DNA of 64,000 bases from a virus. Below are positions 1 through 64,000 of the stretch, piece by piece. The notes below the pieces were generated by a model. It had not been told where the DNA came from. It saw only the letters and a list, made by a program, of their open reading frames with translations, and ran no database searches. The position numbers were made by a program, and so were the translations under genes. The number at the start of each line of letters is the position of its first letter. Positions within the stretch are counted from its first letter, which is position 1. The stretch is from positions 10,021 through 74,020 of the IMG/VR virus record IMGVR_UViG_3300017748_000003. One strand, written 5' to 3'.

Positions 1-41
1 TGAGATCATATTTGGGGTATCTGGCAATTCTTTACTCATGA

Positions 42-560
42 TTATTTTCTTTTAGGCGCACTACCATCTTTCATAGGGTCAGTCCTAGTCATCCCTTTAG
101 CTATACATCTAGCTTCTTTTTTAGAGCCTTTTTTAACTAACAAAAGACCTTTACCCCTGCCTTTAAATGCAACCCAAGGCACAGAGTCTTTAAGATGCTC
201 CATCAGCTTCTGACGGTTCTTCATAGAGCACATAGCGAAGGTAAAGGGATGTGCAGGATTCTCGTCAATAAATTTCATATCCTCAGAGAATGCCTTTACA
301 AGATCCCCCGTTTTTAAATCACCCTCACGGTTTTCGTTTTCAAAGTTCCACACGATAACTTTGCGATTATCTGCCATCTCCGCATAAACATAGGGAGGGT
401 CTTCTCGCAGGGGGATGCCTACAGATAAGAGGCAGCAAGCCAGATCAACGTTTTGAACTTGATACACAAAAGAACCTTGAGCTAGCTTCGTTAGAGGCTG
501 CTCAGGTTCTTTAGGCTCATCAAAAACGAACGAATTATCTACAATATTTCCTTTACTCAT
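42..560 (-). CDS. hypothetical protein in tail module (possible tail assembly chaperone)
   Basis: Clean 172-aa ORF directly downstream of putative tail tube gene; function from position only. Confidence 0.4.
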   Translation of the reverse strand: MSKGNIVDNSFVFDEPKEPEQPLTKLAQGSFVYQVQNVDLACCLLSVGIPLREDPPYVYAEMADNRKVIVWNFENENREGDLKTGDLVKAFSEDMKFIDENPAHPFTFAMCSMKNRQKLMEHLKDSVPWVAFKGRGKGLLLVKKGSKKEARCIAKGMTRTDPMKDGSAPKRK

Positions 561-637
561 GTTAACGGTTCCATCTCAGGGAGGTTCAAAGCCCTCCCCT
601 TTAGATGTCGTTTTTGCACAACGGGCAAAAGCTTCTA

Positions 638-1006
638 TTAGCTAGAAGCTATCCCGTCATAAGACGTAGCACGAATGGAGGACTTAACGAACTCTTCGTT
701 CTCCTTTTCGACAGTAACCTCATCAACGTAGATGGGTCTTGCTGTAGAGCCACCGCCTGGTGTGAGATAAGTCCCACTAAGGCTAAGGGTAGTTCCAACA
801 GTTGCCGAAACCGTTCCAAGACCTTCGATAGAGATTTCAGAGGTAGGGTTGTAGTAAGCCACCGATACGATGACTCCACAGCTATCTCTAGCCTCTTTTT
901 TATCCATCTTATTAGTCATAGAAACGGACTGAGTTGTGAGGCTGGCCTCATCATCAGTAATTCCGAACTCTAGGGCTTGTCCTACTATTGTTCCGCAAGC
1001 TGGCAT
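638..1006 (-). CDS. putative tail tube / major tail protein
   Basis: 122 aa, Thr/Ser/Gly-rich, beta-strand pattern; follows connector, completion and terminator genes. Confidence 0.55.
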   Translation of the reverse strand: MPACGTIVGQALEFGITDDEASLTTQSVSMTNKMDKKEARDSCGVIVSVAYYNPTSEISIEGLGTVSATVGTTLSLSGTYLTPGGGSTARPIYVDEVTVEKENEEFVKSSIRATSYDGIASS

Positions 1007-1071
1007 AATTTATAATCAATTTGGGTTGCTAAAGAGTATCCCTCTTATAAGGAAATTAGTCAACGGCAAAA

Positions 1072-1632
1072 TTAACCTAATTCTTCTGGAAAGGAAGCAG
1101 AGCGTTCGCCTCTGCAATAATGCCGTGTATCCAGTGTAACTTCTAAAAAAGCTTCAAACGCTAACTGAGAAGGTGTTTCACTTTCCAAGGTCCTAAATGA
1201 TACAGGCTTTTCTAGGGTATTAAGAAGGCGGGAATCAGGCTCATCAAGACCATCAGTAGTAGTCTCGATAGCGTCACATATTAAAGCAATCCACTCAAGC
1301 AAACCTTTTTTACCCCCAGATTCGGGTGTCCTACGGAAAAAGAAGTCTTTTCTAGCGCAGTATAAACGAAACGTTAATGTTATAGAGGGTGCTATAGGGC
1401 TATTAGCCCTGCTACTTTGGCCGGAAACTTGGCCTGGGGATATATCTTCGATATGCTGCAAGGATCTAGGCTGTAGTGCTGGCATATCATCATACCCATC
1501 AACTTTTAACCTACCCTCCTTATCATAATTCAAACCATCAAGCATTCTTCCATTCTGAGAATGATAAATTAAACGCTCGTTAACAACCCAAGCAGGGGTA
1601 GTAAGCTGAAATGTATCTGTCTTAGCCATCAC
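1072..1632 (-). CDS. putative tail terminator
   Basis: Size and position between gp10-like gene and tail tube. Confidence 0.45.
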   Translation of the reverse strand: MMAKTDTFQLTTPAWVVNERLIYHSQNGRMLDGLNYDKEGRLKVDGYDDMPALQPRSLQHIEDISPGQVSGQSSRANSPIAPSITLTFRLYCARKDFFFRRTPESGGKKGLLEWIALICDAIETTTDGLDEPDSRLLNTLEKPVSFRTLESETPSQLAFEAFLEVTLDTRHYCRGERSASFPEELG

Positions 1633-2114
1633 CTCATTCTAGACGCAACGCTAGCATACACAAGCGAAGGGAATCGGGCAACCGCAAAGTCGCGGCCTTT
1701 CTTAGAGATATTAAGGGGTCGGATGCCTCTAACCTTATTAGCTAATACATAATCTCTGCCTCTTACAAAAGATTTGTTTTTAAGTGCTCTATACGCTCCA
1801 GCCCTGCCAGCGCGTATAGTTAGGGGTATAAATAATTTTTGCGCCCTAACTGGTCCATGAGCTTTAGTCCCTCCGTCTAAGAAGTGAATAGTTTTAGTTC
1901 TATTATATAACATATACTTAGACGGGCCTTGCTTTCTAATCTCCCAAGCAGCACGAGTCGCGCCCGTCCATCCTTTAGGGGTAAGATCTCGAACCTTATC
2001 CTTAGTAGCAAGAACAGCTTTCCTAACTCCTGGATCCATACCAGAAGCAGTTAGTGCAGAGGAAATTTTTCCTAACGCACGCATTGTAGCCCCAGAGGAA
2101 ACACTAACCCTCAT
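1629..2114 (-). CDS. HK97 gp10-like tail completion protein
   Basis: Basic 161 aa with TP..TG..R..W and FLDGGTKAH motifs; position. Confidence 0.6.
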   Translation of the reverse strand: MRVSVSSGATMRALGKISSALTASGMDPGVRKAVLATKDKVRDLTPKGWTGATRAAWEIRKQGPSKYMLYNRTKTIHFLDGGTKAHGPVRAQKLFIPLTIRAGRAGAYRALKNKSFVRGRDYVLANKVRGIRPLNISKKGRDFAVARFPSLVYASVASRMR

Positions 2115-2725
2115 AAAGCATAGTTAGACCATTGACGATACTTTTTAAGCAGCATCGTAGCTTCTGAGGGAACTGAGGTATCTAACATACTCGTAACTAC
2201 ACCATCAAGCCCTACTACTTGCTTATTATTTTCACCTGAGAAATTAGCAGCAATAAGGGTGCAAGCTCTTCTAATGGATTGAGGCAAAGTAGCTGGGGGA
2301 GTTTCGTTATCGGTAATAGGATAACCAAACGTGCCTTTTAGCTCCATATTAAGCACAAAAGGATGTTGTTCCCCGAATACACCACCCTCTGCACGTATTT
2401 GACTTCTCCCAACGTCAAAATAATACTCGTCAAAATCAAACTTATCGTTATCTACAGCACCTATTTCCCTATCAGAGTAAACCCAGAGGTCAGTAAGAGT
2501 AATAATAGGCCAAGGCAAGGTAACTATATTTTTAGTAACCCAAGACCTAGGAACTTCTAAGGCAGTAGAACTGTAATCGTGAAACCAGAAATCAGTTTGG
2601 CAATACTCTTCTACATAACGAGACGCTGTATTAATAGCGTTCTCGTAAAGAGAATCAGGCGCATCGCTATTTTGCGTTTCGCCGGATACGTCTGAGATAG
2701 AGCAGTATGGTCTTTCCAGAGCCAT
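2111..2725 (-). CDS. head-tail connector (gp6/gp15-like)
   Basis: Start reassigned to MALERPYCSISDV; ASRYVEEYC, GTFGY and LPQSIRRACTLIAA motifs. Confidence 0.7.
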   Translation of the reverse strand: MALERPYCSISDVSGETQNSDAPDSLYENAINTASRYVEEYCQTDFWFHDYSSTALEVPRSWVTKNIVTLPWPIITLTDLWVYSDREIGAVDNDKFDFDEYYFDVGRSQIRAEGGVFGEQHPFVLNMELKGTFGYPITDNETPPATLPQSIRRACTLIAANFSGENNKQVVGLDGVVTSMLDTSVPSEATMLLKKYRQWSNYAL

Positions 2726-2729
2726 TAGA

Positions 2730-2990
2730 TTACTTCTTAGGCGACTTAGCTTTAATGGTCTTAGCCTTAACGGTCTTAGCTTTAGTAGAACCACCTTTAG
2801 CTTCTTTAGTCTGAGCAGACTTAGATGCACCTCCAGCTTTACGCTGAAGTTTGTTAAGTAGATCAGAACGTTCTTTTTCAGACGCGCATTGATCAAACTG
2901 AGCGCATACAGTCTGAATCACGTTATCAGAGGCTCCTTGGGAAGCTAGAAGTCTCTCTATAGTAGCTTTAGTAGTAGGTTTAGTGCTCAT
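2730..2990 (-). CDS. small Lys-rich hypothetical protein
   Basis: ORF from MSTKPTT, in operon. Confidence 0.5.
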   Translation of the reverse strand: MSTKPTTKATIERLLASQGASDNVIQTVCAQFDQCASEKERSDLLNKLQRKAGGASKSAQTKEAKGGSTKAKTVKAKTIKAKSPKK

Positions 2991-3028
2991 AATATATCCT
3001 TTGTTTAGATGATTGTTTCTAAGTAACA

Positions 3029-3613
3029 TTAAGCCGCAGACACTCTACGCGACCGTAGAGCTTTTGTCTTGGGTTTATTAGAAGAAGTTTTCTTAGTATC
3101 TAATTCCTTTTTAGATGGCTTAGCATTACCAGAAGACTCTTTCTTAGTCTCAGTGCCGTCCCACTTAGGCAGAGCCAAGCGTTCAACTTTACTAAGCTTA
3201 GTCCAGCCCATAAGCCTAGCCCCTTCGACTATACGATCAACTAGCATAGCTCTTGTATCATGAACTGAGGATTTAGATATAACTCCCCCGATGTCGTTAA
3301 TAGCCCCTACCATTTTAACCAAGCGTAACTTAGACACACGGGATTCAAGGATATTAATAATCTTACTATGCTCCCAAGGAACAGATCTTAAATCAAACCT
3401 AGGTGTACCGAGAGGTTTAATTTTTTCAGCAATAACTCTTTCTTCTTTAGATACAGGCTTAGTAATAATCTTATAATTACTTTTAGCCGCCACTTCATCT
3501 TTACAGATGAGATCCCATTCTTTTTCGTAGAGATCGAGTTTATCTCCCTTTTTTACCTGACCGAATCTAGACAAGGTATTTACTGTATCGCCTATGTATT
3601 GAACTTTCTTCAT
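3029..3613 (-). CDS. hypothetical protein downstream of major capsid
   Basis: 194-aa ORF, basic C-terminal tail. Confidence 0.55.
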   Translation of the reverse strand: MKKVQYIGDTVNTLSRFGQVKKGDKLDLYEKEWDLICKDEVAAKSNYKIITKPVSKEERVIAEKIKPLGTPRFDLRSVPWEHSKIINILESRVSKLRLVKMVGAINDIGGVISKSSVHDTRAMLVDRIVEGARLMGWTKLSKVERLALPKWDGTETKKESSGNAKPSKKELDTKKTSSNKPKTKALRSRRVSAA

Positions 3614-3699
3614 TAAATCTAAAGGTAGCAGATATAATGCTACTAGACTTTGCGATTCAGTGCAAGTTTAAAATAAACACTAAGAATTGCACAGAGTGC

Positions 3700-3741
3700 A
3701 AAAAAACACCCCGCCTAGACTAACGAACTAGACGGGGTGTT
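3700..3741 (-). terminator. Rho-independent terminator after major capsid gene
   Basis: Minus strand AACACCCCGTCTAG-loop-CTAGGCGGGGTGTT followed by T-run. Confidence 0.8.
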
Positions 3742-3798
3742 ATGTGCTACCAACACTAACGAGGGGCGATACTCGCTAGAGAGGGAATTTGGTAGGGA

Positions 3799-5523
3799 TT
3801 AGGCATCGTAGTTGAATCCCATAACAACGGATGGGACAGCAGCCGTAGGAGTCTCCTTAGGCACGAAGTCCCTGCGGAACGAGGCGATAACAGAGTTAAT
3901 CTGTCGCTTCTTATCTACGTCAACCTCAACGGTAAATCCACGCTTGGAACCGACGATGAAAGAAGGTCGGTGAACAAGGAGGATAGAACCTTTAGTGGTG
4001 GTAGTGCCGTCATAAACGCCACTAGCGTTAAGATCTTCACGCACTTGTGAAGAAACAACGATGCGGATTCCAAAGATGGAAGCAGCTTCACCAGTAAGGA
4101 TGCGAGCAGCAGCAGCGTTACCCACCTTATCAAAGGTAAGGGTCTCATCAAGCGAAACGAGTTCGTTGTAAGCTTGTGAGTTTACTACCAGCATAAGATC
4201 GCGTGGACGGATGCCCCAACGCTTAAGCTTCTTACGCATCTCGATGATATTAGCAGCGGAGATACCTCCAGTGCTGATGTCAACTGAAAGTGCTCCGGTA
4301 TTAGCAAGAGCTAGCTTTCTCAATCCATTAAACAGCTTGCTGGAGTGACCAGCTACTGCATCAATGTCAGAGTCTTGGTGAGTTCCAGCGGTATCACCGT
4401 TAACTACAGCACCTTCAAAAGCATCAGCAGCACCTGCTGCAAGATTCTCTGTAAGAAGGGGAAGCACAGCGATGATAGCATCTTCGTCGGACTCGTAAGA
4501 ATACTCACTCATTCCGATAAGCTTCTTGGCATCCAGCGTAATGTCGCTAGTTCCAGGCTCACTAGCCGTAGGATCAGAACCCGGTGCCTCAGAACCAACA
4601 AAGAAGCTGGTCCGTGTAGTGGTCATAGGGAACTTGAACGGATTAGTTGGCATATCAATCTCAGACGCAAGCAACTCAGCAGCGATTTGAGACTCAAGAT
4701 ACATACGAGCCTGAAGGTCGCTAGAAAGGTCGCTTGGGATAAGCTCAGCACCTGATCCAGAACCGCCAGTAGTAAGAGCCTTACCACCGTAAACAACAGC
4801 ATGACGAGCACGCTTAATGTTTGCTGCGCCAACAGCATGGGCAGACTTAACCTGATCTTCGCTGATGCCGTGGTTCATAGAAGTAGGAACTTCTACTCCA
4901 GCAGACTTCATCTCAGACTTACGCTCGTCAGAAACGTGAGCAAGGCAGAGGTTAAGTAGCTGCTTTTGTCCAACAGACAGGTTGCCTGAGCGATGCTCAA
5001 CAGGGAACTCGTTACCATTTCCGGCATTAAACTCAACCTTAGAGGCTTGCTTAATGGAGGAAGCGAAAGTATCAAGCATTTGCTTCATGCTATCTTCGGT
5101 AAGAGCTTGTGCTGGAATAGCTTTCTTGATGTCAGCTACAAGAGCTTCTTTATCAATGCCAGTGCCACCGTTATGCTTAACGATAACAGCCTCGATTTGC
5201 TTAATGTCTGGAACACCTTCCTTAGCGGCTTTAACGATGTCGTCGCTGAGCTTGTCAACGTCTACACCTGAACCTGCTGGAATACCGTCCTTGACTGCCT
5301 TAGTAATAAGGCTAGTAAGCTCTTCTGAGGTAGTCTTAGTGTCTTCGGGGCTGTTGCCCTCGCCGTCTTCTACATCAGGAGCGTAGTCCTTGATGATAGC
5401 GTCAAAAAGCTCACCGGCCTTAGCAGTAAGGTCCGAAAGCTCATTGTTCTCTTCGTCGCTGAGGTGGCCGGCTTTAGAATGGAGAGCCGCCAACCGCAGT
5501 TTTTCCTTGAGTGTTAATTTCAT
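3799..5523 (-). CDS. major capsid protein (HK97 fold) with ~248-aa N-terminal scaffold/delta domain
   Basis: K|ALTTGGSGSGAELIP start, ITLDAKKL, vNGD and IFGIRIVVS motifs; follows prohead protease. Confidence 0.9.
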   Translation of the reverse strand: MKLTLKEKLRLAALHSKAGHLSDEENNELSDLTAKAGELFDAIIKDYAPDVEDGEGNSPEDTKTTSEELTSLITKAVKDGIPAGSGVDVDKLSDDIVKAAKEGVPDIKQIEAVIVKHNGGTGIDKEALVADIKKAIPAQALTEDSMKQMLDTFASSIKQASKVEFNAGNGNEFPVEHRSGNLSVGQKQLLNLCLAHVSDERKSEMKSAGVEVPTSMNHGISEDQVKSAHAVGAANIKRARHAVVYGGKALTTGGSGSGAELIPSDLSSDLQARMYLESQIAAELLASEIDMPTNPFKFPMTTTRTSFFVGSEAPGSDPTASEPGTSDITLDAKKLIGMSEYSYESDEDAIIAVLPLLTENLAAGAADAFEGAVVNGDTAGTHQDSDIDAVAGHSSKLFNGLRKLALANTGALSVDISTGGISAANIIEMRKKLKRWGIRPRDLMLVVNSQAYNELVSLDETLTFDKVGNAAAARILTGEAASIFGIRIVVSSQVREDLNASGVYDGTTTTKGSILLVHRPSFIVGSKRGFTVEVDVDKKRQINSVIASFRRDFVPKETPTAAVPSVVMGFNYDA

Positions 5524-5662
5524 GGAGTGAATAATTAATAAGTTATTATTATTAGTTAGGGTTTGCTTATGGCTTTCCGGCTGACCTCTTACTTACAATG
5601 TGCTTTCGGGGCTTGAGGCAGAAAATCTTAAAAATATACTGTCTTCAATTTTTATATGCTAG

Positions 5663-6556
5663 TCAAGCAGAATTTTTTAGTCGGAGTTCACCTCCGAATC
5701 GCTTGCAATGCATTTCAAATGCTTTCTCTACAAACTGCTCATCAAGTGCGCGGACTTGAAATTTTGCGTCTGGATTAGCGGGGACAACGACCAGAGAAGT
5801 TTCATATAAATCAATTTCCTCAATACCTTTATAATCTTCCTTGTAGAAGAAGCCTCCTCCAATAGAGAGAGTTTTAAGAGAACCCTCCATAATTTGGTAT
5901 CTAGTATGAACAGCGTCTGGGTGTGGGCTATTAGTGACTACGCCTTTAAGGGCAAGGCCGCGATCATTAACGCTAACCTCTGAGTAATGACCCATAAGGT
6001 TTCCTACCTCACGAACATGGTCAGTGAGCATTACAGGATTTTCTCTAAAGCTCTTAAGGGATGCATCAAAAGCACCGGCCTCTATGTAGTCACCGTCTCT
6101 GTCTTCTGGAGTAGTAGAGGCGAATGTAGAACCGTAACCTTCAAAAGTTACATTTTTATAATCTACGGTAAGATCACCGTCCTTAACTTCGACAGCAGCC
6201 TTACAATTTTCCAGAGGATCACGAGTTTGGAAAGATTTTGCATCACGATCAAGCAATGCTACGGCATCCAAAGGCGTAGCCAAGTCTCTAGAAATAGTAG
6301 TTCCAGCTTCTTTAGCGGCAACAAGAACACCCGAAGCATTTGGCAAGCATAACCGAACATCATAGTTTGAGCCTTTCTCTGCCGCTACAACAGCTACCAC
6401 AGGCTGATCTCCGAGCTTAAACATAATAGTCTTGCCTACCATGCTAGGACGCTTAGGTGCAGGAGACTTTTGGCTCTTCTTGTTCTCCCTGCTGCTAACT
6501 ATGCTGATAGTTTTCTTAGCCGCAGGTTTGGGATTAGTAATAGTAATCTTGCCCAT
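5663..6556 (-). CDS. HK97-family prohead protease with N-terminal extension
   Basis: FEGYGSTF..DRDGDYI..GAF, MLTDH, LSIGG, LYETSLVVVPANPDA; start at MGKITIT, 7 nt after a TTGCGT-N17-TACAGT promoter. Confidence 0.9.
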   Translation of the reverse strand: MGKITITNPKPAAKKTISIVSSRENKKSQKSPAPKRPSMVGKTIMFKLGDQPVVAVVAAEKGSNYDVRLCLPNASGVLVAAKEAGTTISRDLATPLDAVALLDRDAKSFQTRDPLENCKAAVEVKDGDLTVDYKNVTFEGYGSTFASTTPEDRDGDYIEAGAFDASLKSFRENPVMLTDHVREVGNLMGHYSEVSVNDRGLALKGVVTNSPHPDAVHTRYQIMEGSLKTLSIGGGFFYKEDYKGIEEIDLYETSLVVVPANPDAKFQVRALDEQFVEKAFEMHCKRFGGELRLKNSA

Positions 6557-6618
6557 GCTATTTACTGTAACCTCTGACAATATTATACGCAAGAAGTTTT
6601 GCACATCGTGCAAATTGA

Positions 6619-7590
6619 TCATCTAACCCTAGCTGGGCCTGTGTAAGGGAACGCCTCCATTACTAATGGGGGAGGAGATCCATCCCTAAGATAAAACCCA
6701 GAAGCGAATATAACGCCGGTATGATTAGGGTGAAACACAAGCTCACGCTCTCTCCATATAGGAACATTAGATATATTACAGGTAGGATTACCGTCTATGT
6801 GCGGTGATGCAATCTCAACACCCGCACAACCAAAAACCGAAAGATGGCTCACAGACCCTGCGTGTTTCATTGATAATTTAGTGCCTAAATCCGAAGCCTT
6901 GCCCATCTCAGTTCTTGATATAGTAGCAATTCTAGACTCACCTATCTTATTAGCGTCTCTTATAGAGTTAGCCACCTCAGCCTGATTAAACCCTAACTGT
7001 ATTGATCCAGCTACTACCTCCTTAATCCTTCTTTCGGTAGTTTCGTTAATACCCCTAATACCAGAGGCAACCTCATTAACTCTCTGATTTAACTCTGATC
7101 GAAAGGCAGGTAACGGCTGCCAAGGCTCATTTAAATTTGTCCTGTTCAGCAAGGAGCCTACCTTAACATAAGCATCAGAAGATACAGATTGAACTGCTGG
7201 AAGAATATCAAGAACTAACTCATCAGACATAACAGCGAGAACGCTGATAATTGATTCTTCCCATATAGACGCTTGTTGGTCTTGCGTAAGTCTTACTTCA
7301 GACCTAACGCCATAAACTCTTCTAGAAGTAGATAATGCTCGGTCTATTATAGACTCTTTAAGCCTCTTAAAATACTTAGACAATTTTTCGTCAAGAAGTC
7401 TCTGTCCACGACCACGAGCAAAACGTTGTATATTAGAGATGTCGTAGTTAAGCTTAACACCTGCATCACCTCGCGTATTTTCCCATGTCCAGCCCTCGTC
7501 GGGCATTTTACTGCGACTATACCTCTGGAATATCTTCCAAGGTGACTCACGGCGGTAACGAGTCCTTATTCTATTAAAGGCTTCGCTCAT
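6619..7590 (-). CDS. head morphogenesis protein (Mu gpF / SPP1 gp7-like)
   Basis: INETT, RIATISRTE and FHPNHTG motifs; lies between portal and protease. Confidence 0.75.
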   Translation of the reverse strand: MSEAFNRIRTRYRRESPWKIFQRYSRSKMPDEGWTWENTRGDAGVKLNYDISNIQRFARGRGQRLLDEKLSKYFKRLKESIIDRALSTSRRVYGVRSEVRLTQDQQASIWEESIISVLAVMSDELVLDILPAVQSVSSDAYVKVGSLLNRTNLNEPWQPLPAFRSELNQRVNEVASGIRGINETTERRIKEVVAGSIQLGFNQAEVANSIRDANKIGESRIATISRTEMGKASDLGTKLSMKHAGSVSHLSVFGCAGVEIASPHIDGNPTCNISNVPIWRERELVFHPNHTGVIFASGFYLRDGSPPPLVMEAFPYTGPARVR

Positions 7591-7600
7591 AGCTACCGCC

Positions 7601-9850
7601 CTATATCAATTCTCTTCTTCTTGCCTCAGAAGGCCAGTAAGTCATGCCAGCCCTGCCGCCCCAAAGCTGTGCTGCGGCATAAGCAGGGCTACCTTTTGGT
7701 TCGTCTAAGAATCTTTTATTTCTTCCCCACCAGCGATTAGCTTTAGAAGTCCATTCATCAGTAGGCATACCGCCAGAGATAAAGTCCTTAGCCATCCTTA
7801 CAGTTATTGGCTCCAAGCCACCACCTGTTTCCCCATTCTCATGCCGCCTAATTCCATCTCTATAGGAGGCTATAGCTCCTTTTGGGGGTTTTCTGCGCTT
7901 AACAGCTTTTTCTTCTTCCTCGTCATCGTTGTAGCTGGATTTATCTTCCTCTTCCTCGTCATCGTAGCTATATTTATCCTCTTCCTCATCGTCGTAGTAA
8001 GAGTCTTCTTGTTCTTCTTGTCTTATGTAAGTCAAGTAAGCGTGAGGTTGATCGCTATGGGTTGCTCCCACCATAGGTCCTCCGTCTGGATGTATATGGT
8101 AATAACCTACATATTCCTCGCCCGTTCTTGTCAAGACTAACTCTCCACCTTCAGTATAAAGATTTTCTACCAATCCGGGAGGATTTTCACCATCGTGATA
8201 CCCTTTACTAGATAAAGGATGTCCTTTAGGAAGAAGGTCTGTGTCATGCTTGCCGCTCCTAAATCTACCGTTTCTTAAGACATATAAGAACGAGTTTACT
8301 CTAGCGTAAGCCCACTGATCTGGCGATGTAACGTTCGGTCTAACAGAGCCTGGATTTGTATTATAAGCACCAACACCCCGTTTAAATACCGCTATAAGCG
8401 TGCGTAGGTTAGTCCTCTTTGTTTTAGCGTTACCTACTTTTTCGTTATGATCCTTAACTTTCTTTTGTAGACCTTTACGAACTGCGGCACTTACATCTTT
8501 TTCTTGCTCCTCATCCTCTTCCTCATCGTCATCTTCGTCGTGATAACTCTTATCTTCTAAGGACTCAGAGATCTCATTATCGGTAGGGCTTGCTAACCCA
8601 GACATCTCAAGAGGGATAACTTGAAAATTCACAGTAAATATATCCATAAGAGGATCATCTACCAACTCAAGATGCGCCCGTTCTCTAACCTCATTACGGG
8701 TCATAATACCCCTATCAACCAAAGGACCAAAATCTTTAGAGATCTGCTCCATGTCCACAAGACCATCAAAGTCATAGGACAGCATAAGGTTTGCGTTTTT
8801 AGCAGAAATAAAACCATCGTTATTCAGCTTAGTAACGATAACGTCAATGAGTGGAACGATAGTGTAACGTCTAAAATTAACTTCCTCTTGCCTAGATGTA
8901 GCATAATTCTGAGCATTCTTAAGCCCAAAGACAGAAAGAGGAACACCGTGATTAAGAATAATCTGCTCAGTAGTCCACCTCTCTTTTTCCAGTGCTTGCA
9001 TCTCAGCCATAGTCATGCCGAGCTTAATGTAATTCCAATCACCGTTAAGAAAGGCCGTCTTTCCGGCGTTTTCTTTACCACCGTAGTCAGCTTCCCACTT
9101 AGACTTAAGTGCCTCCCACTGATCTTGATCCTCGATAGAATCTTTTCTGTGTAAGATACCAGAGGGCTGAGCACCTTGACTAAGAAACTTTTCGTTAAGG
9201 GTATCCTTGTTAATAAAATCGTTAAAAACGGCTTCAGATCCTTCTACGTCTCCAAGACCCATGCACAAGTCGTTAGGGTGCGTGCGCTTAAAGTGTATAA
9301 TCTCTTTAGCATCAAAAATAATTTCTTGCCCATTAACTCTGTAAATATAAGAAGATATTTTCTGCTTACGGTCTGGGACAGGTTCGATGTGCTGAGGCAG
9401 TAATGGATAAAGTGCGGTAGGTCTACCTACCAAATCAACTTCATCTTTAAGCCAATAAGCGTTTCCTGTAAGCCCAAGATGCCAACAGGTAAGAGCCATT
9501 ACATCTGTCCAAGTATCGTAAGGGTTAGGCTCCGTAAGAAAGCCTCCCTCAGAAAAATTACCAGCACCAGAAACCCTGCTACCGTTCTTATTAGGATCAA
9601 CTACTTTAAATCTAGCTGATATAACACGAGATTCTATCAGCCTCATACACCTAAAAGTAACCCATACTCTTTTGCATCCAGCGTCTAAGTAAGACTGATA
9701 GTCAGTAAACTTATGAATAGGTATACCTAAAGCGCGTTCAATATAGTCACGCTCTTTAGTAGATACAAGAAACCGCGACATCATCGCAACGTCTGACGGA
9801 GATGCGTTCTCCGTCCTAAAAGATTTATTTCGCTTAAGGAACCCTAGCAT
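7601..9850 (-). CDS. HK97-family portal protein with ~320-aa multi-module C-terminal extension
   Basis: LGLTGNAYW, EIIHFK, GAQPSGIL, ENAGKT, GVPLS, GIMTRNEVRE motifs. Confidence 0.9.
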   Translation of the reverse strand: MLGFLKRNKSFRTENASPSDVAMMSRFLVSTKERDYIERALGIPIHKFTDYQSYLDAGCKRVWVTFRCMRLIESRVISARFKVVDPNKNGSRVSGAGNFSEGGFLTEPNPYDTWTDVMALTCWHLGLTGNAYWLKDEVDLVGRPTALYPLLPQHIEPVPDRKQKISSYIYRVNGQEIIFDAKEIIHFKRTHPNDLCMGLGDVEGSEAVFNDFINKDTLNEKFLSQGAQPSGILHRKDSIEDQDQWEALKSKWEADYGGKENAGKTAFLNGDWNYIKLGMTMAEMQALEKERWTTEQIILNHGVPLSVFGLKNAQNYATSRQEEVNFRRYTIVPLIDVIVTKLNNDGFISAKNANLMLSYDFDGLVDMEQISKDFGPLVDRGIMTRNEVRERAHLELVDDPLMDIFTVNFQVIPLEMSGLASPTDNEISESLEDKSYHDEDDDEEEDEEQEKDVSAAVRKGLQKKVKDHNEKVGNAKTKRTNLRTLIAVFKRGVGAYNTNPGSVRPNVTSPDQWAYARVNSFLYVLRNGRFRSGKHDTDLLPKGHPLSSKGYHDGENPPGLVENLYTEGGELVLTRTGEEYVGYYHIHPDGGPMVGATHSDQPHAYLTYIRQEEQEDSYYDDEEEDKYSYDDEEEEDKSSYNDDEEEEKAVKRRKPPKGAIASYRDGIRRHENGETGGGLEPITVRMAKDFISGGMPTDEWTSKANRWWGRNKRFLDEPKGSPAYAAAQLWGGRAGMTYWPSEARRRELI

Positions 9851-9894
9851 GGCTTGTCAAGGTAATTACCAGCAAAAGACTACTATCTATAACC

Positions 9895-10641
9895 CTATTT
9901 GTCGAGCTTCCTCTTTCGAGAACGAGTAGCTTTATTAGAACTACTTTCTTTAGTCTTCTTTTCTGGATCAATAGTAAGGTCAGTAGCTACCCAGCTTTTA
10001 CCTCTATTAGCCGCGCAAGAGGCGCAGTATCCAGTAACTAATCGCACAGCATCTTTATTAGGAGTCCAAACTAATAAAGTTTCAAATAGTTTGTAATCGT
10101 CTGCATACAGATCTCTAAGTATAACATTTCCTCCGTCAGGTATAAATGCGTTCTTTGCTCCAACGGCTCGCACATTCTTATTACTTCTAGCACTATATAC
10201 TCCTGAGTAATTTGACCACTCAGCTATAGAGTAAGAAGCGATAACTAAATTAAAGTGAGACTTTAACCACTCGCTCTGTGGCTTCATAAACTCAGGAAGA
10301 TCTCCACCTTTACTTGCGTGCTCAAGAATAGCTGCTCCTCTTTGGGCCGGAGTTGCATCCTCAGGCATCTCTAGTATCAAATCGAGCAACGGACCCGCAA
10401 ACTCATCGGGCTTAGTGAAGGCCAGTGTAGCCCCACTCTCAAAGCGAGCCTCTACGGGTCTTACTAGAACGATCTTCTGAAACTTCTTCCACTGATCGCC
10501 CAAAACCTTGCGGCACTCATCAGGCTTAGCCCATTTATCTAAAGTCAATTCTGATTCAAGCTTAAGCGCATTTCCCAGCGAATCGTTTCCAGTTAGAGGA
10601 TTCTCTACCAAAACTATCTTTTTTTCTTCACTAACTTTCAT
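9895..10641 (-). CDS. degenerate Sulfotransfer_2-like protein
   Basis: ENPLTGNDS (cf. HIPKTGGTS), VRPVEARFES (cf. VRNPxxRxxS), KPQSEWL, YADDYKLF. Confidence 0.5.
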   Translation of the reverse strand: MKVSEEKKIVLVENPLTGNDSLGNALKLESELTLDKWAKPDECRKVLGDQWKKFQKIVLVRPVEARFESGATLAFTKPDEFAGPLLDLILEMPEDATPAQRGAAILEHASKGGDLPEFMKPQSEWLKSHFNLVIASYSIAEWSNYSGVYSARSNKNVRAVGAKNAFIPDGGNVILRDLYADDYKLFETLLVWTPNKDAVRLVTGYCASCAANRGKSWVATDLTIDPEKKTKESSSNKATRSRKRKLDK

Positions 10642-10673
10642 AACAAGTAAAGTATTTGCACGAAGTGCGAATG

Positions 10674-11315
10674 TCAATGGCGGTTACGCCGCTTATGCCT
10701 AGTAGCCCTATTACGATCAGCACGGTTCTTATCTCTTTTCTTACGCATAGCCCTATCTCTATCCTCTTTCTTACCTCTAGCCATTTGAACCTTAAGCTTA
10801 ACCGCAGCCCTAAGACGCTCAAATCCTGTAAAAAGCAGTTGAGTTTGTTCTTCGTCAAGCTCTTCACCCTCTTTCGTTACAAAAGCTTCTCCGTGAGTAA
10901 AGACTGGATGATCAGTCCTATCTCTAAGTAATAACCCTCCCTTAGTAACATGGTTAACCGCAGTCTCAGACTTGTTCCTTACTAACTTCTGATACTCTTC
11001 CAAAGACGGGGCATACCATTCATGTGTTATATCGTCCACATCATACTCACCAACCTTTACGGTATAAAAACTAGATAACATATAACCATCACACACTAAT
11101 GCCTCAGTTCCGTGCATATTAAGAAGTTTAGATGACTTCTTTTGGCAAGGTATAGCTGGCTGAGAAGATCCGTCAGCACAATCAACGGTATAAGTAATAT
11201 CCCCGCACTTACTACAGATGTAAGCATTAACTCTAGGAGCCAGCCTAGAATGCTTAATAGTATTAATATTCTTAATCCTACTAGATAACCTAGCTATCCT
11301 ATCTTCTGCAATCAT
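10674..11315 (-). CDS. hypothetical protein with CxxC and basic tail
   Basis: 213-aa ORF. Confidence 0.55.
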   Translation of the reverse strand: MIAEDRIARLSSRIKNINTIKHSRLAPRVNAYICSKCGDITYTVDCADGSSQPAIPCQKKSSKLLNMHGTEALVCDGYMLSSFYTVKVGEYDVDDITHEWYAPSLEEYQKLVRNKSETAVNHVTKGGLLLRDRTDHPVFTHGEAFVTKEGEELDEEQTQLLFTGFERLRAAVKLKVQMARGKKEDRDRAMRKKRDKNRADRNRATRHKRRNRH

Positions 11316-11316
11316 A

Positions 11317-11562
11317 CTACTGACTAATCAGCATCTCTCTAAAAGAGTAATCAGAATGAAATTTCTGACCACGGCCCATAAGAACACCTTCTTTAAACTG
11401 ATAGCTTTTACCACTAATCAGATGAATCTCCATCGGGTCGTATAGTGCTGAGTTGTTCAAGGTATCTCTGTTTTCTGCCCAAGAGCCTCTTGATACGCAG
11501 CTTGCCAGCAGCGTCAGAGGAGTAAGCAGCAATAGAATCAATTTCGTCTTCGATGTCATCAA
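11317..11562 (-). CDS. lipoprotein, putative o-spanin
   Basis: Signal peptide with lipobox LLASC; overlaps upstream ORF. Confidence 0.5.
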   Translation of the reverse strand: MMTSKTKLILLLLTPLTLLASCVSRGSWAENRDTLNNSALYDPMEIHLISGKSYQFKEGVLMGRGQKFHSDYSFREMLISQ

Positions 11563-11656
11563 TGTAGGTCTCTCTTTTCCATTGTATATGAGCAGCGTAA
11601 GCCTTAAATGCGGCTGTCGCTGCGGTTAATGCAGACTTTACTATTCCCATCATCAT
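11414..11656 (-). CDS. putative i-spanin-like protein
   Basis: Ala-rich N-terminal helix plus charged coiled region; overlaps lipoprotein gene by 149 bp. Confidence 0.4.
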   Translation of the reverse strand: MMMGIVKSALTAATAAFKAYAAHIQWKRETYIDDIEDEIDSIAAYSSDAAGKLRIKRLLGRKQRYLEQLSTIRPDGDSSD

Positions 11657-12216
11657 AGAGAAGCAGAGTCCTTTTTAAACTTAGCTTGAACCTTATCCTC
11701 TAGCAGCAAGATAAAATCATCCCCACCAACCCTGTAGTGCGTTCCCTGTGTTCTAGACACGAATACATAATCTCCGTTATCAATTATTTCACAGTCATCA
11801 GACACCCCAACTACCACTCCGAACTCTTGTGTCTGCTTGCTACCCTCCGGCAACCAAAGCAAGCCCTTCTTCTCATCAGGAGGTAACATCCTCACTACTA
11901 TTCTTCTATTAACGGGAACTATAGAGTCTTCAGTAGGTAGAAAAGCTAGAATATCGCTCTCCTTAACAATAACATAACCTTCTCCAAGGTCTTGCCCTCC
12001 GAACTTTTCTAAAAGAACTCTATCGTCTTGTTGAACTTGCCAAGGATAATCTCCCTCAGGCCATCCTGTCCCAAGCCGAACAACAGTAGCCTCTGGTGAA
12101 CGTTCTGCGTTAGTATATGCGAGATGTATTCCTCCCTTAGTTTGTGTCTTAGCGTCATCCATTTTAAGGACAACCTTATCTCCAAGGGGTGTTAGTTTTT
12201 TTGGATCAATAGTCAT
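11653..12216 (-). CDS. groES: co-chaperonin with two tandem GroES domains
   Basis: PLGDKVVL..TKGGIHL..ESDILA, then second repeat PVNRRIVV..KGLLWLP..GVVVGV..GDYVFV. Confidence 0.85.
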   Translation of the reverse strand: MTIDPKKLTPLGDKVVLKMDDAKTQTKGGIHLAYTNAERSPEATVVRLGTGWPEGDYPWQVQQDDRVLLEKFGGQDLGEGYVIVKESDILAFLPTEDSIVPVNRRIVVRMLPPDEKKGLLWLPEGSKQTQEFGVVVGVSDDCEIIDNGDYVFVSRTQGTHYRVGGDDFILLLEDKVQAKFKKDSASL

Positions 12217-12309
12217 TAGTAGTTTGCTCTCTAGGTTAAAAATCGCCTCACCGAGAAGGGAGCGTTAGTATTGTAGTTAATCATAAGTAATTGTCCAGAA
12301 CTTTTGCAA

Positions 12310-12882
12310 TCAAGATAAATCAATAGATCTACGTCCAGTTCTTCTCCCAGACAGAACTATCATCTTCAAAGTCTCCTTCTCTTTAGGAGGAGCAACATCA
12401 ATCTCCATAACACCTGACCCGTCACATTTAGGGCATCTCTCAAGATCAATAAAATCAGAATCTCTCTTCTCAATCCGACCAGTGCCTGAGCACTCAGCGC
12501 AAGGAACCTGCATTTTCGTAGCATGGCTATCTACCTGAGCATCCAGAAAAACCAGTATGCATACCTCAGCCTTAGCCTCCCTGTCTACCTGACTATAAGA
12601 ACGATAATCTACTGCGAACTGAGCCTCTATGTCCCTGAGTAAATAATCAACTGCGCGAATAGCGGTAGTCCCTAAATCCACAGCGCACTTAGCGGATTCG
12701 TCAGGCAAGATATGACTACCTTCCTCCAAAACGTAAAACGCTATCCTAAACGCACGCTCACCTATCTGCTCATAACTCTTAATGGTCACAGCGGGAACAT
12801 CTACAGAGAACATATAGTTAAGCTTATCAACAATCCCTGCGCTAACTTCAGCAGCAGACATTTCGTTAGTAAGTGTTCTCAT
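12310..12882 (-). CDS. hypothetical protein with DnaJ-type CxxCxGxG zinc finger
   Basis: CAECSGTG and CPKCDGSG repeats. Confidence 0.6.
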   Translation of the reverse strand: MRTLTNEMSAAEVSAGIVDKLNYMFSVDVPAVTIKSYEQIGERAFRIAFYVLEEGSHILPDESAKCAVDLGTTAIRAVDYLLRDIEAQFAVDYRSYSQVDREAKAEVCILVFLDAQVDSHATKMQVPCAECSGTGRIEKRDSDFIDLERCPKCDGSGVMEIDVAPPKEKETLKMIVLSGRRTGRRSIDLS

Positions 12883-13076
12883 GGGCTAAGAAATCCTAAG
12901 TCTATTCCAAGTGCCTTCCTAACCTCATTTACGAACACGCCCCATTCCACGCATCTTGGATTGTTCCTCTCCCAAGTAACGAGAGGGCTGCTACCCGTAT
13001 CAGTAGTAACGAATACGATACCCTCAATGGAGTTTACTAAGACTTTAAAGCCAGATATATGATGCTCTTCGCTCAT
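12879..13076 (-). CDS. hypothetical protein
   Basis: Start reassigned to MSEEHHISG, just downstream of ligase stop. Confidence 0.45.
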   Translation of the reverse strand: MSEEHHISGFKVLVNSIEGIVFVTTDTGSSPLVTWERNNPRCVEWGVFVNEVRKALGIDLGFLSP

Positions 13077-13098
13077 TACCTTAATTTTGCACGGCGTG

Positions 13099-13935
13099 CT
13101 ATTTATGGCAAGGCCATACACACTCCTCTGGGCGTTTATCTTCACGCCACCTAATCTGACTATCCACTCCACGCACCGCATTAGGATGTCGCATAGATCC
13201 AGAGTCAAATATATGCCAGCCTTTCACCTCCAGCACCCTACCCTTAAACTCGTCAAAATTCTCAAATATATACCTCCCCTCAATATCAGTAAACCCCCCG
13301 CCAACCTTTACCTTACTCACAAGCTCCCCTTCTTCGTAAAGGCCGCACAGCAGATTACCCACCATTCCCTTACGCCTACCCCCACCTTCATTCACCCCCA
13401 TAACAACGTAGTCCATCGTAAACACCTGCTTACGCCTCCACACCGTAGAGCCTATGTAAGCCTCCTTACTGTTCTTCCAGACCAAACCCTCTGCATCCCC
13501 ATTCTCCACGTATTCGTCCCACAGAGCTTCGGAACGATCAGCAGGGTAATGCTCAGCCATCTTAAGAAAAGAGCAGCCGGAAATACATTTCTCAGCCATC
13601 ATCTTCCTATCCACGCAACTATTCAAATACACATCCTGACATCCTACAGAAATACAATCAAACACCTTAACCACTCCGGTATCTCCGTCTGCCCCTTCAA
13701 CCGCTCTCTGAGTCCCAACCAGATACTCTCCGATATACACTCCATCCAAAGCCTTAACCTCTTTCTCAGCTTTCAACTGACCTTGACGAGAAAAAACCTG
13801 AGCAACCCCACTTCTAACCACAACCCTAGCCCACCACCCATCATACTTAATCTCTACAATGTCAGCACCCCTAGCAACAGCAGTCTCGTGGTCCTCCACA
13901 TTCACATACTTTTGAATCCTCTTTGTAAAATCCAT
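13099..13935 (-). CDS. lig: ATP-dependent DNA ligase (minimal)
   Basis: EIKYDG adenylation motif, GEY, VFD, EGLVWK, OB-fold VGGGF and RHP..R.DK. Confidence 0.9.
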   Translation of the reverse strand: MDFTKRIQKYVNVEDHETAVARGADIVEIKYDGWWARVVVRSGVAQVFSRQGQLKAEKEVKALDGVYIGEYLVGTQRAVEGADGDTGVVKVFDCISVGCQDVYLNSCVDRKMMAEKCISGCSFLKMAEHYPADRSEALWDEYVENGDAEGLVWKNSKEAYIGSTVWRRKQVFTMDYVVMGVNEGGGRRKGMVGNLLCGLYEEGELVSKVKVGGGFTDIEGRYIFENFDEFKGRVLEVKGWHIFDSGSMRHPNAVRGVDSQIRWREDKRPEECVWPCHK

Positions 13936-13951
13936 ATACTGCTAGATTAGA

Positions 13952-14134
13952 CTAAGACGTAGAATGAGTAAACCCGCCAGTTCTCCTCAGATAACGATGC
14001 GTCACCAAGTCTCTAAGCTTAACATCATAACCCGCCTCGATAAGGCGAACAGCTACTTCCCTCTTCTCATCCCTAGGAATATCCTCCTTAAGACGAGCGA
14101 ACAACGATTTTGCTATATCTTCTTCCATTACCAT
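13952..14134 (-). CDS. hypothetical protein
   Basis: 60-aa ORF overlapping upstream stop. Confidence 0.45.
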   Translation of the reverse strand: MVMEEDIAKSLFARLKEDIPRDEKREVAVRLIEAGYDVKLRDLVTHRYLRRTGGFTHSTS

Positions 14135-14397
14135 ACACTTAGCGATATTCCGATATTAGACTGCACTACAACGTCGAAACCGTTTTCTACAAGAAACTCA
14201 GCACGCTCCATAGCATCCTCCAAGGTGTGCTTATATGAGAGAGGGGAAAACCCAGCATCTAACATCATCCTATGAGTAGATCGGAACCACTCTCTCTTAT
14301 CCTTACCCTCCCTAACCACCTTTGGGATTAGCCGATAGGAGAGGTATTCTCCCTTATCAGGATCAGGCTTATACTCAGTCAAATCGCATTCAATCAT
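14128..14397 (-). CDS. hypothetical protein (leaderless)
   Basis: ATG 8 nt after -10 box of repeated promoter. Confidence 0.6.
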   Translation of the reverse strand: MIECDLTEYKPDPDKGEYLSYRLIPKVVREGKDKREWFRSTHRMMLDAGFSPLSYKHTLEDAMERAEFLVENGFDVVVQSNIGISLSVW

Positions 14398-14405
14398 AAC
14401 AAGAC

Positions 14406-14433
14406 ACTATAGCACAGAATAGAATATTTGCAA
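14406..14433 (-). promoter_or_regulatory. sigma70-type promoter TTGCAA-N16-TATAGT
   Basis: Member of ~20-copy promoter family. Confidence 0.8.
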
Positions 14434-14988
14434 GCAAAAAACATATAACTATCCAAATTTATTATTGCACGAACGTGCAAACTGTCGTTAAGGCAACCCA
14501 CAAATGACAAGGGGGAAACCCAGCGGAATGGAAGAGGGTATAGGCGAGCGTAGCGAAGCCGACGCGCGACACACTACTCACCCAATAACCTTCCACGATA
14601 CCCCACACAGACCAGACCACGCCGACAATCAATTAAAACAATACCCAAATCTTTATTCGCTATCTATAACCCTGTTTGTTTGCAATACTATAAAAAACCA
14701 ACATAAATACCCCACGGGACAAACTCTGTTCAGAGCCGGGGGGCACCAGGGAATTTAACCCCCCACCCCCCTCTGTTGAGGACGGGCTACACTAAGAGAG
14801 TAAAGCCCTACGCCAACCCTCCAAAGCTACGACAAGGAGCCTACCACCTCACGGTGTTATCACCAGCGCACTACGGGCAGAACCGTAAGAGTGTGTAAGC
14901 GGACGCAAAGAGACCCTCTAACCTACGAGAAGCAAGAGGGTCTACTCTGTTGTGTTAATACTGTGTAGCGGGGCTAAGGCCCACCGCG

Positions 14989-15207
14989 CTAGTCTTCGTC
15001 CGCGAACCAAGAGCCAAAGCTAACCTCTAGGGAGAAGTTACGTTCTGCTGTAATGCTCTTAGGGAATGTCTCCGCTAGGAGTTCTCGAAAGACTTGGTTT
15101 GCGCGTGCCACAGCGTCAGGTCTGTCGGTTGCCCTAACGAAGAAGGTAGTGTAACGCTGGCCGCTTGACTTTATGATTGAGCTAACTGTATACCAATGCT
15201 TGTCCAT
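14989..15207 (-). CDS. hypothetical early-region protein
   Basis: 72-aa ORF in tandem with neighbours. Confidence 0.55.
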   Translation of the reverse strand: MDKHWYTVSSIIKSSGQRYTTFFVRATDRPDAVARANQVFRELLAETFPKSITAERNFSLEVSFGSWFADED

Positions 15208-15210
15208 ATT

Positions 15211-15489
15211 TTATTCTCCTGTAAAGCGGCTAATAGGTAGGGCGTAGACTCTCTTGGACTTGGCCCATGCCCCGCCCTCCGATGATAGCGAGTCGTAGCA
15301 GTCAAATAGGTTGTCGAACTCATACTCAAGTCTAAGGATCTCAACCTTCCCCTCATTATCTCCCCACTGTTCAACGTAGTCCTCTACTCCGTATTCGGCC
15401 ACGAGCGCGATGCACTCCTTCTTAGTCCTAGCGCGGACGCTGTAGCAATCTTCTGCGCAGTGTTCTGCTTTCCAAACTATTAACTTCAT
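15211..15489 (-). CDS. hypothetical early-region protein
   Basis: 92-aa ORF. Confidence 0.6.
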   Translation of the reverse strand: MKLIVWKAEHCAEDCYSVRARTKKECIALVAEYGVEDYVEQWGDNEGKVEILRLEYEFDNLFDCYDSLSSEGGAWAKSKRVYALPISRFTGE

Positions 15490-15509
15490 AGTCTTATCCT
15501 TTCTACTGG

Positions 15510-15632
15510 CTACCCTGCTGCGTTAAGGATGATGTAATGCTTACCGACCCATGCGGCAAACAGTCCAGCCGCGATTAGCACGGCACTAATGATGATGAAT
15601 GTCTTGGTGATCTCTAATAGGATGTTTTTCAT
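15510..15632 (-). CDS. small membrane peptide (leaderless)
   Basis: MKNILLEITK.. with one hydrophobic helix; ATG 8 nt after -10. Confidence 0.55.
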   Translation of the reverse strand: MKNILLEITKTFIIISAVLIAAGLFAAWVGKHYIILNAAG

Positions 15633-15640
15633 AACACCCA

Positions 15641-15668
15641 AGTATAGCTCACCCACGAACATTTGCAA
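15641..15668 (-). promoter_or_regulatory. promoter TTGCAA-N16-TATACT
   Basis: Repeated family. Confidence 0.8.
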
Positions 15669-15711
15669 GCAATAAATGCATATTTTTTTTAACTTTCTTT
15701 GCACGGCGTGC

Positions 15712-15738
15712 AAAAGGGAGGACCGCTAAGCCCTCCCT
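15712..15738 (-). terminator. Rho-independent terminator
   Basis: AGGGAGGGC-loop-GTCCTCCCT then T-run. Confidence 0.65.
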
Positions 15739-15770
15739 CTAGTCTCCCACTCGGGGTTTGCGTTCCCAGC

Positions 15771-15995
15771 CTACAGTAGGCCCTCCTCTGCCATCTGCTC
15801 TACCGATGGTAGGGTCGCTGCATACTTCTGTAAGTCTGAGATAATGTCTTCTAGGATTTCTCTGTAATGCTGAGAATCCAAAGCTGACCTGCTGTTAAAC
15901 TCTACCGTCCGGTCAATCTCCTCCTTAATCATTCTGTGAAGGACATCGGAGTAAGCCTTGTTTAAGTATTCTTCTGTTTGGGTAATTTGATTCAT
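15771..15995 (-). CDS. hypothetical early-region protein
   Basis: 74-aa ORF. Confidence 0.55.
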   Translation of the reverse strand: MNQITQTEEYLNKAYSDVLHRMIKEEIDRTVEFNSRSALDSQHYREILEDIISDLQKYAATLPSVEQMAEEGLL

Positions 15996-16052
15996 GGCTT
16001 GGATGGGTTTGCATAGCCCTCCCGCCGTAACGGGAGAGCATCTGCGCTTGTG

Positions 16053-16262
16053 TTATGAAAACAGATTCTCTTCGTCTTCGATTGCCATTGCTCCGGCGGC
16101 GAACGTTGCCACGCCCGGGTGGAGGAACTCATCCTCCATCCACTCTAGGTCTTCCGCGCTACTGCTCTCAGCATAACGCCCGTGTTGAAGGGCTAACCCG
16201 ATTGACTCGGCCATTGGCTTGTGGGTCTCGACCCCTGATGTGATTTGATCTAATAGATTCAT
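16053..16262 (-). CDS. hypothetical acidic early-region protein
   Basis: Start reassigned to MNLLDQITSG. Confidence 0.5.
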   Translation of the reverse strand: MNLLDQITSGVETHKPMAESIGLALQHGRYAESSSAEDLEWMEDEFLHPGVATFAAGAMAIEDEENLFS

Positions 16263-16316
16263 TTGGTTTGTATTGGTCTGTGGTTGTGGCAAGCGCAACC
16301 TGCGCTCACCTATAAA

Positions 16317-16344
16317 AGTATAACTCAGGAATGATTCTTTGCAA
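16317..16344 (-). promoter_or_regulatory. promoter TTGCAA-N16-TATACT
   Basis: Repeated family. Confidence 0.8.
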
Positions 16345-16640
16345 GTAATAAATGCATATTTTTTTCAGCTAATAAATTCTCTAGCGATTCCCTTGAGGTG
16401 AAAGACGATCTGACTAAACCTCCTCCTTACGACGCACATTAAGATGCAGCCAAGGTGCAGCGTAATTCTTGCTGTCATAGTAAGATAAGACCGTCAGTGT
16501 TGTGGCCCTTGCGCCTCGCTTTCTTAACGACGGATGCTAAGACCTTTCGGATTTGGTAAGGCGACGGATTGCGCTTCCGCATCTCGGTCCGTATAAAATT
16601 CATCGCCTCCCGCTGATCGGGAGGTAGATGGTCATTCGGG

Positions 16641-16853
16641 TTAGGCTTCATTGAGCAGATTTATCACGGATCTAATGAGACGCGCATTCATCGCGTGCAC
16701 GGATTTAGAGTATTCGTCTACGTTGCAAGCACCGGCCCACTGAGCCGACCGCAGCAGTAAACTCTCTAGGGCTTCAATGTCTCGATCTTCTGATGCTCGC
16801 GCCACTAATCCCGTAAAAACGGGCGTATCCATATATTGGTTTTCGTTTTTCAT
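16641..16853 (-). CDS. hypothetical protein (leaderless)
   Basis: ATG 8 nt after -10 (TATGCT). Confidence 0.6.
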   Translation of the reverse strand: MKNENQYMDTPVFTGLVARASEDRDIEALESLLLRSAQWAGACNVDEYSKSVHAMNARLIRSVINLLNEA

Positions 16854-16861
16854 AACACCAC

Positions 16862-16889
16862 AGCATAGCTCAGCTATGATTCTTTGCAA
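16862..16889 (-). promoter_or_regulatory. promoter TTGCAA-N16-TATGCT
   Basis: Repeated family. Confidence 0.8.
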
Positions 16890-16916
16890 GTAAATAATAC
16901 ATATTTTTTTCGGAAA

Positions 16917-17150
16917 TCAGGCAAACTCAGTCCATTCGGACACCCACTCAGACTCAGAAATCTGCTTCCACTTCTTCCCAGGATCAAGATCGAGCGTAGG
17001 ATAAAGCGGCGAAGTGTCGATCAAATCCCAAGGCTCGGTCGAAATCTCCGGGCCAGTATATACAGCGACGACCTCTCGGCCATCCTTGCCGTAGTCCAAC
17101 ATCAGGGCGGAAGAATCCAGCCCAGCGACATAATGATATCTTGTTTTCAT
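16917..17150 (-). CDS. hypothetical protein (leaderless)
   Basis: ATG 8 nt after -10. Confidence 0.6.
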   Translation of the reverse strand: MKTRYHYVAGLDSSALMLDYGKDGREVVAVYTGPEISTEPWDLIDTSPLYPTLDLDPGKKWKQISESEWVSEWTEFA

Positions 17151-17158
17151 AACACCCA

Positions 17159-17186
17159 AGTATAGCTCAGGAATGATTCTTTGCAA
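17159..17186 (-). promoter_or_regulatory. promoter TTGCAA-N16-TATACT
   Basis: Repeated family. Confidence 0.8.
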
Positions 17187-17394
17187 GTAAATAATGCATA
17201 TTTTTTTGCACGACCGGCAAAATGGGCAAAAACCTTCATTTCGCCCCTAATCCATCCTAAAGCTTTTCAAGGGTCCCCACAGCGGAGAGGGTCCCGGACG
17301 CGCCTACGGCCCTCCTGTGGCCCGTTTCTATGTCAGCATTAATGTAGGCATTTTCATACGCTAGCGTTGCGTCCCAGTAACAAGTCACCCCCAT

Positions 17395-17422
17395 AATATA
17401 GCTCAGTATCGTTTATTTGCAA
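17395..17422 (-). promoter_or_regulatory. promoter TTGCAA-N16-TATATT
   Basis: Repeated family; downstream product unclear. Confidence 0.65.
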
Positions 17423-18180
17423 ACTTTTATTTTGGCGCGATCGCGGCGGTCAATCTAGACTAATCTGCCGCTCGGGTCTCCAATTAGGTCGGCCCCATTT
17501 ATCGGTGCGCGTTAGTCCCGGTTAGGTTGCGCCGCTTAGCTTGGCCTTAGTCCGTGGCCTTAGTCGGCGGTTAGGTTGTGGCCTAAACATTTGCACGGTC
17601 GGGCAAACGGTTGGTGCGGCGGTAAGACGGAGGCTAGTGTTGTGAGTTGTCTTATCGGTAAAGCAGACAGTCAGCTTAGTGTGTTAGCCGAGGTAGAGTT
17701 AGTGTGTTGTCGGAGCGTAGAGTTGGCTGTTGTTTTCTTTAGCGGTGCATATCTTATGCTCGGTCTTGCACGAACGTGCATCTTCGACTTGGCTAAATCC
17801 TTTGTATCAACGACTTACATAATCCTTCAATTATCTCTTATATTCTGTCTTGTCTTATGTCTTGTATGGGGTTTTAAGTTGTCCCTGCCGCAGACCTAAT
17901 CCTTAGTATTACTCTTCCTCTAAAGGGGAAACCTTGTCCTTATACCTGCCGCAAATCTGTTAAGTTATCTCTTAGATTATCCTAAATCTAAATCCTTCAC
18001 GCAAAGGTAAACCGCAATCGTTAAGTAAATCCTAAGATATTTAAGTTACATATTGACTTGGGTATTAGTGTTACCACAGGCTTGCCGCAAAGCTAAGCTC
18101 TCTTGCCGCACCTAACGCGCCGTAATACATAAGCAGGGATTACCACGGCGGATTATATGATCGGCGCGTCTAAAGCGATC
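17423..18180. other. long non-coding region with short repeats (candidate genome terminus / pac / origin)
   Basis: No credible ORF; TGCCGCA repeats at 17886, 17947, 18083, 18104; IHF-consensus TATCAACGACTTA at 17805-17817. Confidence 0.45.
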
Positions 18181-18393
18181 TTACGAAGAGATAACCTCCG
18201 TTTTGAGGAAGCCGTGAATTGGATTCTCAAAGGCGTGGTCGAACTGGTAAATCTCGTCAAACCCGTATAGGACGGTCGCATCAACGAACTCGGTGTCATC
18301 TCGATCCACTACGATCAGGTCGTAACCTGCAAGCATCGCCCCCTTAAAAGTCTTCGGGTCAATCTGGGTAAAAGTGTTTTTGAAGGTAGTCAT
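18181..18393 (-). CDS. hypothetical protein
   Basis: 70-aa ORF. Confidence 0.55.
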   Translation of the reverse strand: MTTFKNTFTQIDPKTFKGAMLAGYDLIVVDRDDTEFVDATVLYGFDEIYQFDHAFENPIHGFLKTEVISS

Positions 18394-18429
18394 TATGTTG
18401 TTGGATTCTCGGTTTGCACGGTGTGCGAA

Positions 18430-18747
18430 TTATCTAGTAGCATACATTCCATCTTCAAATACGATTGGGTCAGACCCATCACGCTCCAGATACCACTCCC
18501 AATCTCGCTGGTATAAAGAACATTCCGCTGGCATATACTGATTAATGCGAGCTTTGGTGGTAACTGTTCTCCAGCCTCCACTGTCTAGGATAACAGAACC
18601 GTCAGGGCGGTAAGTAACTATGTCAGTTCTGTGTAGACGCACTGCAATCTCTCCTCCCGGTCTGCGCTGTAAGTAGGTGTTATTTCCAATCCTTCGGGAT
18701 TCATGGCATCTTCCAGTAAGAAGCTCGTTAGCTTTAGTGTAGTTCAT
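18430..18747 (-). CDS. conserved phage hypothetical protein
   Basis: NNT..VRLH.TDI..GGWRTVTTKARIN pattern, a widespread phage family; start at MNYTKAN. Confidence 0.65.
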   Translation of the reverse strand: MNYTKANELLTGRCHESRRIGNNTYLQRRPGGEIAVRLHRTDIVTYRPDGSVILDSGGWRTVTTKARINQYMPAECSLYQRDWEWYLERDGSDPIVFEDGMYATR

Positions 18748-18788
18748 ATTGTGTATTGGTAGTAGGTGTTTATCTGTAACTATTTGGC

Positions 18789-19169
18789 TTACCCTATGTA
18801 AGCCAGCGTCTCCAAGCGGCTTGAATCTCTTATCGTCGTTGACGGCTGAGCGTTCATGCACTCCCAGGAAAATGTAACTCTAGCATTATCGACCATCGGA
18901 TTCTCGTGGAACGGGTCGCTAGTGTGATTGCGTCTGCGGAACGTAAGAAGGTTAGACCCTCGATGCCCTAGCAGTAAATCTGCTGAAACCATGTCCAACT
19001 CAAAGCCCCAAGAGTGCAGATGCTCATTAAGCCGGTTCAATGCCCTTCCGAAGCTGCCCTCACGGTCGTTACCGTTAAGGACTGCATCATCTGCGAACAG
19101 TCTGTTAAGCTCACGGCGTTCTTCGGAGTAAAGGCGGGCTGGCTGGTTTGGTAAAGTGTTTTCAGTCAT
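18789..19169 (-). CDS. hypothetical protein (leaderless)
   Basis: ATG 9 nt after -10. Confidence 0.6.
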   Translation of the reverse strand: MTENTLPNQPARLYSEERRELNRLFADDAVLNGNDREGSFGRALNRLNEHLHSWGFELDMVSADLLLGHRGSNLLTFRRRNHTSDPFHENPMVDNARVTFSWECMNAQPSTTIRDSSRLETLAYIG

Positions 19170-19178
19170 AACAAGATC

Positions 19179-19235
19179 ACTATAGCTCAAGAATGATTAT
19201 TTGCAAGCAATAAATATCTAAAAGTTAAACTTTTT
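19179..19235 (-). repeat. promoter cassette repeat copy A
   Basis: ~50 bp near-identical to 19600-19653 (ATAGCTCARGAATGATTATTTGCAAGCAATAAATATCTAAAAGTTAAACTTTTT). Confidence 0.85.
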
Positions 19236-19251
19236 GAACGGTGTGCAAATA

Positions 19252-19587
19252 TCAGGCATTTATTTCAGCCTCCCATACCGCAGGTTCCACAATCGCCTCC
19301 ATCTTACGATTAACCCAATTACGAATCCACCGTGGCAAATCATCGGCATTCTTAACAATCCAATCAATTAGTCGATTAGAGTGCGATGCACCCTCTACCG
19401 TAATTGAACGAACGTCAGAAACTTCAACCATGTGAAATCCAGGGTAGCCAGATCCATCACGGTAGTAACGAACCATACCCTCGTGAATAATGCAGATGTC
19501 AATATCAGCTTCGGCTTCGATAGTCCATCCATCTTCCTCTACGGTAAGGCAGTGACTAATTGTATCGTGTGCAGTGTAATCTCTCAT
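19252..19587 (-). CDS. hypothetical protein (leaderless)
   Basis: ATG 9 nt after -10. Confidence 0.6.
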   Translation of the reverse strand: MRDYTAHDTISHCLTVEEDGWTIEAEADIDICIIHEGMVRYYRDGSGYPGFHMVEVSDVRSITVEGASHSNRLIDWIVKNADDLPRWIRNWVNRKMEAIVEPAVWEAEINA

Positions 19588-19596
19588 AACAATATA

Positions 19597-19653
19597 ACCA
19601 TAGCTCAGGAATGATTATTTGCAAGCAATAAATATCTAAAAGTTAAACTTTTT
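19597..19653 (-). repeat. promoter cassette repeat copy B
   Basis: See copy A. Confidence 0.85.
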
Positions 19654-19656
19654 AGC

Positions 19657-20184
19657 CTAAGCATAAAGCGACACCTCAACGTGCTGCTCAGCCTTCTCAC
19701 GAAGTAAGCTCTGAAAATCTACTTCACGCTGCTTACGCTTACGGTCGTTATTCTCCCACGCTGCCCAATCATCAAGACAGTTAGAGTAAGGTCGCCGCTC
19801 TGCCGGAACTGAGATAAATCCATAATGATTGTTAAGCACTCCTGTATTCTCCAGATACGCCAAGTGCGGCCTTACGTAAGATAATTCAACTCCGCTAAGC
19901 TCACTTATCGTCTCAGCGTCAAGGTTAACCGGCATTGTCGGATCAAGGATAGACAGATCAATTTTAACGCCCTTACCAGCTTTAAGCATAGAACCGAACG
20001 CATTCCGTAACGGTGTGCGCTTACCTCGCGCCCGTTCAAGGCATGGACCCCATGCAATAAACGTAACGCGCTCTGCACCTACCGATGCTGCGGCTTCGCG
20101 TCGTATGCGCCATGCTTCACGCATAATGTTTGAGTTAACTTGATTTTTAATAAACTTAGGATGTTGGGATGCGATGTCATTCAT
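19657..20184 (-). CDS. hypothetical protein, possible winged HTH (leaderless)
   Basis: AETISELSGVELSYVRPHLAYLENTG resembles a wHTH. Confidence 0.55.
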   Translation of the reverse strand: MNDIASQHPKFIKNQVNSNIMREAWRIRREAAASVGAERVTFIAWGPCLERARGKRTPLRNAFGSMLKAGKGVKIDLSILDPTMPVNLDAETISELSGVELSYVRPHLAYLENTGVLNNHYGFISVPAERRPYSNCLDDWAAWENNDRKRKQREVDFQSLLREKAEQHVEVSLYA

Positions 20185-20193
20185 AACGAGATC

Positions 20194-20221
20194 ACTATAG
20201 CTCAGGAATGATTATTTGCAA
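20194..20221 (-). promoter_or_regulatory. promoter TTGCAA-N16-TATAGT
   Basis: Repeated family. Confidence 0.8.
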
Positions 20222-20242
20222 GCAATAAATGATATTAGACAT

Positions 20243-20284
20243 AAAAAAAACTGGCTCACCTCCAGTAAAGAAGATAAGCCAGTT
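20243..20284 (-). terminator. Rho-independent terminator
   Basis: AACTGGCTTATCTTC-loop-GGAGGTGAGCCAGTT followed by T-run. Confidence 0.8.
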
Positions 20285-20309
20285 CTAGTTAGGCATCTCG
20301 GCCTATAAA

Positions 20310-21212
20310 TTATAAGGAGCGTCTTACGTCATACGTAACTTTATGATTAGAACTATCCCAAGCAAACTTTAGCCATAAACAACCTAAGGGCTTAGGTGGC
20401 ATACCCCTAAGGTCTTCCCACGAGTCTTTGCCGAACTTGTTCTTAGCTGACGGTATCTTTAAGTGCAGCCTCTCGCTATGAACGAGGTTACCTTGCTGAC
20501 TTACCCTCACGGTAGACTGCGGCCATATCCAAGAGTCGTGAGTATGCCCACTAACCACTATGTCCACGTTGTCTAAATACACACCCTGTCTATTAGCTTG
20601 AATGGTATCCTTAGTAACGGGTCCACCGCCGCCGTAACCGTGAGTATGCCACATAACCACCGTCTGAGAGTAGCCTTTCTTCTGGTCCAGAGTCTTATGA
20701 TCTTTAAAGCAGATCCTAGTAAAGCCTGAGTATCGGTGTCGGATACACTGGCTTCCCTTTGCCCTCAGATTAGATACGAGCCTTTCAGTAAGGTTAGTTT
20801 CCCTGCGGTCGTGAATAGACTTCTCATGGTTCCCCGGACACATCCAAGCAAACAGGTCAGCGTAAGGGCTAAGATAGTCGGTAGCTGTGTTTACAAGAGC
20901 ATCCAAGTAATCTCCTGATGTGTGCTCTGGTCTTAGTGCTGACTTGCTTGATCTAGGGTCATACTTGCCTTGCATAGCGCAAAAGAAATCACCTACGTCA
21001 ATGATAGCGGCATTCATTTGCCTAGCCTGACGCAACTGCTCATTCATCATCTTATGATCTGAGTCAGGGTTGTCCCAATGCCTGTCAGCCCATAATAAAA
21101 CCCACCAATTCCAATCTCCGTTTCTAACTACCGGAACATCTATCCTTGCGGAGTCTCCCTCCCATGCGCTACTAAACAGGGGCTTTTCTTGAGGTATAAG
21201 ATCATCGCTCAT
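20310..21212 (-). CDS. calcineurin-like metallophosphoesterase
   Basis: DRH, GD, GNHE, THG and GHTH motifs. Confidence 0.85.
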   Translation of the reverse strand: MSDDLIPQEKPLFSSAWEGDSARIDVPVVRNGDWNWWVLLWADRHWDNPDSDHKMMNEQLRQARQMNAAIIDVGDFFCAMQGKYDPRSSKSALRPEHTSGDYLDALVNTATDYLSPYADLFAWMCPGNHEKSIHDRRETNLTERLVSNLRAKGSQCIRHRYSGFTRICFKDHKTLDQKKGYSQTVVMWHTHGYGGGGPVTKDTIQANRQGVYLDNVDIVVSGHTHDSWIWPQSTVRVSQQGNLVHSERLHLKIPSAKNKFGKDSWEDLRGMPPKPLGCLWLKFAWDSSNHKVTYDVRRSL

Positions 21213-21298
21213 ATATAAGGTATTTGGGGTAATAAATCGCAGTCCTCAAATACAACGATTACACTAAATGTGTATAAAGTCAATATAAAGTAAAGACA

Positions 21299-21553
21299 CT
21301 AAGTCTGCTCTCCAGATTTCTTAAAATCATCATACATAATTACCTTAAGTATAAACGTTAACTCATCAACCGCAGCATTAACCTGAGAGATCTCATTATC
21401 TATGCTAGTCATAGTATCATCATACTGCTCTAACATACCGGATAAGATAACTCCGTTGTCATAAAACGTTTCTCTCATCTTAAGCTTATGCTTAACTAGC
21501 TGAGATATTTTACGCTGCAAATACTCAATCCTTTGTTCAATAATCTGATCCAT
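21299..21553 (-). CDS. coiled-coil hypothetical protein
   Basis: 84-aa ORF. Confidence 0.55.
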   Translation of the reverse strand: MDQIIEQRIEYLQRKISQLVKHKLKMRETFYDNGVILSGMLEQYDDTMTSIDNEISQVNAAVDELTFILKVIMYDDFKKSGEQT

Positions 21554-21555
21554 AA

Positions 21556-21711
21556 TTACTCACTCCAAGCGATTAGTGATTTAGGGAATTTCTTCAGAAT
21601 CTTGTCTCGGTAAGCCTCAGCCTTTCGGCGGTTACCGTAAAACGGTATCACTCGGGTTTCTCCAACGGCAACGCCGTTGCTGTCTTTCAGTTGGTAACTC
21701 AGTTCAATCAT
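21556..21711 (-). CDS. hypothetical protein (leaderless)
   Basis: ATG 8 nt after TTGCAT-N16-TAGATT promoter (21720-21747). Confidence 0.55.
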   Translation of the reverse strand: MIELSYQLKDSNGVAVGETRVIPFYGNRRKAEAYRDKILKKFPKSLIAWSE

Positions 21712-21755
21712 AACATACCAATCTAGCACATATCCGAATGTATGCAAGCAATAAA

Positions 21756-23249
21756 TCACGCTATAAGCAATCTAGGCTTAGACTGAAGTAACTCATAAGC
21801 TACTGATACGGCATCAACCTGATCGTCATGTAAAGCCTCAGGGAAAAGCTCAAGCTCAGTAGTAAAGTCTAAATTCCATGCTCCACGGACAATAAATACT
21901 TTACCTGCCTCTACCAAGTTAATCCACGGCTGAGCACGCAGTAACTTTCCTCCTCTTGGTGGATTTTTCTTCTCCACTTTTACATCACCCATCAACTGCT
22001 CCCTAACATCTTGATAAACTGCATCAAAGCCGCCCACTCCTTCTACGCCTATCCTAAAAACTCTGTAAGCTTCTCTATCTACACGGCTAGTCTCTAATAT
22101 TCTTGCTCTCATTCTAGCCCAAGCTAACTGACCTTTAGTTACATCAATAATGTAAAATCTCTTCTCTCGATCAATAGCGCATAAAGCCCCTGCCGTGTAG
22201 TCAGAAGATTGCTTCTCAGTCAACGCTAAATCCCATCCACGAACCCACTCAACGTCTTTAGGGACTTCTTCAAGGGTAGTGTAATTTATTTTAGATACAT
22301 CAACCTGACCTGACGATGCAGCTACGGGTCTTCCCATGTATTGAGATTCCCACTCATAAGAGGGAATCATAGCTTTTTGACCTTCTAAGAATGAAATAGG
22401 TCTTTCCTCTGGAAATAAAGCATCTCCTATCTCTCTGCCTAAAGGATCATCTTCTGAGTTACAGATTGCCGGTAAATTAGTAACTTGAAATATTCTATCA
22501 GCCTGACCTGCATCTTGCAGTCTTTGCTTAGACTCTTCTGATATAAGGTGTCCTATAAGATCGTCAGGATGCCACCTAGTTCCTATAATGAAGATTTTAG
22601 CATCTTTAGAAATACGGCTAATACAATCACCGTAAAACCACTGAATAATATTTCTCCTTGAGGACGGCGACTCTGCTTCCTTACGTCCAGCATGAGCATC
22701 ATCAATGATAAGCCAATCAACCCTTCGTCCAGTAAGTTTAGATCCGGCAGACCTTATCTGAACAGAAGTGCCATTTGAGAATACCTTAGCGAATCTAGTG
22801 TTTTGACCCCATACGGGATGAACATCAGGGAATATCTGCTGATATATTGAACTCTCAGTTAGCGAGATAACTTCTTTCATGAAGTCAGCTAACAATGCTC
22901 CAGAGAATCCTGTCATCCCTATGTGTAAGCCTGGGAACTTTCCAATAAGCCAAGCAACTGCACGAACGCATAACATACGGCTCTTACCATGCTGAGGTGG
23001 AACTGAAATAGTTTGGTTAGGTCCTCTATCTCCAGACAAGACTTCAGTTACTATGGTAGCCAAGTATTTATGTAAATCACCTATCGTATAATTACGTGAC
23101 TCAACTTGAGGATGTATTATATGTAAAAACGAAAGAAGATCTTCCCTAGCAGCCTCAACAAGGGCCTCCATCACAGCTAAGTGTTCCTCTTGAGTAAAAG
23201 TAACTTGCTGGTCTTGTGGTTCAGCTTCCGGCATCGCCATCTCCTTCAT
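21756..23249 (-). CDS. terL: terminase large subunit
   Basis: PPQHGKS Walker A, LIIDD Walker B, GTRWH..D, GWDLA, HDDQVDA nuclease motif. Confidence 0.95.
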   Translation of the reverse strand: MKEMAMPEAEPQDQQVTFTQEEHLAVMEALVEAAREDLLSFLHIIHPQVESRNYTIGDLHKYLATIVTEVLSGDRGPNQTISVPPQHGKSRMLCVRAVAWLIGKFPGLHIGMTGFSGALLADFMKEVISLTESSIYQQIFPDVHPVWGQNTRFAKVFSNGTSVQIRSAGSKLTGRRVDWLIIDDAHAGRKEAESPSSRRNIIQWFYGDCISRISKDAKIFIIGTRWHPDDLIGHLISEESKQRLQDAGQADRIFQVTNLPAICNSEDDPLGREIGDALFPEERPISFLEGQKAMIPSYEWESQYMGRPVAASSGQVDVSKINYTTLEEVPKDVEWVRGWDLALTEKQSSDYTAGALCAIDREKRFYIIDVTKGQLAWARMRARILETSRVDREAYRVFRIGVEGVGGFDAVYQDVREQLMGDVKVEKKNPPRGGKLLRAQPWINLVEAGKVFIVRGAWNLDFTTELELFPEALHDDQVDAVSVAYELLQSKPRLLIA

Positions 23250-23823
23250 CTTGGGTAATAGCTAACTTCAAATCTGGCTTTGTAGCTAATACTCCTCTTA
23301 AAGCAGCTAACTTCTCCTCGTCGTTTAAAGTTCCCTCGTCTACAGATCCAGTAAGAAATACGCCGCCATCTGCATTTCCCACATCTACTCTCTCGCGCCT
23401 ACCGAACTCTTGAGGATTACGCCTTTCTAGGAACCATGCCGCCGCTTGCCACGACTTTCCAGAGCCAGCAGCTTTTTGTATAACCATAACATTTCTATGT
23501 TCAGCCTCTGCACAAGCGGATTCAATACGGTCATAAACTTCCTTAGCTTTACAGCCTTCTGGAGCTTTCTCACCTTCCTTTCTCCAGCGATAAAGTGCAT
23601 CCTTAGATATACCCGCTAAGCGTGCAGCGTTAGTATAAGTATTACCTGCGATAAGCGCATCGCATACCTTCTTAACTACCTTGTCATCAAAACGTCGATC
23701 TGGTCTACCTCCTTGATCTAAAGGAACGGTGTTACCCATAACATCAACCCTAGTAGCAACGCGCTCTTGGGTTTCAATAGCTCTCTTCCGTCTTCTAGCC
23801 CTGACTGCTTTAGTTACTCCCAT
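23221..23823 (-). CDS. terS: terminase small subunit
   Basis: HTH (AARLAGISKDALYRW), WQAAAWFLERR.P.EFG; overlaps terL. Confidence 0.8.
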   Translation of the reverse strand: MGVTKAVRARRRKRAIETQERVATRVDVMGNTVPLDQGGRPDRRFDDKVVKKVCDALIAGNTYTNAARLAGISKDALYRWRKEGEKAPEGCKAKEVYDRIESACAEAEHRNVMVIQKAAGSGKSWQAAAWFLERRNPQEFGRRERVDVGNADGGVFLTGSVDEGTLNDEEKLAALRGVLATKPDLKLAITQDEGDGDAGS

Positions 23824-23878
23824 AATACGTAAGGTTACATTTGCACGAATGGCAAACCATCAACGCTAAGATCTTTGC

Positions 23879-24493
23879 TTAGCTATCATCCTCAGCATTA
23901 GCCACAGATCTAGCTTTAGCTACAATCTCTCTAAACTCTTCTATGGTAAATACATTCTCCTCAAGACAATGTGGGCAAAGAAGATCGATCACCGTATCTT
24001 CTGTTTCTCCGTCAGAACCTTGAGAGGACCCAGGCGTGGGGACTTGCTGATCGAGCGGCTCCTCACCTTCGTCAGTATCATCTTGTGCATCGTTAAAAGA
24101 GCTTAGATCCATAATGTCTTTCCACTCCTCCGATTGAAAGAATCCAGCAATATTCTCCATTGACCCAGCACCGAGATCCTCAAGCTCTTTTTCAAGAGTA
24201 TCCATGTCCCACTCAGTAAACTCTCCAGCCTTATTGTCTGCGATCCGAAACTGCCTAGCCTTCTCTTCATCTAGTTCAACTTGGACAATCCTTACCTTCT
24301 CGTATCCAAGCTGAACCAAGGCCCTATACCTAGCGTGACCAGCCAAAATAACTCCGTCTTGGTCAACTACGATAGGCACTGTGTAGCCATATTTCTGTAT
24401 AGAGTCCTTAAGAGCGGCTACCGTATCATCGTTTTTCCTTGGATTACGCCAGTAAGGTCGGATGTCATTAATGCTAACTTCTACAATGTTCAT
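23879..24493 (-). CDS. ParB/Srx N-terminal-domain protein 1, C-terminal CPHC knuckle
   Basis: IRPY.RNPRKN, SIQKYGY..PIVVD, AGHARY.A, FRIADNK. Confidence 0.85.
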   Translation of the reverse strand: MNIVEVSINDIRPYWRNPRKNDDTVAALKDSIQKYGYTVPIVVDQDGVILAGHARYRALVQLGYEKVRIVQVELDEEKARQFRIADNKAGEFTEWDMDTLEKELEDLGAGSMENIAGFFQSEEWKDIMDLSSFNDAQDDTDEGEEPLDQQVPTPGSSQGSDGETEDTVIDLLCPHCLEENVFTIEEFREIVAKARSVANAEDDS

Positions 24494-24538
24494 TGAATGG
24501 TGGGGTAATGTTTTAGAATTAGTGATCGTTATATGCAT

Positions 24539-25105
24539 TTAATCGCCAAGTCTTGAATCAACGTAAAATTTTTCTGAACAATGACCGCACTTAATCTCTA
24601 CCATGCGTGAATGAGCCTCTTCATCTCTGTTCTTATAATGATTCTCGTTAGCCTCAAGCTTCTTATCAATCTGTTCTTGCGTGGGAGCTATCGCAGAGGC
24701 TCCAGCCTCATCTAACGACCCCATAATATTCTCTAACTCACTTTCATCATACCAATCAGCCATTTCTCCGGCTGCTGCTACTGCACGAAGTTCATCCTTG
24801 AGAAGATCGTGATCCCATACAGACATCTCAGAGATTCTATTATCAATAATACGGAACTCTCTGGCTTGCTCTTCTGTAAGATCTGACGCTACTAAAACCG
24901 TAACTTTTTCCCACTTAAGTTCCTTTATAGCTAACAACCTTGTGTGGCCTGTAAGGACTACGTTGTTTTCGTCAACCACTATTGGCACGTTGTATCCAAA
25001 CCGTTCGATAGATTTCTTTACGGCATTAATAGCGTCAGCAGAAGCCTTACGGGGATTCTTTTCGTAAGGCTTAATGTCAGTTATAGGTAAAACTTTTTTA
25101 TTCAT
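24539..25105 (-). CDS. ParB/Srx N-terminal-domain protein 2, C-terminal CGHC knuckle
   Basis: IKPYEKNPRK, SIERFGY..PIVVD, GHTRL.A, FRIIDNR. Confidence 0.85.
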   Translation of the reverse strand: MNKKVLPITDIKPYEKNPRKASADAINAVKKSIERFGYNVPIVVDENNVVLTGHTRLLAIKELKWEKVTVLVASDLTEEQAREFRIIDNRISEMSVWDHDLLKDELRAVAAAGEMADWYDESELENIMGSLDEAGASAIAPTQEQIDKKLEANENHYKNRDEEAHSRMVEIKCGHCSEKFYVDSRLGD

Positions 25106-25941
25106 TCTATAATTAATTGTTGGTGATTTTTCTGGTGAAATTCGTGAGCGGCCTGAGTCAGTGCTGAATCCCCAACGTGGAAGTCAACCCCCTTCATGGT
25201 CTTCATCATCACGTCCCACCCATCCTTGGCCCCCTTCGGCGGTTCGGCAGGAACTATATACTCCTCTGGGAGCCTGACAAGCGTAGTGTTACCAGTCATC
25301 TTTGCCCACATTCGGAACATCGCTTTCCCGTCAACGTGCTGAATGGCATGGACAGCACAGACCTTGTTGTAGTGGTAGTTAATCCCTCCGGCGAGGTAGG
25401 CGTGCAGGGAGTAGCTCAGGTCATCCCAGCAGAAGTTCCTGCCTTCGTGGAGCTTCATCATTCGCTTCGCGCTCGCCCTCGACATCATCATCCCGCCGCG
25501 CAGGTGAAGCATCACTTTCTTCTCGATGGTTGGCTTGTCCTTGCGGACGAACTCCTTCACGCGATTGACCGTGTTCTTGCTCTCAACCGTCACGACCCCA
25601 GTATCATGCCGCATCGCCAGAGGCTCGGCTAAGATGTAGGGCTTCGTCTCTTCGATGAAATACATATCATCGTCTGCAAAGCAGATGAGATCGTAGCCTT
25701 CCTGCAACGCTAGATTCAGACCAGCGAACCGTGCGCCTACCATCCCGATCATGTCCGGGAAGCTAAGCACCGACCTAACCTTCGGGAATGGGGAAAGCTG
25801 TTTTTCGGTCGGATGGAATCCCTGCGGCACGAGGATAATGTCCCATCCCCTAAGAGGCTGGTGCTCTTCCTCAGTCTTGAGGAAACGCCAGATCATCTCC
25901 TCTCGATGATGTACGCAGGGAACTATAACGGCTCTTCTCAT
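25102..25941 (-). CDS. GT-A fold glycosyltransferase-like protein
   Basis: VIVP strand, FADDD metal motif, WDDLSY; visibly GC-richer than flanks. Confidence 0.6.
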   Translation of the reverse strand: MRRAVIVPCVHHREEMIWRFLKTEEEHQPLRGWDIILVPQGFHPTEKQLSPFPKVRSVLSFPDMIGMVGARFAGLNLALQEGYDLICFADDDMYFIEETKPYILAEPLAMRHDTGVVTVESKNTVNRVKEFVRKDKPTIEKKVMLHLRGGMMMSRASAKRMMKLHEGRNFCWDDLSYSLHAYLAGGINYHYNKVCAVHAIQHVDGKAMFRMWAKMTGNTTLVRLPEEYIVPAEPPKGAKDGWDVMMKTMKGVDFHVGDSALTQAAHEFHQKNHQQLIIE

Positions 25942-26621
25942 ACGGTCATCTCTTCTTCCGGGTGCTCCTCTTTATATTTCTTTTTAGCCAAAAGCTGATT
26001 TTTCATTTCCCACGCTTTCTTATACTCTACGTCCTCAAATAGCTTACTAAATCCTGTAACGTGCTTAAGCCTTACAAGTTCGTCAGCCTCCATGCCAAGC
26101 TCAGCGCAAATCTCAGCATCAGACCAGCCATTATCTAACATCTCCAACACCATATTACCCATACCAGCCACCGAATGCTTACCCCGTGCGCGGTTATGCC
26201 TAACAGTAGATGCCATGCGATCATTAATCTGCTTGTCTAGGACAACGATAGGGAGGAAGCCCTTGCACCACTTCTTAATATCAGCGTTCATACGCATTGT
26301 GGTAAATCTGTGAAAGCCGTCAATGATAACATACTTATCTTTAGCCTCATCATAGATAGTAACCACAGGCTGAGTATAGCCGTCATGCTTAATCGAAGTG
26401 TATAGAAGCCCCATCTCAGTTTTAGCTACGGAGTTAGGGTTATAGTCATTCGCCTCAACTTGCTCTACAGGGACCCATCGTATATTGGCAATAGGTTGTT
26501 CTGAGAGAGGGCTACGATCAAAAATCCATTGAGAGATTTCTTGCTGCCTGTCTATCTTCTCTCTAGCGTTATCGCAGTCTGAGAAGAGGGACTCCAAGGT
26601 AGATTGCTGTTCTTTAGTCAT
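25938..26621 (-). CDS. ibrB: IbrB-like ParB/Srx protein
   Basis: ANDYNPNSVA..EM.LL..SI..DGYTQPVV, IDGFHR, RMASTVRHNRARGKH. Confidence 0.9.
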   Translation of the reverse strand: MTKEQQSTLESLFSDCDNAREKIDRQQEISQWIFDRSPLSEQPIANIRWVPVEQVEANDYNPNSVAKTEMGLLYTSIKHDGYTQPVVTIYDEAKDKYVIIDGFHRFTTMRMNADIKKWCKGFLPIVVLDKQINDRMASTVRHNRARGKHSVAGMGNMVLEMLDNGWSDAEICAELGMEADELVRLKHVTGFSKLFEDVEYKKAWEMKNQLLAKKKYKEEHPEEEMTV

Positions 26622-26681
26622 TAGTCTTTATACTCAATTACAGTTTTTGGTAAATTATCTAAGAGATAAAAGCTACACCAC

Positions 26682-27884
26682 TCACACAACGGAATCCTCG
26701 TGTTCGTCATGCGTTTGCACGATGGGCAAATCACCGTCTTTAGGGTCAGATGCTTCTGTAGCTTCTTTTCTAGCTTTTCGGTTAGCTTTGGCGATTCCAT
26801 AATTCTGAGGTGCAGCCATAAAATTATCCATCTTTACTCCCTCCCAATCATTACATAAAACAGCACGGGCTTGGCATTTATACATACCCTTTTCATTATG
26901 ACCAGCTAGGTCTAGCTCCATCCTAGCAAAATTTTTCTTAAATCTCTCTTTCCAATCTTCGTCTTCTATAAGCTTATCTAATAAATGATCCCTATACTCA
27001 CGCCAACCAGAGAACATTGGTGGAACTTCTTTTGGGAAATAATCAGCAAAGCCCATCTTACCTGCCATATCTATTCCTGAGATTCTTTGAACTAACTTCT
27101 CGTAAGTCTCAGGCTCCACTTCTTGAATTATAAATAAAGACCATACCGCTGTTTCATGGTGGACGTTAGATACTCGCATCTTACCCGTCTCAACCCCATA
27201 ACGATAAAAATGATCGTAAAGCTTACAGTAAGACCAGCCATGCTCGTGAATTGCCTTCCAGACATCAGTATATGACCAATCGTAAATAGGATAAAAGGTA
27301 AGATTAGGGTTCTCCTCCTTCTGAGTTATCTTAAGCTTTTTAACCCAAGTAACCCATTTGTGTCCCGGAGTTCCTGTAAGTCCAGCAGCGCGTGAAGGGG
27401 ACTCTTCTGCTCGGACACCAGCTAAAAAAGCTGTTCTCTTATCCGGCCATATAGCTTTTGGTATATGGGTAAACATCTTACTAAAACGATCAGTCCCTAA
27501 GTTGTTTTCTGTAATAGCGTAATCTTCCTTAGGACGAATCCACCGATCCTCCTCCTCAGGACTCCAGCACTGTAACCAATGCTCTTCAGTAGATGTAGCA
27601 TTAAAGAGCCTAAAAGGAACCTGTAACCAGTAAGGCTCAACATCAGGGTGCTCCATCTGCTCTCTTACAGCATCAATGGTAGCTTGCCACTCTGCTTCTT
27701 GATCAAGGAATAACACTTTAAGCTTCTCACCACGGGATTGAGCCTCAGCCAGAGCAAGTTCAAATACGATTGTAGAATCCTTACCCCCAGAAGAACTAAC
27801 TACGACGTTCTCAAATTCATCAAAGATCCACTTGATCCTCGCCTTTGCCGCCTCAAGAACGTTTCTATTTGAGTAAATTTTCAT
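26682..27884 (-). CDS. ibrA: IbrA-like PAPS-reductase-fold / DUF3440 protein
   Basis: NVLEAA..RI.WIFDEF, SGGKDS PP-loop, DQEAE, GVRAEES..R, YPIYDW...DVW, MRVS. Confidence 0.9.
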   Translation of the reverse strand: MKIYSNRNVLEAAKARIKWIFDEFENVVVSSSGGKDSTIVFELALAEAQSRGEKLKVLFLDQEAEWQATIDAVREQMEHPDVEPYWLQVPFRLFNATSTEEHWLQCWSPEEEDRWIRPKEDYAITENNLGTDRFSKMFTHIPKAIWPDKRTAFLAGVRAEESPSRAAGLTGTPGHKWVTWVKKLKITQKEENPNLTFYPIYDWSYTDVWKAIHEHGWSYCKLYDHFYRYGVETGKMRVSNVHHETAVWSLFIIQEVEPETYEKLVQRISGIDMAGKMGFADYFPKEVPPMFSGWREYRDHLLDKLIEDEDWKERFKKNFARMELDLAGHNEKGMYKCQARAVLCNDWEGVKMDNFMAAPQNYGIAKANRKARKEATEASDPKDGDLPIVQTHDEHEDSVV

Positions 27885-28396
27885 TCAGGTAGGTGACCTC
27901 CTTTTGATCCAGTAAGCAGTCCCAAGAGAAGAGGAATGGCTTCTTCTGGTGCGTAAGGTTTTGAAGAGTCAACCGATGCCGCAAGATAATATTTAGGCTT
28001 CTCTGTAGCATCCTCGCGTGGTAGCACGGCGTGAGGCGACCACGTATCCAGCAGGAAATAAGTCCCTCTAGTTAGGGGCAGACCTACTTTATTGTAGCCT
28101 GACAATTCATACTCATCTACGAAGAAAAGAATCTGCATGGTGTAACGCAGAAATCCCGGGTCAATATGAAGAGGCACACCCTTCTTCGCTCCAATGTAAT
28201 GAGGGTCCATCTCTGCTCTCTTATCGGGAGCACGCTTCCACGTCTTAAGGTATCTGTTTGGTCCTCCGAACACTATATCCAGTTCTTCTTGAGTAGGTGT
28301 CCATGCATCGTCAGGCAACTCAACGTAAGTAGACATCAGCACAGGGTTCGGTACCATGTGGGTTTCTAAAGGGTCTGTGTATTTAAAAGCTCCCAT
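27881..28396 (-). CDS. putative Fe(II)/2OG oxygenase (HxD...H double-stranded beta-helix)
   Basis: PLHID ... LLDTWSPHAV. Confidence 0.5.
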   Translation of the reverse strand: MGAFKYTDPLETHMVPNPVLMSTYVELPDDAWTPTQEELDIVFGGPNRYLKTWKRAPDKRAEMDPHYIGAKKGVPLHIDPGFLRYTMQILFFVDEYELSGYNKVGLPLTRGTYFLLDTWSPHAVLPREDATEKPKYYLAASVDSSKPYAPEEAIPLLLGLLTGSKGGHLPE

Positions 28397-28398
28397 AA

Positions 28399-28971
28399 TT
28401 AATAAGGTATTGGATTTGAAAATGTTTTCGATTGACGCTTGGACGAACGCTTAGGATCAATCACGCTCTTGCCTTCAAGATGGTCGACTAGGCTCGGACA
28501 ATGAATCCAGTATTTCTTCTTCTCCACTTTCTTAAAGTAAAACCGGACAACCATATCAAGAGGCTCCTTGTATAGCAGCTTAGGATCGTCACGATCTTGA
28601 CGTAACATGTATTCAGACATTCTTCGGCTCCACCCTGCCGGAAGGTAAAAGCACTGAGCCATAAGAAAGCTGTTGTCCCAACGAGACCCTTCGGTAAGGT
28701 CGGCCTTCCTCATAGAAAAGAACTGGATAGCGGTATCGGGCATCGAGGCGATCACAGATTCAACCTTCTCGTTAAATCCCTGAGTCAGAATAATGTCATC
28801 TTCCATGTGCAAAGCGGCATCGTGACCTGCTTGCAGAAGAGCGCGGTAAAAGGTATCCCACGCTGATTGGGTCGTATCCATACAGAACTCCGCACCCTTC
28901 AAGTGCTTCTGTAAATAATCAACACAATGAGGTCGATGATTAGGAACTGCTCTTACGATTCGTCTTGTCAT
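28399..28971 (-). CDS. phage glycosyltransferase paralogue A
   Basis: LHMEDDIIL, C-terminal PSLVDH. Confidence 0.65.
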   Translation of the reverse strand: MTRRIVRAVPNHRPHCVDYLQKHLKGAEFCMDTTQSAWDTFYRALLQAGHDAALHMEDDIILTQGFNEKVESVIASMPDTAIQFFSMRKADLTEGSRWDNSFLMAQCFYLPAGWSRRMSEYMLRQDRDDPKLLYKEPLDMVVRFYFKKVEKKKYWIHCPSLVDHLEGKSVIDPKRSSKRQSKTFSNPIPY

Positions 28972-29504
28972 GGTCGGTAAGTCTTAGATACCCATTGGGT
29001 GTTAGTTACACGGTCTACTGGATTCGGGCAATGAATCCAGAACTTACGCCCTGTCTCTTTCACCCAATCAGCAATCCCTTCGTCATAATGAATAGCCCGT
29101 GATGCCTTCTGAATCTCGCGCCATCTAGGAAGGTAGTCCAATAGTTCCTCACTCCACCCAGACGGTAAGTAAAAGCAGGTTGTCATCATAAGATTCCGAT
29201 CCCACCGAGAGCCTTCGGTTAAGTCTTTCTTTCTCATTGAAAAGAATTGGACCATTCTGTGTGGGTCTTCTAAAATGACATCTTCTACCACCGAGCGAAA
29301 TTTACCATTAACGCGAACACCGGATTCCATGTGAAGAGCAGCGTCACCTTCAGCTTTACCCAAAGCAGTCAAGAACGTAGAGAACCGATCCTGCTCATTT
29401 TCGGGGACGTGGACGCGGCCTGTAGTATCGGAGAAGAATCCCCACGTAGACAGGAATCCTCTCACGTCCTGCGGCCTATGACGAAGAATAAAACGATAAT
29501 TCAT
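28968..29504 (-). CDS. glycosyltransferase paralogue B (EDD motif lost)
   Basis: Shares QFFSMRKxDLTEGSRWD, CFYLPxGWS and WIHCP with paralogue A; has LHMESG instead of LHMEDD. Confidence 0.6.
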   Translation of the reverse strand: MNYRFILRHRPQDVRGFLSTWGFFSDTTGRVHVPENEQDRFSTFLTALGKAEGDAALHMESGVRVNGKFRSVVEDVILEDPHRMVQFFSMRKKDLTEGSRWDRNLMMTTCFYLPSGWSEELLDYLPRWREIQKASRAIHYDEGIADWVKETGRKFWIHCPNPVDRVTNTQWVSKTYRP

Positions 29505-30133
29505 AACTTGCCAATCTTAGCGTGATCCCATCTTCTCAAAAGGTCTTTAGAGAAGAGCGACGAGACTCTTGCTTTACCTTTGATGGACTTAGGATGTCCT
29601 AGGGTAGATGGGATTTGGTTGTTATGGTTGCAGAGATTTGGTAGTGTTAAAAGGAATGACTTTCCAGTCTGCTTAAGGAACTTCTGTAATCCATAGTCAT
29701 CCGCCCTTGTGATCCTTCCTTTCTCCGGCTGGTATAAATTCTCATCGGTAGCCCACTCAAGATACTCTTCGATGAACTTACCTGTGTAGTAATTCGCCGG
29801 ACACCAGAGCCTTTGTGTTTCAGCATAACAGAATCCTTCATCGTAAAGCTGCCTTTGTTTGTCTGTTAGACCGATGAGAAAAATCATACACCGATCAGGA
29901 ACCATAGCTTTATCGAGTTCCTCTCTAAACCACGTAGGGATAATGACATCATCTTGGATAATTAGAACCCCATCTCTATTCTCCTTCATTATCTTAGTCA
30001 GATGCCAATGTGTTCCTAGGTAATCTGGATCAGTAGACACATAGGGGTTAAGGCCCTTCAGCCTTTCGACCAAGGAAGGAATCATAATAGACCTTGAGGG
30101 AACAGTCTGAATAACCGTATTCTCAGGAATCAT
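29501..30133 (-). CDS. glycosyltransferase paralogue C
   Basis: IIQDDVII, PNLCNH..STLGH. Confidence 0.6.
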   Translation of the reverse strand: MIPENTVIQTVPSRSIMIPSLVERLKGLNPYVSTDPDYLGTHWHLTKIMKENRDGVLIIQDDVIIPTWFREELDKAMVPDRCMIFLIGLTDKQRQLYDEGFCYAETQRLWCPANYYTGKFIEEYLEWATDENLYQPEKGRITRADDYGLQKFLKQTGKSFLLTLPNLCNHNNQIPSTLGHPKSIKGKARVSSLFSKDLLRRWDHAKIGKL

Positions 30134-30614
30134 CTCTAAACTTTTTCTTCATAAGCTCGAAGTCTTGCTTTGCGGTCATCGCTGGGCGTTTAGGTGGCCC
30201 CGGAAGATGAGTAGCGATGTTCGGCAGCTTCGACCGATTGACTAGACCGACCACTCGATAGTCCTTGTCCATATACCAGTAACACCTGCCCTCAAAATCG
30301 AAGTAACGTAGCTTCAGCTTCCAGAAGTAAGCGTCGTAGCCGTAGTCATGAATATGCTTAATGAACCGCTTGTAGTCAGGGATTCGGTTCTGTGGTACGG
30401 TAGCCTCGATACGTGTGTATTCGTGAGGATACTGCGGCATTGTTTTCGCAGGCTCCCAAGTGCAATCTTCTACTAAATCTTTTATTTCTTCTTCCGTCAT
30501 AAATGCGGGTAGCGTTAATTCGCCGTTGTGTGCTGTGCGTGTAAAGACGTAACGGTTCCAAGGCGCGTTGCCCCAAGTGACTGTCGTAACTGTCTTTTTC
30601 TGGTTACTTTTCAT
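30123..30614 (-). CDS. conserved hypothetical protein (W..AKTMP..PHEY family)
   Basis: WEPAKTMPQYPHEY and YWYM...LVNR motifs. Confidence 0.6.
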   Translation of the reverse strand: MKSNQKKTVTTVTWGNAPWNRYVFTRTAHNGELTLPAFMTEEEIKDLVEDCTWEPAKTMPQYPHEYTRIEATVPQNRIPDYKRFIKHIHDYGYDAYFWKLKLRYFDFEGRCYWYMDKDYRVVGLVNRSKLPNIATHLPGPPKRPAMTAKQDFELMKKKFRDDS

Positions 30615-30705
30615 TGTAAGGCCGGCCTGCCGTCATAAATGCGGGTAACGTTAATATCTTACTGCGCCTGTTTCTTTGTGTCAAGACTTGATATTAAGAG
30701 CTACC

Positions 30706-31185
30706 TTACTTCCTCCTTACGCCTAGTATCTTACCTTCGTAGTAAGCCAGAGGAGTTTTACAGACTGCCCTGCTTTGGGTAGGGCGATGAATGCACTGCC
30801 CGTTACCTACATAAATTAGGATATGCCCAGAGGTTCCAGACCTACTACCCCTCCAAGTTATAACAACATCACCGGGTCGAATACCAATAAGCGACACTTG
30901 CCTGCCCCACGATAGCCAGTTCCTAGCCATAGCGTAGTGGGGTGGTGTATTACCACCAGAGTCGTTAATGATTCTTCCCACCCAATTAGCGCACTGACGA
31001 GACTGCCCGTAACGGTAATGTTTTCCTTCCCACTTTTTAGCCTCAGATACAATAGCCGTAGCGGTGTATTGTCCGGGAATAAGGTCTCTAAATAAACGTT
31101 TCTCTTGGCCGTAAGAAGTCCCTAGGCAACTAGAAACCAATACAAAGATAACCAGAAACTTATGTATTAACGTGTTAATGTTCAT
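30706..31185 (-). CDS. secreted NlpC/P60-like peptidase
   Basis: Signal peptide, QCANWV, PGDVV, GHILIYVGNG..IH; promoter at 31191-31218. Confidence 0.8.
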   Translation of the reverse strand: MNINTLIHKFLVIFVLVSSCLGTSYGQEKRLFRDLIPGQYTATAIVSEAKKWEGKHYRYGQSRQCANWVGRIINDSGGNTPPHYAMARNWLSWGRQVSLIGIRPGDVVITWRGSRSGTSGHILIYVGNGQCIHRPTQSRAVCKTPLAYYEGKILGVRRK

Positions 31186-31328
31186 GGATTAATATATCAC
31201 AGATCCGAATATTTGCAAGTAATAAATACCTAGTGTTTTTGCACGCTGTGCAAACTAAAGACAGAGACTAGGAGTCTTTAACGTCTTTTGCATCAGATAA
31301 CTTTTCGCAAAGCATAACTAATCGTTCG

Positions 31329-31559
31329 TCAGCTTGAGAGTCTGGTAAGAGCGTCTGCTGCTCTTCTAATCCATCTCTTCCAGAGTCTAACTTTCTCTTT
31401 AGTATCAGGCTTGCTAGGCTTAATAGCTTTCTTAGCATTGTGATGAATCTCTTCTAAGGTTTCTCCAGAAAACTCTTCTGGTATATCATCAATAAAAAGA
31501 ACGGGTCCATCGGTCCCAGACTTTACTATCTTATCTATGTTATCCGAATTTTCCTCCAT
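31329..31559 (-). CDS. hypothetical protein
   Basis: 76-aa ORF. Confidence 0.45.
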   Translation of the reverse strand: MEENSDNIDKIVKSGTDGPVLFIDDIPEEFSGETLEEIHHNAKKAIKPSKPDTKEKVRLWKRWIRRAADALTRLSS

Positions 31560-31569
31560 AGTAAATTAT

Positions 31570-32238
31570 CTAATTAGCTCCCCAAGATAAACCAAACCGT
31601 TCAGCGCATACAGGACCATAACCTACTGACACGCTTCTATCGTCAGTCAAGGACCGATTACAGAAGCAACACCTACCTGTAATCTTACCAAACTCAGCAG
31701 CTACCTCCTCAGGGCTTTCAGCCAACCTAGACAGAGCAGCCCTAACTGCGGGTGTGCTATCCCTGCCGGGATAAAACTTACCATCTTGTGCTATACGGCC
31801 ATACCAACCATCTCCGAACTTAGGAGATGCAACCATAACGTCTCCAGTGTAACGAGACCGCGCACCTGCTATAGACACCTTAAGCTCTATGCCCTCAGCG
31901 TTAAGCCTAATAGATGGTGACTTAACGTGCTCACCCGCCTTAGATAACATACGCTTAATACCCTCAAGAGGCATTCTAATACCCCTATCATGCCTAGGTG
32001 CTGACTCCTCTTCCATAGTCAAGGAGTGAAGCCAGTAACGCTTAGCATCAGACAAGTAAGACCAACGCCCCGCAGAGAAATTAGCGTAAGCCTCTGCGAC
32101 TCTGCGCTCAAAGTTGCTAACTTTGTCGCTCTTACTGATCTTATCCAGTAGGGCATCGTAAGCAGATTTGTCATTATCATACGGGCTATCAATCTCGCGG
32201 ACCTGACCTGTTTTGCGATGAGTGTATCCAATCTTCAT
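31570..32238 (-). CDS. protein with C-terminal DUF6011-type zinc ribbon
   Basis: GRCCFCNRSLTD..S...GYGPVCA. Confidence 0.75.
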   Translation of the reverse strand: MKIGYTHRKTGQVREIDSPYDNDKSAYDALLDKISKSDKVSNFERRVAEAYANFSAGRWSYLSDAKRYWLHSLTMEEESAPRHDRGIRMPLEGIKRMLSKAGEHVKSPSIRLNAEGIELKVSIAGARSRYTGDVMVASPKFGDGWYGRIAQDGKFYPGRDSTPAVRAALSRLAESPEEVAAEFGKITGRCCFCNRSLTDDRSVSVGYGPVCAERFGLSWGAN

Positions 32239-32260
32239 AATGTAAATATAAGGGCTAGGG

Positions 32261-32521
32261 TTACTTAGTTGTAGGAAATAACTCGTTAATCATCTGGATT
32301 CTGTGGCTCACTTCGGCTAGGTCCTTTTCGGTCCTAAGTATATCGTTTCTCCAGACTGTAAGGAACCCACTGTCGTAGGCTCTCGCCCCTGTCATTCCAT
32401 CCTTCCACCGCTCGTTAATGTCTGCTCTGTCGGCTAAAATAGCCTCAGCCCTAGCTCTAAGTAGCTCCAGAGATTTGTGGGCGTTTTCTTCTTGTGATGT
32501 AACTGTATTGATCTCGTTCAT
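32261..32521 (-). CDS. hypothetical coiled-coil protein (leaderless)
   Basis: ATG 8 nt after -10 of promoter 32530-32557. Confidence 0.55.
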   Translation of the reverse strand: MNEINTVTSQEENAHKSLELLRARAEAILADRADINERWKDGMTGARAYDSGFLTVWRNDILRTEKDLAEVSHRIQMINELFPTTK

Positions 32522-32575
32522 AACATTACAAGGTAGCACAGGTCCGAACGTTTGCAAGTAATAAATAAAAAGAAA

Positions 32576-33442
32576 TTACATAACCTCTTTATAGTGCTTG
32601 CCTCTATCAACTAAAACCATTTCGTAATTATCTATCCCGCTACCTACAGAAACACCTTCAGACCTAGTAAGCTTATTCTCCTTAAAAGAAGAGTAATCAA
32701 CTTGGTGATGCCAGCGATTAAACTTACGAGTAACCCTAACTACATCAGGATGCTGCTCAGCCAGAGACTCAGCAAACTCCTTACGGTCATTAGTCTTCTC
32801 GTATAAATCATTCGTATTGCCGCCATCCATTCTCATCGTAGTCACCTTCCCGCAGAGGAAAGCGTTAAACAAAATAGTGCATAACCCAGACTTAAGGACG
32901 CGAAGTGACAAGTCTGTGTCCTCGTTAAATCGTCCTCGCCACCGGAACTCTAGAGAGTTGTTCACTAGAATGCATGAGTAAATCCTAGTGTTGGTATAAA
33001 AAGGAGGAACAGGGTCTGTCGCTTTAGCGAAGGAATAATAGTTCATACCCGACAGACCTACATTTGAGAACCTGTCAGTAAAGTCTTCACAGGCTCGGAA
33101 CGTAGCATTAGTCCTAACCCTAAACTTAGTATTCTTGTTAAGACGATTAAAATCCTCAATGTTATCGTCCAGAATCCAGTGCCTCTCGTCGCCTCTAGCG
33201 AGCGAGTGATTCCAGACCCAATTACGGACGGGTATAGACCCGCAGCCTCTCTCAGAGAAGTCTAAGGGCAGCACTAGGACATCTGACCCCACCCACTGAT
33301 TGCGTCGATAAGCATCAACCTCAGAAGGCTCCACTACTACCTTAAATGGAACGTTACACTTCCTAAGAGATCTAACAGTAATGCACGAGCTAGGTCTACC
33401 TTTAGATATAACGTAGACAGGATATCTTAATTCTTTTGCCAT
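32576..33442 (-). CDS. GREB1-like / TET-associated glycosyltransferase
   Basis: YPVYVISKGR, VVEP.E...Y, RNW.W.HS, HWILDDNI, RIYSC.L, NEDTDLSL, GGNT, RWHH.VDY. Confidence 0.8.
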   Translation of the reverse strand: MAKELRYPVYVISKGRPSSCITVRSLRKCNVPFKVVVEPSEVDAYRRNQWVGSDVLVLPLDFSERGCGSIPVRNWVWNHSLARGDERHWILDDNIEDFNRLNKNTKFRVRTNATFRACEDFTDRFSNVGLSGMNYYSFAKATDPVPPFYTNTRIYSCILVNNSLEFRWRGRFNEDTDLSLRVLKSGLCTILFNAFLCGKVTTMRMDGGNTNDLYEKTNDRKEFAESLAEQHPDVVRVTRKFNRWHHQVDYSSFKENKLTRSEGVSVGSGIDNYEMVLVDRGKHYKEVM

Positions 33443-34173
33443 ACGTTAGGACGGTCATTCCAAAACCCCGTCTTTACTTTTTCATAGCCTGATTGCTTAA
33501 GGATATTAGCAAACATCCTACCCATCTTACTATGATGAATATACGAATCAAGAGGGATAACCTTAGAAGACCAGCGAAGGTTGTAGAAGTAATCAAAATG
33601 CCCAAATGATTTTGCATTAAAAGCATTAGCCATAACTATTACCTTTGGCTTGTTCACTTCTAAGATTTCAATTAGGTGATCGCCAGCGTGATAAATATGC
33701 TCAAAGTATTCACTAGCGAAGACTAAATCAACTGGCCCAGCTTCTTTGTGGTCAGGCAATACGTCTATGTGGCTAGCGCAAAAATCATACTGCTTAGTGC
33801 CTTTAAGATTAGTGCCAACCACCCTGCCACATCCTATATCCTCAAGTGCTTTAGTGGTAAGGCCCAAGCCGCACCCTAAGTCTAAACAGGTATCAACAGT
33901 AAGATTAAGAGACCCCACCTTCTTTATATACTCTGATGAATATATTTTGTAACAGGCTAGTAGGTCGCAGAAATACCAATCATCGTCATATAACTTGTAA
34001 GCGGCATCCTCATAGTCCAAGGCTTCATACCATTTATTCCTCAAGTCTTCAGCCCACTTAGAGCAGCCTTTTCCGTTGTAGTGATTTAAGACATCCGTAT
34101 ACCTCTGCTTTGCAGATGTAATGTCTATAGAATACATCTCGCAGTATAATTTAATCGCCTCTTCAATCTTCAT
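33427..34173 (-). CDS. class I SAM-dependent methyltransferase
   Basis: LDLGCGLG, DLVFASEYFEH. Confidence 0.8.
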   Translation of the reverse strand: MKIEEAIKLYCEMYSIDITSAKQRYTDVLNHYNGKGCSKWAEDLRNKWYEALDYEDAAYKLYDDDWYFCDLLACYKIYSSEYIKKVGSLNLTVDTCLDLGCGLGLTTKALEDIGCGRVVGTNLKGTKQYDFCASHIDVLPDHKEAGPVDLVFASEYFEHIYHAGDHLIEILEVNKPKVIVMANAFNAKSFGHFDYFYNLRWSSKVIPLDSYIHHSKMGRMFANILKQSGYEKVKTGFWNDRPNVWQKN

Positions 34174-34174
34174 C

Positions 34175-34459
34175 TCAATCAACTATAACTTTTCTTCTAA
34201 CTCGGCTACGCTTCCGCTTTCGAGTCTTTGATGGAGGCAGTGCATCTACATACATCTTACCTCTGTTAAGTCCCTTAATCAGTTTAGGAAACCAGACGCT
34301 CTTAGTCTTAGGTGTAAGCTTCTGATCTAAAGCCTCAGATAATTTGTCTAGGCTCTCCGCATCAGGCACACGAACAATAATCGTTGCGTATGCTTCTTGC
34401 TTCTCCTGTTGAAACTCAGGCATCCCCTCCCACAGGTCTTGTGATTCTTTCTTAGTCAT
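34175..34459 (-). CDS. conserved small protein, recalled as commonly adjacent to GREB1-like GTs
   Basis: WEGMPEFQQE ... Q.LTPKTKSVWFP. Confidence 0.6.
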   Translation of the reverse strand: MTKKESQDLWEGMPEFQQEKQEAYATIIVRVPDAESLDKLSEALDQKLTPKTKSVWFPKLIKGLNRGKMYVDALPPSKTRKRKRSRVRRKVIVD

Positions 34460-34465
34460 ATCGCC

Positions 34466-34930
34466 TCAATCTAACCAAGCAGGGGCTTGTCTCTTAGTCC
34501 ACTTATGCAGATGTGATTTAGCAGAGCGGTAATAAGATCTATAAGCAACTATAGAATCTTCGTGATAAAACTCTTCTGGCATAGCTTGGGCAAACGGTGT
34601 CATTGACGAAGACTCAGGAATAATGTCGATAGAGATATTATCCCAGCACCATTGAATTACATCAATACTAGCATGACTGCCTCCGAACCGATAAACCTTT
34701 TCCTTACCTAAAGCCATGCCGTGGTGATAAAGCCACTCGTAATTCTTTAAGCATTTCCTAGCCCATATAGTGCAGGGGTGATTGTAGTAAGCCCTAAGAT
34801 AAGGAGCGTCCCCTTTGGGGTAGGCTGAGCACATCATCTGTGCTGTCTCTAGAATCATCTTATTTACGTGCTTGTCTCCAAGTGCTTTTGCTGCACGCTG
34901 CGGTCGTATGTCTACTGCGAATATGTTCAT
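34466..34930 (-). CDS. pyrimidine-dimer DNA glycosylase-like protein
   Basis: MNIF..DKH..KMILETAQM..A, NHPCTIWAR, TPFAQAMP, AYR.YY. Confidence 0.75.
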   Translation of the reverse strand: MNIFAVDIRPQRAAKALGDKHVNKMILETAQMMCSAYPKGDAPYLRAYYNHPCTIWARKCLKNYEWLYHHGMALGKEKVYRFGGSHASIDVIQWCWDNISIDIIPESSSMTPFAQAMPEEFYHEDSIVAYRSYYRSAKSHLHKWTKRQAPAWLD

Positions 34931-35379
34931 GTTAGGTCTATAGATCTTTTAGAGCGCATAACATAACTTTTCTTATGAGCCTGTGGTCGCCTCCTACGCT
35001 TAGCTTTCTTAATAGAGCGACCTACCCACTCATCCTCAGCTTCTGATTGTAAAGTCTCGTGATTCTCTCCGGCGATCATACGCTCCATGTATTCTATAGG
35101 TAGGTAGCCCCATGACTTAACCTGCCACTCGTTAAAGGAATTAAGATCATCCCAAGAAGCATTTAGCCTACGATAAGGCGAAGGCTTACCTGCATCGCGC
35201 TTCCCTATTACAGTCAGCCAATCAACCTTACTGACTGCTGGCTTACTTTGATTCTCAACCCTATACCTGTCACTACAGCGTGTAGCGATAAACATAATAA
35301 TCTTATCTGCGTCAGGCTTACGTGCTGTCATAGAATAAAAAACCATAGGCACACGAAACGGTCGCTTTTGTTCTTGCAT
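34927..35379 (-). CDS. hypothetical protein (leaderless)
   Basis: ATG 5 nt after -10 of promoter 35385-35413. Confidence 0.6.
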   Translation of the reverse strand: MQEQKRPFRVPMVFYSMTARKPDADKIIMFIATRCSDRYRVENQSKPAVSKVDWLTVIGKRDAGKPSPYRRLNASWDDLNSFNEWQVKSWGYLPIEYMERMIAGENHETLQSEAEDEWVGRSIKKAKRRRRPQAHKKSYVMRSKRSIDLT

Positions 35380-35437
35380 GATTTAGTATAGCACAGAATG
35401 AGAATGTTTGCAAGTAATAATTTACTTACGTAAGATG

Positions 35438-36157
35438 CTAATTCAAAGAACCGTAACTCCAGTTAGGATACTTAGCAGTAGTATCTTCTTCCTTTAAAAG
35501 CTCTATGTGCCAAGGCGCATCACACTCAGACCCTTCAAGAATTTTAACCTTCATAGAATCTTTAGGATCAATCTTAGCTATAATACAATTACCCTTACCC
35601 GGCTTAAGCTGAGTAGCCATCTTATCGTCTCTCATAGCTATGACTTCGATGCCTAGGTTAAAGATACTATTAATATCATCCATAACCTTAGGATTCAAAA
35701 GAGCCTTAACTACGTCCAAGCAATGACCAGTAACCATCAGCGGCATACTGCTAGGAGGGCCTTCTGTCCAAGGCTGAAAAGACCACGCCACACCGCCTTT
35801 ATCTGGCCTTACATCAGTAAGCCCTAAAAGGTAAAGGCATTTATAAGATTTACATACTGTAGGTCTGTTACTGTATACAGTGCAGCCTACACCCTCCACT
35901 GCGTAATAACACTCAACGCAAGCTGGCTTAGGATCAAAATCAATAGGCTCATCAGCCAGTATACTAGACTCTTCGATAGCCGGAGCCTGACAACAGTAAA
36001 TGCAATCTCCGCACTCTCTACCCTCAGCGTTACTTAAAGAAAACTTTGATAAAAACTCTACGTCTTCTCTCTTAAGCAGCTTAATATTAGTAGCAGCTTT
36101 AATCATAAGATACTCAAGCTTCTTAGCATCCTCTGGTGTAAGATCATTTATATTCAT
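35438..36157 (-). CDS. CxxCxxCC (YkgJ-like) metal-cluster protein
   Basis: CGDCIYCC, C..C, CTVY..RP.VC..YKC. Confidence 0.75.
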   Translation of the reverse strand: MNINDLTPEDAKKLEYLMIKAATNIKLLKREDVEFLSKFSLSNAEGRECGDCIYCCQAPAIEESSILADEPIDFDPKPACVECYYAVEGVGCTVYSNRPTVCKSYKCLYLLGLTDVRPDKGGVAWSFQPWTEGPPSSMPLMVTGHCLDVVKALLNPKVMDDINSIFNLGIEVIAMRDDKMATQLKPGKGNCIIAKIDPKDSMKVKILEGSECDAPWHIELLKEEDTTAKYPNWSYGSLN

Positions 36158-36169
36158 TATCTAATACAG

Positions 36170-36273
36170 ACGTGCCTCCTACTCGGATACCAAACCGAGT
36201 AGGAGGGCTTAGCCAACAGACCAATTCCCCTACCAAGGGAATCAGAAACAAGCTCCTCCTAGTAAGCCTGTTA
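36170..36273 (-). ncRNA. candidate structured sRNA / regulatory leader
   Basis: Directly after promoter 36279-36307; three hairpins, G-U pairs valid on minus strand. Confidence 0.5.
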
Positions 36274-36328
36274 GTATTAGTATAGCACAGAATGGGAATG
36301 TTTGCAAGTAATAATTTACTTGGATAAT

Positions 36329-36955
36329 TCAATCCCACAAGTTTGACGTATGCAACGATTCCCAAGACTTAAGCGCATACTCTCTTATGGTGCTCATCTG
36401 AATTAAGATACAAGACCTAGTAAGAACGGCAGTAACGGCTAACACCCAATGGCTAGCATCAATAATAGAAGCCAAGCACTGAGATAAAAGTATTGCTGCT
36501 ATGCCATACTTCATAGCCTCAAGCTGACTCTTCTGAACTACAGGCATAATGCTAAGCATCCAGCCAGAACTATGGTATTTCTTTTCAAGCTGAGACGCAC
36601 GCTCTTTAAGCAAAGTAGTAACCCCAAGATCACCATCTTTATCAGCTTTTATATTAGATAACCCTAGCCACTCAGACTCCTGTGAATAAGATTTAGTAAG
36701 CTTAGACCCTACTCCCATAGCCATCATAACGCCAAATAGGATAACATTAATAAGTATAAGCCAGCCATAAAGGAACTCTAAGATCCAATCACCTGTAGGA
36801 ACCTCAGGAATAAGGCTAGCTATAACTAAATACATATAACCCACTAAAATACTGGCTTCCGCTCCCCAAGCCCCTACAGGCCAAGTTTGAGTAATATGAA
36901 ACTTCTTCTCCTCAAGGTGGGGAGCTATAATACGCTCAGCATCAATCATCTTCAT
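36329..36955 (-). CDS. multi-pass membrane protein
   Basis: About four hydrophobic segments. Confidence 0.6.
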   Translation of the reverse strand: MKMIDAERIIAPHLEEKKFHITQTWPVGAWGAEASILVGYMYLVIASLIPEVPTGDWILEFLYGWLILINVILFGVMMAMGVGSKLTKSYSQESEWLGLSNIKADKDGDLGVTTLLKERASQLEKKYHSSGWMLSIMPVVQKSQLEAMKYGIAAILLSQCLASIIDASHWVLAVTAVLTRSCILIQMSTIREYALKSWESLHTSNLWD

Positions 36956-37199
36956 AAATAAGTAAAATATAGTCTTTTCTAAAAATATTAGGCATAAGGA
37001 CACGGCCAGCCTCAGGCATCCTAAGCATAAACGTAAGCAACTCCCCTCTTAGAGATCTATAAGCTACGCGATCAGCCTTAACCCTTTTACCGGATACATG
37101 AGTCCCCATTTCAATAGCTATTTGCACGGCGTGCAATCCTGACCTAGCCACGATGTAACTAATCTTCCAATAACGGCTAACTACTCGGTATAGATTCAT
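36942..37199 (-). CDS. hypothetical protein
   Basis: 85-aa ORF. Confidence 0.5.
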   Translation of the reverse strand: MNLYRVVSRYWKISYIVARSGLHAVQIAIEMGTHVSGKRVKADRVAYRSLRGELLTFMLRMPEAGRVLMPNIFRKDYILLIYEDD

Positions 37200-37207
37200 T
37201 AAGTAAA

Positions 37208-38731
37208 TTACCCATCATCTACTGAGCTAATGTGCTTCATGGTTAAAGCCTCATGCACTTGAAGCTCTACATAATTAACCCAGCAAGGATTACCGGCTAC
37301 CCTGCTAGCCAACGCTGGTATAAACCCTGGATTATTAGCAGTCATAGTCCCTACCTGAGATGCAGCTAAGACAGCCATATACTTCTCTCTATTATCTCTT
37401 GAAGCAGGTAAACAGAACTGAGATAACTGAGAATCGTTTAAAGATAACGTAGAGTAGCCTAATACTTCACGCTTCCAGTAGACCTTAACTTGACCACACA
37501 TCTTACTTAAGGTTGAGATCTGTTCATCGTCATCAATGTTAACGTAAAAGGCCGTAGTAAGCTCTTTAAAGTCTTCCCCCCATAAGCGAGACATAGCTAC
37601 CTCGTTAGCGTAAAATGGGTCATCTGAGAAACGCATAAGGCTCTCTTCTGTAAAATCATCCCTAAGCTTTACTCTGCCATTCTTTATAAGCCATTCAAAA
37701 GAGTCCTTACTCATAAAAGACACCGGCTGGTAAAGCCCATTGCGCTCCCTGTCTCTAGCTAAAGCCCACGACCTAGCTAAATAATCCTCAATATCTTTAT
37801 ATGGATCACCGATACTAGAGTCTGTAACTACAAGATCAACAGACTGCTGCCAAGTCCTGTTAGAACACTCATCTCTAATAACCTGCAACTCATCATCAAT
37901 GTTGCCGTTTCTCCAATGCTGAGATCGTTCAAAAGGATCGCTATACTCAGGACCCTCCTCTAAATTTACAGGCTTGTAGCCATTCATCATAGAGTTAAAG
38001 CAGCAATCCCATACTACCTCCATGCTGTAATTATTTAGGTCCTCCATCTTCTGAAATGCCCACATTGCTTTAGAAGGTAAGTGGATAAACTCAGGTCCTA
38101 TCAAAGAACTCAATGTTGTCTGAGATGCTAGTATAACTGTAGAAGCTACCTTATCATCGCCAAGCTCGTCCTTAATATTAGCAGCACTCCAACCAGACGC
38201 TCCTATAAGAGATCCTGACATACACTGATGAGACACCCAATCAATAGTCTTACGATGATCTTCTGGTAAATCTAAAAGACTAATTATGTATTGTAGAGCA
38301 TCACCACCATTCTCATCGTCATACCCATTACACTCGCTTTTGCCTATCCGTAGGCATTGAGACATAATATGAGGAATGTTAATATCAGGCTCTCCACCAT
38401 ACTTAGTAGACAGGACCGCTGAAATCTTATTGTCTATGCATATATCTTGAAGCCTTTGACAAAACATAACAGCCCACTCCATATCTGGCTGTAGATAATC
38501 TGGGTCCTCTTTAGCCCACGCCTCAATGTGTAGCTCTGCCGCCGCTTTAGACCATGCCCATATAATAGGCATAATGTCTCTACGGCCATAGATAAGCGGG
38601 ATAACTAAGGAGAAATAAATGTTAAGGTTAGCCCTAGTCATGTGCATTTTAGGGCAATCAGCAGGAGAGTTTACCTCAACTCCAAGCTCGTGAATTTCTT
38701 TTCCTTCTATAGGTGAATTAATAAGTGGCAT
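37208..38731 (-). CDS. large hypothetical protein
   Basis: ~507 aa from MPLINSP; no recognised motif. Confidence 0.65.
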   Translation of the reverse strand: MPLINSPIEGKEIHELGVEVNSPADCPKMHMTRANLNIYFSLVIPLIYGRRDIMPIIWAWSKAAAELHIEAWAKEDPDYLQPDMEWAVMFCQRLQDICIDNKISAVLSTKYGGEPDINIPHIMSQCLRIGKSECNGYDDENGGDALQYIISLLDLPEDHRKTIDWVSHQCMSGSLIGASGWSAANIKDELGDDKVASTVILASQTTLSSLIGPEFIHLPSKAMWAFQKMEDLNNYSMEVVWDCCFNSMMNGYKPVNLEEGPEYSDPFERSQHWRNGNIDDELQVIRDECSNRTWQQSVDLVVTDSSIGDPYKDIEDYLARSWALARDRERNGLYQPVSFMSKDSFEWLIKNGRVKLRDDFTEESLMRFSDDPFYANEVAMSRLWGEDFKELTTAFYVNIDDDEQISTLSKMCGQVKVYWKREVLGYSTLSLNDSQLSQFCLPASRDNREKYMAVLAASQVGTMTANNPGFIPALASRVAGNPCWVNYVELQVHEALTMKHISSVDDG

Positions 38732-39257
38732 CAGGGATAGTTTTGCAGTCACTTTTAGGCGACCAATTAGTATGTTGTTGTGTTCTAGCGTTATTAGCTG
38801 CACGGTCTACAAGCTCATTCTCAGGGATTCCAGAATGACCCGGAACCCATCTAAGTTGAAACAATCTGTATTCTGAGTGCGTGTGAATTAACTTCTCGCC
38901 AAGCTCAATAAGTTCTCTGTTCTTAACTTCAGATCCATTAGATGTCCTCCACCCTGAGATCTTCCAAGCATCAACCCAATCAGTTAGGGCATTTAAAGCG
39001 TATTTAGAATCAGTAAAGATAAGCAGGGGATTAGTATACGAGGGTCCGGAAGGAATAAACTCAAGCGACCTAACGATAGCTAACAACTCCATCATGTTAT
39101 TAGTAGCATCATCAAAACTACCGTAACGAACGGCTTGCTTACCTAAGTATGTAACGTAAAACGCCCACCCTCCTTGTCCCGAAGGATTAGGGTAACAAGA
39201 CCCGTCAGTATATACTACTACGGTATTTGGATCATCAGCATCTATAAAGTCGCTCAT
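38718..39257 (-). CDS. rnhA: ribonuclease HI
   Basis: YTDGSC.PNP.G.GGW, TNNMMEL, TDSKY, VKN..L, WVPGHSG...NE..D. Confidence 0.95.
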   Translation of the reverse strand: MSDFIDADDPNTVVVYTDGSCYPNPSGQGGWAFYVTYLGKQAVRYGSFDDATNNMMELLAIVRSLEFIPSGPSYTNPLLIFTDSKYALNALTDWVDAWKISGWRTSNGSEVKNRELIELGEKLIHTHSEYRLFQLRWVPGHSGIPENELVDRAANNARTQQHTNWSPKSDCKTIPDATY

Positions 39258-39263
39258 AATTAT

Positions 39264-39304
39264 AAAACCCAGCCCCGTTTGTATAAGACAGCAGGGGCTG
39301 GGTT
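39264..39304 (-). terminator. Rho-independent terminator
   Basis: AACCCAGCCCC-loop-GGGGCTGGGTT then TT. Confidence 0.7.
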
Positions 39305-39323
39305 CTTGTCCAGCTTAAATTAA

Positions 39324-40319
39324 CTACCCTTCCTCTGGAGCGTTGTGAACTGCAATCCACTCCGTAATTATATGATCCATACAGGCAGACTCGGTAGCCT
39401 CAGCACCGATAACCTCCCTAGCAGTATCAAACGCCTTGCGCCAATTAGTAGCCATATCCTCAGGAGCAGCTAGATGGAAAGTCTCCACCTTAGCAGTCTG
39501 ACGAGAGCCATGCACCGACCCTTCAGTATCATTGCTGACCAACTCCTCGGTAACATAATCGTGAAGCTCGACCGCAGTATGATCCTTAGCCTTCTTAAGC
39601 CAATCACCTACGTTATCCTTAGTAAGATGCTCTTTAAGGGGGATAAGCTCTCTTAGCTTAGTCCACCCTACCTTAGCAATAGCAGACTCAGTAGTAATCT
39701 GCGAGAAGCACTCGTAGATATTAACGTAGTAATCAGCAGTCCTAGGGGCTAAACCTAGCTCGTCCTTAACATACTGATTAAACCCCGTAAGGTCTGATCC
39801 GTAAACAGGAACCTCAATGCCTTCGTCATTCTCTTCTACAACTTCAGAGTGAAGATTATTACGCTTAATAAAGGCCAAGATACCTCCTAACACCCAGACC
39901 GTCTTCTCCTTACGCTCAGCGTAATCATAAGCTGCATCAAGGGCATCTCCTTTGTGCTCCTTCAAAGCAGCAGTAATGGATGCGGTCTTCTTAAACTTAG
40001 GAACAACGCTTTCCAGCAACTCATCTGCTTCCTCCTCTAAGACTTTTGCCTCATCCTCTAAAACTTCTGCTTCGGACTCTAAGTCTTCTGCCGACTTCTC
40101 TTCAGCTTTTGGCTTTTCCTTTAGAACCTCAAACTCTTCAGAATCTAAAGAGTCTTCAATCCCATCCTTACCCTCTACATTATAAAGGTCTTCCTCTGGG
40201 TCGTAGCCTGTAACAGTAAGCATAGCCCCCGCTTCTAAATCGCCTTCGGGCATACCCTCTGCGTATTTAATGAACTTAACCTTAGTCCCATCGGGAATAA
40301 TCTGTTTCTTTTTTGCCAT
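39324..40319 (-). CDS. conserved phage hypothetical protein (GWTKL motif)
   Basis: Start at MAKKKQ; own promoter at 40380-40408 and own terminator. Confidence 0.65.
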   Translation of the reverse strand: MAKKKQIIPDGTKVKFIKYAEGMPEGDLEAGAMLTVTGYDPEEDLYNVEGKDGIEDSLDSEEFEVLKEKPKAEEKSAEDLESEAEVLEDEAKVLEEEADELLESVVPKFKKTASITAALKEHKGDALDAAYDYAERKEKTVWVLGGILAFIKRNNLHSEVVEENDEGIEVPVYGSDLTGFNQYVKDELGLAPRTADYYVNIYECFSQITTESAIAKVGWTKLRELIPLKEHLTKDNVGDWLKKAKDHTAVELHDYVTEELVSNDTEGSVHGSRQTAKVETFHLAAPEDMATNWRKAFDTAREVIGAEATESACMDHIITEWIAVHNAPEEG

Positions 40320-40451
40320 ATTGTATTGTTGGTAGTGTTTATTAAGTGGTAGCCGGAACACCCAGCATTCACGAGAAAGACTATAGCACAGCGCGGGAAT
40401 GTTTGCAAGCACTTTTTTACTTACAGTCAAACAATTTGCACGAATTGCAAA

Positions 40452-40874
40452 TCATCTTCTTGTTCTTTTAGCCTTAGCCAGCGTTACTCCTTTGCGTTGG
40501 AGCCTCTCTGCTTTACTCTTTCTGTCGTGACAGTTCTTGCAGAGAGCTTGGAAACCTTCAACCTCTACAAACATCCTTTCAATGTAAGTATCCCAATCAA
40601 CAAAACCTGTATTAGGATCTACCACTGGCTTAATATGATCTGCTCTCATCTCGCTCTGAGGGAACAAATCATCGCACATAGAACACTTATGAAGTTTACA
40701 CATTCTACCCGTTTTAGGGTTAGGGCCTCTGCTAACAAAAGCTCTCTTAATGCATAAATACTTAGGACCCCATCTAGTTGAAGCATTACGGATAGCAGAC
40801 GTAATGAAGCTACGAAACCGCGCCTCAGTCCACTGATTTGTATTCCTAGTTTTTGGGCCTCCTAATGGCATCAC
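40452..40874 (-). CDS. HNH endonuclease
   Basis: CSMC..ADHIKPV..QALCKNCHDRKS. Confidence 0.85.
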   Translation of the reverse strand: MMPLGGPKTRNTNQWTEARFRSFITSAIRNASTRWGPKYLCIKRAFVSRGPNPKTGRMCKLHKCSMCDDLFPQSEMRADHIKPVVDPNTGFVDWDTYIERMFVEVEGFQALCKNCHDRKSKAERLQRKGVTLAKAKRTRR

Positions 40875-41788
40875 TCTCTAGCGAAACAAGCTACACACTG
40901 ATCACAGTTCTTCGCAGTTGAAGTTATTGGGGTATTACACGAATCTAAACGTAAAGGGAGCCGTGGTAAGTTTTTAGAGCCTTTAGCAGCAGCCCTCCAA
41001 TCCCTCACACGCTCAGCCTTACCCCACATATTATCAAGAGTATCAAGAATCATCTTATCGGGCTTAACGTGAAACTCCTTATACGGTCTAGCTCTAAAAT
41101 CTTTAGCTACATAAACCACAGAAACTTCATCATCAGTATCATACACCGAAGATGCCATTCTCTGATAACTTGCAGCTTGAATAATATGATCCGGTTTTGG
41201 CCTATCTAAAGTATCAAACTCTTTTGCGGCTATAGATTTAATCTCAACTACACGCTTCTTCTTAGTATCTGGTCTTATATAAATAAGATCTGGGTTTCCT
41301 ACGATCATGTAATCGTAATCCCATACAGGTATTTCTCTAAACCTATCAGCAGGATACCCACACTTTTGGCAAACTTCACCAGTAAATTCTCCTTCAACCT
41401 CCAAATCACCACAACGGCATACCCATTTAGCTAAAACATTCTTATGTCCAACGTTTGATATAAAAGAAGTTCTAACATGATGTTCAGCGGCACGACCCAA
41501 AGCCCATATAATCCTCATCGCAGACATAACCTGTCTAGTAGCTTCTCCGGTTATCCCTTTAAGAATTTCTCTGCGCTCACACATACCTATCAGAGAAGAC
41601 AGGTGAATATAGTCAGAGCCTCCGCGCATTACATCAGGAGATGAGTCAGCCTGTAAAACCTTCCCGATAAAATAGTTATCGCCATGCTCATCCTCAGACC
41701 TAACTGGTGTCGGAATAGGCGGGGATTCTATAGAAGGTTTAGGCGTATCTCCATTAAGCCTAGACTCAAGCTTGTTAATTAAAGCCAT
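40871..41788 (-). CDS. Cas4-like PD-(D/E)XK exonuclease
   Basis: C.R, G...H, GNPD, EIKS, Q...Y, terminal Cys cluster. Confidence 0.75.
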   Translation of the reverse strand: MALINKLESRLNGDTPKPSIESPPIPTPVRSEDEHGDNYFIGKVLQADSSPDVMRGGSDYIHLSSLIGMCERREILKGITGEATRQVMSAMRIIWALGRAAEHHVRTSFISNVGHKNVLAKWVCRCGDLEVEGEFTGEVCQKCGYPADRFREIPVWDYDYMIVGNPDLIYIRPDTKKKRVVEIKSIAAKEFDTLDRPKPDHIIQAASYQRMASSVYDTDDEVSVVYVAKDFRARPYKEFHVKPDKMILDTLDNMWGKAERVRDWRAAAKGSKNLPRLPLRLDSCNTPITSTAKNCDQCVACFARE

Positions 41789-42128
41789 CAGTAAGTGCGT
41801 CTAAGACATAAGTAGGGACTACAGCAAGTTCGTGTAATCTACGTCCTTGATCATCAATAAACTCAACTACGATAGCAGGGACCTCACCATTAGGCAAGGC
41901 TGCTCCCTCAATCTTATTTACTATCTCTTGAGTAACCGAGAAAGATTTATTCTTAGTGGTCTTAGCCTCAATACGGACAACCTTTTCTACGCGAACATCG
42001 CCTTTCTCATTACCAGATCCTGAGCCTCGTGTAACTCTACCGCCTACCCTATCGGCAATCTCACTCTCTTGCTTAGGGGATCTAGCATGAGAATTAGATT
42101 GAAACCTTTTACGCTTAGGTGTCTTCAT
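41775..42128 (-). CDS. Holliday junction resolvase-like PD-(D/E)XK protein
   Basis: QE..IA...GG..T.GSG..KGDV..IEAK. Confidence 0.75.
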   Translation of the reverse strand: MKTPKRKRFQSNSHARSPKQESEIADRVGGRVTRGSGSGNEKGDVRVEKVVRIEAKTTKNKSFSVTQEIVNKIEGAALPNGEVPAIVVEFIDDQGRRLHELAVVPTYVLDALTDGFN

Positions 42129-42132
42129 ACAA

Positions 42133-42678
42133 TTAAAACGGGCAGTTAGAATCTGTATCAGACCCCCAATCAATATCAGATAAAGTTGACTGATCTATCC
42201 AATCATCCTCCTCTGGGCTTTCACTAGAAGGGAGACCTATGCCTATTTCATGCAGCATAACCCAACGGCCATCACCTAACTGAATTTTTTTCTCGTAACA
42301 CCCTTTTCTAGAGTTTTCGGAGGCAGTAATAACTCTTACGTTTTCTACCGAATAACCTAACCTAGCGTTAATTCTATCTATATGTAACTGCTCGGCTCCA
42401 CGACCCTTTGCATCAAGGTATCCACTAGCTTCAGCTATAGCCATAAATTCATCGTAGGTAAGACTAAACGATATATTTTTCCTAGAAGCGCGGGACTTAA
42501 CCTGATGATAAGAGTTACGTCCAGGATTCCTAACTCTCCAAACACGCTGCTTGCATTTAGAGCAAAGCTTACGGTGCTTAAGATGCGGGTTTCTACAGTG
42601 CTTTACAGCGCAAAGCCTACCTTTATCGTGCTCAACCAGAGTAACAATATCTTCAAGAGGAATGTCAATCTCAGCCAT
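42133..42678 (-). CDS. HNH-like endonuclease with N-terminal Cys knuckle
   Basis: HIDRIN...GYS.ENV......N..K. Confidence 0.65.
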   Translation of the reverse strand: MAEIDIPLEDIVTLVEHDKGRLCAVKHCRNPHLKHRKLCSKCKQRVWRVRNPGRNSYHQVKSRASRKNISFSLTYDEFMAIAEASGYLDAKGRGAEQLHIDRINARLGYSVENVRVITASENSRKGCYEKKIQLGDGRWVMLHEIGIGLPSSESPEEDDWIDQSTLSDIDWGSDTDSNCPF

Positions 42679-42696
42679 CTAATTAAGCTTTAATGA

Positions 42697-43869
42697 CTAC
42701 GATACCTCTTTCAGCTTAACTAACCTGCCTATATGAGAAGTAAGATACCCGTCAGGCGGTAACGCATTAAGACCTTTCATTTCTCTCTGATGCGAAATAA
42801 TAGATCTAGCCAGAGTATCACGCTCTTCTTCATGCTCTTGAAGAAACTCTGATATTTCAGAGAGCCTACCAAACTTTGTGCTATTAGTCTCTTTAGTAAG
42901 GCATTTCCAAGAAGAGCCGCCTCCTGTAATAAAGCCCATCTTCTTACCGTAAGTCATAATCTGATGAACATTATCATAAGCCCCTTGCTCTAACCCCGCC
43001 TCATTATCGGGGTTTAGTATAAGCTGCCATGCACCTTCTTTAATAGATGCGCCATGCTTAGTTTTCTCAAGCTTAAATAACTGCTCGTCATACTCAGGAA
43101 CATCAATACCCATGCTATCCTTACCCATAACTGTCTTAGCTAATGCAAGCTTAATCTTGGTAGTAGGTATGTGATTAATCTGCCTACCTCCGGGTAACGT
43201 GTAAGGAGACCCTAATACGAATCCTACCTTCATACGATATTGATTAACCATCCAAGGTGTAACGAAATGACCTTTACGCTTTTCAGCGTTACCTGTGCCT
43301 ATCCATTTCTGGCATAGCTTACCCATAAGCCTTGGAAGCTGAGCCATTGTATCGTCCTCTGCTGACTTCTGTAAAATCTGCATAGGAATACACCCGGGAA
43401 TTGAATCAATAAGAACGACACCCATAGAGGGTATCTGAAGCCAATCCTCAAAGAAGTCTACGGCCTCCTCTCCTGTCTCAGGCTGAGTAACTAGCATCCT
43501 AGTAGTATCAACCCCAAGCTTAGCACCCCAATCTGGATCATAAAGACCCTCAGAGTCTATCAAACCTACTATTCGGTCTGGATTCTTTTTCTGGTATTGT
43601 GCCAAGCCTTTAAGAAGAAGGGTTGATTTTCCCGTAGATTCTTTGCCGTAAGCCATAGTAGGAAACGACTGAGGAAATCCTCCTAATAACGCTAAATCAA
43701 GTATAAACGATCCTGTAGGTATATGATTACACCTAGGTAATTGATCTCCTCTAAGAACAGCACCCTTGCCAGATCTCTTCTCTGCCCTATGTATAGCTTC
43801 TAACGCATCCTCTGGTAAACCTGATGCCCGTATTGTTGTTGCTCTTCTCTTTCTTACTGTAGTTGCCAT
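42697..43869 (-). CDS. recA: RecA-like recombinase
   Basis: IPTGS..LDLAL.GG.P, GKESTGKST, IDSE, QPETGE, IDS, NQ.R, PGG. Confidence 0.9.
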   Translation of the reverse strand: MATTVRKRRATTIRASGLPEDALEAIHRAEKRSGKGAVLRGDQLPRCNHIPTGSFILDLALLGGFPQSFPTMAYGKESTGKSTLLLKGLAQYQKKNPDRIVGLIDSEGLYDPDWGAKLGVDTTRMLVTQPETGEEAVDFFEDWLQIPSMGVVLIDSIPGCIPMQILQKSAEDDTMAQLPRLMGKLCQKWIGTGNAEKRKGHFVTPWMVNQYRMKVGFVLGSPYTLPGGRQINHIPTTKIKLALAKTVMGKDSMGIDVPEYDEQLFKLEKTKHGASIKEGAWQLILNPDNEAGLEQGAYDNVHQIMTYGKKMGFITGGGSSWKCLTKETNSTKFGRLSEISEFLQEHEEERDTLARSIISHQREMKGLNALPPDGYLTSHIGRLVKLKEVS

Positions 43870-43902
43870 AAATGTAACTGTGTTCTTTGCACGGTGTGCG
43901 AA

Positions 43903-44205
43903 TCAATTTTCCGCTCCTTCCATAGCTTTATCGTATTCTTCGTCTAAGTATTTCTCCACCAGAGCGGAAGCTCTTTCCTTAGCCTCGTCATAATCCTTGT
44001 CGGTTACACCGCACGGAACTACAACATTAACGTGAACTTTCACAAAATCGAACTCGCTTACTTTCTTAGTAAGCCCACCTCCGACTTCTACTGATCCTAA
44101 TTCGCCCTCAGTCTCTTTGCCCGTCACTTCAAAGCTAACAGGACTTGTCCCCGTTGTAGCTTCTCCATGCTTGACAGACCTTCTTGATCTCTTTGCTGTT
44201 GTCAT
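43903..44205 (-). CDS. hypothetical protein
   Basis: 100-aa ORF. Confidence 0.55.
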   Translation of the reverse strand: MTTAKRSRRSVKHGEATTGTSPVSFEVTGKETEGELGSVEVGGGLTKKVSEFDFVKVHVNVVVPCGVTDKDYDEAKERASALVEKYLDEEYDKAMEGAEN

Positions 44206-44759
44206 TATTTATTAAGCTCGGTCATCTTCTCATGTAATTCTATGATAACCAAATTATCGGTTGCCCTAAAAGCCGAACGTCCTGCAAGACCATCCCTAAG
44301 AACTCTAGCTAATCCATCAGCCTCCTTAACAGTAAAAACTCTCTGGCCTTCTACAGTAGAACGTGTAGGTCTTGGAAATTTGTTAGACTCAATCCAACCA
44401 GACAATACTTTAGGAACAATACCTATAACCTCTGCCATCTTGTCTATAGTAAGAACCTTCTTAGATCTAGTAGAGCTACCTATCTTCATCTTCCTAGTAA
44501 CCGTAAAGGCCGCAGCGTTACCTGCGTGACCCCCAAATCCTTTAGCTTCAAAGCTACCTGTAGAATCTCTGTAAGATTTACGAGAACGCTTAATACACTT
44601 GCGCCGATACTCTGCATCTTTCTCGTAACGCTCTCGCCTAACTTTAAGATATTTCTTCTGATATTCCTTATTACGCTTCCTACGAGCCTCATCAGCTTCT
44701 TCTTGTGTAGCGTATTTTCTTGGCCTACCGGGACCCGCCTGTTTGTTACTTGCACTCAT
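44205..44759 (-). CDS. DNA-binding protein: AT-hook plus MerR/AlpA-like HTH
   Basis: GRPRK; LTIDKMAEVIGI....LSGW....KFPRP...RVFT. Confidence 0.65.
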   Translation of the reverse strand: MSASNKQAGPGRPRKYATQEEADEARRKRNKEYQKKYLKVRRERYEKDAEYRRKCIKRSRKSYRDSTGSFEAKGFGGHAGNAAAFTVTRKMKIGSSTRSKKVLTIDKMAEVIGIVPKVLSGWIESNKFPRPTRSTVEGQRVFTVKEADGLARVLRDGLAGRSAFRATDNLVIIELHEKMTELNK

Positions 44760-46147
44760 ATTGAACTATATTTTATCTTCTTTAAAGTAATGTTGCCATC
44801 ATTCTCATACCCCCTAAGTCTAGCCCTAGCATAACCTTGAAACTTATTAATGCCTGTATCTGTAATAGAGAACCATATAGGATCAGGTTTATCTGGGTGT
44901 GGCCTTCGTGCCCTACCTATAGCTTGAATACCGTCAGCTATTGGAAGTGCTTCTACGCCAGCATCTATACGTGGTATATCAACACCTTCCTTCATCATAG
45001 CATAAGTTGCAACAATAATCGGACACGATTCTTTGACAGTCTTTAAGTAACTCTGTTTATTCTTAGTTTCATTACCTTCCTCGTCTACACGAACCCCACA
45101 GAACTGACCAATATCTTCCCAAGGTATTCCTTCTGCTGCTAACAATCGTGATAACCGATGAACGTGCTCGTTAAACCTAGTAAGGAACAGCCCGTTTCTA
45201 CCCTCATCATAAAATCTAACTCCAAGCTTAACCAGCATAGCGTTCCTATCTTCTAGGCGAGCCAAGTATTGCATACCTTTAACATCGCTTCTGCACTTAT
45301 CAATCCATCTAACCCCATAATGAGGATAACTAACATTATAACAGGTAATACCAAGTCCTTCTTGTTTAGAATTTACTCTAACAGGACCAAAATAATTAAA
45401 CACTAAATCATCGCACCCGTCTTTCCTCTTAGGGGTAGCCGATACTGCAAGCTTATAGCTAGCGTGAAACAGCGGCATTGTCTTAGAAAACTCAGCGGCC
45501 CCAAGCCTATGACACTCATCCCAGCAGACAAAACCAAAATACCTGTAAAACTCTTCAGAGTATTCCTTAAGAAATAAATTATGTAAAACTACAGTAACTA
45601 AATACTTCCCCTTCCAATCTTCCTTACCCGCTCCTACAGATCCAATCTCAGACCTATCTAACCCTAAGTGATTAACAGCTTCGTCTTGCCACTGATCAGC
45701 CAAAACATTAGAAGGCACAATAATAAGTGCTGGCCTAGAGAACTCGCCTATAGCGTTAAGAGCGGTAACTGTCTTTCCAGATCCAGTAGGGGCGCACGCT
45801 AATACAGTGTAATTGTCTTCTAATGCTTTAATAACGTCATTAAAGAATTTTTCCTGACCGGGTTGAGCCTTAGGATGCTTAGGATCAGGTCGTTTACGAA
45901 CGGGAATCTTGTGCTCGCCTAGAGACAAGTTATCGTCAAACTTTAATTCGCTAAACCTATCAAGCCCAAAGTTTATCGGAACTCCTATCTCTCCATCCTT
46001 CTCTTTCCAATTATAGATAGGGTCATTAGCCGCCTCAGTCATATAATCAGGAGGCGGTTGTATAGTAAGTCTACTCAATGCTACGTCTAATCTCCCAGCC
46101 GGAACTTCCTCCGGCCTAAACCATAACATAGAATCTAACCTAGCCAT
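44756..46147 (-). CDS. superfamily 2 helicase
   Basis: PTGSGKT, DECH, SATP.R.DG, EGVDIP, QAIGRARR. Confidence 0.9.
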   Translation of the reverse strand: MARLDSMLWFRPEEVPAGRLDVALSRLTIQPPPDYMTEAANDPIYNWKEKDGEIGVPINFGLDRFSELKFDDNLSLGEHKIPVRKRPDPKHPKAQPGQEKFFNDVIKALEDNYTVLACAPTGSGKTVTALNAIGEFSRPALIIVPSNVLADQWQDEAVNHLGLDRSEIGSVGAGKEDWKGKYLVTVVLHNLFLKEYSEEFYRYFGFVCWDECHRLGAAEFSKTMPLFHASYKLAVSATPKRKDGCDDLVFNYFGPVRVNSKQEGLGITCYNVSYPHYGVRWIDKCRSDVKGMQYLARLEDRNAMLVKLGVRFYDEGRNGLFLTRFNEHVHRLSRLLAAEGIPWEDIGQFCGVRVDEEGNETKNKQSYLKTVKESCPIIVATYAMMKEGVDIPRIDAGVEALPIADGIQAIGRARRPHPDKPDPIWFSITDTGINKFQGYARARLRGYENDGNITLKKIKYSSI

Positions 46148-46192
46148 AACAACCACCCCCTAATATAATTTGCACACAGTGCGAATCAGACC

Positions 46193-47221
46193 TTACTCCC
46201 AGATAACATCATCGGGAGCATCATCAGAAGCAACCTCCTCCGTATCACCCTCGCTAACCTCGTCAGCTTCTTCTGCATCAGAAACAGGTCTACGCCGTCT
46301 ACGAGTAGAGCTTGGCTTCTCCTCTTCTACATCAGAAGTTTTACGCCGACTTCTACGCTTAGACCCCGCAGGTGCTGACATATCAAGATCATCACCACTA
46401 TCTACGATAGATTCAGCGCGTGATCCGGCTGGATCATCAGGATGCCCGAACTCCTTATAAATCTCTTCTGGATCTACGGGAGGGAACACCTCACGATAAT
46501 TAAATGGCTGTAAGTCTTCGTTTTCTTGTTTGTAAACTTTCCCATCTCGATTCTTCATAGCCTCGTGACCGAAATCTTCAATCAAGTCTTCTTCACTAAG
46601 CATATCAAACATAGTCCCGTCATCAAGCAGAGTAGGAACTCCGGTCCTAAACGTCTTTCCACCCGGCTCACGCTTCATAAATAGAAGCATACCGCGCATA
46701 GTTCCATGCTTCTTCATAGCTATCTCTTCAAGCTTAGCGAAAGCTGGATACTGGCCTCTAGTAAGAGGGAGTAGCTTACGAGACTGTTCAATGACTTCGC
46801 CACTCTTCGTAGTATAAGGCTTAAGCACAAGCACAGTAAGAAACAGCATAAGTGATGGATCTCCATACTTAGCACTAATAGGACAAGGTAAGTCAGAGTC
46901 TTTAAGACTAGGACGTATATTACCCCAAGTAGACTTACCTGTATTAGGATCTGGTAGTTGTAGATTATGCTCGTAACGGACAAATCCACTATCAATAGAT
47001 TCATCTAAGATAATAATCTCAGCTTCATCATCGCCTTCTTTAAACTTCTTAGAGTCAGGTGATGTAAGCCAGAAGCGGAAAGGCATAAAGCCTGAGGAAC
47101 GCTTAGCATCTTGACGCTTAGCCTCCTCTTCCATCATCTTTGCGACACGCCCTTTTGGAGCAGATTTTGCTTCGCTATCATCAGCAGAAGCCCTTCTTTT
47201 TCTTGTAGTTGATGTTGCCAT
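46193..47221 (-). CDS. putative single-stranded DNA-binding protein
   Basis: RFW.., CP motif, long acidic disordered tail ending DDVIWE; lies between primase and helicase. Confidence 0.55.
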   Translation of the reverse strand: MATSTTRKRRASADDSEAKSAPKGRVAKMMEEEAKRQDAKRSSGFMPFRFWLTSPDSKKFKEGDDEAEIIILDESIDSGFVRYEHNLQLPDPNTGKSTWGNIRPSLKDSDLPCPISAKYGDPSLMLFLTVLVLKPYTTKSGEVIEQSRKLLPLTRGQYPAFAKLEEIAMKKHGTMRGMLLFMKREPGGKTFRTGVPTLLDDGTMFDMLSEEDLIEDFGHEAMKNRDGKVYKQENEDLQPFNYREVFPPVDPEEIYKEFGHPDDPAGSRAESIVDSGDDLDMSAPAGSKRRSRRKTSDVEEEKPSSTRRRRRPVSDAEEADEVSEGDTEEVASDDAPDDVIWE

Positions 47222-47296
47222 CTTTTTTATTTAGTTACCCCACCTTCGGGGCCGTTAGAAACTTAATACAGCGAATGATTATACGCAAGTAAATTT

Positions 47297-48340
47297 TTAA
47301 TACCACTGACATTTACCCTTAGTAACCATCCACTTAATATGGTCATAATGAAGCTCATCTGGATCTGTAAAACCTTTAGGGTATAGGCATCTAGCAGTAG
47401 GAACTTCCTCCCTTAATTTATCTATAGCCCCAAGAGAGCTAGAGTCATTATCTTTACCAAACAACCCTAAGTCACCCGCAGCATCCTTGTCATACAGCAT
47501 AAACACGGGCTTACCATAAGACGCTATAATATCTCTCTGAGAATCAGACAAGTAAGAACCCATCGTAGCTACTGGATCACAGAACTCACGAACCCCCAGA
47601 TCAACCATAGAGGCAAGGGCAAATAAGCCTTCTACCACTAAAAAGGGTATATCAGTATCTTCTCTCACGAGATGCTCTCCAAGTATAAGTCTGTCTTTCT
47701 TAAGACCCGCATAATCTTTTACTTTAGAATATCGGCTACGCTTATCCATAGATCTAGGCCATTGAATATCAGGTAACACTGTCCTTCCTGTAAAGCCATA
47801 CAAGTCTCGGTCAAAACCATATACAGGAAATAAAACTCTTCTTTGCTCAGGATCAAACCTCAAGTCCAGAAGACGCGCAGCTTGTTCTTGTATATCCCTC
47901 TCTACTAAGTATCTCCTAGATTCAAAATGCTCATAAGCTAAAGGATACATAGACAAGTGAAGTTGAGCCATACCCGGATCTAAAGGCTCAACCTCCTCAA
48001 GCACTCTCTCTTCCTCTCTAATTTTATCCCACTCCTCAAAATTCTCAGGAGTCTCTTCCGTCATAGCGCGAATGATTAGACTATTATAGTCTTCCTCGCG
48101 GTAGTTACCAAGCTTAGTAAGTAGACCTGTTAGATTACCTCTCTGATGGCAAGTAAAACAATTAAACCCAGAATACCCAGAAGGGTTTACTTTAACGAAA
48201 AACGAAGGGTTACGGTCAGTTCCAAACTCATGGAGATAAGGGGCAAAGGGACACTGGCTTACTAGCCACCCTCTGCCATTCTTATGAATAACCTCGACAT
48301 CTATCTCGCTCAGCAACTCTCTAAGAGGCTCTTCTTTCAT
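47297..48340 (-). CDS. DNA primase (CHC2 zinc finger + TOPRIM)
   Basis: CPF..H..D.NPS..NCFTC, GFTGR, VVEG, YDKDAAG, DPDE. Confidence 0.9.
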   Translation of the reverse strand: MKEEPLRELLSEIDVEVIHKNGRGWLVSQCPFAPYLHEFGTDRNPSFFVKVNPSGYSGFNCFTCHQRGNLTGLLTKLGNYREEDYNSLIIRAMTEETPENFEEWDKIREEERVLEEVEPLDPGMAQLHLSMYPLAYEHFESRRYLVERDIQEQAARLLDLRFDPEQRRVLFPVYGFDRDLYGFTGRTVLPDIQWPRSMDKRSRYSKVKDYAGLKKDRLILGEHLVREDTDIPFLVVEGLFALASMVDLGVREFCDPVATMGSYLSDSQRDIIASYGKPVFMLYDKDAAGDLGLFGKDNDSSSLGAIDKLREEVPTARCLYPKGFTDPDELHYDHIKWMVTKGKCQWY

Positions 48341-48537
48341 ACCCGCCCATACATTCTATCTATGTGTATCTGCTCCAACTCCTCAAACTTAAGAGTATTG
48401 TAGCCTTGAGATCTACATACAAAGGTAAAGCCTTCTAGAGTTACTTTTGTAATCCTAACAGTAAGGTCGCCGCACAAAGGAGAAGGGACCTTCTTCCTGT
48501 TTTTACTCTTAAGGAATTTTTTAACCTCTTCCATCAA
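48337..48537 (-). CDS. hypothetical protein
   Basis: 66-aa ORF in operon. Confidence 0.5.
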   Translation of the reverse strand: MMEEVKKFLKSKNRKKVPSPLCGDLTVRITKVTLEGFTFVCRSQGYNTLKFEELEQIHIDRMYGRV

Positions 48538-48990
48538 TCACTTACGAGGACCTACAACTACGTTAGGGTCTCCGACCTTAGCTGTGCTAATCTCAGCGAT
48601 AACGTCAGTAGGGCATAATGCCTTAGCCTTAGTAACTCCGATACTAGCGCAAGCAATAAAGATAGAATCATCTACCTTGCTACGGAACTTAGCTGGGTCA
48701 ATAACCGTAGTAGACCTTCCGGGTTTAATCTCAGAATCAAGGATAATGTCCTTATCATTAATTCTAGCCTTAACCTCAAAGTCCTCAACTCCAGACTCTC
48801 TCATCTGCTTAAGAAGCTCAGCACGGACCTTTTTAGCTTTATTAGCTGCCTCGTTTGCTCTTTTGTTAGCTACGTATAGCTCAACAGCTAACTCCTTCAT
48901 ATTACCAGTAACCCCTGTAGGAGATTCATCCTTAGTAGGCTCTTCTGTAGATAAGACTGCGCGTCTGCGCCTAGTTGCTTTTTCTTTCAT
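48538..48990 (-). CDS. hypothetical protein (leaderless)
   Basis: ATG 6 nt after -10 of promoter 48997-49025. Confidence 0.6.
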   Translation of the reverse strand: MKEKATRRRRAVLSTEEPTKDESPTGVTGNMKELAVELYVANKRANEAANKAKKVRAELLKQMRESGVEDFEVKARINDKDIILDSEIKPGRSTTVIDPAKFRSKVDDSIFIACASIGVTKAKALCPTDVIAEISTAKVGDPNVVVGPRK

Positions 48991-49059
48991 AGATTTAGTA
49001 TAGCACAGAAACAGAATGTTTGCAAGCAATTTTTCGGAAAGATTTGCACGAAGTGCAAA

Positions 49060-52047
49060 CTAATCTGTAAGAACAATACCTCGTTGCCGTTTCTTAGCCC
49101 ACGCCTTACCTAGCGTATTGTTATTCTCAGGTGGTTTTTCTCCAGACTGATACCACGAAGGTTTTATAGCCTCAATGTCAGGACGTTCTTCCATCTCAGC
49201 CAAATTAGAACCAACAGAAACGTCTGCCTTAATAGGCAAAGGGACGTTCAAGCCGAACCAGTTTTTAAGTGGTGGAGTCTCCATGTAAAAGCGAAGAGCA
49301 GAGGCTGCATCCTCTAAGATATCGTTCCTAGCCTCTACAATAACCGCATCGTGAATAAACATAACAGGTCTAATCAAATTCAAATCAACATCCCTAGCTA
49401 ACCTAGTCATAGCTATAAGGCCAAGGTCAGAAGCAAACCGCTGCACCGGACTATTAATAGCCTGACGAACAGAACCACCTGCAATATTCTCATCAATAGA
49501 TTCTACATTTGGTAATCTTCTCAGCGCACCGTGTAAGGCTCTAACATAAGTATTTTTCTGCACGAACTCACTCATAGCTCTATGCCATTGTTGCAGCCTT
49601 GGATACTCAGCGAAGTAAGCATTACGTATATCAACAGCCTCCTGTTCTGTCATATCAATGCCATAATCAATACGAGCATATCTTCGGAACCCAGCCCAGC
49701 CCATACCATAGAGAAAGCCGAAATTAACCGCCTTAGCTTGAAATCTTTTAAAATCGCAAAAATCTGACACCGTATATTTATCCCTCTCAGATTTGTTCAT
49801 CTCCCTAAGTTTCTGAGAAGCACCTGCCCAATCCGATACGCAATCAATAAGCAGGGTATCTTTCATAGCCTTACCCTTCATAAACTTATCGAAACTAACC
49901 CCCATAACGGTAGCTGCCGTAGCTGAATGGATATCTCCATCTGCCTTATAGATGTCTATCATCTTACGTTCATTAGCCATCCAAGCAGCAACCCTAATCT
50001 CAGCCTGACTCAGATCAGACTCAATAAAAGAATAGCCTTCTGTAGGGACGAAGATCTTCCTAAAAGACTTAGCCAAGGCTCCCCGCTTAGGTATATTTTG
50101 AGCGTTTGGGTCGCTAGACGCAGTTCGTCCAGTAACAGTTCGGTGTAGATAAAAGGACGGGTGTATTTTAGGGCATTCTTCTCTGTTCTGTAAGTATTGC
50201 CAAAATCCAGTAGGAGGCTCATAGATCACCTTGCTCACATTGCCGCTCTCGTCCACTCTAAGACGCTGCTTGCCAAAAGGAATATCCACAGACCCCGAAT
50301 CCTTTTTAACGCCGCTGCGCCGCCTCCTAACAGCCTTTGACTTACCTAAGTCAGAACCTAAAGCATTCTCTACCGCCTCTTGGACCTTGGCGGTATAGCC
50401 GCCACTTTTAAGACGCTTAAGAGGCTCTACAACTACAGATTCGTCAGAGCCTACATAAGTTCCGCTCATCTTCTTAAGGGTAGCGTATTCCATGTAATCT
50501 CTAACATAATCAATATGCTGAAAATTAATTAAATGGTCCTTAGAAGTAGAAGGTAACCTATCATCCCCTTTAAGCTTACGGGTGCTCTTAGTAAACTCTG
50601 TAGGCTTCAAGCTCTTACCGCTATCGTCTTTAATACCTCCAGCCCCAAACAGTATATCCCTAACAAAATTAGGTGAGCCAAAATTCCAATTACTTTCGTG
50701 CCGCCTAAGCACCGGACTAGGTGTATTTTGAAGCAGTCGATGATAAAGCTCTTGCTCCCTAGCCTTTATGTCTTCTCCAAGGGAAGTAAGAGCCTCGACA
50801 TCAATCTTAATTCCTTGACGCTCCATCTTAACGAACGTGCGAAGTGATGGCATTTGAACCTTAGTGTAAGCATCCCAATTTCTCCTATCCTCTTTCGCTT
50901 CTTTAAGTAACACCTTAGTTAATCTATATGTCGCGTCTGTATCTCCTCCAGCATATGATCTCATGTCCTCATGCTCAACAGTGTGCATCTTCGACTTGTC
51001 TACACGAGCATTAAAATCATCGGCATAACCAGCCATCTCAGGAACCCAGCGGCGGGTGCAATCGTCAAGGGTCTTAGTCAGCATATTATCGTCACACACG
51101 AAAGCAAGCTGCATAGAATCACAATACCAATTGTCCTGCACATTAATGCCTAAGGTAGCTAATCCATGCACATCAAATTTAAAGTTATGACCTGTAATAG
51201 CTATGTCAGGGTCTTCGATAAGTTCTTTTAGATCCGCAATAAGCTTACTTCTAAGACGAGTATTAAGCCTAGGCATCTCAGCAGACTCATTACTAAAAAG
51301 CGTAGCATCATTCCAATAATCAATATCCAAAGGAACAACATAAGCACTACCTATTTCTGAAGTAAGACTAACGCAAAGGACACGGTAAGAAGGCTCTAAC
51401 GCCCTCAGCCCTACAGTCTCCAGATCAACCGCCATAGCCTTTGGGCGGTTCTCAAGCAAGTCACTTAAATCAAGACACCAATCATATCCATCATCTAAGC
51501 CACCCTTAAGAAAAGTATCAACATTCCAGCTATGATCCTTTAAAGATCTCACCTGTTGAAAATCCGAAACATAGATGTCGTTAACCTCAGGTCGAGCTAA
51601 TACGTTCATAGGACTAAGCGTAGGCAAGACAGGTATAGTTCCTGTTGATGAATAGGTCTTAAATGTTCCACGAGATTTAGTAATAGCAGAAGGTCTACCA
51701 GAAAGCTGCCTAAGCGCGAGATTTCCCTGCGGTATAATAAGCCTAGCATTAGGCAAATACCTACCCAAAGCCTCGACAAACTCCTCACGATACTCAGCTA
51801 TAAACTTACCTAAACGGGAGGCAGAGTCTGCGTCCTCTGCTGGGATTGGTGGAGACGGATTAATAAATACAAAATCGTCTTGGCTAAACCCACACTTATT
51901 AGCTTGAGTAATAAAAAACTTAGCCGCAGGGACGCTCATAACTCTGCTGGCATCCCATAAGGTCTCAGATATAGCATCCGTTATAACGATAATGGTAGGG
52001 TTTTTACCTTCACGTATATTAAGATTCTCTGTATTCGCCTCTTTCAT
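49060..52047 (-). CDS. polA: family A DNA polymerase with N-terminal UDG-like domain and 3'-5' exonuclease
   Basis: DLET, HNFKFD, YAGGD; TGRTASSDPNAQNIP, DLSQAEIR, KAVNFGFLYG, IHDA; N-terminal IIPQGNLA..ITKSRG..LPTLSP. Confidence 0.95.
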   Translation of the reverse strand: MKEANTENLNIREGKNPTIIVITDAISETLWDASRVMSVPAAKFFITQANKCGFSQDDFVFINPSPPIPAEDADSASRLGKFIAEYREEFVEALGRYLPNARLIIPQGNLALRQLSGRPSAITKSRGTFKTYSSTGTIPVLPTLSPMNVLARPEVNDIYVSDFQQVRSLKDHSWNVDTFLKGGLDDGYDWCLDLSDLLENRPKAMAVDLETVGLRALEPSYRVLCVSLTSEIGSAYVVPLDIDYWNDATLFSNESAEMPRLNTRLRSKLIADLKELIEDPDIAITGHNFKFDVHGLATLGINVQDNWYCDSMQLAFVCDDNMLTKTLDDCTRRWVPEMAGYADDFNARVDKSKMHTVEHEDMRSYAGGDTDATYRLTKVLLKEAKEDRRNWDAYTKVQMPSLRTFVKMERQGIKIDVEALTSLGEDIKAREQELYHRLLQNTPSPVLRRHESNWNFGSPNFVRDILFGAGGIKDDSGKSLKPTEFTKSTRKLKGDDRLPSTSKDHLINFQHIDYVRDYMEYATLKKMSGTYVGSDESVVVEPLKRLKSGGYTAKVQEAVENALGSDLGKSKAVRRRRSGVKKDSGSVDIPFGKQRLRVDESGNVSKVIYEPPTGFWQYLQNREECPKIHPSFYLHRTVTGRTASSDPNAQNIPKRGALAKSFRKIFVPTEGYSFIESDLSQAEIRVAAWMANERKMIDIYKADGDIHSATAATVMGVSFDKFMKGKAMKDTLLIDCVSDWAGASQKLREMNKSERDKYTVSDFCDFKRFQAKAVNFGFLYGMGWAGFRRYARIDYGIDMTEQEAVDIRNAYFAEYPRLQQWHRAMSEFVQKNTYVRALHGALRRLPNVESIDENIAGGSVRQAINSPVQRFASDLGLIAMTRLARDVDLNLIRPVMFIHDAVIVEARNDILEDAASALRFYMETPPLKNWFGLNVPLPIKADVSVGSNLAEMEERPDIEAIKPSWYQSGEKPPENNNTLGKAWAKKRQRGIVLTD

Positions 52048-52048
52048 A

Positions 52049-53314
52049 TCACTCCATCCAATCTACTAGGTCTTCTACCTCTCCTTCCTCTTCATCAAGC
52101 AAAGGAACTTCATTAAATCTAACTGGATAAAAGCTAAAATTAGTAGCAAAGCGTGGTGTCTCTCCTTCACGGTTCTTCATAAACTCAAGAATCCTCTGCT
52201 GCTCTGCAAAAGGCTGCTGACCTTTTCTTATACCCCAAACTATTGATGCGTCCTGAGGAATAGAATCAGACCCAGAAATATCTCCAAGATCAAACTCCTT
52301 CGTGCTACTGTTTCTCTGGTTCCTATTAAACTGCACAGATATAACAACGGGAACATTGTAACGTAACGATAACTCCTTAAGCTCGCGCACCACCTCAGAA
52401 ATAGATTCCCATCTGCTTATATACCCCTTCTTCGCCCCTGCCGGAGAAAGTAAATAAGCTGCATCTACAAAGACTATATCAGGGGAAAACTCTAAGATCA
52501 TACCTTCAACCCCAGCTACGTTTTTTCTCATATCCCCTGCAAGGCAATGAACAGGATTAGGCATACTCTTAAGACGCTCAACCTCTCGGAGCATTTCCTC
52601 TTCTGCGTAAGTGCCAATCTCTCCGGCCCTTATCATGTTAGGATTAATGCCTGTAGTCCTACCAAGCCACCTCCTAGCAATCTGCATAAGGCTCATCTCC
52701 ATAGATGTAAAGGCAACAGAGTGTCCAGCCTCGTTAGCATTCCTAGCCATCTCCATCATCATCCAAGACTTACCTAGCGACGGCCTACCAACTATAACCA
52801 CTAAGTCGCCTCCCATAAGACCGTTAGTAGCAGCATCAGCAGTCTCCCAGCCAGTAGGCACTCCTCTAAGTCCTGGATTACGCTTAGCCTCTCTATAATC
52901 GCTAACTACAGCATCCATCTCATCGCCTAGAGTAGAATAACGCTGCGACTCTATAGCAGACGCTGCTGCCTGAGTCATCTCTCTAAGGACATTGAGCATA
53001 CCCTGCGTATCTTGATTACGCATAGCCTCTACGAACTTCGGATTACGCTCGTTAACCTCGGTATAACCATACCTAGCCCTAAGCGTATCATAATAATATT
53101 CTGGGCTAGCCTGTCTGCGATTACTAGGGAAAGTAAAACCCTCCTGTGTAGCAATATCAATAGATGGAACCTCTCGGTATCTATTTACATAAGACACCAT
53201 CCACTCGTAGGCAGGAGTTTCTTCTTCAGTAAAAAGCTCAGGTGTTGCTCTTCGTAAAAGGGCTACCTGACCAGAATCAATAATTGATCTTAGGAAATTA
53301 GTTGCTGCTGACAT
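52049..53314 (-). CDS. dnaB: DnaB-like replicative helicase
   Basis: GRPSLGKS, SMEM, VDAAYL, VQFNR, SDSIPQDA, KNREG. Confidence 0.95.
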   Translation of the reverse strand: MSAATNFLRSIIDSGQVALLRRATPELFTEEETPAYEWMVSYVNRYREVPSIDIATQEGFTFPSNRRQASPEYYYDTLRARYGYTEVNERNPKFVEAMRNQDTQGMLNVLREMTQAAASAIESQRYSTLGDEMDAVVSDYREAKRNPGLRGVPTGWETADAATNGLMGGDLVVIVGRPSLGKSWMMMEMARNANEAGHSVAFTSMEMSLMQIARRWLGRTTGINPNMIRAGEIGTYAEEEMLREVERLKSMPNPVHCLAGDMRKNVAGVEGMILEFSPDIVFVDAAYLLSPAGAKKGYISRWESISEVVRELKELSLRYNVPVVISVQFNRNQRNSSTKEFDLGDISGSDSIPQDASIVWGIRKGQQPFAEQQRILEFMKNREGETPRFATNFSFYPVRFNEVPLLDEEEGEVEDLVDWME

Positions 53315-53316
53315 AT

Positions 53317-53904
53317 TTATGTAATTGAGATCTGACGCTGCTTAAGGCGGTTAATAAATCTATTAGAGAATGGGTTACTTTGCGGGGTGCTTTCTTCTGT
53401 AATAAAAGGGACATCATTAAGCATAATTAACGACTTTCCAGACGATAGCCACCTTAGAAGAAACCACTCAATCCTAGCCATCTGGTCTGCTGAAAAAGGG
53501 AGCCTATCCTCTGTAATTAAACCATCAATAGCAAGAACTCCCCTGCCGTCTAAACGATCATCTTGCATAGGAGACCCAGCCTCAATAATAGACCATAGGG
53601 TATCGCAATCTAAAGCGAAGACAGGAACCCTCCTAATAACCAAAGCTCTCACAAACATATAAAAAGCATCACATATTATTGACTCAGTTCCTACTACCTC
53701 TAAAACCCTGCCCCTCTTGCTCAGACCTTTAGCCCCTCCTGTTCGTAGCCACAGACCAAGCCTAGTCCCTACCTTACCCTGCTCCATAATAGAGAGATCA
53801 GGGTCTTGGTAACTCATAGGAACACCGGCATAACTCATAGCACGTAAGATATCCTCTGATGGAATCTTATGATGCTCTCCTTCTTCAATGTCAATATTAC
53901 TCAT
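53317..53904 (-). CDS. degenerate DnaC/IstB-like helicase loader
   Basis: AGVP..Y, VLAIDGL, R....KS.I...; no intact Walker A; lies between initiator and DnaB. Confidence 0.5.
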   Translation of the reverse strand: MSNIDIEEGEHHKIPSEDILRAMSYAGVPMSYQDPDLSIMEQGKVGTRLGLWLRTGGAKGLSKRGRVLEVVGTESIICDAFYMFVRALVIRRVPVFALDCDTLWSIIEAGSPMQDDRLDGRGVLAIDGLITEDRLPFSADQMARIEWFLLRWLSSGKSLIMLNDVPFITEESTPQSNPFSNRFINRLKQRQISIT

Positions 53905-55090
53905 CAATCCAATCATCAAACGTGCCGCCTCCTGACTTTAACTTAGACTTAGGTTTTGCACGCTGTGCAATTCTTCCTTCCTTACGCATTTGATCTCGCA
54001 AGACTTTAATCTTCTCTCTTTCAAGCCTAAGCTCTTTAAGCTTATCGGCATAACCAAACTCCTCAGCCACTATCTGCTTCGCCTTCTCTGGGTCCATGCC
54101 CTTCTCACGAAGCTCTTCAGCACGCCGCTCAAGCTCATTCATCTTAGCAAGCCTATCCCACCGCTCTTCGTTAGCGTAAGCGACCTCAAAGATCCTTCTT
54201 AGCTTTACACTAACTATCATCTCTGCCACCGGAAAACGAGGAGCATCATTCATCCACCCTAACGATGTAGATCTTATAAGAAGCCAATTCTGAAATAAGA
54301 ACTCAAGGTAAGACATAAACTCTCCTTCATCTCTATTCTTAGTCCAAGCCTTTGCGTAACGGACCATAATAGATCTAACACATGACGATAAGGGCGCGGG
54401 AGCCTCTTTAGGAAAATGCTCAATAAACAACCCCTTCCAAAGTATAACGAATGCGCCGTTCGTGGGAACAAACCCAGAATCTCCACGAACCCTAACACCT
54501 TTCTCTGCCGCAGCTTTACGCTTAGACTTAGATCTCTTACGAACTTCTTCAATCCTAGTCTTGTAACGAGAAGAGGCATCAACTTCCACCTCGGACGCTT
54601 TAGCGTCCACGCTATTACTATTTTGTCTCTCTTCCCTTTTGCTGCTCTTCCTTATGACAGGGCCGGTTTCGTCCCCCTCGATAGATACACTTTCGTCCCC
54701 GTCGATAGATACACTTTCGTCCCCCTCTTCTCGTAATCTTTTAGGCATCTTCATACGATTAAGCTCATATACTTTAGAGCGGTCAGTGCATAACCTAGAA
54801 TCCCTACATAGGAGGTAACCTTTATCAACAAGCGAATTAAGTATGTCACCTGCTCTCCTAACATTAGACGCAAAAGGCGAAGCGATGCATTGGCCCTTAT
54901 CATCCCATATACCCTCCACGCATTGACGGCGACTAATCCTCTCTTCGCGCTTTCCCCAGCCCAGAGTTCGATCAAATACAAATAGTAGTGCAAGCCTTTC
55001 AAGCGATGTGCAGTCTCGGAACCAGACCCTAAGTATAGTGCGATGAACTTCCCATACGAATTTCCAATCACGGTATTCATTCTTAGCCAT
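53897..55090 (-). CDS. replication initiator (lambda O-like N-terminal wHTH) containing iterons
   Basis: RTLGWGK.EERIS, L.SLVDKG; internal 24-bp repeats. Confidence 0.7.
   Translation of the reverse strand: MAKNEYRDWKFVWEVHRTILRVWFRDCTSLERLALLFVFDRTLGWGKREERISRRQCVEGIWDDKGQCIASPFASNVRRAGDILNSLVDKGYLLCRDSRLCTDRSKVYELNRMKMPKRLREEGDESVSIDGDESVSIEGDETGPVIRKSSKREERQNSNSVDAKASEVEVDASSRYKTRIEEVRKRSKSKRKAAAEKGVRVRGDSGFVPTNGAFVILWKGLFIEHFPKEAPAPLSSCVRSIMVRYAKAWTKNRDEGEFMSYLEFLFQNWLLIRSTSLGWMNDAPRFPVAEMIVSVKLRRIFEVAYANEERWDRLAKMNELERRAEELREKGMDPEKAKQIVAEEFGYADKLKELRLEREKIKVLRDQMRKEGRIAQRAKPKSKLKSGGGTFDDWIDE
54667..54727. repeat. 24-bp tandem repeats (2.5 copies), putative iterons
   Basis: TTTCGTCCCC(C/G)TCGATAGATACAC at 54667 and 54691, partial copy at 54715. 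Confidence 0.8.
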
Positions 55091-55231
55091 TAATATTTGA
55101 CAGGCTTTGCACAGTGTGCGAATATCATGCTATTCAGTTGTATTGCTGTGTGACTCGTGTTCTGCCTGCCCACCTTGGATTCACAATCTCCTCGGTGGGC
55201 AGGTCTGTTTGAACACCTCACACTAAAAGTT

Positions 55232-55615
55232 TTATGAGCGATAACCTAAGGTTTGCATCTTTTGTATAACTTCAACCTCAGCGGCAACCGCATCTTCGTA
55301 ATTCTCCCAGAGCGGTATGTTATCGGGTTTATTGTCTGCTCCCGTATAAGCTTTAACCGCAGAAAAAGGTGGGTGCTTGCATAGCTCGCCACGAATTAAT
55401 CCCTGAGGGTCCCATACAGTATTATAGGTCCAAACTTCGTTAGACCGTTGCCCCTCCCATCGGATATACCACATCTGTAATTCTTCATCAAACTCTACAA
55501 GAGTAGCACGCTTAGTTTCTCCTCTTCCAAGCGACCTCAAATTTAAGCCCTTGCTCTTATGGTCTAATCCGAATAGAGAGCCGTCAGGCCCTACCGTAAT
55601 AAGTTGTTTCGCCAT
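55232..55615 (-). CDS. conserved hypothetical protein of the Ycf46-associated module
   Basis: ITVGPDGS....L..LG...KRAT.VE pattern. Confidence 0.55.
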   Translation of the reverse strand: MAKQLITVGPDGSLFGLDHKSKGLNLRSLGRGETKRATLVEFDEELQMWYIRWEGQRSNEVWTYNTVWDPQGLIRGELCKHPPFSAVKAYTGADNKPDNIPLWENYEDAVAAEVEVIQKMQTLGYRS

Positions 55616-55716
55616 TTTAGTGTAGTGTGTAAGTAGTGTAAAGGTAGCAGGGACGGATTATCACGCCGAGAAGCACGGCACTTATGAAATTGTGATAACC
55701 GCCCCTGCACTGCTTC

Positions 55717-55926
55717 TTAAATATACATATTCTCTGTGTCAGAGAGTTCGTCAGTGTTAGGCTGATGCATCTCAGGCTTCTCGTGAACAACGTTAGCTGC
55801 TCCACCAGACAAGGCTTCTTCGATAGGCTTAGTAGCCGATACGCACGAATCCCCAATAAAACCCTCGGCCTCCACTACAGGATTACCGATACAATCAATC
55901 TTAACTATAATTCTTTTGCCGCTCAT
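55717..55926 (-). CDS. DUF2997 family protein
   Basis: I...G....EAEGF.G.SC..AT..IEEAL.G....KPE. Confidence 0.8.
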   Translation of the reverse strand: MSGKRIIVKIDCIGNPVVEAEGFIGDSCVSATKPIEEALSGGAANVVHEKPEMHQPNTDELSDTENMYI

Positions 55927-55952
55927 AAAACAGACCTTTCTATCAATTAGTA

Positions 55953-56396
55953 TTAAGCTACTGCCAACTCTAGATGAATCTCTCCGGTCCCTTCGTCTAA
56001 GGATTCTCCAAGAACCTGATAGCCGGAATTTACTGCTGCATTCATCGCTGCGTGCTTAGAATACTGCTGGAGGAACTTGCCAATGTTCTCTGCCTTGTGA
56101 TCAGTATTAGCTACCCTATACTTAGCTCCTATCTGCGAGCGAATGTCTCCATCCCAAGCATCAAAGACTGCGGAGTAACTACCGTCATCCTGTTTCTTAA
56201 GACCTACGTCATATCGGCTTTGTCGAAGCTTAATGACATAATCGCAAGCACCAGATTGATTGCGGTAATACATACGAGGAACTACATTCTCTAGGAACTC
56301 CAAGTCTACCCCAGCATTCTCCAACTCCCGAACGGCTTGCCTTATAGCAGCCTCATCCCTTAGTGGGACACTTTTAATCTCAGTTGTGTGACTCAT
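55953..56396 (-). CDS. DUF1257 (Ycf35-like) protein
   Basis: MSH.T.IK, YDVG....DGSY....D.W, Q.Y, G.I.L. Confidence 0.8.
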   Translation of the reverse strand: MSHTTEIKSVPLRDEAAIRQAVRELENAGVDLEFLENVVPRMYYRNQSGACDYVIKLRQSRYDVGLKKQDDGSYSAVFDAWDGDIRSQIGAKYRVANTDHKAENIGKFLQQYSKHAAMNAAVNSGYQVLGESLDEGTGEIHLELAVA

Positions 56397-56475
56397 TTAT
56401 TTAACTGTGTTAGTGTTCTGTCTAACTTATTAAGCTTAGCGCAGAATAGAATATTTGCAAGCAATTTTTAAACAT

Positions 56476-57084
56476 TTAAAGTTCTATTGATCGTCTACGT
56501 TTACTAACGACTACTTTCTTATCCTCTAAAGTCTTCTCCACAATCAGCGGAGGAGGAGACTCTTCTTGAAGTAATATATCGTCTTTAGTAAGCAACTTTC
56601 GTCTCATTGTAGAGGACGCTAAGGCAAAGAATGCTTTAGGGACTTTACATCCAAGCTTAACAGCGTCTTCAACACTAATTATATCAAACGTGCCTTCTAT
56701 AGTAGCGTCTCTAAAAGATGCGTCATAATTATTAGTAAGGTCTATGTGTAGGCGACGGCACGCTGCACTCTTCCTAACCCTAAGGAAAACAGACCCAGAT
56801 AACTCCATCTTACCTAAGCCGGGGTTTACTGTAATAAATAACTTTAATACTTCACCTTGCCTAACGTAAAACTTCTGCTCAATAAACCTACCGCTAATAT
56901 CAGGCTTACGTCCTTTTATAGCTGCAAAGTAAGAAGGTTTACCCAGCTTCTTTATTCCAGCCTCAGGACTAGCAGAGTCTATAAATACTTCTCTGCCACC
57001 GTCAGTAGGGCTATGAAATAAATAACACTTACCAGAAGAAGTTCTTAGATTAACGTTACCCGTTCTTGTTTTTATTACTGGCAT
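56476..57084 (-). CDS. hypothetical protein
   Basis: 202-aa ORF ending RRRSIEL. Confidence 0.6.
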   Translation of the reverse strand: MPVIKTRTGNVNLRTSSGKCYLFHSPTDGGREVFIDSASPEAGIKKLGKPSYFAAIKGRKPDISGRFIEQKFYVRQGEVLKLFITVNPGLGKMELSGSVFLRVRKSAACRRLHIDLTNNYDASFRDATIEGTFDIISVEDAVKLGCKVPKAFFALASSTMRRKLLTKDDILLQEESPPPLIVEKTLEDKKVVVSKRRRSIEL

Positions 57085-57111
57085 AATTATTAGTATTGCA
57101 CGGTGTGCAAA

Positions 57112-58758
57112 TTATTTAGTAGCTACGCTGCGCCTACGAGGACGCTTAGCCTTCTCAATAGATTTAGGATTCGCTTCTTCTTCTAGGGTAGATGATGCAG
57201 GCTGAGCATTATGCTCTGCCCACGTTAACATACCGTTAAAATCATCAGCAAACGCCACGCTAATAGGCTTCATCTGCCCTAGCATATCTGCAATAAGTGC
57301 GCCCGACATCTTAACCTTGGTATGAAAGCTATGCTTCTTAGCTTCAGATACAGCGGCTTCCAACTCAGCGGACACGAATCCTTTAGAAGCATCTATAGCG
57401 AAGTTAAGGTCCTTAATGTTCTCGGGATCACACTTACGCTTTTTAAGGTGAATTCGAAGAACGGCTTCACGCTCTTCTCTGTTAGGCGGTAGCACTGCGA
57501 ACACTTCGTCCATTCTACCTTTACGCAAAAGTGCGGGATCAAGACCTTCATGCCTGTTAGCTGTAAACATCCAGAATATATCTTCCGTAGCCTCTTGCAT
57601 CTCAGTCAATAAGATCTGAAGCACACGTTTAGAAACTCCAGAGTCTCCTGACGAATTATGCGCCCCTCCAAGCCCTTTATCCACCTCATCTACCAGAACT
57701 ACGCAAGGAGCCATAGCCTTAATCTGATTGACTGCCGATCTAGTATTACCTTCTGACTGACCTACGAGCGATCCGAAAACCCTAGATATGTCAAACCTAA
57801 TAAGAGGCATACCAAAGATATTAGCCACTGCTTTTCCGAAAAGAGTCTTACCCGTCCCAGGAGGACCGATAGCACTAATTCCCTTAGGCGTATCTACCCC
57901 CGCAGCCTTAGCTTCTTCGGTAAAGGCATCTTTAGCAATCTCAGCCCATTGCTTAATCCGATCAAGACCTCCAACCTCGCTAATGTCAACGGGTGACATA
58001 AGTTCAAGTATATCAGACTGTTTAACCACCTCAGTCTTTTGATTTAAGACTGTTCCGTTATACGAATCAAAAGAGATGTTATGCCAATCACCCTCTTCTG
58101 GCTTATTTTCTACAATAGCCTTAGAGTAAGATACTTCGCATTCCATTTGAGTCATACCCCCAGACCCAGCTACAAGCTGATCATACTCCGAGTCTGTAAA
58201 CATCTTAGGGACTTCTTCATTAGGCGGCGTAGAAGACTCAATAACATACTGTAAAATATCCCGCCTCTCATCGGAGTTAGGAAGATCAAAGTCTTGTATA
58301 GGTATATCGTGAGAAAGCTCTTCTGGTAAGTTCTCTGTCTCAGGATTTACTATAATAAGCCTGACCCTAGGTAGCTCAGACATATCTCTTACATAATGAC
58401 GCAAGCACTCAATAATACCAGGATGCTGCTGCTTATTAAGCCAAGGATGCAGCGCGTGCATAACAAAGATACCTTTATCCTTTGCAGCCCCACCCCCAAC
58501 GCCTAAGATCCACTTCATAGCTGAGAATGGATCAAGTATCTCTTCCTTACTTGGTGTGCTGTCTGGATCGTCAGAAGGTAATCTCGTAATCCATCCGTCT
58601 CGGATATTCCACAAGTTAAAGGGAAGGTCCTTAGTAAAAGCGTATTCCTGTAAAGCCTCAATAGCTCGGAAAGGTTCGCGTGTTCTAGTGTAAATAACGC
58701 CTACTCCGCTACCGCAGAGAACACGTATCTTGCTCTGATATAACTCGTTGTTTTTCAT
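57112..58758 (-). CDS. Ycf46-like AAA+ ATPase
   Basis: Degenerate N-terminal AAA domain, VGGL..IK.W, GPPGTGKT, LVGQSE, VDEVDKG, TAN..LDPALLRKGRMDE. Confidence 0.9.
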   Translation of the reverse strand: MKNNELYQSKIRVLCGSGVGVIYTRTREPFRAIEALQEYAFTKDLPFNLWNIRDGWITRLPSDDPDSTPSKEEILDPFSAMKWILGVGGGAAKDKGIFVMHALHPWLNKQQHPGIIECLRHYVRDMSELPRVRLIIVNPETENLPEELSHDIPIQDFDLPNSDERRDILQYVIESSTPPNEEVPKMFTDSEYDQLVAGSGGMTQMECEVSYSKAIVENKPEEGDWHNISFDSYNGTVLNQKTEVVKQSDILELMSPVDISEVGGLDRIKQWAEIAKDAFTEEAKAAGVDTPKGISAIGPPGTGKTLFGKAVANIFGMPLIRFDISRVFGSLVGQSEGNTRSAVNQIKAMAPCVVLVDEVDKGLGGAHNSSGDSGVSKRVLQILLTEMQEATEDIFWMFTANRHEGLDPALLRKGRMDEVFAVLPPNREEREAVLRIHLKKRKCDPENIKDLNFAIDASKGFVSAELEAAVSEAKKHSFHTKVKMSGALIADMLGQMKPISVAFADDFNGMLTWAEHNAQPASSTLEEEANPKSIEKAKRPRRRSVATK

Positions 58759-58846
58759 ACAATGGTTGGGCCTCTACTATGCCCGTTATTAGCTTAGCAC
58801 AAATACGAATCTTTGCAAGCTAAAAATACAAAGTTTTTACTGTAAC

Positions 58847-59077
58847 TCAATCACATTCAATTCTTCTAGATCTAACTGCTTTAACTTTAGGTGTCTCCAG
58901 AGGTTCTCCCTCCGTGTTCTGAAAAGAGAAGGTTTCAGCTTGCATATCGTAAAGAACTTCTGCATTAGAATCCTCCGAGAAAAGAGACAGTTGTTTCTTT
59001 GCAGCTACTAGCACTTCACACCCCATATTAATAAAAGTGTCTAATAGTCTATCGCTAAGTATAATAGGTCTAGGCAT
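58847..59077 (-). CDS. hypothetical protein (leaderless)
   Basis: ATG 5 nt after -10 of promoter 59083-59110. Confidence 0.55.
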   Translation of the reverse strand: MPRPIILSDRLLDTFINMGCEVLVAAKKQLSLFSEDSNAEVLYDMQAETFSFQNTEGEPLETPKVKAVRSRRIECD

Positions 59078-59188
59078 ACTACACGTTAGCACCTATCCGA
59101 ATCTTTGCAAGCAATAAATAAAAATGTTTTCTCTAAAACTTAAGTTTTCACCTCAGTGAAAATAGGCTATACACGAAAACACTAACTT

Positions 59189-59686
59189 TTACTTATCGCC
59201 TAGCGTAGATACCTGCTGCTCTAGCAGTCTTAAACGATCATCAAACTGATCAGACTTATCAACGTTATCTTTTAGGTCCTGAGAAATAACATTAATACCG
59301 GACATAACATTCTCATACTGTCCGTCAAACCTAACAGCGAGTTTATCGTCTCCAGAGTTCATAGCCCATATCCCCACTCCTCCAGCGGCTCCAGTAACGG
59401 TAATACCGATACTAACCATCGCTAACAAAGTAGATAAGGCTAACCCAATACCCCAAGTAACATATTTAGTAGCTATATGATCCTTAGATGCTGCAACTTG
59501 GCTAGTGCTAGTAATGACTTGATCCATCTTAGTAAAGAGGATATTCATATCAGAGCGCATACCCTCGACAGAGCTAGTAGTTTTAGCCACCTCAGTCTTA
59601 AGCTCACCTACGTCTACTTCGACGCGATCCATTCTGCGTCCAAGTTGTGCCGTAGTCATATTAGTATCGCTTCTTGCAGTAGGCAT
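59189..59686 (-). CDS. membrane protein with coiled coils (lysis-associated?)
   Basis: Coiled coil, TM segment, coiled coil; follows endolysin. Confidence 0.55.
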   Translation of the reverse strand: MPTARSDTNMTTAQLGRRMDRVEVDVGELKTEVAKTTSSVEGMRSDMNILFTKMDQVITSTSQVAASKDHIATKYVTWGIGLALSTLLAMVSIGITVTGAAGGVGIWAMNSGDDKLAVRFDGQYENVMSGINVISQDLKDNVDKSDQFDDRLRLLEQQVSTLGDK

Positions 59687-59740
59687 ATCAGTCTGAAGTT
59701 GTTCTGTCGCCCTTCAGATTTTTAGTAATAATATGCCATT

Positions 59741-60625
59741 TTATCTACTATCTGCAAGCGAGACTGTAATCTCAGGAGCAGAAGTTACACCTTTTTTAAA
59801 ATTAGGTCTACTATACGCATCTCCAAAGAGATTAACATACCCCACAAGGCTAGCTTCACTTTCTCGTCTAATAGAGTGCTTAAAGCGATTTCCCACGTTA
59901 CCCTCAAGCGCATTAAACCTAGAACCATCATGGTCTACACGAACTACAGCAGCGGCATGACCTGCTCCAGCCAAACGACCACTGCTTTTTAGGCCACCCT
60001 TATAGTTATAAATAGCAATATCACCAGGCATAGGCTCATAATCCAGCTTAGGAAATGAGCAATCACGAACGACTGCTTCATTCCAAAAAGTAGAGCAATG
60101 AACGTGCATAGCCCCCAAAGGTGCGCTATTAAAGGTTTCTTTCCAAGCGTAGCTAAGTGCCGCTAAGCACCAATAAATGCCGTAAGAGAACCCGCATGAA
60201 TTGCATATAAGGGTAACATCACCTCCGTAATTAGATCCATCAGGAATTTCCTTAATACCATCCTTGTGCATCTTATAGAGAGTAGACACGAACCTCATTC
60301 GCTTATCGCTCTCAACTACAGCAGTCTCTTCGGTAGGTATAAAATTACGCTGAGCACTACCGTTAGGATTATGTAAAGCCCACCACGTATTAGGTCCCAC
60401 AGCACCATCAACTGCAAGAAACTCACCGTCTTTACCAATGTGAGTATTCTGAAAATACCTAACGGCCTCTTCAGTAAGACTAAAAAAATTTCCGAGAGGA
60501 GTCCCTTTAAAATACCCTTCTCTCTGAAGTATAGTCTGAACTAATTTAACGTCTGCGCCACGACAGCCACGCCGCATAACCCTACCTAGTTTAGTAGGCT
60601 CTACATATTGTCGGACTTGGCTCAT
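59741..60625 (-). CDS. endolysin: peptidoglycan-binding domain + CHAP domain
   Basis: G..G.DV..VQ..L, T..AV..FQ, VDG.VGP.TW; YWC, PGDI, GH, EGN. Confidence 0.85.
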   Translation of the reverse strand: MSQVRQYVEPTKLGRVMRRGCRGADVKLVQTILQREGYFKGTPLGNFFSLTEEAVRYFQNTHIGKDGEFLAVDGAVGPNTWWALHNPNGSAQRNFIPTEETAVVESDKRMRFVSTLYKMHKDGIKEIPDGSNYGGDVTLICNSCGFSYGIYWCLAALSYAWKETFNSAPLGAMHVHCSTFWNEAVVRDCSFPKLDYEPMPGDIAIYNYKGGLKSSGRLAGAGHAAAVVRVDHDGSRFNALEGNVGNRFKHSIRRESEASLVGYVNLFGDAYSRPNFKKGVTSAPEITVSLADSR

Positions 60626-60642
60626 ACTAACGGAACCTTTAA

Positions 60643-60692
60643 CTTAGCAAAACCCCCCCAACTCCTTATAAGAGTATAGGGGTAATGCTAAG
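60643..60692 (-). terminator. long hairpin / terminator between holin and endolysin
   Basis: CTTAGCATTACCCC...GGGGTTTTGCTAAG. Confidence 0.55.
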
Positions 60693-60715
60693 AGATTATT
60701 TGCACGAAGGGCAAA

Positions 60716-60904
60716 TTAGTTGCTTCCTTGCGAAGATCCTTTTGCTCCGGCATCAGCAATGCCCTGACCAATTAGGTAAGATGCGACGAGTCCTACGAAG
60801 TATTGAACTGCATCAGCAGATAGCCCCAACTCAACTCCGAGCGTAGTTACCGCCCCAGACAAAATAAGAACCCACAGCTTTCTAGATTTAAGTTTCTGCA
60901 CCAT
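60716..60904 (-). CDS. putative holin
   Basis: KLKSRKLWV, two TM segments, YLIGQGIAD. Confidence 0.65.
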   Translation of the reverse strand: MVQKLKSRKLWVLILSGAVTTLGVELGLSADAVQYFVGLVASYLIGQGIADAGAKGSSQGSN

Positions 60905-60992
60905 AGTATTAGTAGTTAGAATTAATAGGTCTCCAGCCCAGAAAAGGCTTAGTAAGAGACTTAAGTAAAGTCTAAGGTCAGGGTAAAAATAG

Positions 60993-61601
60993 TCAAGTTT
61001 CTTTGTAAGATCTCCAGCAGTCAGGGACCCCTAAAAGATCATAATCCTCTTCAAACCTACTGTGAACAATACGAGCACTTTCAGAATCGTATAAACCAGA
61101 CAGATCAGAGGGCTTAGTAGTAGAGGCATTAAGCCTACCTAATTCAACAGGAGGTATGCCAACCTTATCGCATATTACACGCCACTTCTCGCTAATATCA
61201 TCAAGCAAGAAAATATCATCAACGGCTATGTTGCCGTCCCAATCTTTCCAGTAAAAACAATGAGCACTTAGCTCTCTAATCCTAAAGAAAGGCAAGTCTT
61301 TTACGTAACTTTTAACCCAAGCTCTAAAATCAGAATCGTAAGGAATTTTATGGGCATTGCCTTCCTCTAAGCCATCTCTCCAGTAAAAGAACAGGCTTGC
61401 CGTTACTTCTAACGGATTTCTTCTAAAAGAGAAGGTGTAATACTCATCAAACTTAGGAACTACCTTAATTAAATTATGCAGCGGCGCATGATCCATACCT
61501 GGTATCACTAAAACGCCAGCCTCGATAAAGGCTTCCTTGCGAGATGTCCCTCCTGTCTTGGGAACGTGTATATCAGAGAATCTGTGAGAAGCGGAAACCA
61601 T
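60993..61601 (-). CDS. Sulfotransfer_2 family sulfotransferase
   Basis: IHVPKTGGTS (5'PSB), RRNP....S (3'PB), F.EDY..LG. Confidence 0.8.
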   Translation of the reverse strand: MVSASHRFSDIHVPKTGGTSRKEAFIEAGVLVIPGMDHAPLHNLIKVVPKFDEYYTFSFRRNPLEVTASLFFYWRDGLEEGNAHKIPYDSDFRAWVKSYVKDLPFFRIRELSAHCFYWKDWDGNIAVDDIFLLDDISEKWRVICDKVGIPPVELGRLNASTTKPSDLSGLYDSESARIVHSRFEEDYDLLGVPDCWRSYKET

Positions 61602-61605
61602 GCAC

Positions 61606-62226
61606 TTACCACCCCTTCCAAGAAGGAGGAATGCCTAAGATTTCTACGTCTAAAGCAAACCTCTGCCTAACTATTTCTGCGGTAGACATATTGTAGTAGT
61701 TCATAAACCTTTTATGACCAAGACTCTTAACTTTCTTCTTAAGAGTAAGGGTAATATCACCTCCATGACTACCTACAATATCAAGGAACTCAGACTTTCT
61801 ATCCTCAAACAGAATAATGTTATCCACGATAATCTCCCCGTTATCGTTCTGCCAGTATTTAGTGTGATTAGATAAGTGAGGAGCATTAGCTGGGCTATCA
61901 GGGTCTTCTCCAAGCCTATTAATCCACTTGTTAAACCCCTTTTGCATTTTACTTGGAACTGGTCGATTAGACTTAGCCGCCTTCTTAAGCGAATTCTCAT
62001 ACCAAGAGACCATATATTCCAGTGGATTACGCCTAACTGAATAAGTGTAACACTCAGCATACTCCTCAGGCCCAATAAGCTCAGATACCTCAGAAGCAAC
62101 TAAATGAGGGTTATCCCTTGGCTGTAATCCAAAATCTTCTAAATTACTCAGATATTCTCTCCTAGAATTAGATCCAGTGTGAGGAACAGATATTTCTACG
62201 ATTTTCTTATCTTGGCAAAAGATCAT
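61606..62226 (-). CDS. Sulfotransfer_2 family paralogue (5'PSB Lys replaced by His)
   Basis: SVPHTGSNS, VRRNP...VSWY, F..D...LG. Confidence 0.7.
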   Translation of the reverse strand: MIFCQDKKIVEISVPHTGSNSRREYLSNLEDFGLQPRDNPHLVASEVSELIGPEEYAECYTYSVRRNPLEYMVSWYENSLKKAAKSNRPVPSKMQKGFNKWINRLGEDPDSPANAPHLSNHTKYWQNDNGEIIVDNIILFEDRKSEFLDIVGSHGGDITLTLKKKVKSLGHKRFMNYYNMSTAEIVRQRFALDVEILGIPPSWKGW

Positions 62227-63509
62227 AATAGTATTGAGTTTTTAGCTTCAGTGAAAGATAACTCAGCAGCGGAGTAAATCGAGTAATTTTCTTGAGTAAC
62301 TATAGGGGTTATCTGGTGTATGTGTAAAGACTTGATATTACTAGGAGGTTCGCTACCTCTCCAAATACCATGATTATGTAGGGTGCTAAATACTTGAGTT
62401 CTGTATTTTTGAGGGATTTTACCCATGCACCACTGCTCATAAAAGCCGCCTACGCCCTCACGATAAAGATCAATCCAAAACTCAACCAGATCAGGATTGC
62501 TAGTTAGTAGGTATCCCGCATTGTAAAACCCGTCACGCTCTACTATGCACTTTCTCCTACCGTCATAAACATCTGTTATTTTCTTAAAAGGATTATCCCA
62601 ATAAAAAGGTGACAGCACCGCATCGCATTCAGTAAACGACTCTGACGGATCAGAGCAAAAAACAATATCAGAATCAAGAAGCAGCACGCCCTTTCCCTCT
62701 AACCGCTCTACTTCTTGCTTAAGAGCCATAAGCTTCCACATAATAATATCCGGCTTCCAATAATCGCTCTGATTAGTTAAGTTCTTAAGCTCAGCCCTTG
62801 CCAAAGATAATGATTCTGTAGTGATAGTCTTAAAGGCATTAACAGAAGGCATATCATACTTATCCTTTAGCTTAATAATCTCAGACTCAACTATTTCATC
62901 GCAATAAACAGATATTGGCTTGCCTCCAGTAAAGTAAGTCCAAGTAACAAGTAGTGGCTCAAGATCAGGTAACACGCCTGAGTCCATAGCTACCACAGCA
63001 CTATCTACACTAAGTGTGTCTGTAGAGCATTCCCTAGTAACTCCTACGCCGTAATGAGATTCTGTAGGGCATCCCTCAATAGTTTCACCGTTAATAAATT
63101 CTTCTCTCTTGCTTTGCTTAAGAAAACTTAAGTCAAGAGCAGAATACTCAGCATAATCTTTAATACTATGACTAGGCTTATCTTTTACTCTAAGAGCGGG
63201 GTCATAAGTTACTGCTATGCCTCTAGATTCAGCAGCCTCAGATATTAACCTAAATAACGGCCTATCTTCATCAGCCTCAGTCATAGAATCAACAGCACCA
63301 TATAACTTTAGGCAAAAATCAGACGGTATAACTACACAAGACGGTGAGTGTATAGTTACAGAAGCATAACTATCCATTTGAGAAATTACGTGATCCCCTC
63401 CGCATAAGAAAACACCGCTATGCCCGTTCTTATGCGAAACTACCAGTGCTTCACACACCGCCTTCCTAGCACCCTTTCTTAGTATAATTGCTTTAAGAAA
63501 GTCTTTCAT
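62223..63509 (-). CDS. glycosyltransferase-like protein (C-terminal GT-A domain)
   Basis: W.K....K, LLDSDIVF, YNAGY, YEQ, HNHG.WR. Confidence 0.65.
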   Translation of the reverse strand: MKDFLKAIILRKGARKAVCEALVVSHKNGHSGVFLCGGDHVISQMDSYASVTIHSPSCVVIPSDFCLKLYGAVDSMTEADEDRPLFRLISEAAESRGIAVTYDPALRVKDKPSHSIKDYAEYSALDLSFLKQSKREEFINGETIEGCPTESHYGVGVTRECSTDTLSVDSAVVAMDSGVLPDLEPLLVTWTYFTGGKPISVYCDEIVESEIIKLKDKYDMPSVNAFKTITTESLSLARAELKNLTNQSDYWKPDIIMWKLMALKQEVERLEGKGVLLLDSDIVFCSDPSESFTECDAVLSPFYWDNPFKKITDVYDGRRKCIVERDGFYNAGYLLTSNPDLVEFWIDLYREGVGGFYEQWCMGKIPQKYRTQVFSTLHNHGIWRGSEPPSNIKSLHIHQITPIVTQENYSIYSAAELSFTEAKNSILL

Positions 63510-63526
63510 AGACTACATATAAGCAA

Positions 63527-64000
63527 TCAAGAAGGTCCATCACCGGAGCAAGGTTCTCCGCAGTCAGGGTCTGGGTCGCACGGCTGAGCCATAGTAATAG
63601 ACGCAGAGTCACTAAGATCTGGGCTATTAGACTTCCAAGCACTAGCGCGAATGCCATGAGACGCACCCCACTGAAGCTCGCCACTTTGATTAATGTTAAC
63701 TGTAGTAGTAGTCCCGTGACTCATAGTCTCATTAGCATATTGAACGCCTTTGTAGTAAACCTTAACAAACCACAAATCGCTAGGATCATCAGGATCAGAC
63801 AAGCTAACCGTAACGCTATTTACAGTATATGGGTAAGGATTATCTACAGCCGATTCGTCACACTTACGACCACATTCATCTTCCCCAAGTTCAAGACAGC
63901 TAGGTATATTGTCACTAGGGACTCCTAAAGTTAACGATGCGTTAGTAACCTTTTTAGGTATTCTAATTTTTCTGCCATTACCGCCGCCACCGCCACCGCC
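63527..64000 (-). CDS. 5'-truncated Gly/Cys-rich protein (possibly tail-associated)
   Basis: Frame open from window edge: GGGGGGGNGRKIRIP...CLELGEDECGRKCDE... to stop at 63527. Confidence 0.6.
   Translation of the reverse strand, partial: GGGGGGGNGRKIRIPKKVTNASLTLGVPSDNIPSCLELGEDECGRKCDESAVDNPYPYTVNSVTVSLSDPDDPSDLWFVKVYYKGVQYANETMSHGTTTTVNINQSGELQWGASHGIRASAWKSNSPDLSDSASITMAQPCDPDPDCGEPCSGDGPS

Follow-up and report, generated by a model that had tools for sequence, protein, structure and literature searches.

A palindrome repeated at the gene boundaries of an uncultured phage: a likely docking site for a phage-made DNA-binding protein

Why would a phage repeat one short palindrome throughout its genome, at the boundaries of its genes? 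The window analysed here (64,000 nucleotides, positions 10,021 to 74,020 of IMG/VR record IMGVR_UViG_3300017748_000003) belongs to an uncultured, apparently lytic phage in which one 15-base palindrome recurs about 26 times, at gene boundaries. The original prediction listed 24 copies of TTGCAC-N3-GTGCAA, and the element is present at all 24: 21 match with at most two mismatches, two, at 14465 and 17766, have the 7+2+7 form TTGCACG-TT-CGTGCAA when read in gene sense, and that at 17591-17606 is a weaker variant with a four-base spacer. The presumed excess over shuffled sequence is real: at the same tolerance the window holds 22 matches and its shuffled versions 1.68 ± 1.16, never more than 5; one of the 22, at 42551, appears to be fortuitous. 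Two further copies in the first 10 kb, outside the window, bring the count in the whole 74-kb genome (G000) to 26.

All genes are on the minus strand, as are the sites, promoters and candidate gene whose coordinates follow. Intergenic positions account for 22 of the 26 sites in a genome whose non-coding share is 7.7% and, as predicted, many copies follow a stop codon by 1-5 nt: the gap is 1 nt at the gene ends 60716, 57112, 49060, 43903, 40452 and 18430 (sites 60700-60714; 57096-57110, perfect, behind a 548-aa ATPase gene; 49044-49058, perfect, behind polA; 43887-43901, 17 nt ahead of a RecA-like gene; 40436-40450; and 18414-18428, 20 nt ahead of the next ATG), 3 nt at 19252 and 10674 (19234-19248; and 10656-10670, within the 17-bp spacer of a TTGACA/TACTTT promoter-like pair) and 5 nt at 6619 (6599-6613, perfect). 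At 13087-13101 the TAGCAC half is itself the TAG stop codon of the upstream gene. Other copies lie directly past a terminator-like hairpin (614-628, TTGCCCGTTGTGCAA in gene sense), past the major-capsid gene and a terminator-like hairpin with a T-run (3687-3701, perfect), between a ParB_N gene and the gene directly upstream of TerL (23841-23855), upstream of a helicase gene (46170-46184) or 16 nt ahead of a 397-aa gene (55107-55121). Three copies had been placed inside ORFs; two are in real genes (26715-26729, 33 nt ahead of the stop of a PAPS-reductase-like gene; 53956-53970, perfect, 59 nt ahead of the stop of the 397-aa gene), but the third (37122-37136, perfect) falls only in a doubtful 85-aa ORF and sits in a 204-nt gap. 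The denser spacing at 13-19 kb, where a TGCACG-TT-CGTGCA variant occupies 17767-17780, also holds up; this region is a block of small genes with many promoters.

Do the copies point anywhere? With every gene on the minus strand, the "invariant left half" of the plus strand, as first described, is the 3′ half in gene sense: CGTGCAA(A) is invariant there and the 5′ half is degenerate. The common orientation claimed for the copies is likewise evident: eight are perfect palindromes, and among the imperfect sites the exact half is on the same side in 14 and on the opposite side in one, TTGCACACCGTTCAA at 19234-19248.

About a third of the sites are upstream of strong promoters of the host σ70 type, with palindrome centers near -52, -62 and -72. 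The original description, with only a subset near promoters, understates the link; the spacings cluster about one helical turn apart. In the window, the center is 26 bp before the -35 box of a TTGCAA-N17-TATACT promoter at 48997-49025 (ATG 6 nt past the -10), 27 bp upstream of the promoter at 17159-17186 (site 17206-17220, two mismatches in the 5′ half), 28 bp at 31191-31218 (31239-31253, perfect), 35 bp at both 19179-19206 (19234-19248) and 40380-40408 (40436-40450), 38 bp at 15641-15668 (15699-15713, perfect, with a terminator-like hairpin on its other side) and about 39 bp at 14406-14433 (14465-14480). In this genome, 7 of 24 sites have a promoter-like sequence no more than 75 nt downstream (background 3%), as do 6 of 15 in a relative, G005. 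Across five genomes (n = 32), center-to--35 distances cluster at 15-18, 23-29 and 33-40 bp; their phasing at a 10-bp period is strong (Rayleigh R = 0.59, p about 2e-5), with the caveat that cassettes are duplicated within genomes and the data are not independent. Another relative, L139, adds spacings of 37-38 bp. Because the centers fall near -52, -62 or -72, the promoter-proximal sites lie on one face of the helix. Six genomes, despite differing site sequences, retain a palindrome directly past polA with a promoter-like -35 box after it. Leaderless starts are used at the phage's σ70-type promoters.

The remaining two-thirds of the sites have no recognizable promoter nearby: they occupy short gaps directly past stop codons, with the next start codon 0-25 nt away, and so the promoter-contact geometry fails for them. 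Nor is an activator obviously needed, because the promoters of this genome already look strong (TTGCAA, TG-extended -10) and 12 of about 19 have no palindrome. A two-part promoter was rejected: across 172 sites, no flanking box is conserved at a constant distance.

What, then, recognizes the element? The expected conservation in related phages takes an informative form: each of 12 related uncultured phage genomes and contigs, with GC contents of 41-63% and sources from marine to human gut, has a lineage-specific symmetric version, such as TTGAAC/GTTCAA, TTGACC/GGTCAA, TTGCAA/TTGCAA or CTGCAAC-N2-GTTGCAG, with 13-36 copies in each of nine near-complete relatives; symmetric variants were recorded in G001-G005, G007, G009, G010, L137 and L139. 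Within one genome the palindrome is self-contained (15-19 bp) and uniform; between related genomes, both halves are replaced together, and the symmetry often runs through the center (7+1+7 in G002 and G003, 7+2+7 in G007 and G010, a GATC core in G009). Such central symmetry fits a dimer on double-stranded DNA better than a hairpin. Since every relative examined has its own version, the palindrome most probably serves as the binding site for a protein made by the phage, one that would help control transcription of the whole genome. The idea that a single protein marks all sites also fits best, judging from the sequences: homogeneity within a genome and symmetric differences between relatives argue for one sequence-specific factor.

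Which protein might this be? We give an even chance to a specific reading, in which the element is a double-stranded DNA operator for a two-fold symmetric phage-encoded protein and the best candidate is a 184-aa MerR-type protein (44205-44759) with a basic N-terminus (GRPRK), a helical hairpin and a C-terminal MerR-type winged helix. Among the binders originally proposed, this putative one is the sole conserved protein, found in 12 of 12 motif-bearing genomes and contigs checked. Its profile matches the MerR-type DNA-binding domains of CarA and CarH (E = 1.3e-4 and 0.01), and its Atlas neighbors are viral MerR-type HTH clusters. The best fold matches of its AF2 model (pLDDT 87) are CueR, CarH, BldC, RacA and MtaN, with weak Foldseek E-values (0.03-0.1). 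Neither G012 (complete) nor G013 (85% complete) encodes it, and the TerL-flanking loci of both have no such palindrome; it is also missing from 25 motif-less helicase-homolog loci of at least 9 kb. This phyletic link is confounded with ancestry because the whole replication block shares the distribution. The helicase gene overlaps the 184-aa gene, and the two probably form an operon. The other nominees fare worse: the protein at 19657 has no HTH in Pfam or PHROGs and a homolog in one relative only, and the ParB/IbrB proteins are not conserved across motif-bearing genomes.

How could one operator serve two kinds of sites? At promoter-proximal copies, the bound protein would touch or compete with RNA polymerase, tuning the promoter by activation or repression, and the stronger, promoter-proximal half-site would give the complex a direction relative to transcription. 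Elsewhere, the copies occupy what little room is left from a stop codon to the next ribosome-landing region; at these, the bound protein may reduce read-through from one gene to its neighbor, insulate the two from each other, or simply organize DNA.

That last option can be taken further: the element could serve the DNA rather than its transcription, by organizing or anchoring the chromosome, marking recombination-dependent replication or guiding strand-specific nicks, with intergenic gaps simply a cost-free place for a 15-bp word. Chromosome organization and anchoring have precedents in RacA with ram sites and ParB with parS; RacA, one of the fold matches above, is a MerR-type winged-helix protein that binds many dispersed palindromes. 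The candidate gene lies within a replication/recombination block, with the helicase on one side and RecA-like, endonuclease, resolvase and exonuclease genes on the other; HNH endonuclease genes are present, and intragenic sites make up between a quarter and a third of the total in G001, G002 and G003. But a role unrelated to transcription leaves the strong promoter association, the helical-turn spacing and the conserved site-plus-promoter arrangement after polA unexplained, and we consider it rather unlikely.

Could the bound protein instead be a roadblock, halting host RNA polymerase at gene boundaries to partition a one-directional genome or silence genes, as the comparison to stoperators implied? 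The layout agrees, with sites at gene boundaries in one polarity and several of them between a terminator-like hairpin and the next promoter. There are also precedents: stoperators are a documented mechanism (PMC9283540), and Gp36 of phage D29, a MerR-family repressor, acts on genes downstream of its own binding site and reduces their expression (PMC12266134). Membership in the stoperator family fails. The site is palindromic, not asymmetric; a search of three complete relatives turned up neither a tyrosine nor a serine integrase, which leaves no lysogenic state in need of silencing; genes downstream of promoterless sites would be cut off by a full block; and perfect copies lie inside polA (G002, G003) and the helicase gene (G001), which must be transcribed and belong to the same block as the presumed binder. 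These points make a roadblock improbable.

Equally doubtful is a role for the element as RNA or single-stranded DNA, with a 6-bp hairpin acting as a processing site, a stabilizer, a pause or anti-termination signal or an N4-type hairpin promoter. Polarity relative to transcription and an invariant 3′ arm would suit a hairpin, as would the predicted folding energies (-2.4 to -7.1 kcal/mol) and the post-stop position, which resembles that of intercistronic processing sites; three- and four-base spacers coexist in G000 and in G007, which is easier for a hairpin loop than for a rigid dimer. Yet 5′-arm changes within a genome disrupt pairing with no compensating change in any copy, only 4-5 bp of stem remain with UCGCAC or UUGCCC, and symmetry is kept at central positions that are unable to pair. 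The element is followed by A, not by a U-run; the window has no match to an Rfam family; the perfect polA copies would cut or terminate an essential mRNA; and a T7-type RNA polymerase domain was not found in the relatives in a search run without a positive control.

The same search weighs against the element being itself a promoter for an unrecognized phage RNA polymerase or σ-like factor, a reading to which we assign a very small probability. It would provide their own start to genes with short leaders: a gene start lies downstream of every site in this genome, including the four within gene 3′ ends, leaders at sites without a recognizable promoter have no Shine-Dalgarno words, and leaderless starts already have a place at the σ70-type promoters. 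But Shine-Dalgarno words are rare before all genes, motif-following or not; σ70 region 4 was not found in complete relatives; the unexplained proteins are all too small for a polymerase; unlike known promoters, the symmetric site has no conserved start region or -10 box; and some start codons abut the motif, which would place a fixed transcription start inside it. Least credible are parS-like loading sites for the ParB-domain/IbrB proteins of a DNA-modification operon, as once suggested: three ParB_N proteins adjoin the PAPS-reductase-like gene and ParB-family proteins bind palindromes of similar size, but Pfam ParB_N is absent from the complete G003 (33 sites) and G004 (18-34 sites) and only sub-threshold in G001 and G010, both with many sites, and BLASTP of the three window proteins finds none in G001 and one weak match (30% identity) in G003.

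How does an operator for a phage protein compare with known systems? Class I activator sites of the CRP type are two-fold symmetric and lie upstream of σ70 promoters at helical-turn repeats; the promoter-proximal palindromes, centered at about -52, -62 and -72, are alike in this, but the factor proposed here is specific to the phage and probably a MerR-type protein, the promoters appear strong unaided, and most sites have no promoter downstream. D29 Gp36 likewise belongs to a lytic phage, is a small DNA-binding protein of the MerR type and modulates early and late genes; it binds GC-rich direct repeats, with dozens of dispersed sites not reported (PMC12266134), whereas the present sites are palindromes at about 26 places and the 184-aa protein carries its winged helix at the C-terminus, preceded by a basic tail and a helical hairpin. 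The promoter-early stem-loop (PeSL) cassettes of T4-type phages also join an inverted repeat to a strong σ70-type promoter, in a unit repeated before small genes of a variable region (here, 13-19 kb of the window), but PeSL stem-loops are effective terminators (PMC2839356), whereas here an A, not a T-run, comes after the palindrome, which also stands alone at about two-thirds of sites, occurs in every gene module and has a lineage-specific sequence. In Cluster A mycobacteriophages (L5, Bxb1, TipsytheTRex), a single phage protein likewise has dozens of sites, the stoperators, which occupy short intergenic regions in one orientation relative to transcription; these sequences are asymmetric, 13-14 bp long, and are bound by the immunity repressor of temperate phages, a monomer with two domains (PMC9283540, PMC6550527), in contrast to a palindrome with copies inside essential genes in phages where an integrase was not found. 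Cluster O mycobacteriophages carry more than 30 genome-wide copies of a 17-bp dyad repeat, TGTTCGG-N3-CCGAACA, which shares the 3-bp spacer, the many copies in short intergenic gaps with some inside genes, the company of SigA-type promoters that give leaderless mRNAs and a dimeric regulator as proposed binder (PMC4351075). It is unrelated in sequence and host; in Corndog both halves of the sites are invariant, without meaningful orientation, and few copies are near promoters, a transcriptional role being thought unlikely by the authors (PMC4351075). The present phage, by contrast, has polarity, promoter association at helical spacings and lineage-specific variants across a wide family.

Allowing up to two mismatches, TTGCAC-N3-GTGCAA is found 22 times in the window, against 1.68 copies expected and a maximum of 5 over 100 shuffles; the whole 74-kb genome holds 26 copies. 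The original prediction of a genome-wide series of sites withstands this shuffled null: all 24 positions that it named carry the element or a variant one base longer, and the imperfect sites of this genome bear out the predicted orientation, 14:1. Read along the genes, the copies follow the consensus (a)T-T(T/c)GC(A/c)C-NN(C/t)-GTGCAA-A; the palindrome is 15-19 bp long. In 25 of the 26 copies the 3' half carries no change, and the 5' half is variable, with variants that break complementarity instead of preserving it; perfect palindromes account for 8 of the 26 copies here and for 19 of 22 in a relative, G002.

Intergenic DNA makes up only 7.7% of the genome, yet 22 of the 26 sites are intergenic, and the other four lie 33-134 nt ahead of a gene end. 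Many sites do abut stop codons, as had been proposed: 13 start no more than 9 nt past a stop, six of these exactly 1 nt past it. Four sites have a terminator-like hairpin directly upstream, separate from the element. Where a site has no promoter, the gap of ~27-36 nt is made up of the stop codon, 0-8 nt, the palindrome, a 0-25 nt leader and the ATG; the site is held tight against the stop codon because the downstream portion of the gap must house the ribosome-landing region. These leaders are A/C-rich and lack a Shine-Dalgarno word. Such words precede ~20% of called genes in five whole genomes (this one, G000, and its relatives G001, G002, G003 and G005); because they are rare before all genes of the phage family, their absence is not peculiar to the element. 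Scarce Shine-Dalgarno words and A/C-rich leaders suggest hosts that use canonical -35/-10 promoters but translate independently of Shine-Dalgarno words.

The source record (74,020 bp in IMG/VR, of which bases 10021-74020 form the window) is rated 84% complete. All long ORFs of the window are on the minus strand, so that genes read from position 64000 toward position 1. They encode a polA-type DNA polymerase, a DnaB-like helicase, a second helicase, a portal, the major capsid protein and the large terminase (TerL), along with a PAPS-reductase-like protein, a primase, a RecA-like protein, three ParB_N proteins, a Holliday-junction resolvase, an exonuclease and two HNH endonucleases. The portal (7601-9850, minus strand) has 749 aa vs 433-481 aa in relatives, a C-terminal extension of ~270 aa. 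The three ParB_N-domain genes and the PAPS-reductase-like gene (23879-27884, minus strand) lie directly upstream of the terminase genes; this cluster is common to G002 and G005, whereas in G001, G003 and G004 it is missing or hardly detectable. The two HNH/endonuclease VII-like genes (40452-40874 and 42133-42678, minus strand) sit within the recombination gene block and would be candidates if the DNA proves to carry site-specific nicks. A nucleotide search with 24 kb of the window gave no match to cultured phages. By polA, the nearest cultured relative is Aeromonas phage HJ05 (46% identity), in which the motif is absent; TerL is at most 31% identical to that of any cultured relative, and an exact-peptide search of IMG/VR with polA gave no matches. 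Domain searches whose controls responded found no tyrosine (Phage_integrase) or serine (Resolvase) recombinase domain, either in G000 or in its relatives G002, G003 and G004, all three complete.

Uncultured relatives were reached by TerL alignment, which recovered 80 loci from IMG/VR, many of them with a similar palindrome. Eight near-complete relatives were compared; left out were the closest relatives, namely those with TerL homologues at 94% and 79% identity and a 74.5-kb contig that encodes a homologue (84% identity) of the 184-aa candidate reader discussed below. The neighbouring helicase served as an anchor for finding further metagenome loci, among them L137 (a TARA contig) and L139 (a human-gut contig of 89.6 kb), both from the same family of phages. 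Among large-terminase homologues, some far exceed the rest in length (832 aa in G002), and three of them (P0031, P0068 and P0100) contain an intein Pfam domain (PF14890).

The expected conservation in related phages is found, in a form that differs between lineages: each of the eight relatives has its own version, in 13-36 copies. TTGCAC-N3-GTGCAA of the window's genome becomes TTGCACG-N2-CGTGCAA in G007, TTGAAC-N3-GTTCAA in G005, TTGACCG-T-CGGTCAA in G002, TTGCAA-N3-TTGCAA in G001, TTGCAAC-t-GTTGCAA in G003, TTGCAm-N3-kTGCAA in G004, TTGCAcGATCtTGCAA in G009 and CTGCAAC-N2-GTTGCAG in G010, across genomes whose GC content ranges from 41% to 63%. The layout is alike throughout: among 172 sites, a T precedes the element in 78% and an A follows in 81%; the 60 nt to each side hold no further conserved base. 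Polarity is 15:0 in G003 and 7:1 in G005; over six genomes, the better-conserved half is usually the 3' one (roughly 57 vs 14), a bias that G000, G003 and G005 show strongly and G001, G002 and G009 weakly. From genome to genome, individual sites come and go, and a site directly past the polA stop codon is present in 6/6 genomes examined, each followed by a promoter-like -35 box. Depletion of isolated half-sites, seen in G000 and in none of the relatives, was dropped. L139 (OGTL01000081.1) is a distant family member with unchanged replication-gene order; its sites read TTGCAA-N3-TTGCAA, then ATTTTTTTC, and a TTGCAA box lies 29-30 nt past 5 of the 6 sites in the stretch examined. The element is clearly real, conserved and functional.

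What does it do? The best-supported reading, built on sequence comparison, is that of a phage-specific putative operator of a dimeric DNA-binding protein, tied to transcription by host RNA polymerase. Between 14406 and 59110 (minus strand), the window has ~19 nearly identical sigma70-type promoters (e.g., 48997-49025 and 15641-15668: attattgcTTGCAA, 16-17 bp, TG-n-TATACT), with a TTGCAA -35 box, a TATACT -10 box and often the upstream TG. The start codon follows the -10 box by 5-9 nt, hence many genes look leaderless or nearly so. Seven to nine sites of this genome lie upstream of members of this family, which look strong unaided. More generally, promoter-like sequence follows within 75 nt at 7/24 sites in G000 and 6/15 in G005, over a background of 3-4%; roughly one site in four to one in three has such a promoter, and the remainder have the next start codon 0-25 nt away. 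Measured with lineage-specific -35 contexts at 32 sites of five genomes, the distance from palindrome center to -35 box is 15-18 bp (12 sites), 23-29 bp (12) or 33-40 bp (8), with clusters at ~16, 26 and 36 bp. A 10-bp period gives a Rayleigh R of 0.59 (p about 2e-5), and periods of 7, 8, 12 and 13 bp give 0.21-0.42, for 32 non-independent sites and with duplicated promoter cassettes inflating the statistic; five additional sites in L139 stand at 37-38 bp. With such phased spacings, the center tends toward -52, -62 or -72, on one helix face. In G002 (loci L092-L096; e.g., gene-sense 31446-31500), a second repeated palindrome, aatCCTTGCAAAGGtt, surrounds the promoter -35 box in 11 copies; a different regulator may bind there.

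The two thirds of sites without a promoter may instead have a non-transcriptional role, in chromosome organization, at recombination hot spots or as nicks. A full roadblock of the stoperator type, to which the layout at gene boundaries lends itself, is weakened by copies within essential genes and by an apparently lytic lifestyle; perfect copies inside polA of relatives argue against a strong block. The reading of the element as a promoter is weakened too: plus-strand TTGCACG resembles the TGGCACG of sigma-54 promoters, yet on inspection it has no GG, its spacing falls 2 bp short and it lies on the antisense strand; no -10 box stands at a fixed distance from a half-site taken as the -35 of a sense or antisense sigma70 promoter; and the element is symmetric, has no flanking conservation and lacks a polymerase or sigma candidate, given that G000 and its complete relatives show no sigma70 region 4 and, in a search without a positive control, no T7-type RNA polymerase domain.

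Several observations favor a symmetric dimer on double-stranded DNA as the putative reader. Lineage-to-lineage change hits both halves together and copies within one genome change alike, which points to sequence-specific reading; since all copies of a genome share one sequence, this sequence would be read, not merely a shape. In G002, G003, G007, G009 and G010, the symmetry extends into central positions that no hairpin could pair, as its loop would then measure 0-2 nt. A hairpin, be it an intrinsic terminator or a structured RNA, could draw on the coexistence of three- and four-base spacers in G000 and G007, but within-genome variants are uncompensated (stems of 4-5 bp, -2.4 to -3.8 kcal/mol, no pairing-preserving changes among them), no T-run follows the element in the set of 172 sites, no Rfam family matches the window, and perfect copies lie inside polA (G002, G003) and the helicase gene (G001), where a terminator or RNA cleavage site would be harmful.

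Which protein could be this dimer? The 184-aa protein encoded at 44205-44759 (minus strand), one of three binders originally put forward, has a homologue in 8/8 relatives compared, and immediately downstream of the helicase gene in L137, L139 and a third contig, L140. Two genomes without such a palindrome at their TerL-flanking loci, G012 (rated complete) and G013 (85% complete), yielded no homologue, nor did 25 other palindrome-free helicase-homologue loci of at least 9 kb. In profile comparison, the protein matches the MerR-type DNA-binding domains of CarA (2jml, E = 1.3e-4) and CarH, with a Pfam MerR_1 match below the cut-off (E = 0.03). An alignment-based AF2 model (pLDDT 87; 52 for a single-sequence fold) places a basic tail before a helical hairpin (residues 19-66); a beta-hairpin follows and then, at residues 105-142, a winged helix-turn-helix. 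The best Foldseek matches, with weak E-values, are CueR, CarH, BldC, RacA and MtaN, and Atlas neighbors are viral MerR-type HTH clusters. The protein is accordingly modeled with a MerR-type winged helix-turn-helix, in a domain order that reverses the classical layout of an N-terminal HTH followed by a long dimerization helix. A MerR-style operator within the -35/-10 spacer fits only 2/172 sites. The residues preceding the invariant Trp of the recognition helix vary between genomes with different half-sites; an Arg beside this Trp tracks TTGCAA-type sites but, as maybe one evolutionary event, is not counted as evidence. Because its phyletic pattern is common to the whole replication gene block, the assignment is a candidate, not a result. 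The other two proposals fare worse: Pfam detects no ParB_N in G003 and G004, both complete, and gives only sub-threshold matches in G001 and G010 (BLASTP finds one weak homologue, 30% identity, in G003), which speaks against ParB/IbrB, and for the protein at 19657 no HTH and just one homologue were found.

A bolder and rather improbable extension is that the element organizes transcription of the whole genome in this lytic family, with one MerR-type protein and ~25 direction-marked palindromes serving promoter setting and one-way insulation while co-evolving. Each site would (i) determine the output level of strong early promoters, acting from one fixed face of the helix; and (ii) act as a one-way insulator at cistron boundaries: a sense-strand polymerase would meet the weak half first and pass, and antisense or head-on traffic would meet the strong half first and be stopped. 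Together, protein and sites would have diverged into at least six co-evolved specificities, in hosts from the sea to the human gut.

The same architecture with different half-sites and spacers in related genomes offers an unusually clean natural experiment, and a single conserved candidate reader together with a simple promoter spacing rule makes binding and reporter tests directly designable. If confirmed, the protein-site pair would provide a set of orthogonal regulator-operator pairs and show how one-strand, terminator-poor phages keep transcription units separate.

To our knowledge, dispersed gene-boundary palindromes have been reported in a few phage groups, and we know of no role for most of them. 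The nearest description in the literature is that of Cluster O mycobacteriophages, in which a 17-bp 7-N3-7 repeat of 34 copies accompanies leaderless SigA promoters; it likewise has two inverted halves around a short spacer, occurs in tens of copies across the genome and favors intergenic DNA, and the class that it defines is descriptive, with no known function or mechanism (PMC4351075). The original analogue, the stoperators of cluster A mycobacteriophages (PMC9283540), stands as regards layout, being intergenic and in one orientation relative to transcription, but not as regards the site or the lifestyle: stoperators are asymmetric 13-14 bp sequences of temperate phages with an immunity repressor, whereas the element is a 15-19 bp palindrome, and no integrase or resolvase domain was found in G000 and three complete relatives. 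T1-like phages have oriented intergenic repeats that have been likened to stoperators too (PMC11447400). With Class I activator-type operators the element shares a helically phased center upstream of the -35 box; these have a promoter downstream of every site, here only about a quarter to a third do. PeSL cassettes also link a promoter to an inverted repeat, but their stem-loops are terminators (PMC2839356), and the element has no T-run, an A being its usual next base. D29 Gp36 is a precedent for a MerR-family repressor of a lytic phage, acting on downstream genes (PMC12266134). ParB-parS and KorB-OB systems need a ParB-family protein wherever sites occur, a distribution that the Pfam results do not show here, and Chi-like or motor-orienting polar words are excluded because the sites are confined to gene boundaries. 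The element is of a kind already known yet mechanistically unexplained; what is new is this variant of it and a concrete candidate reader.
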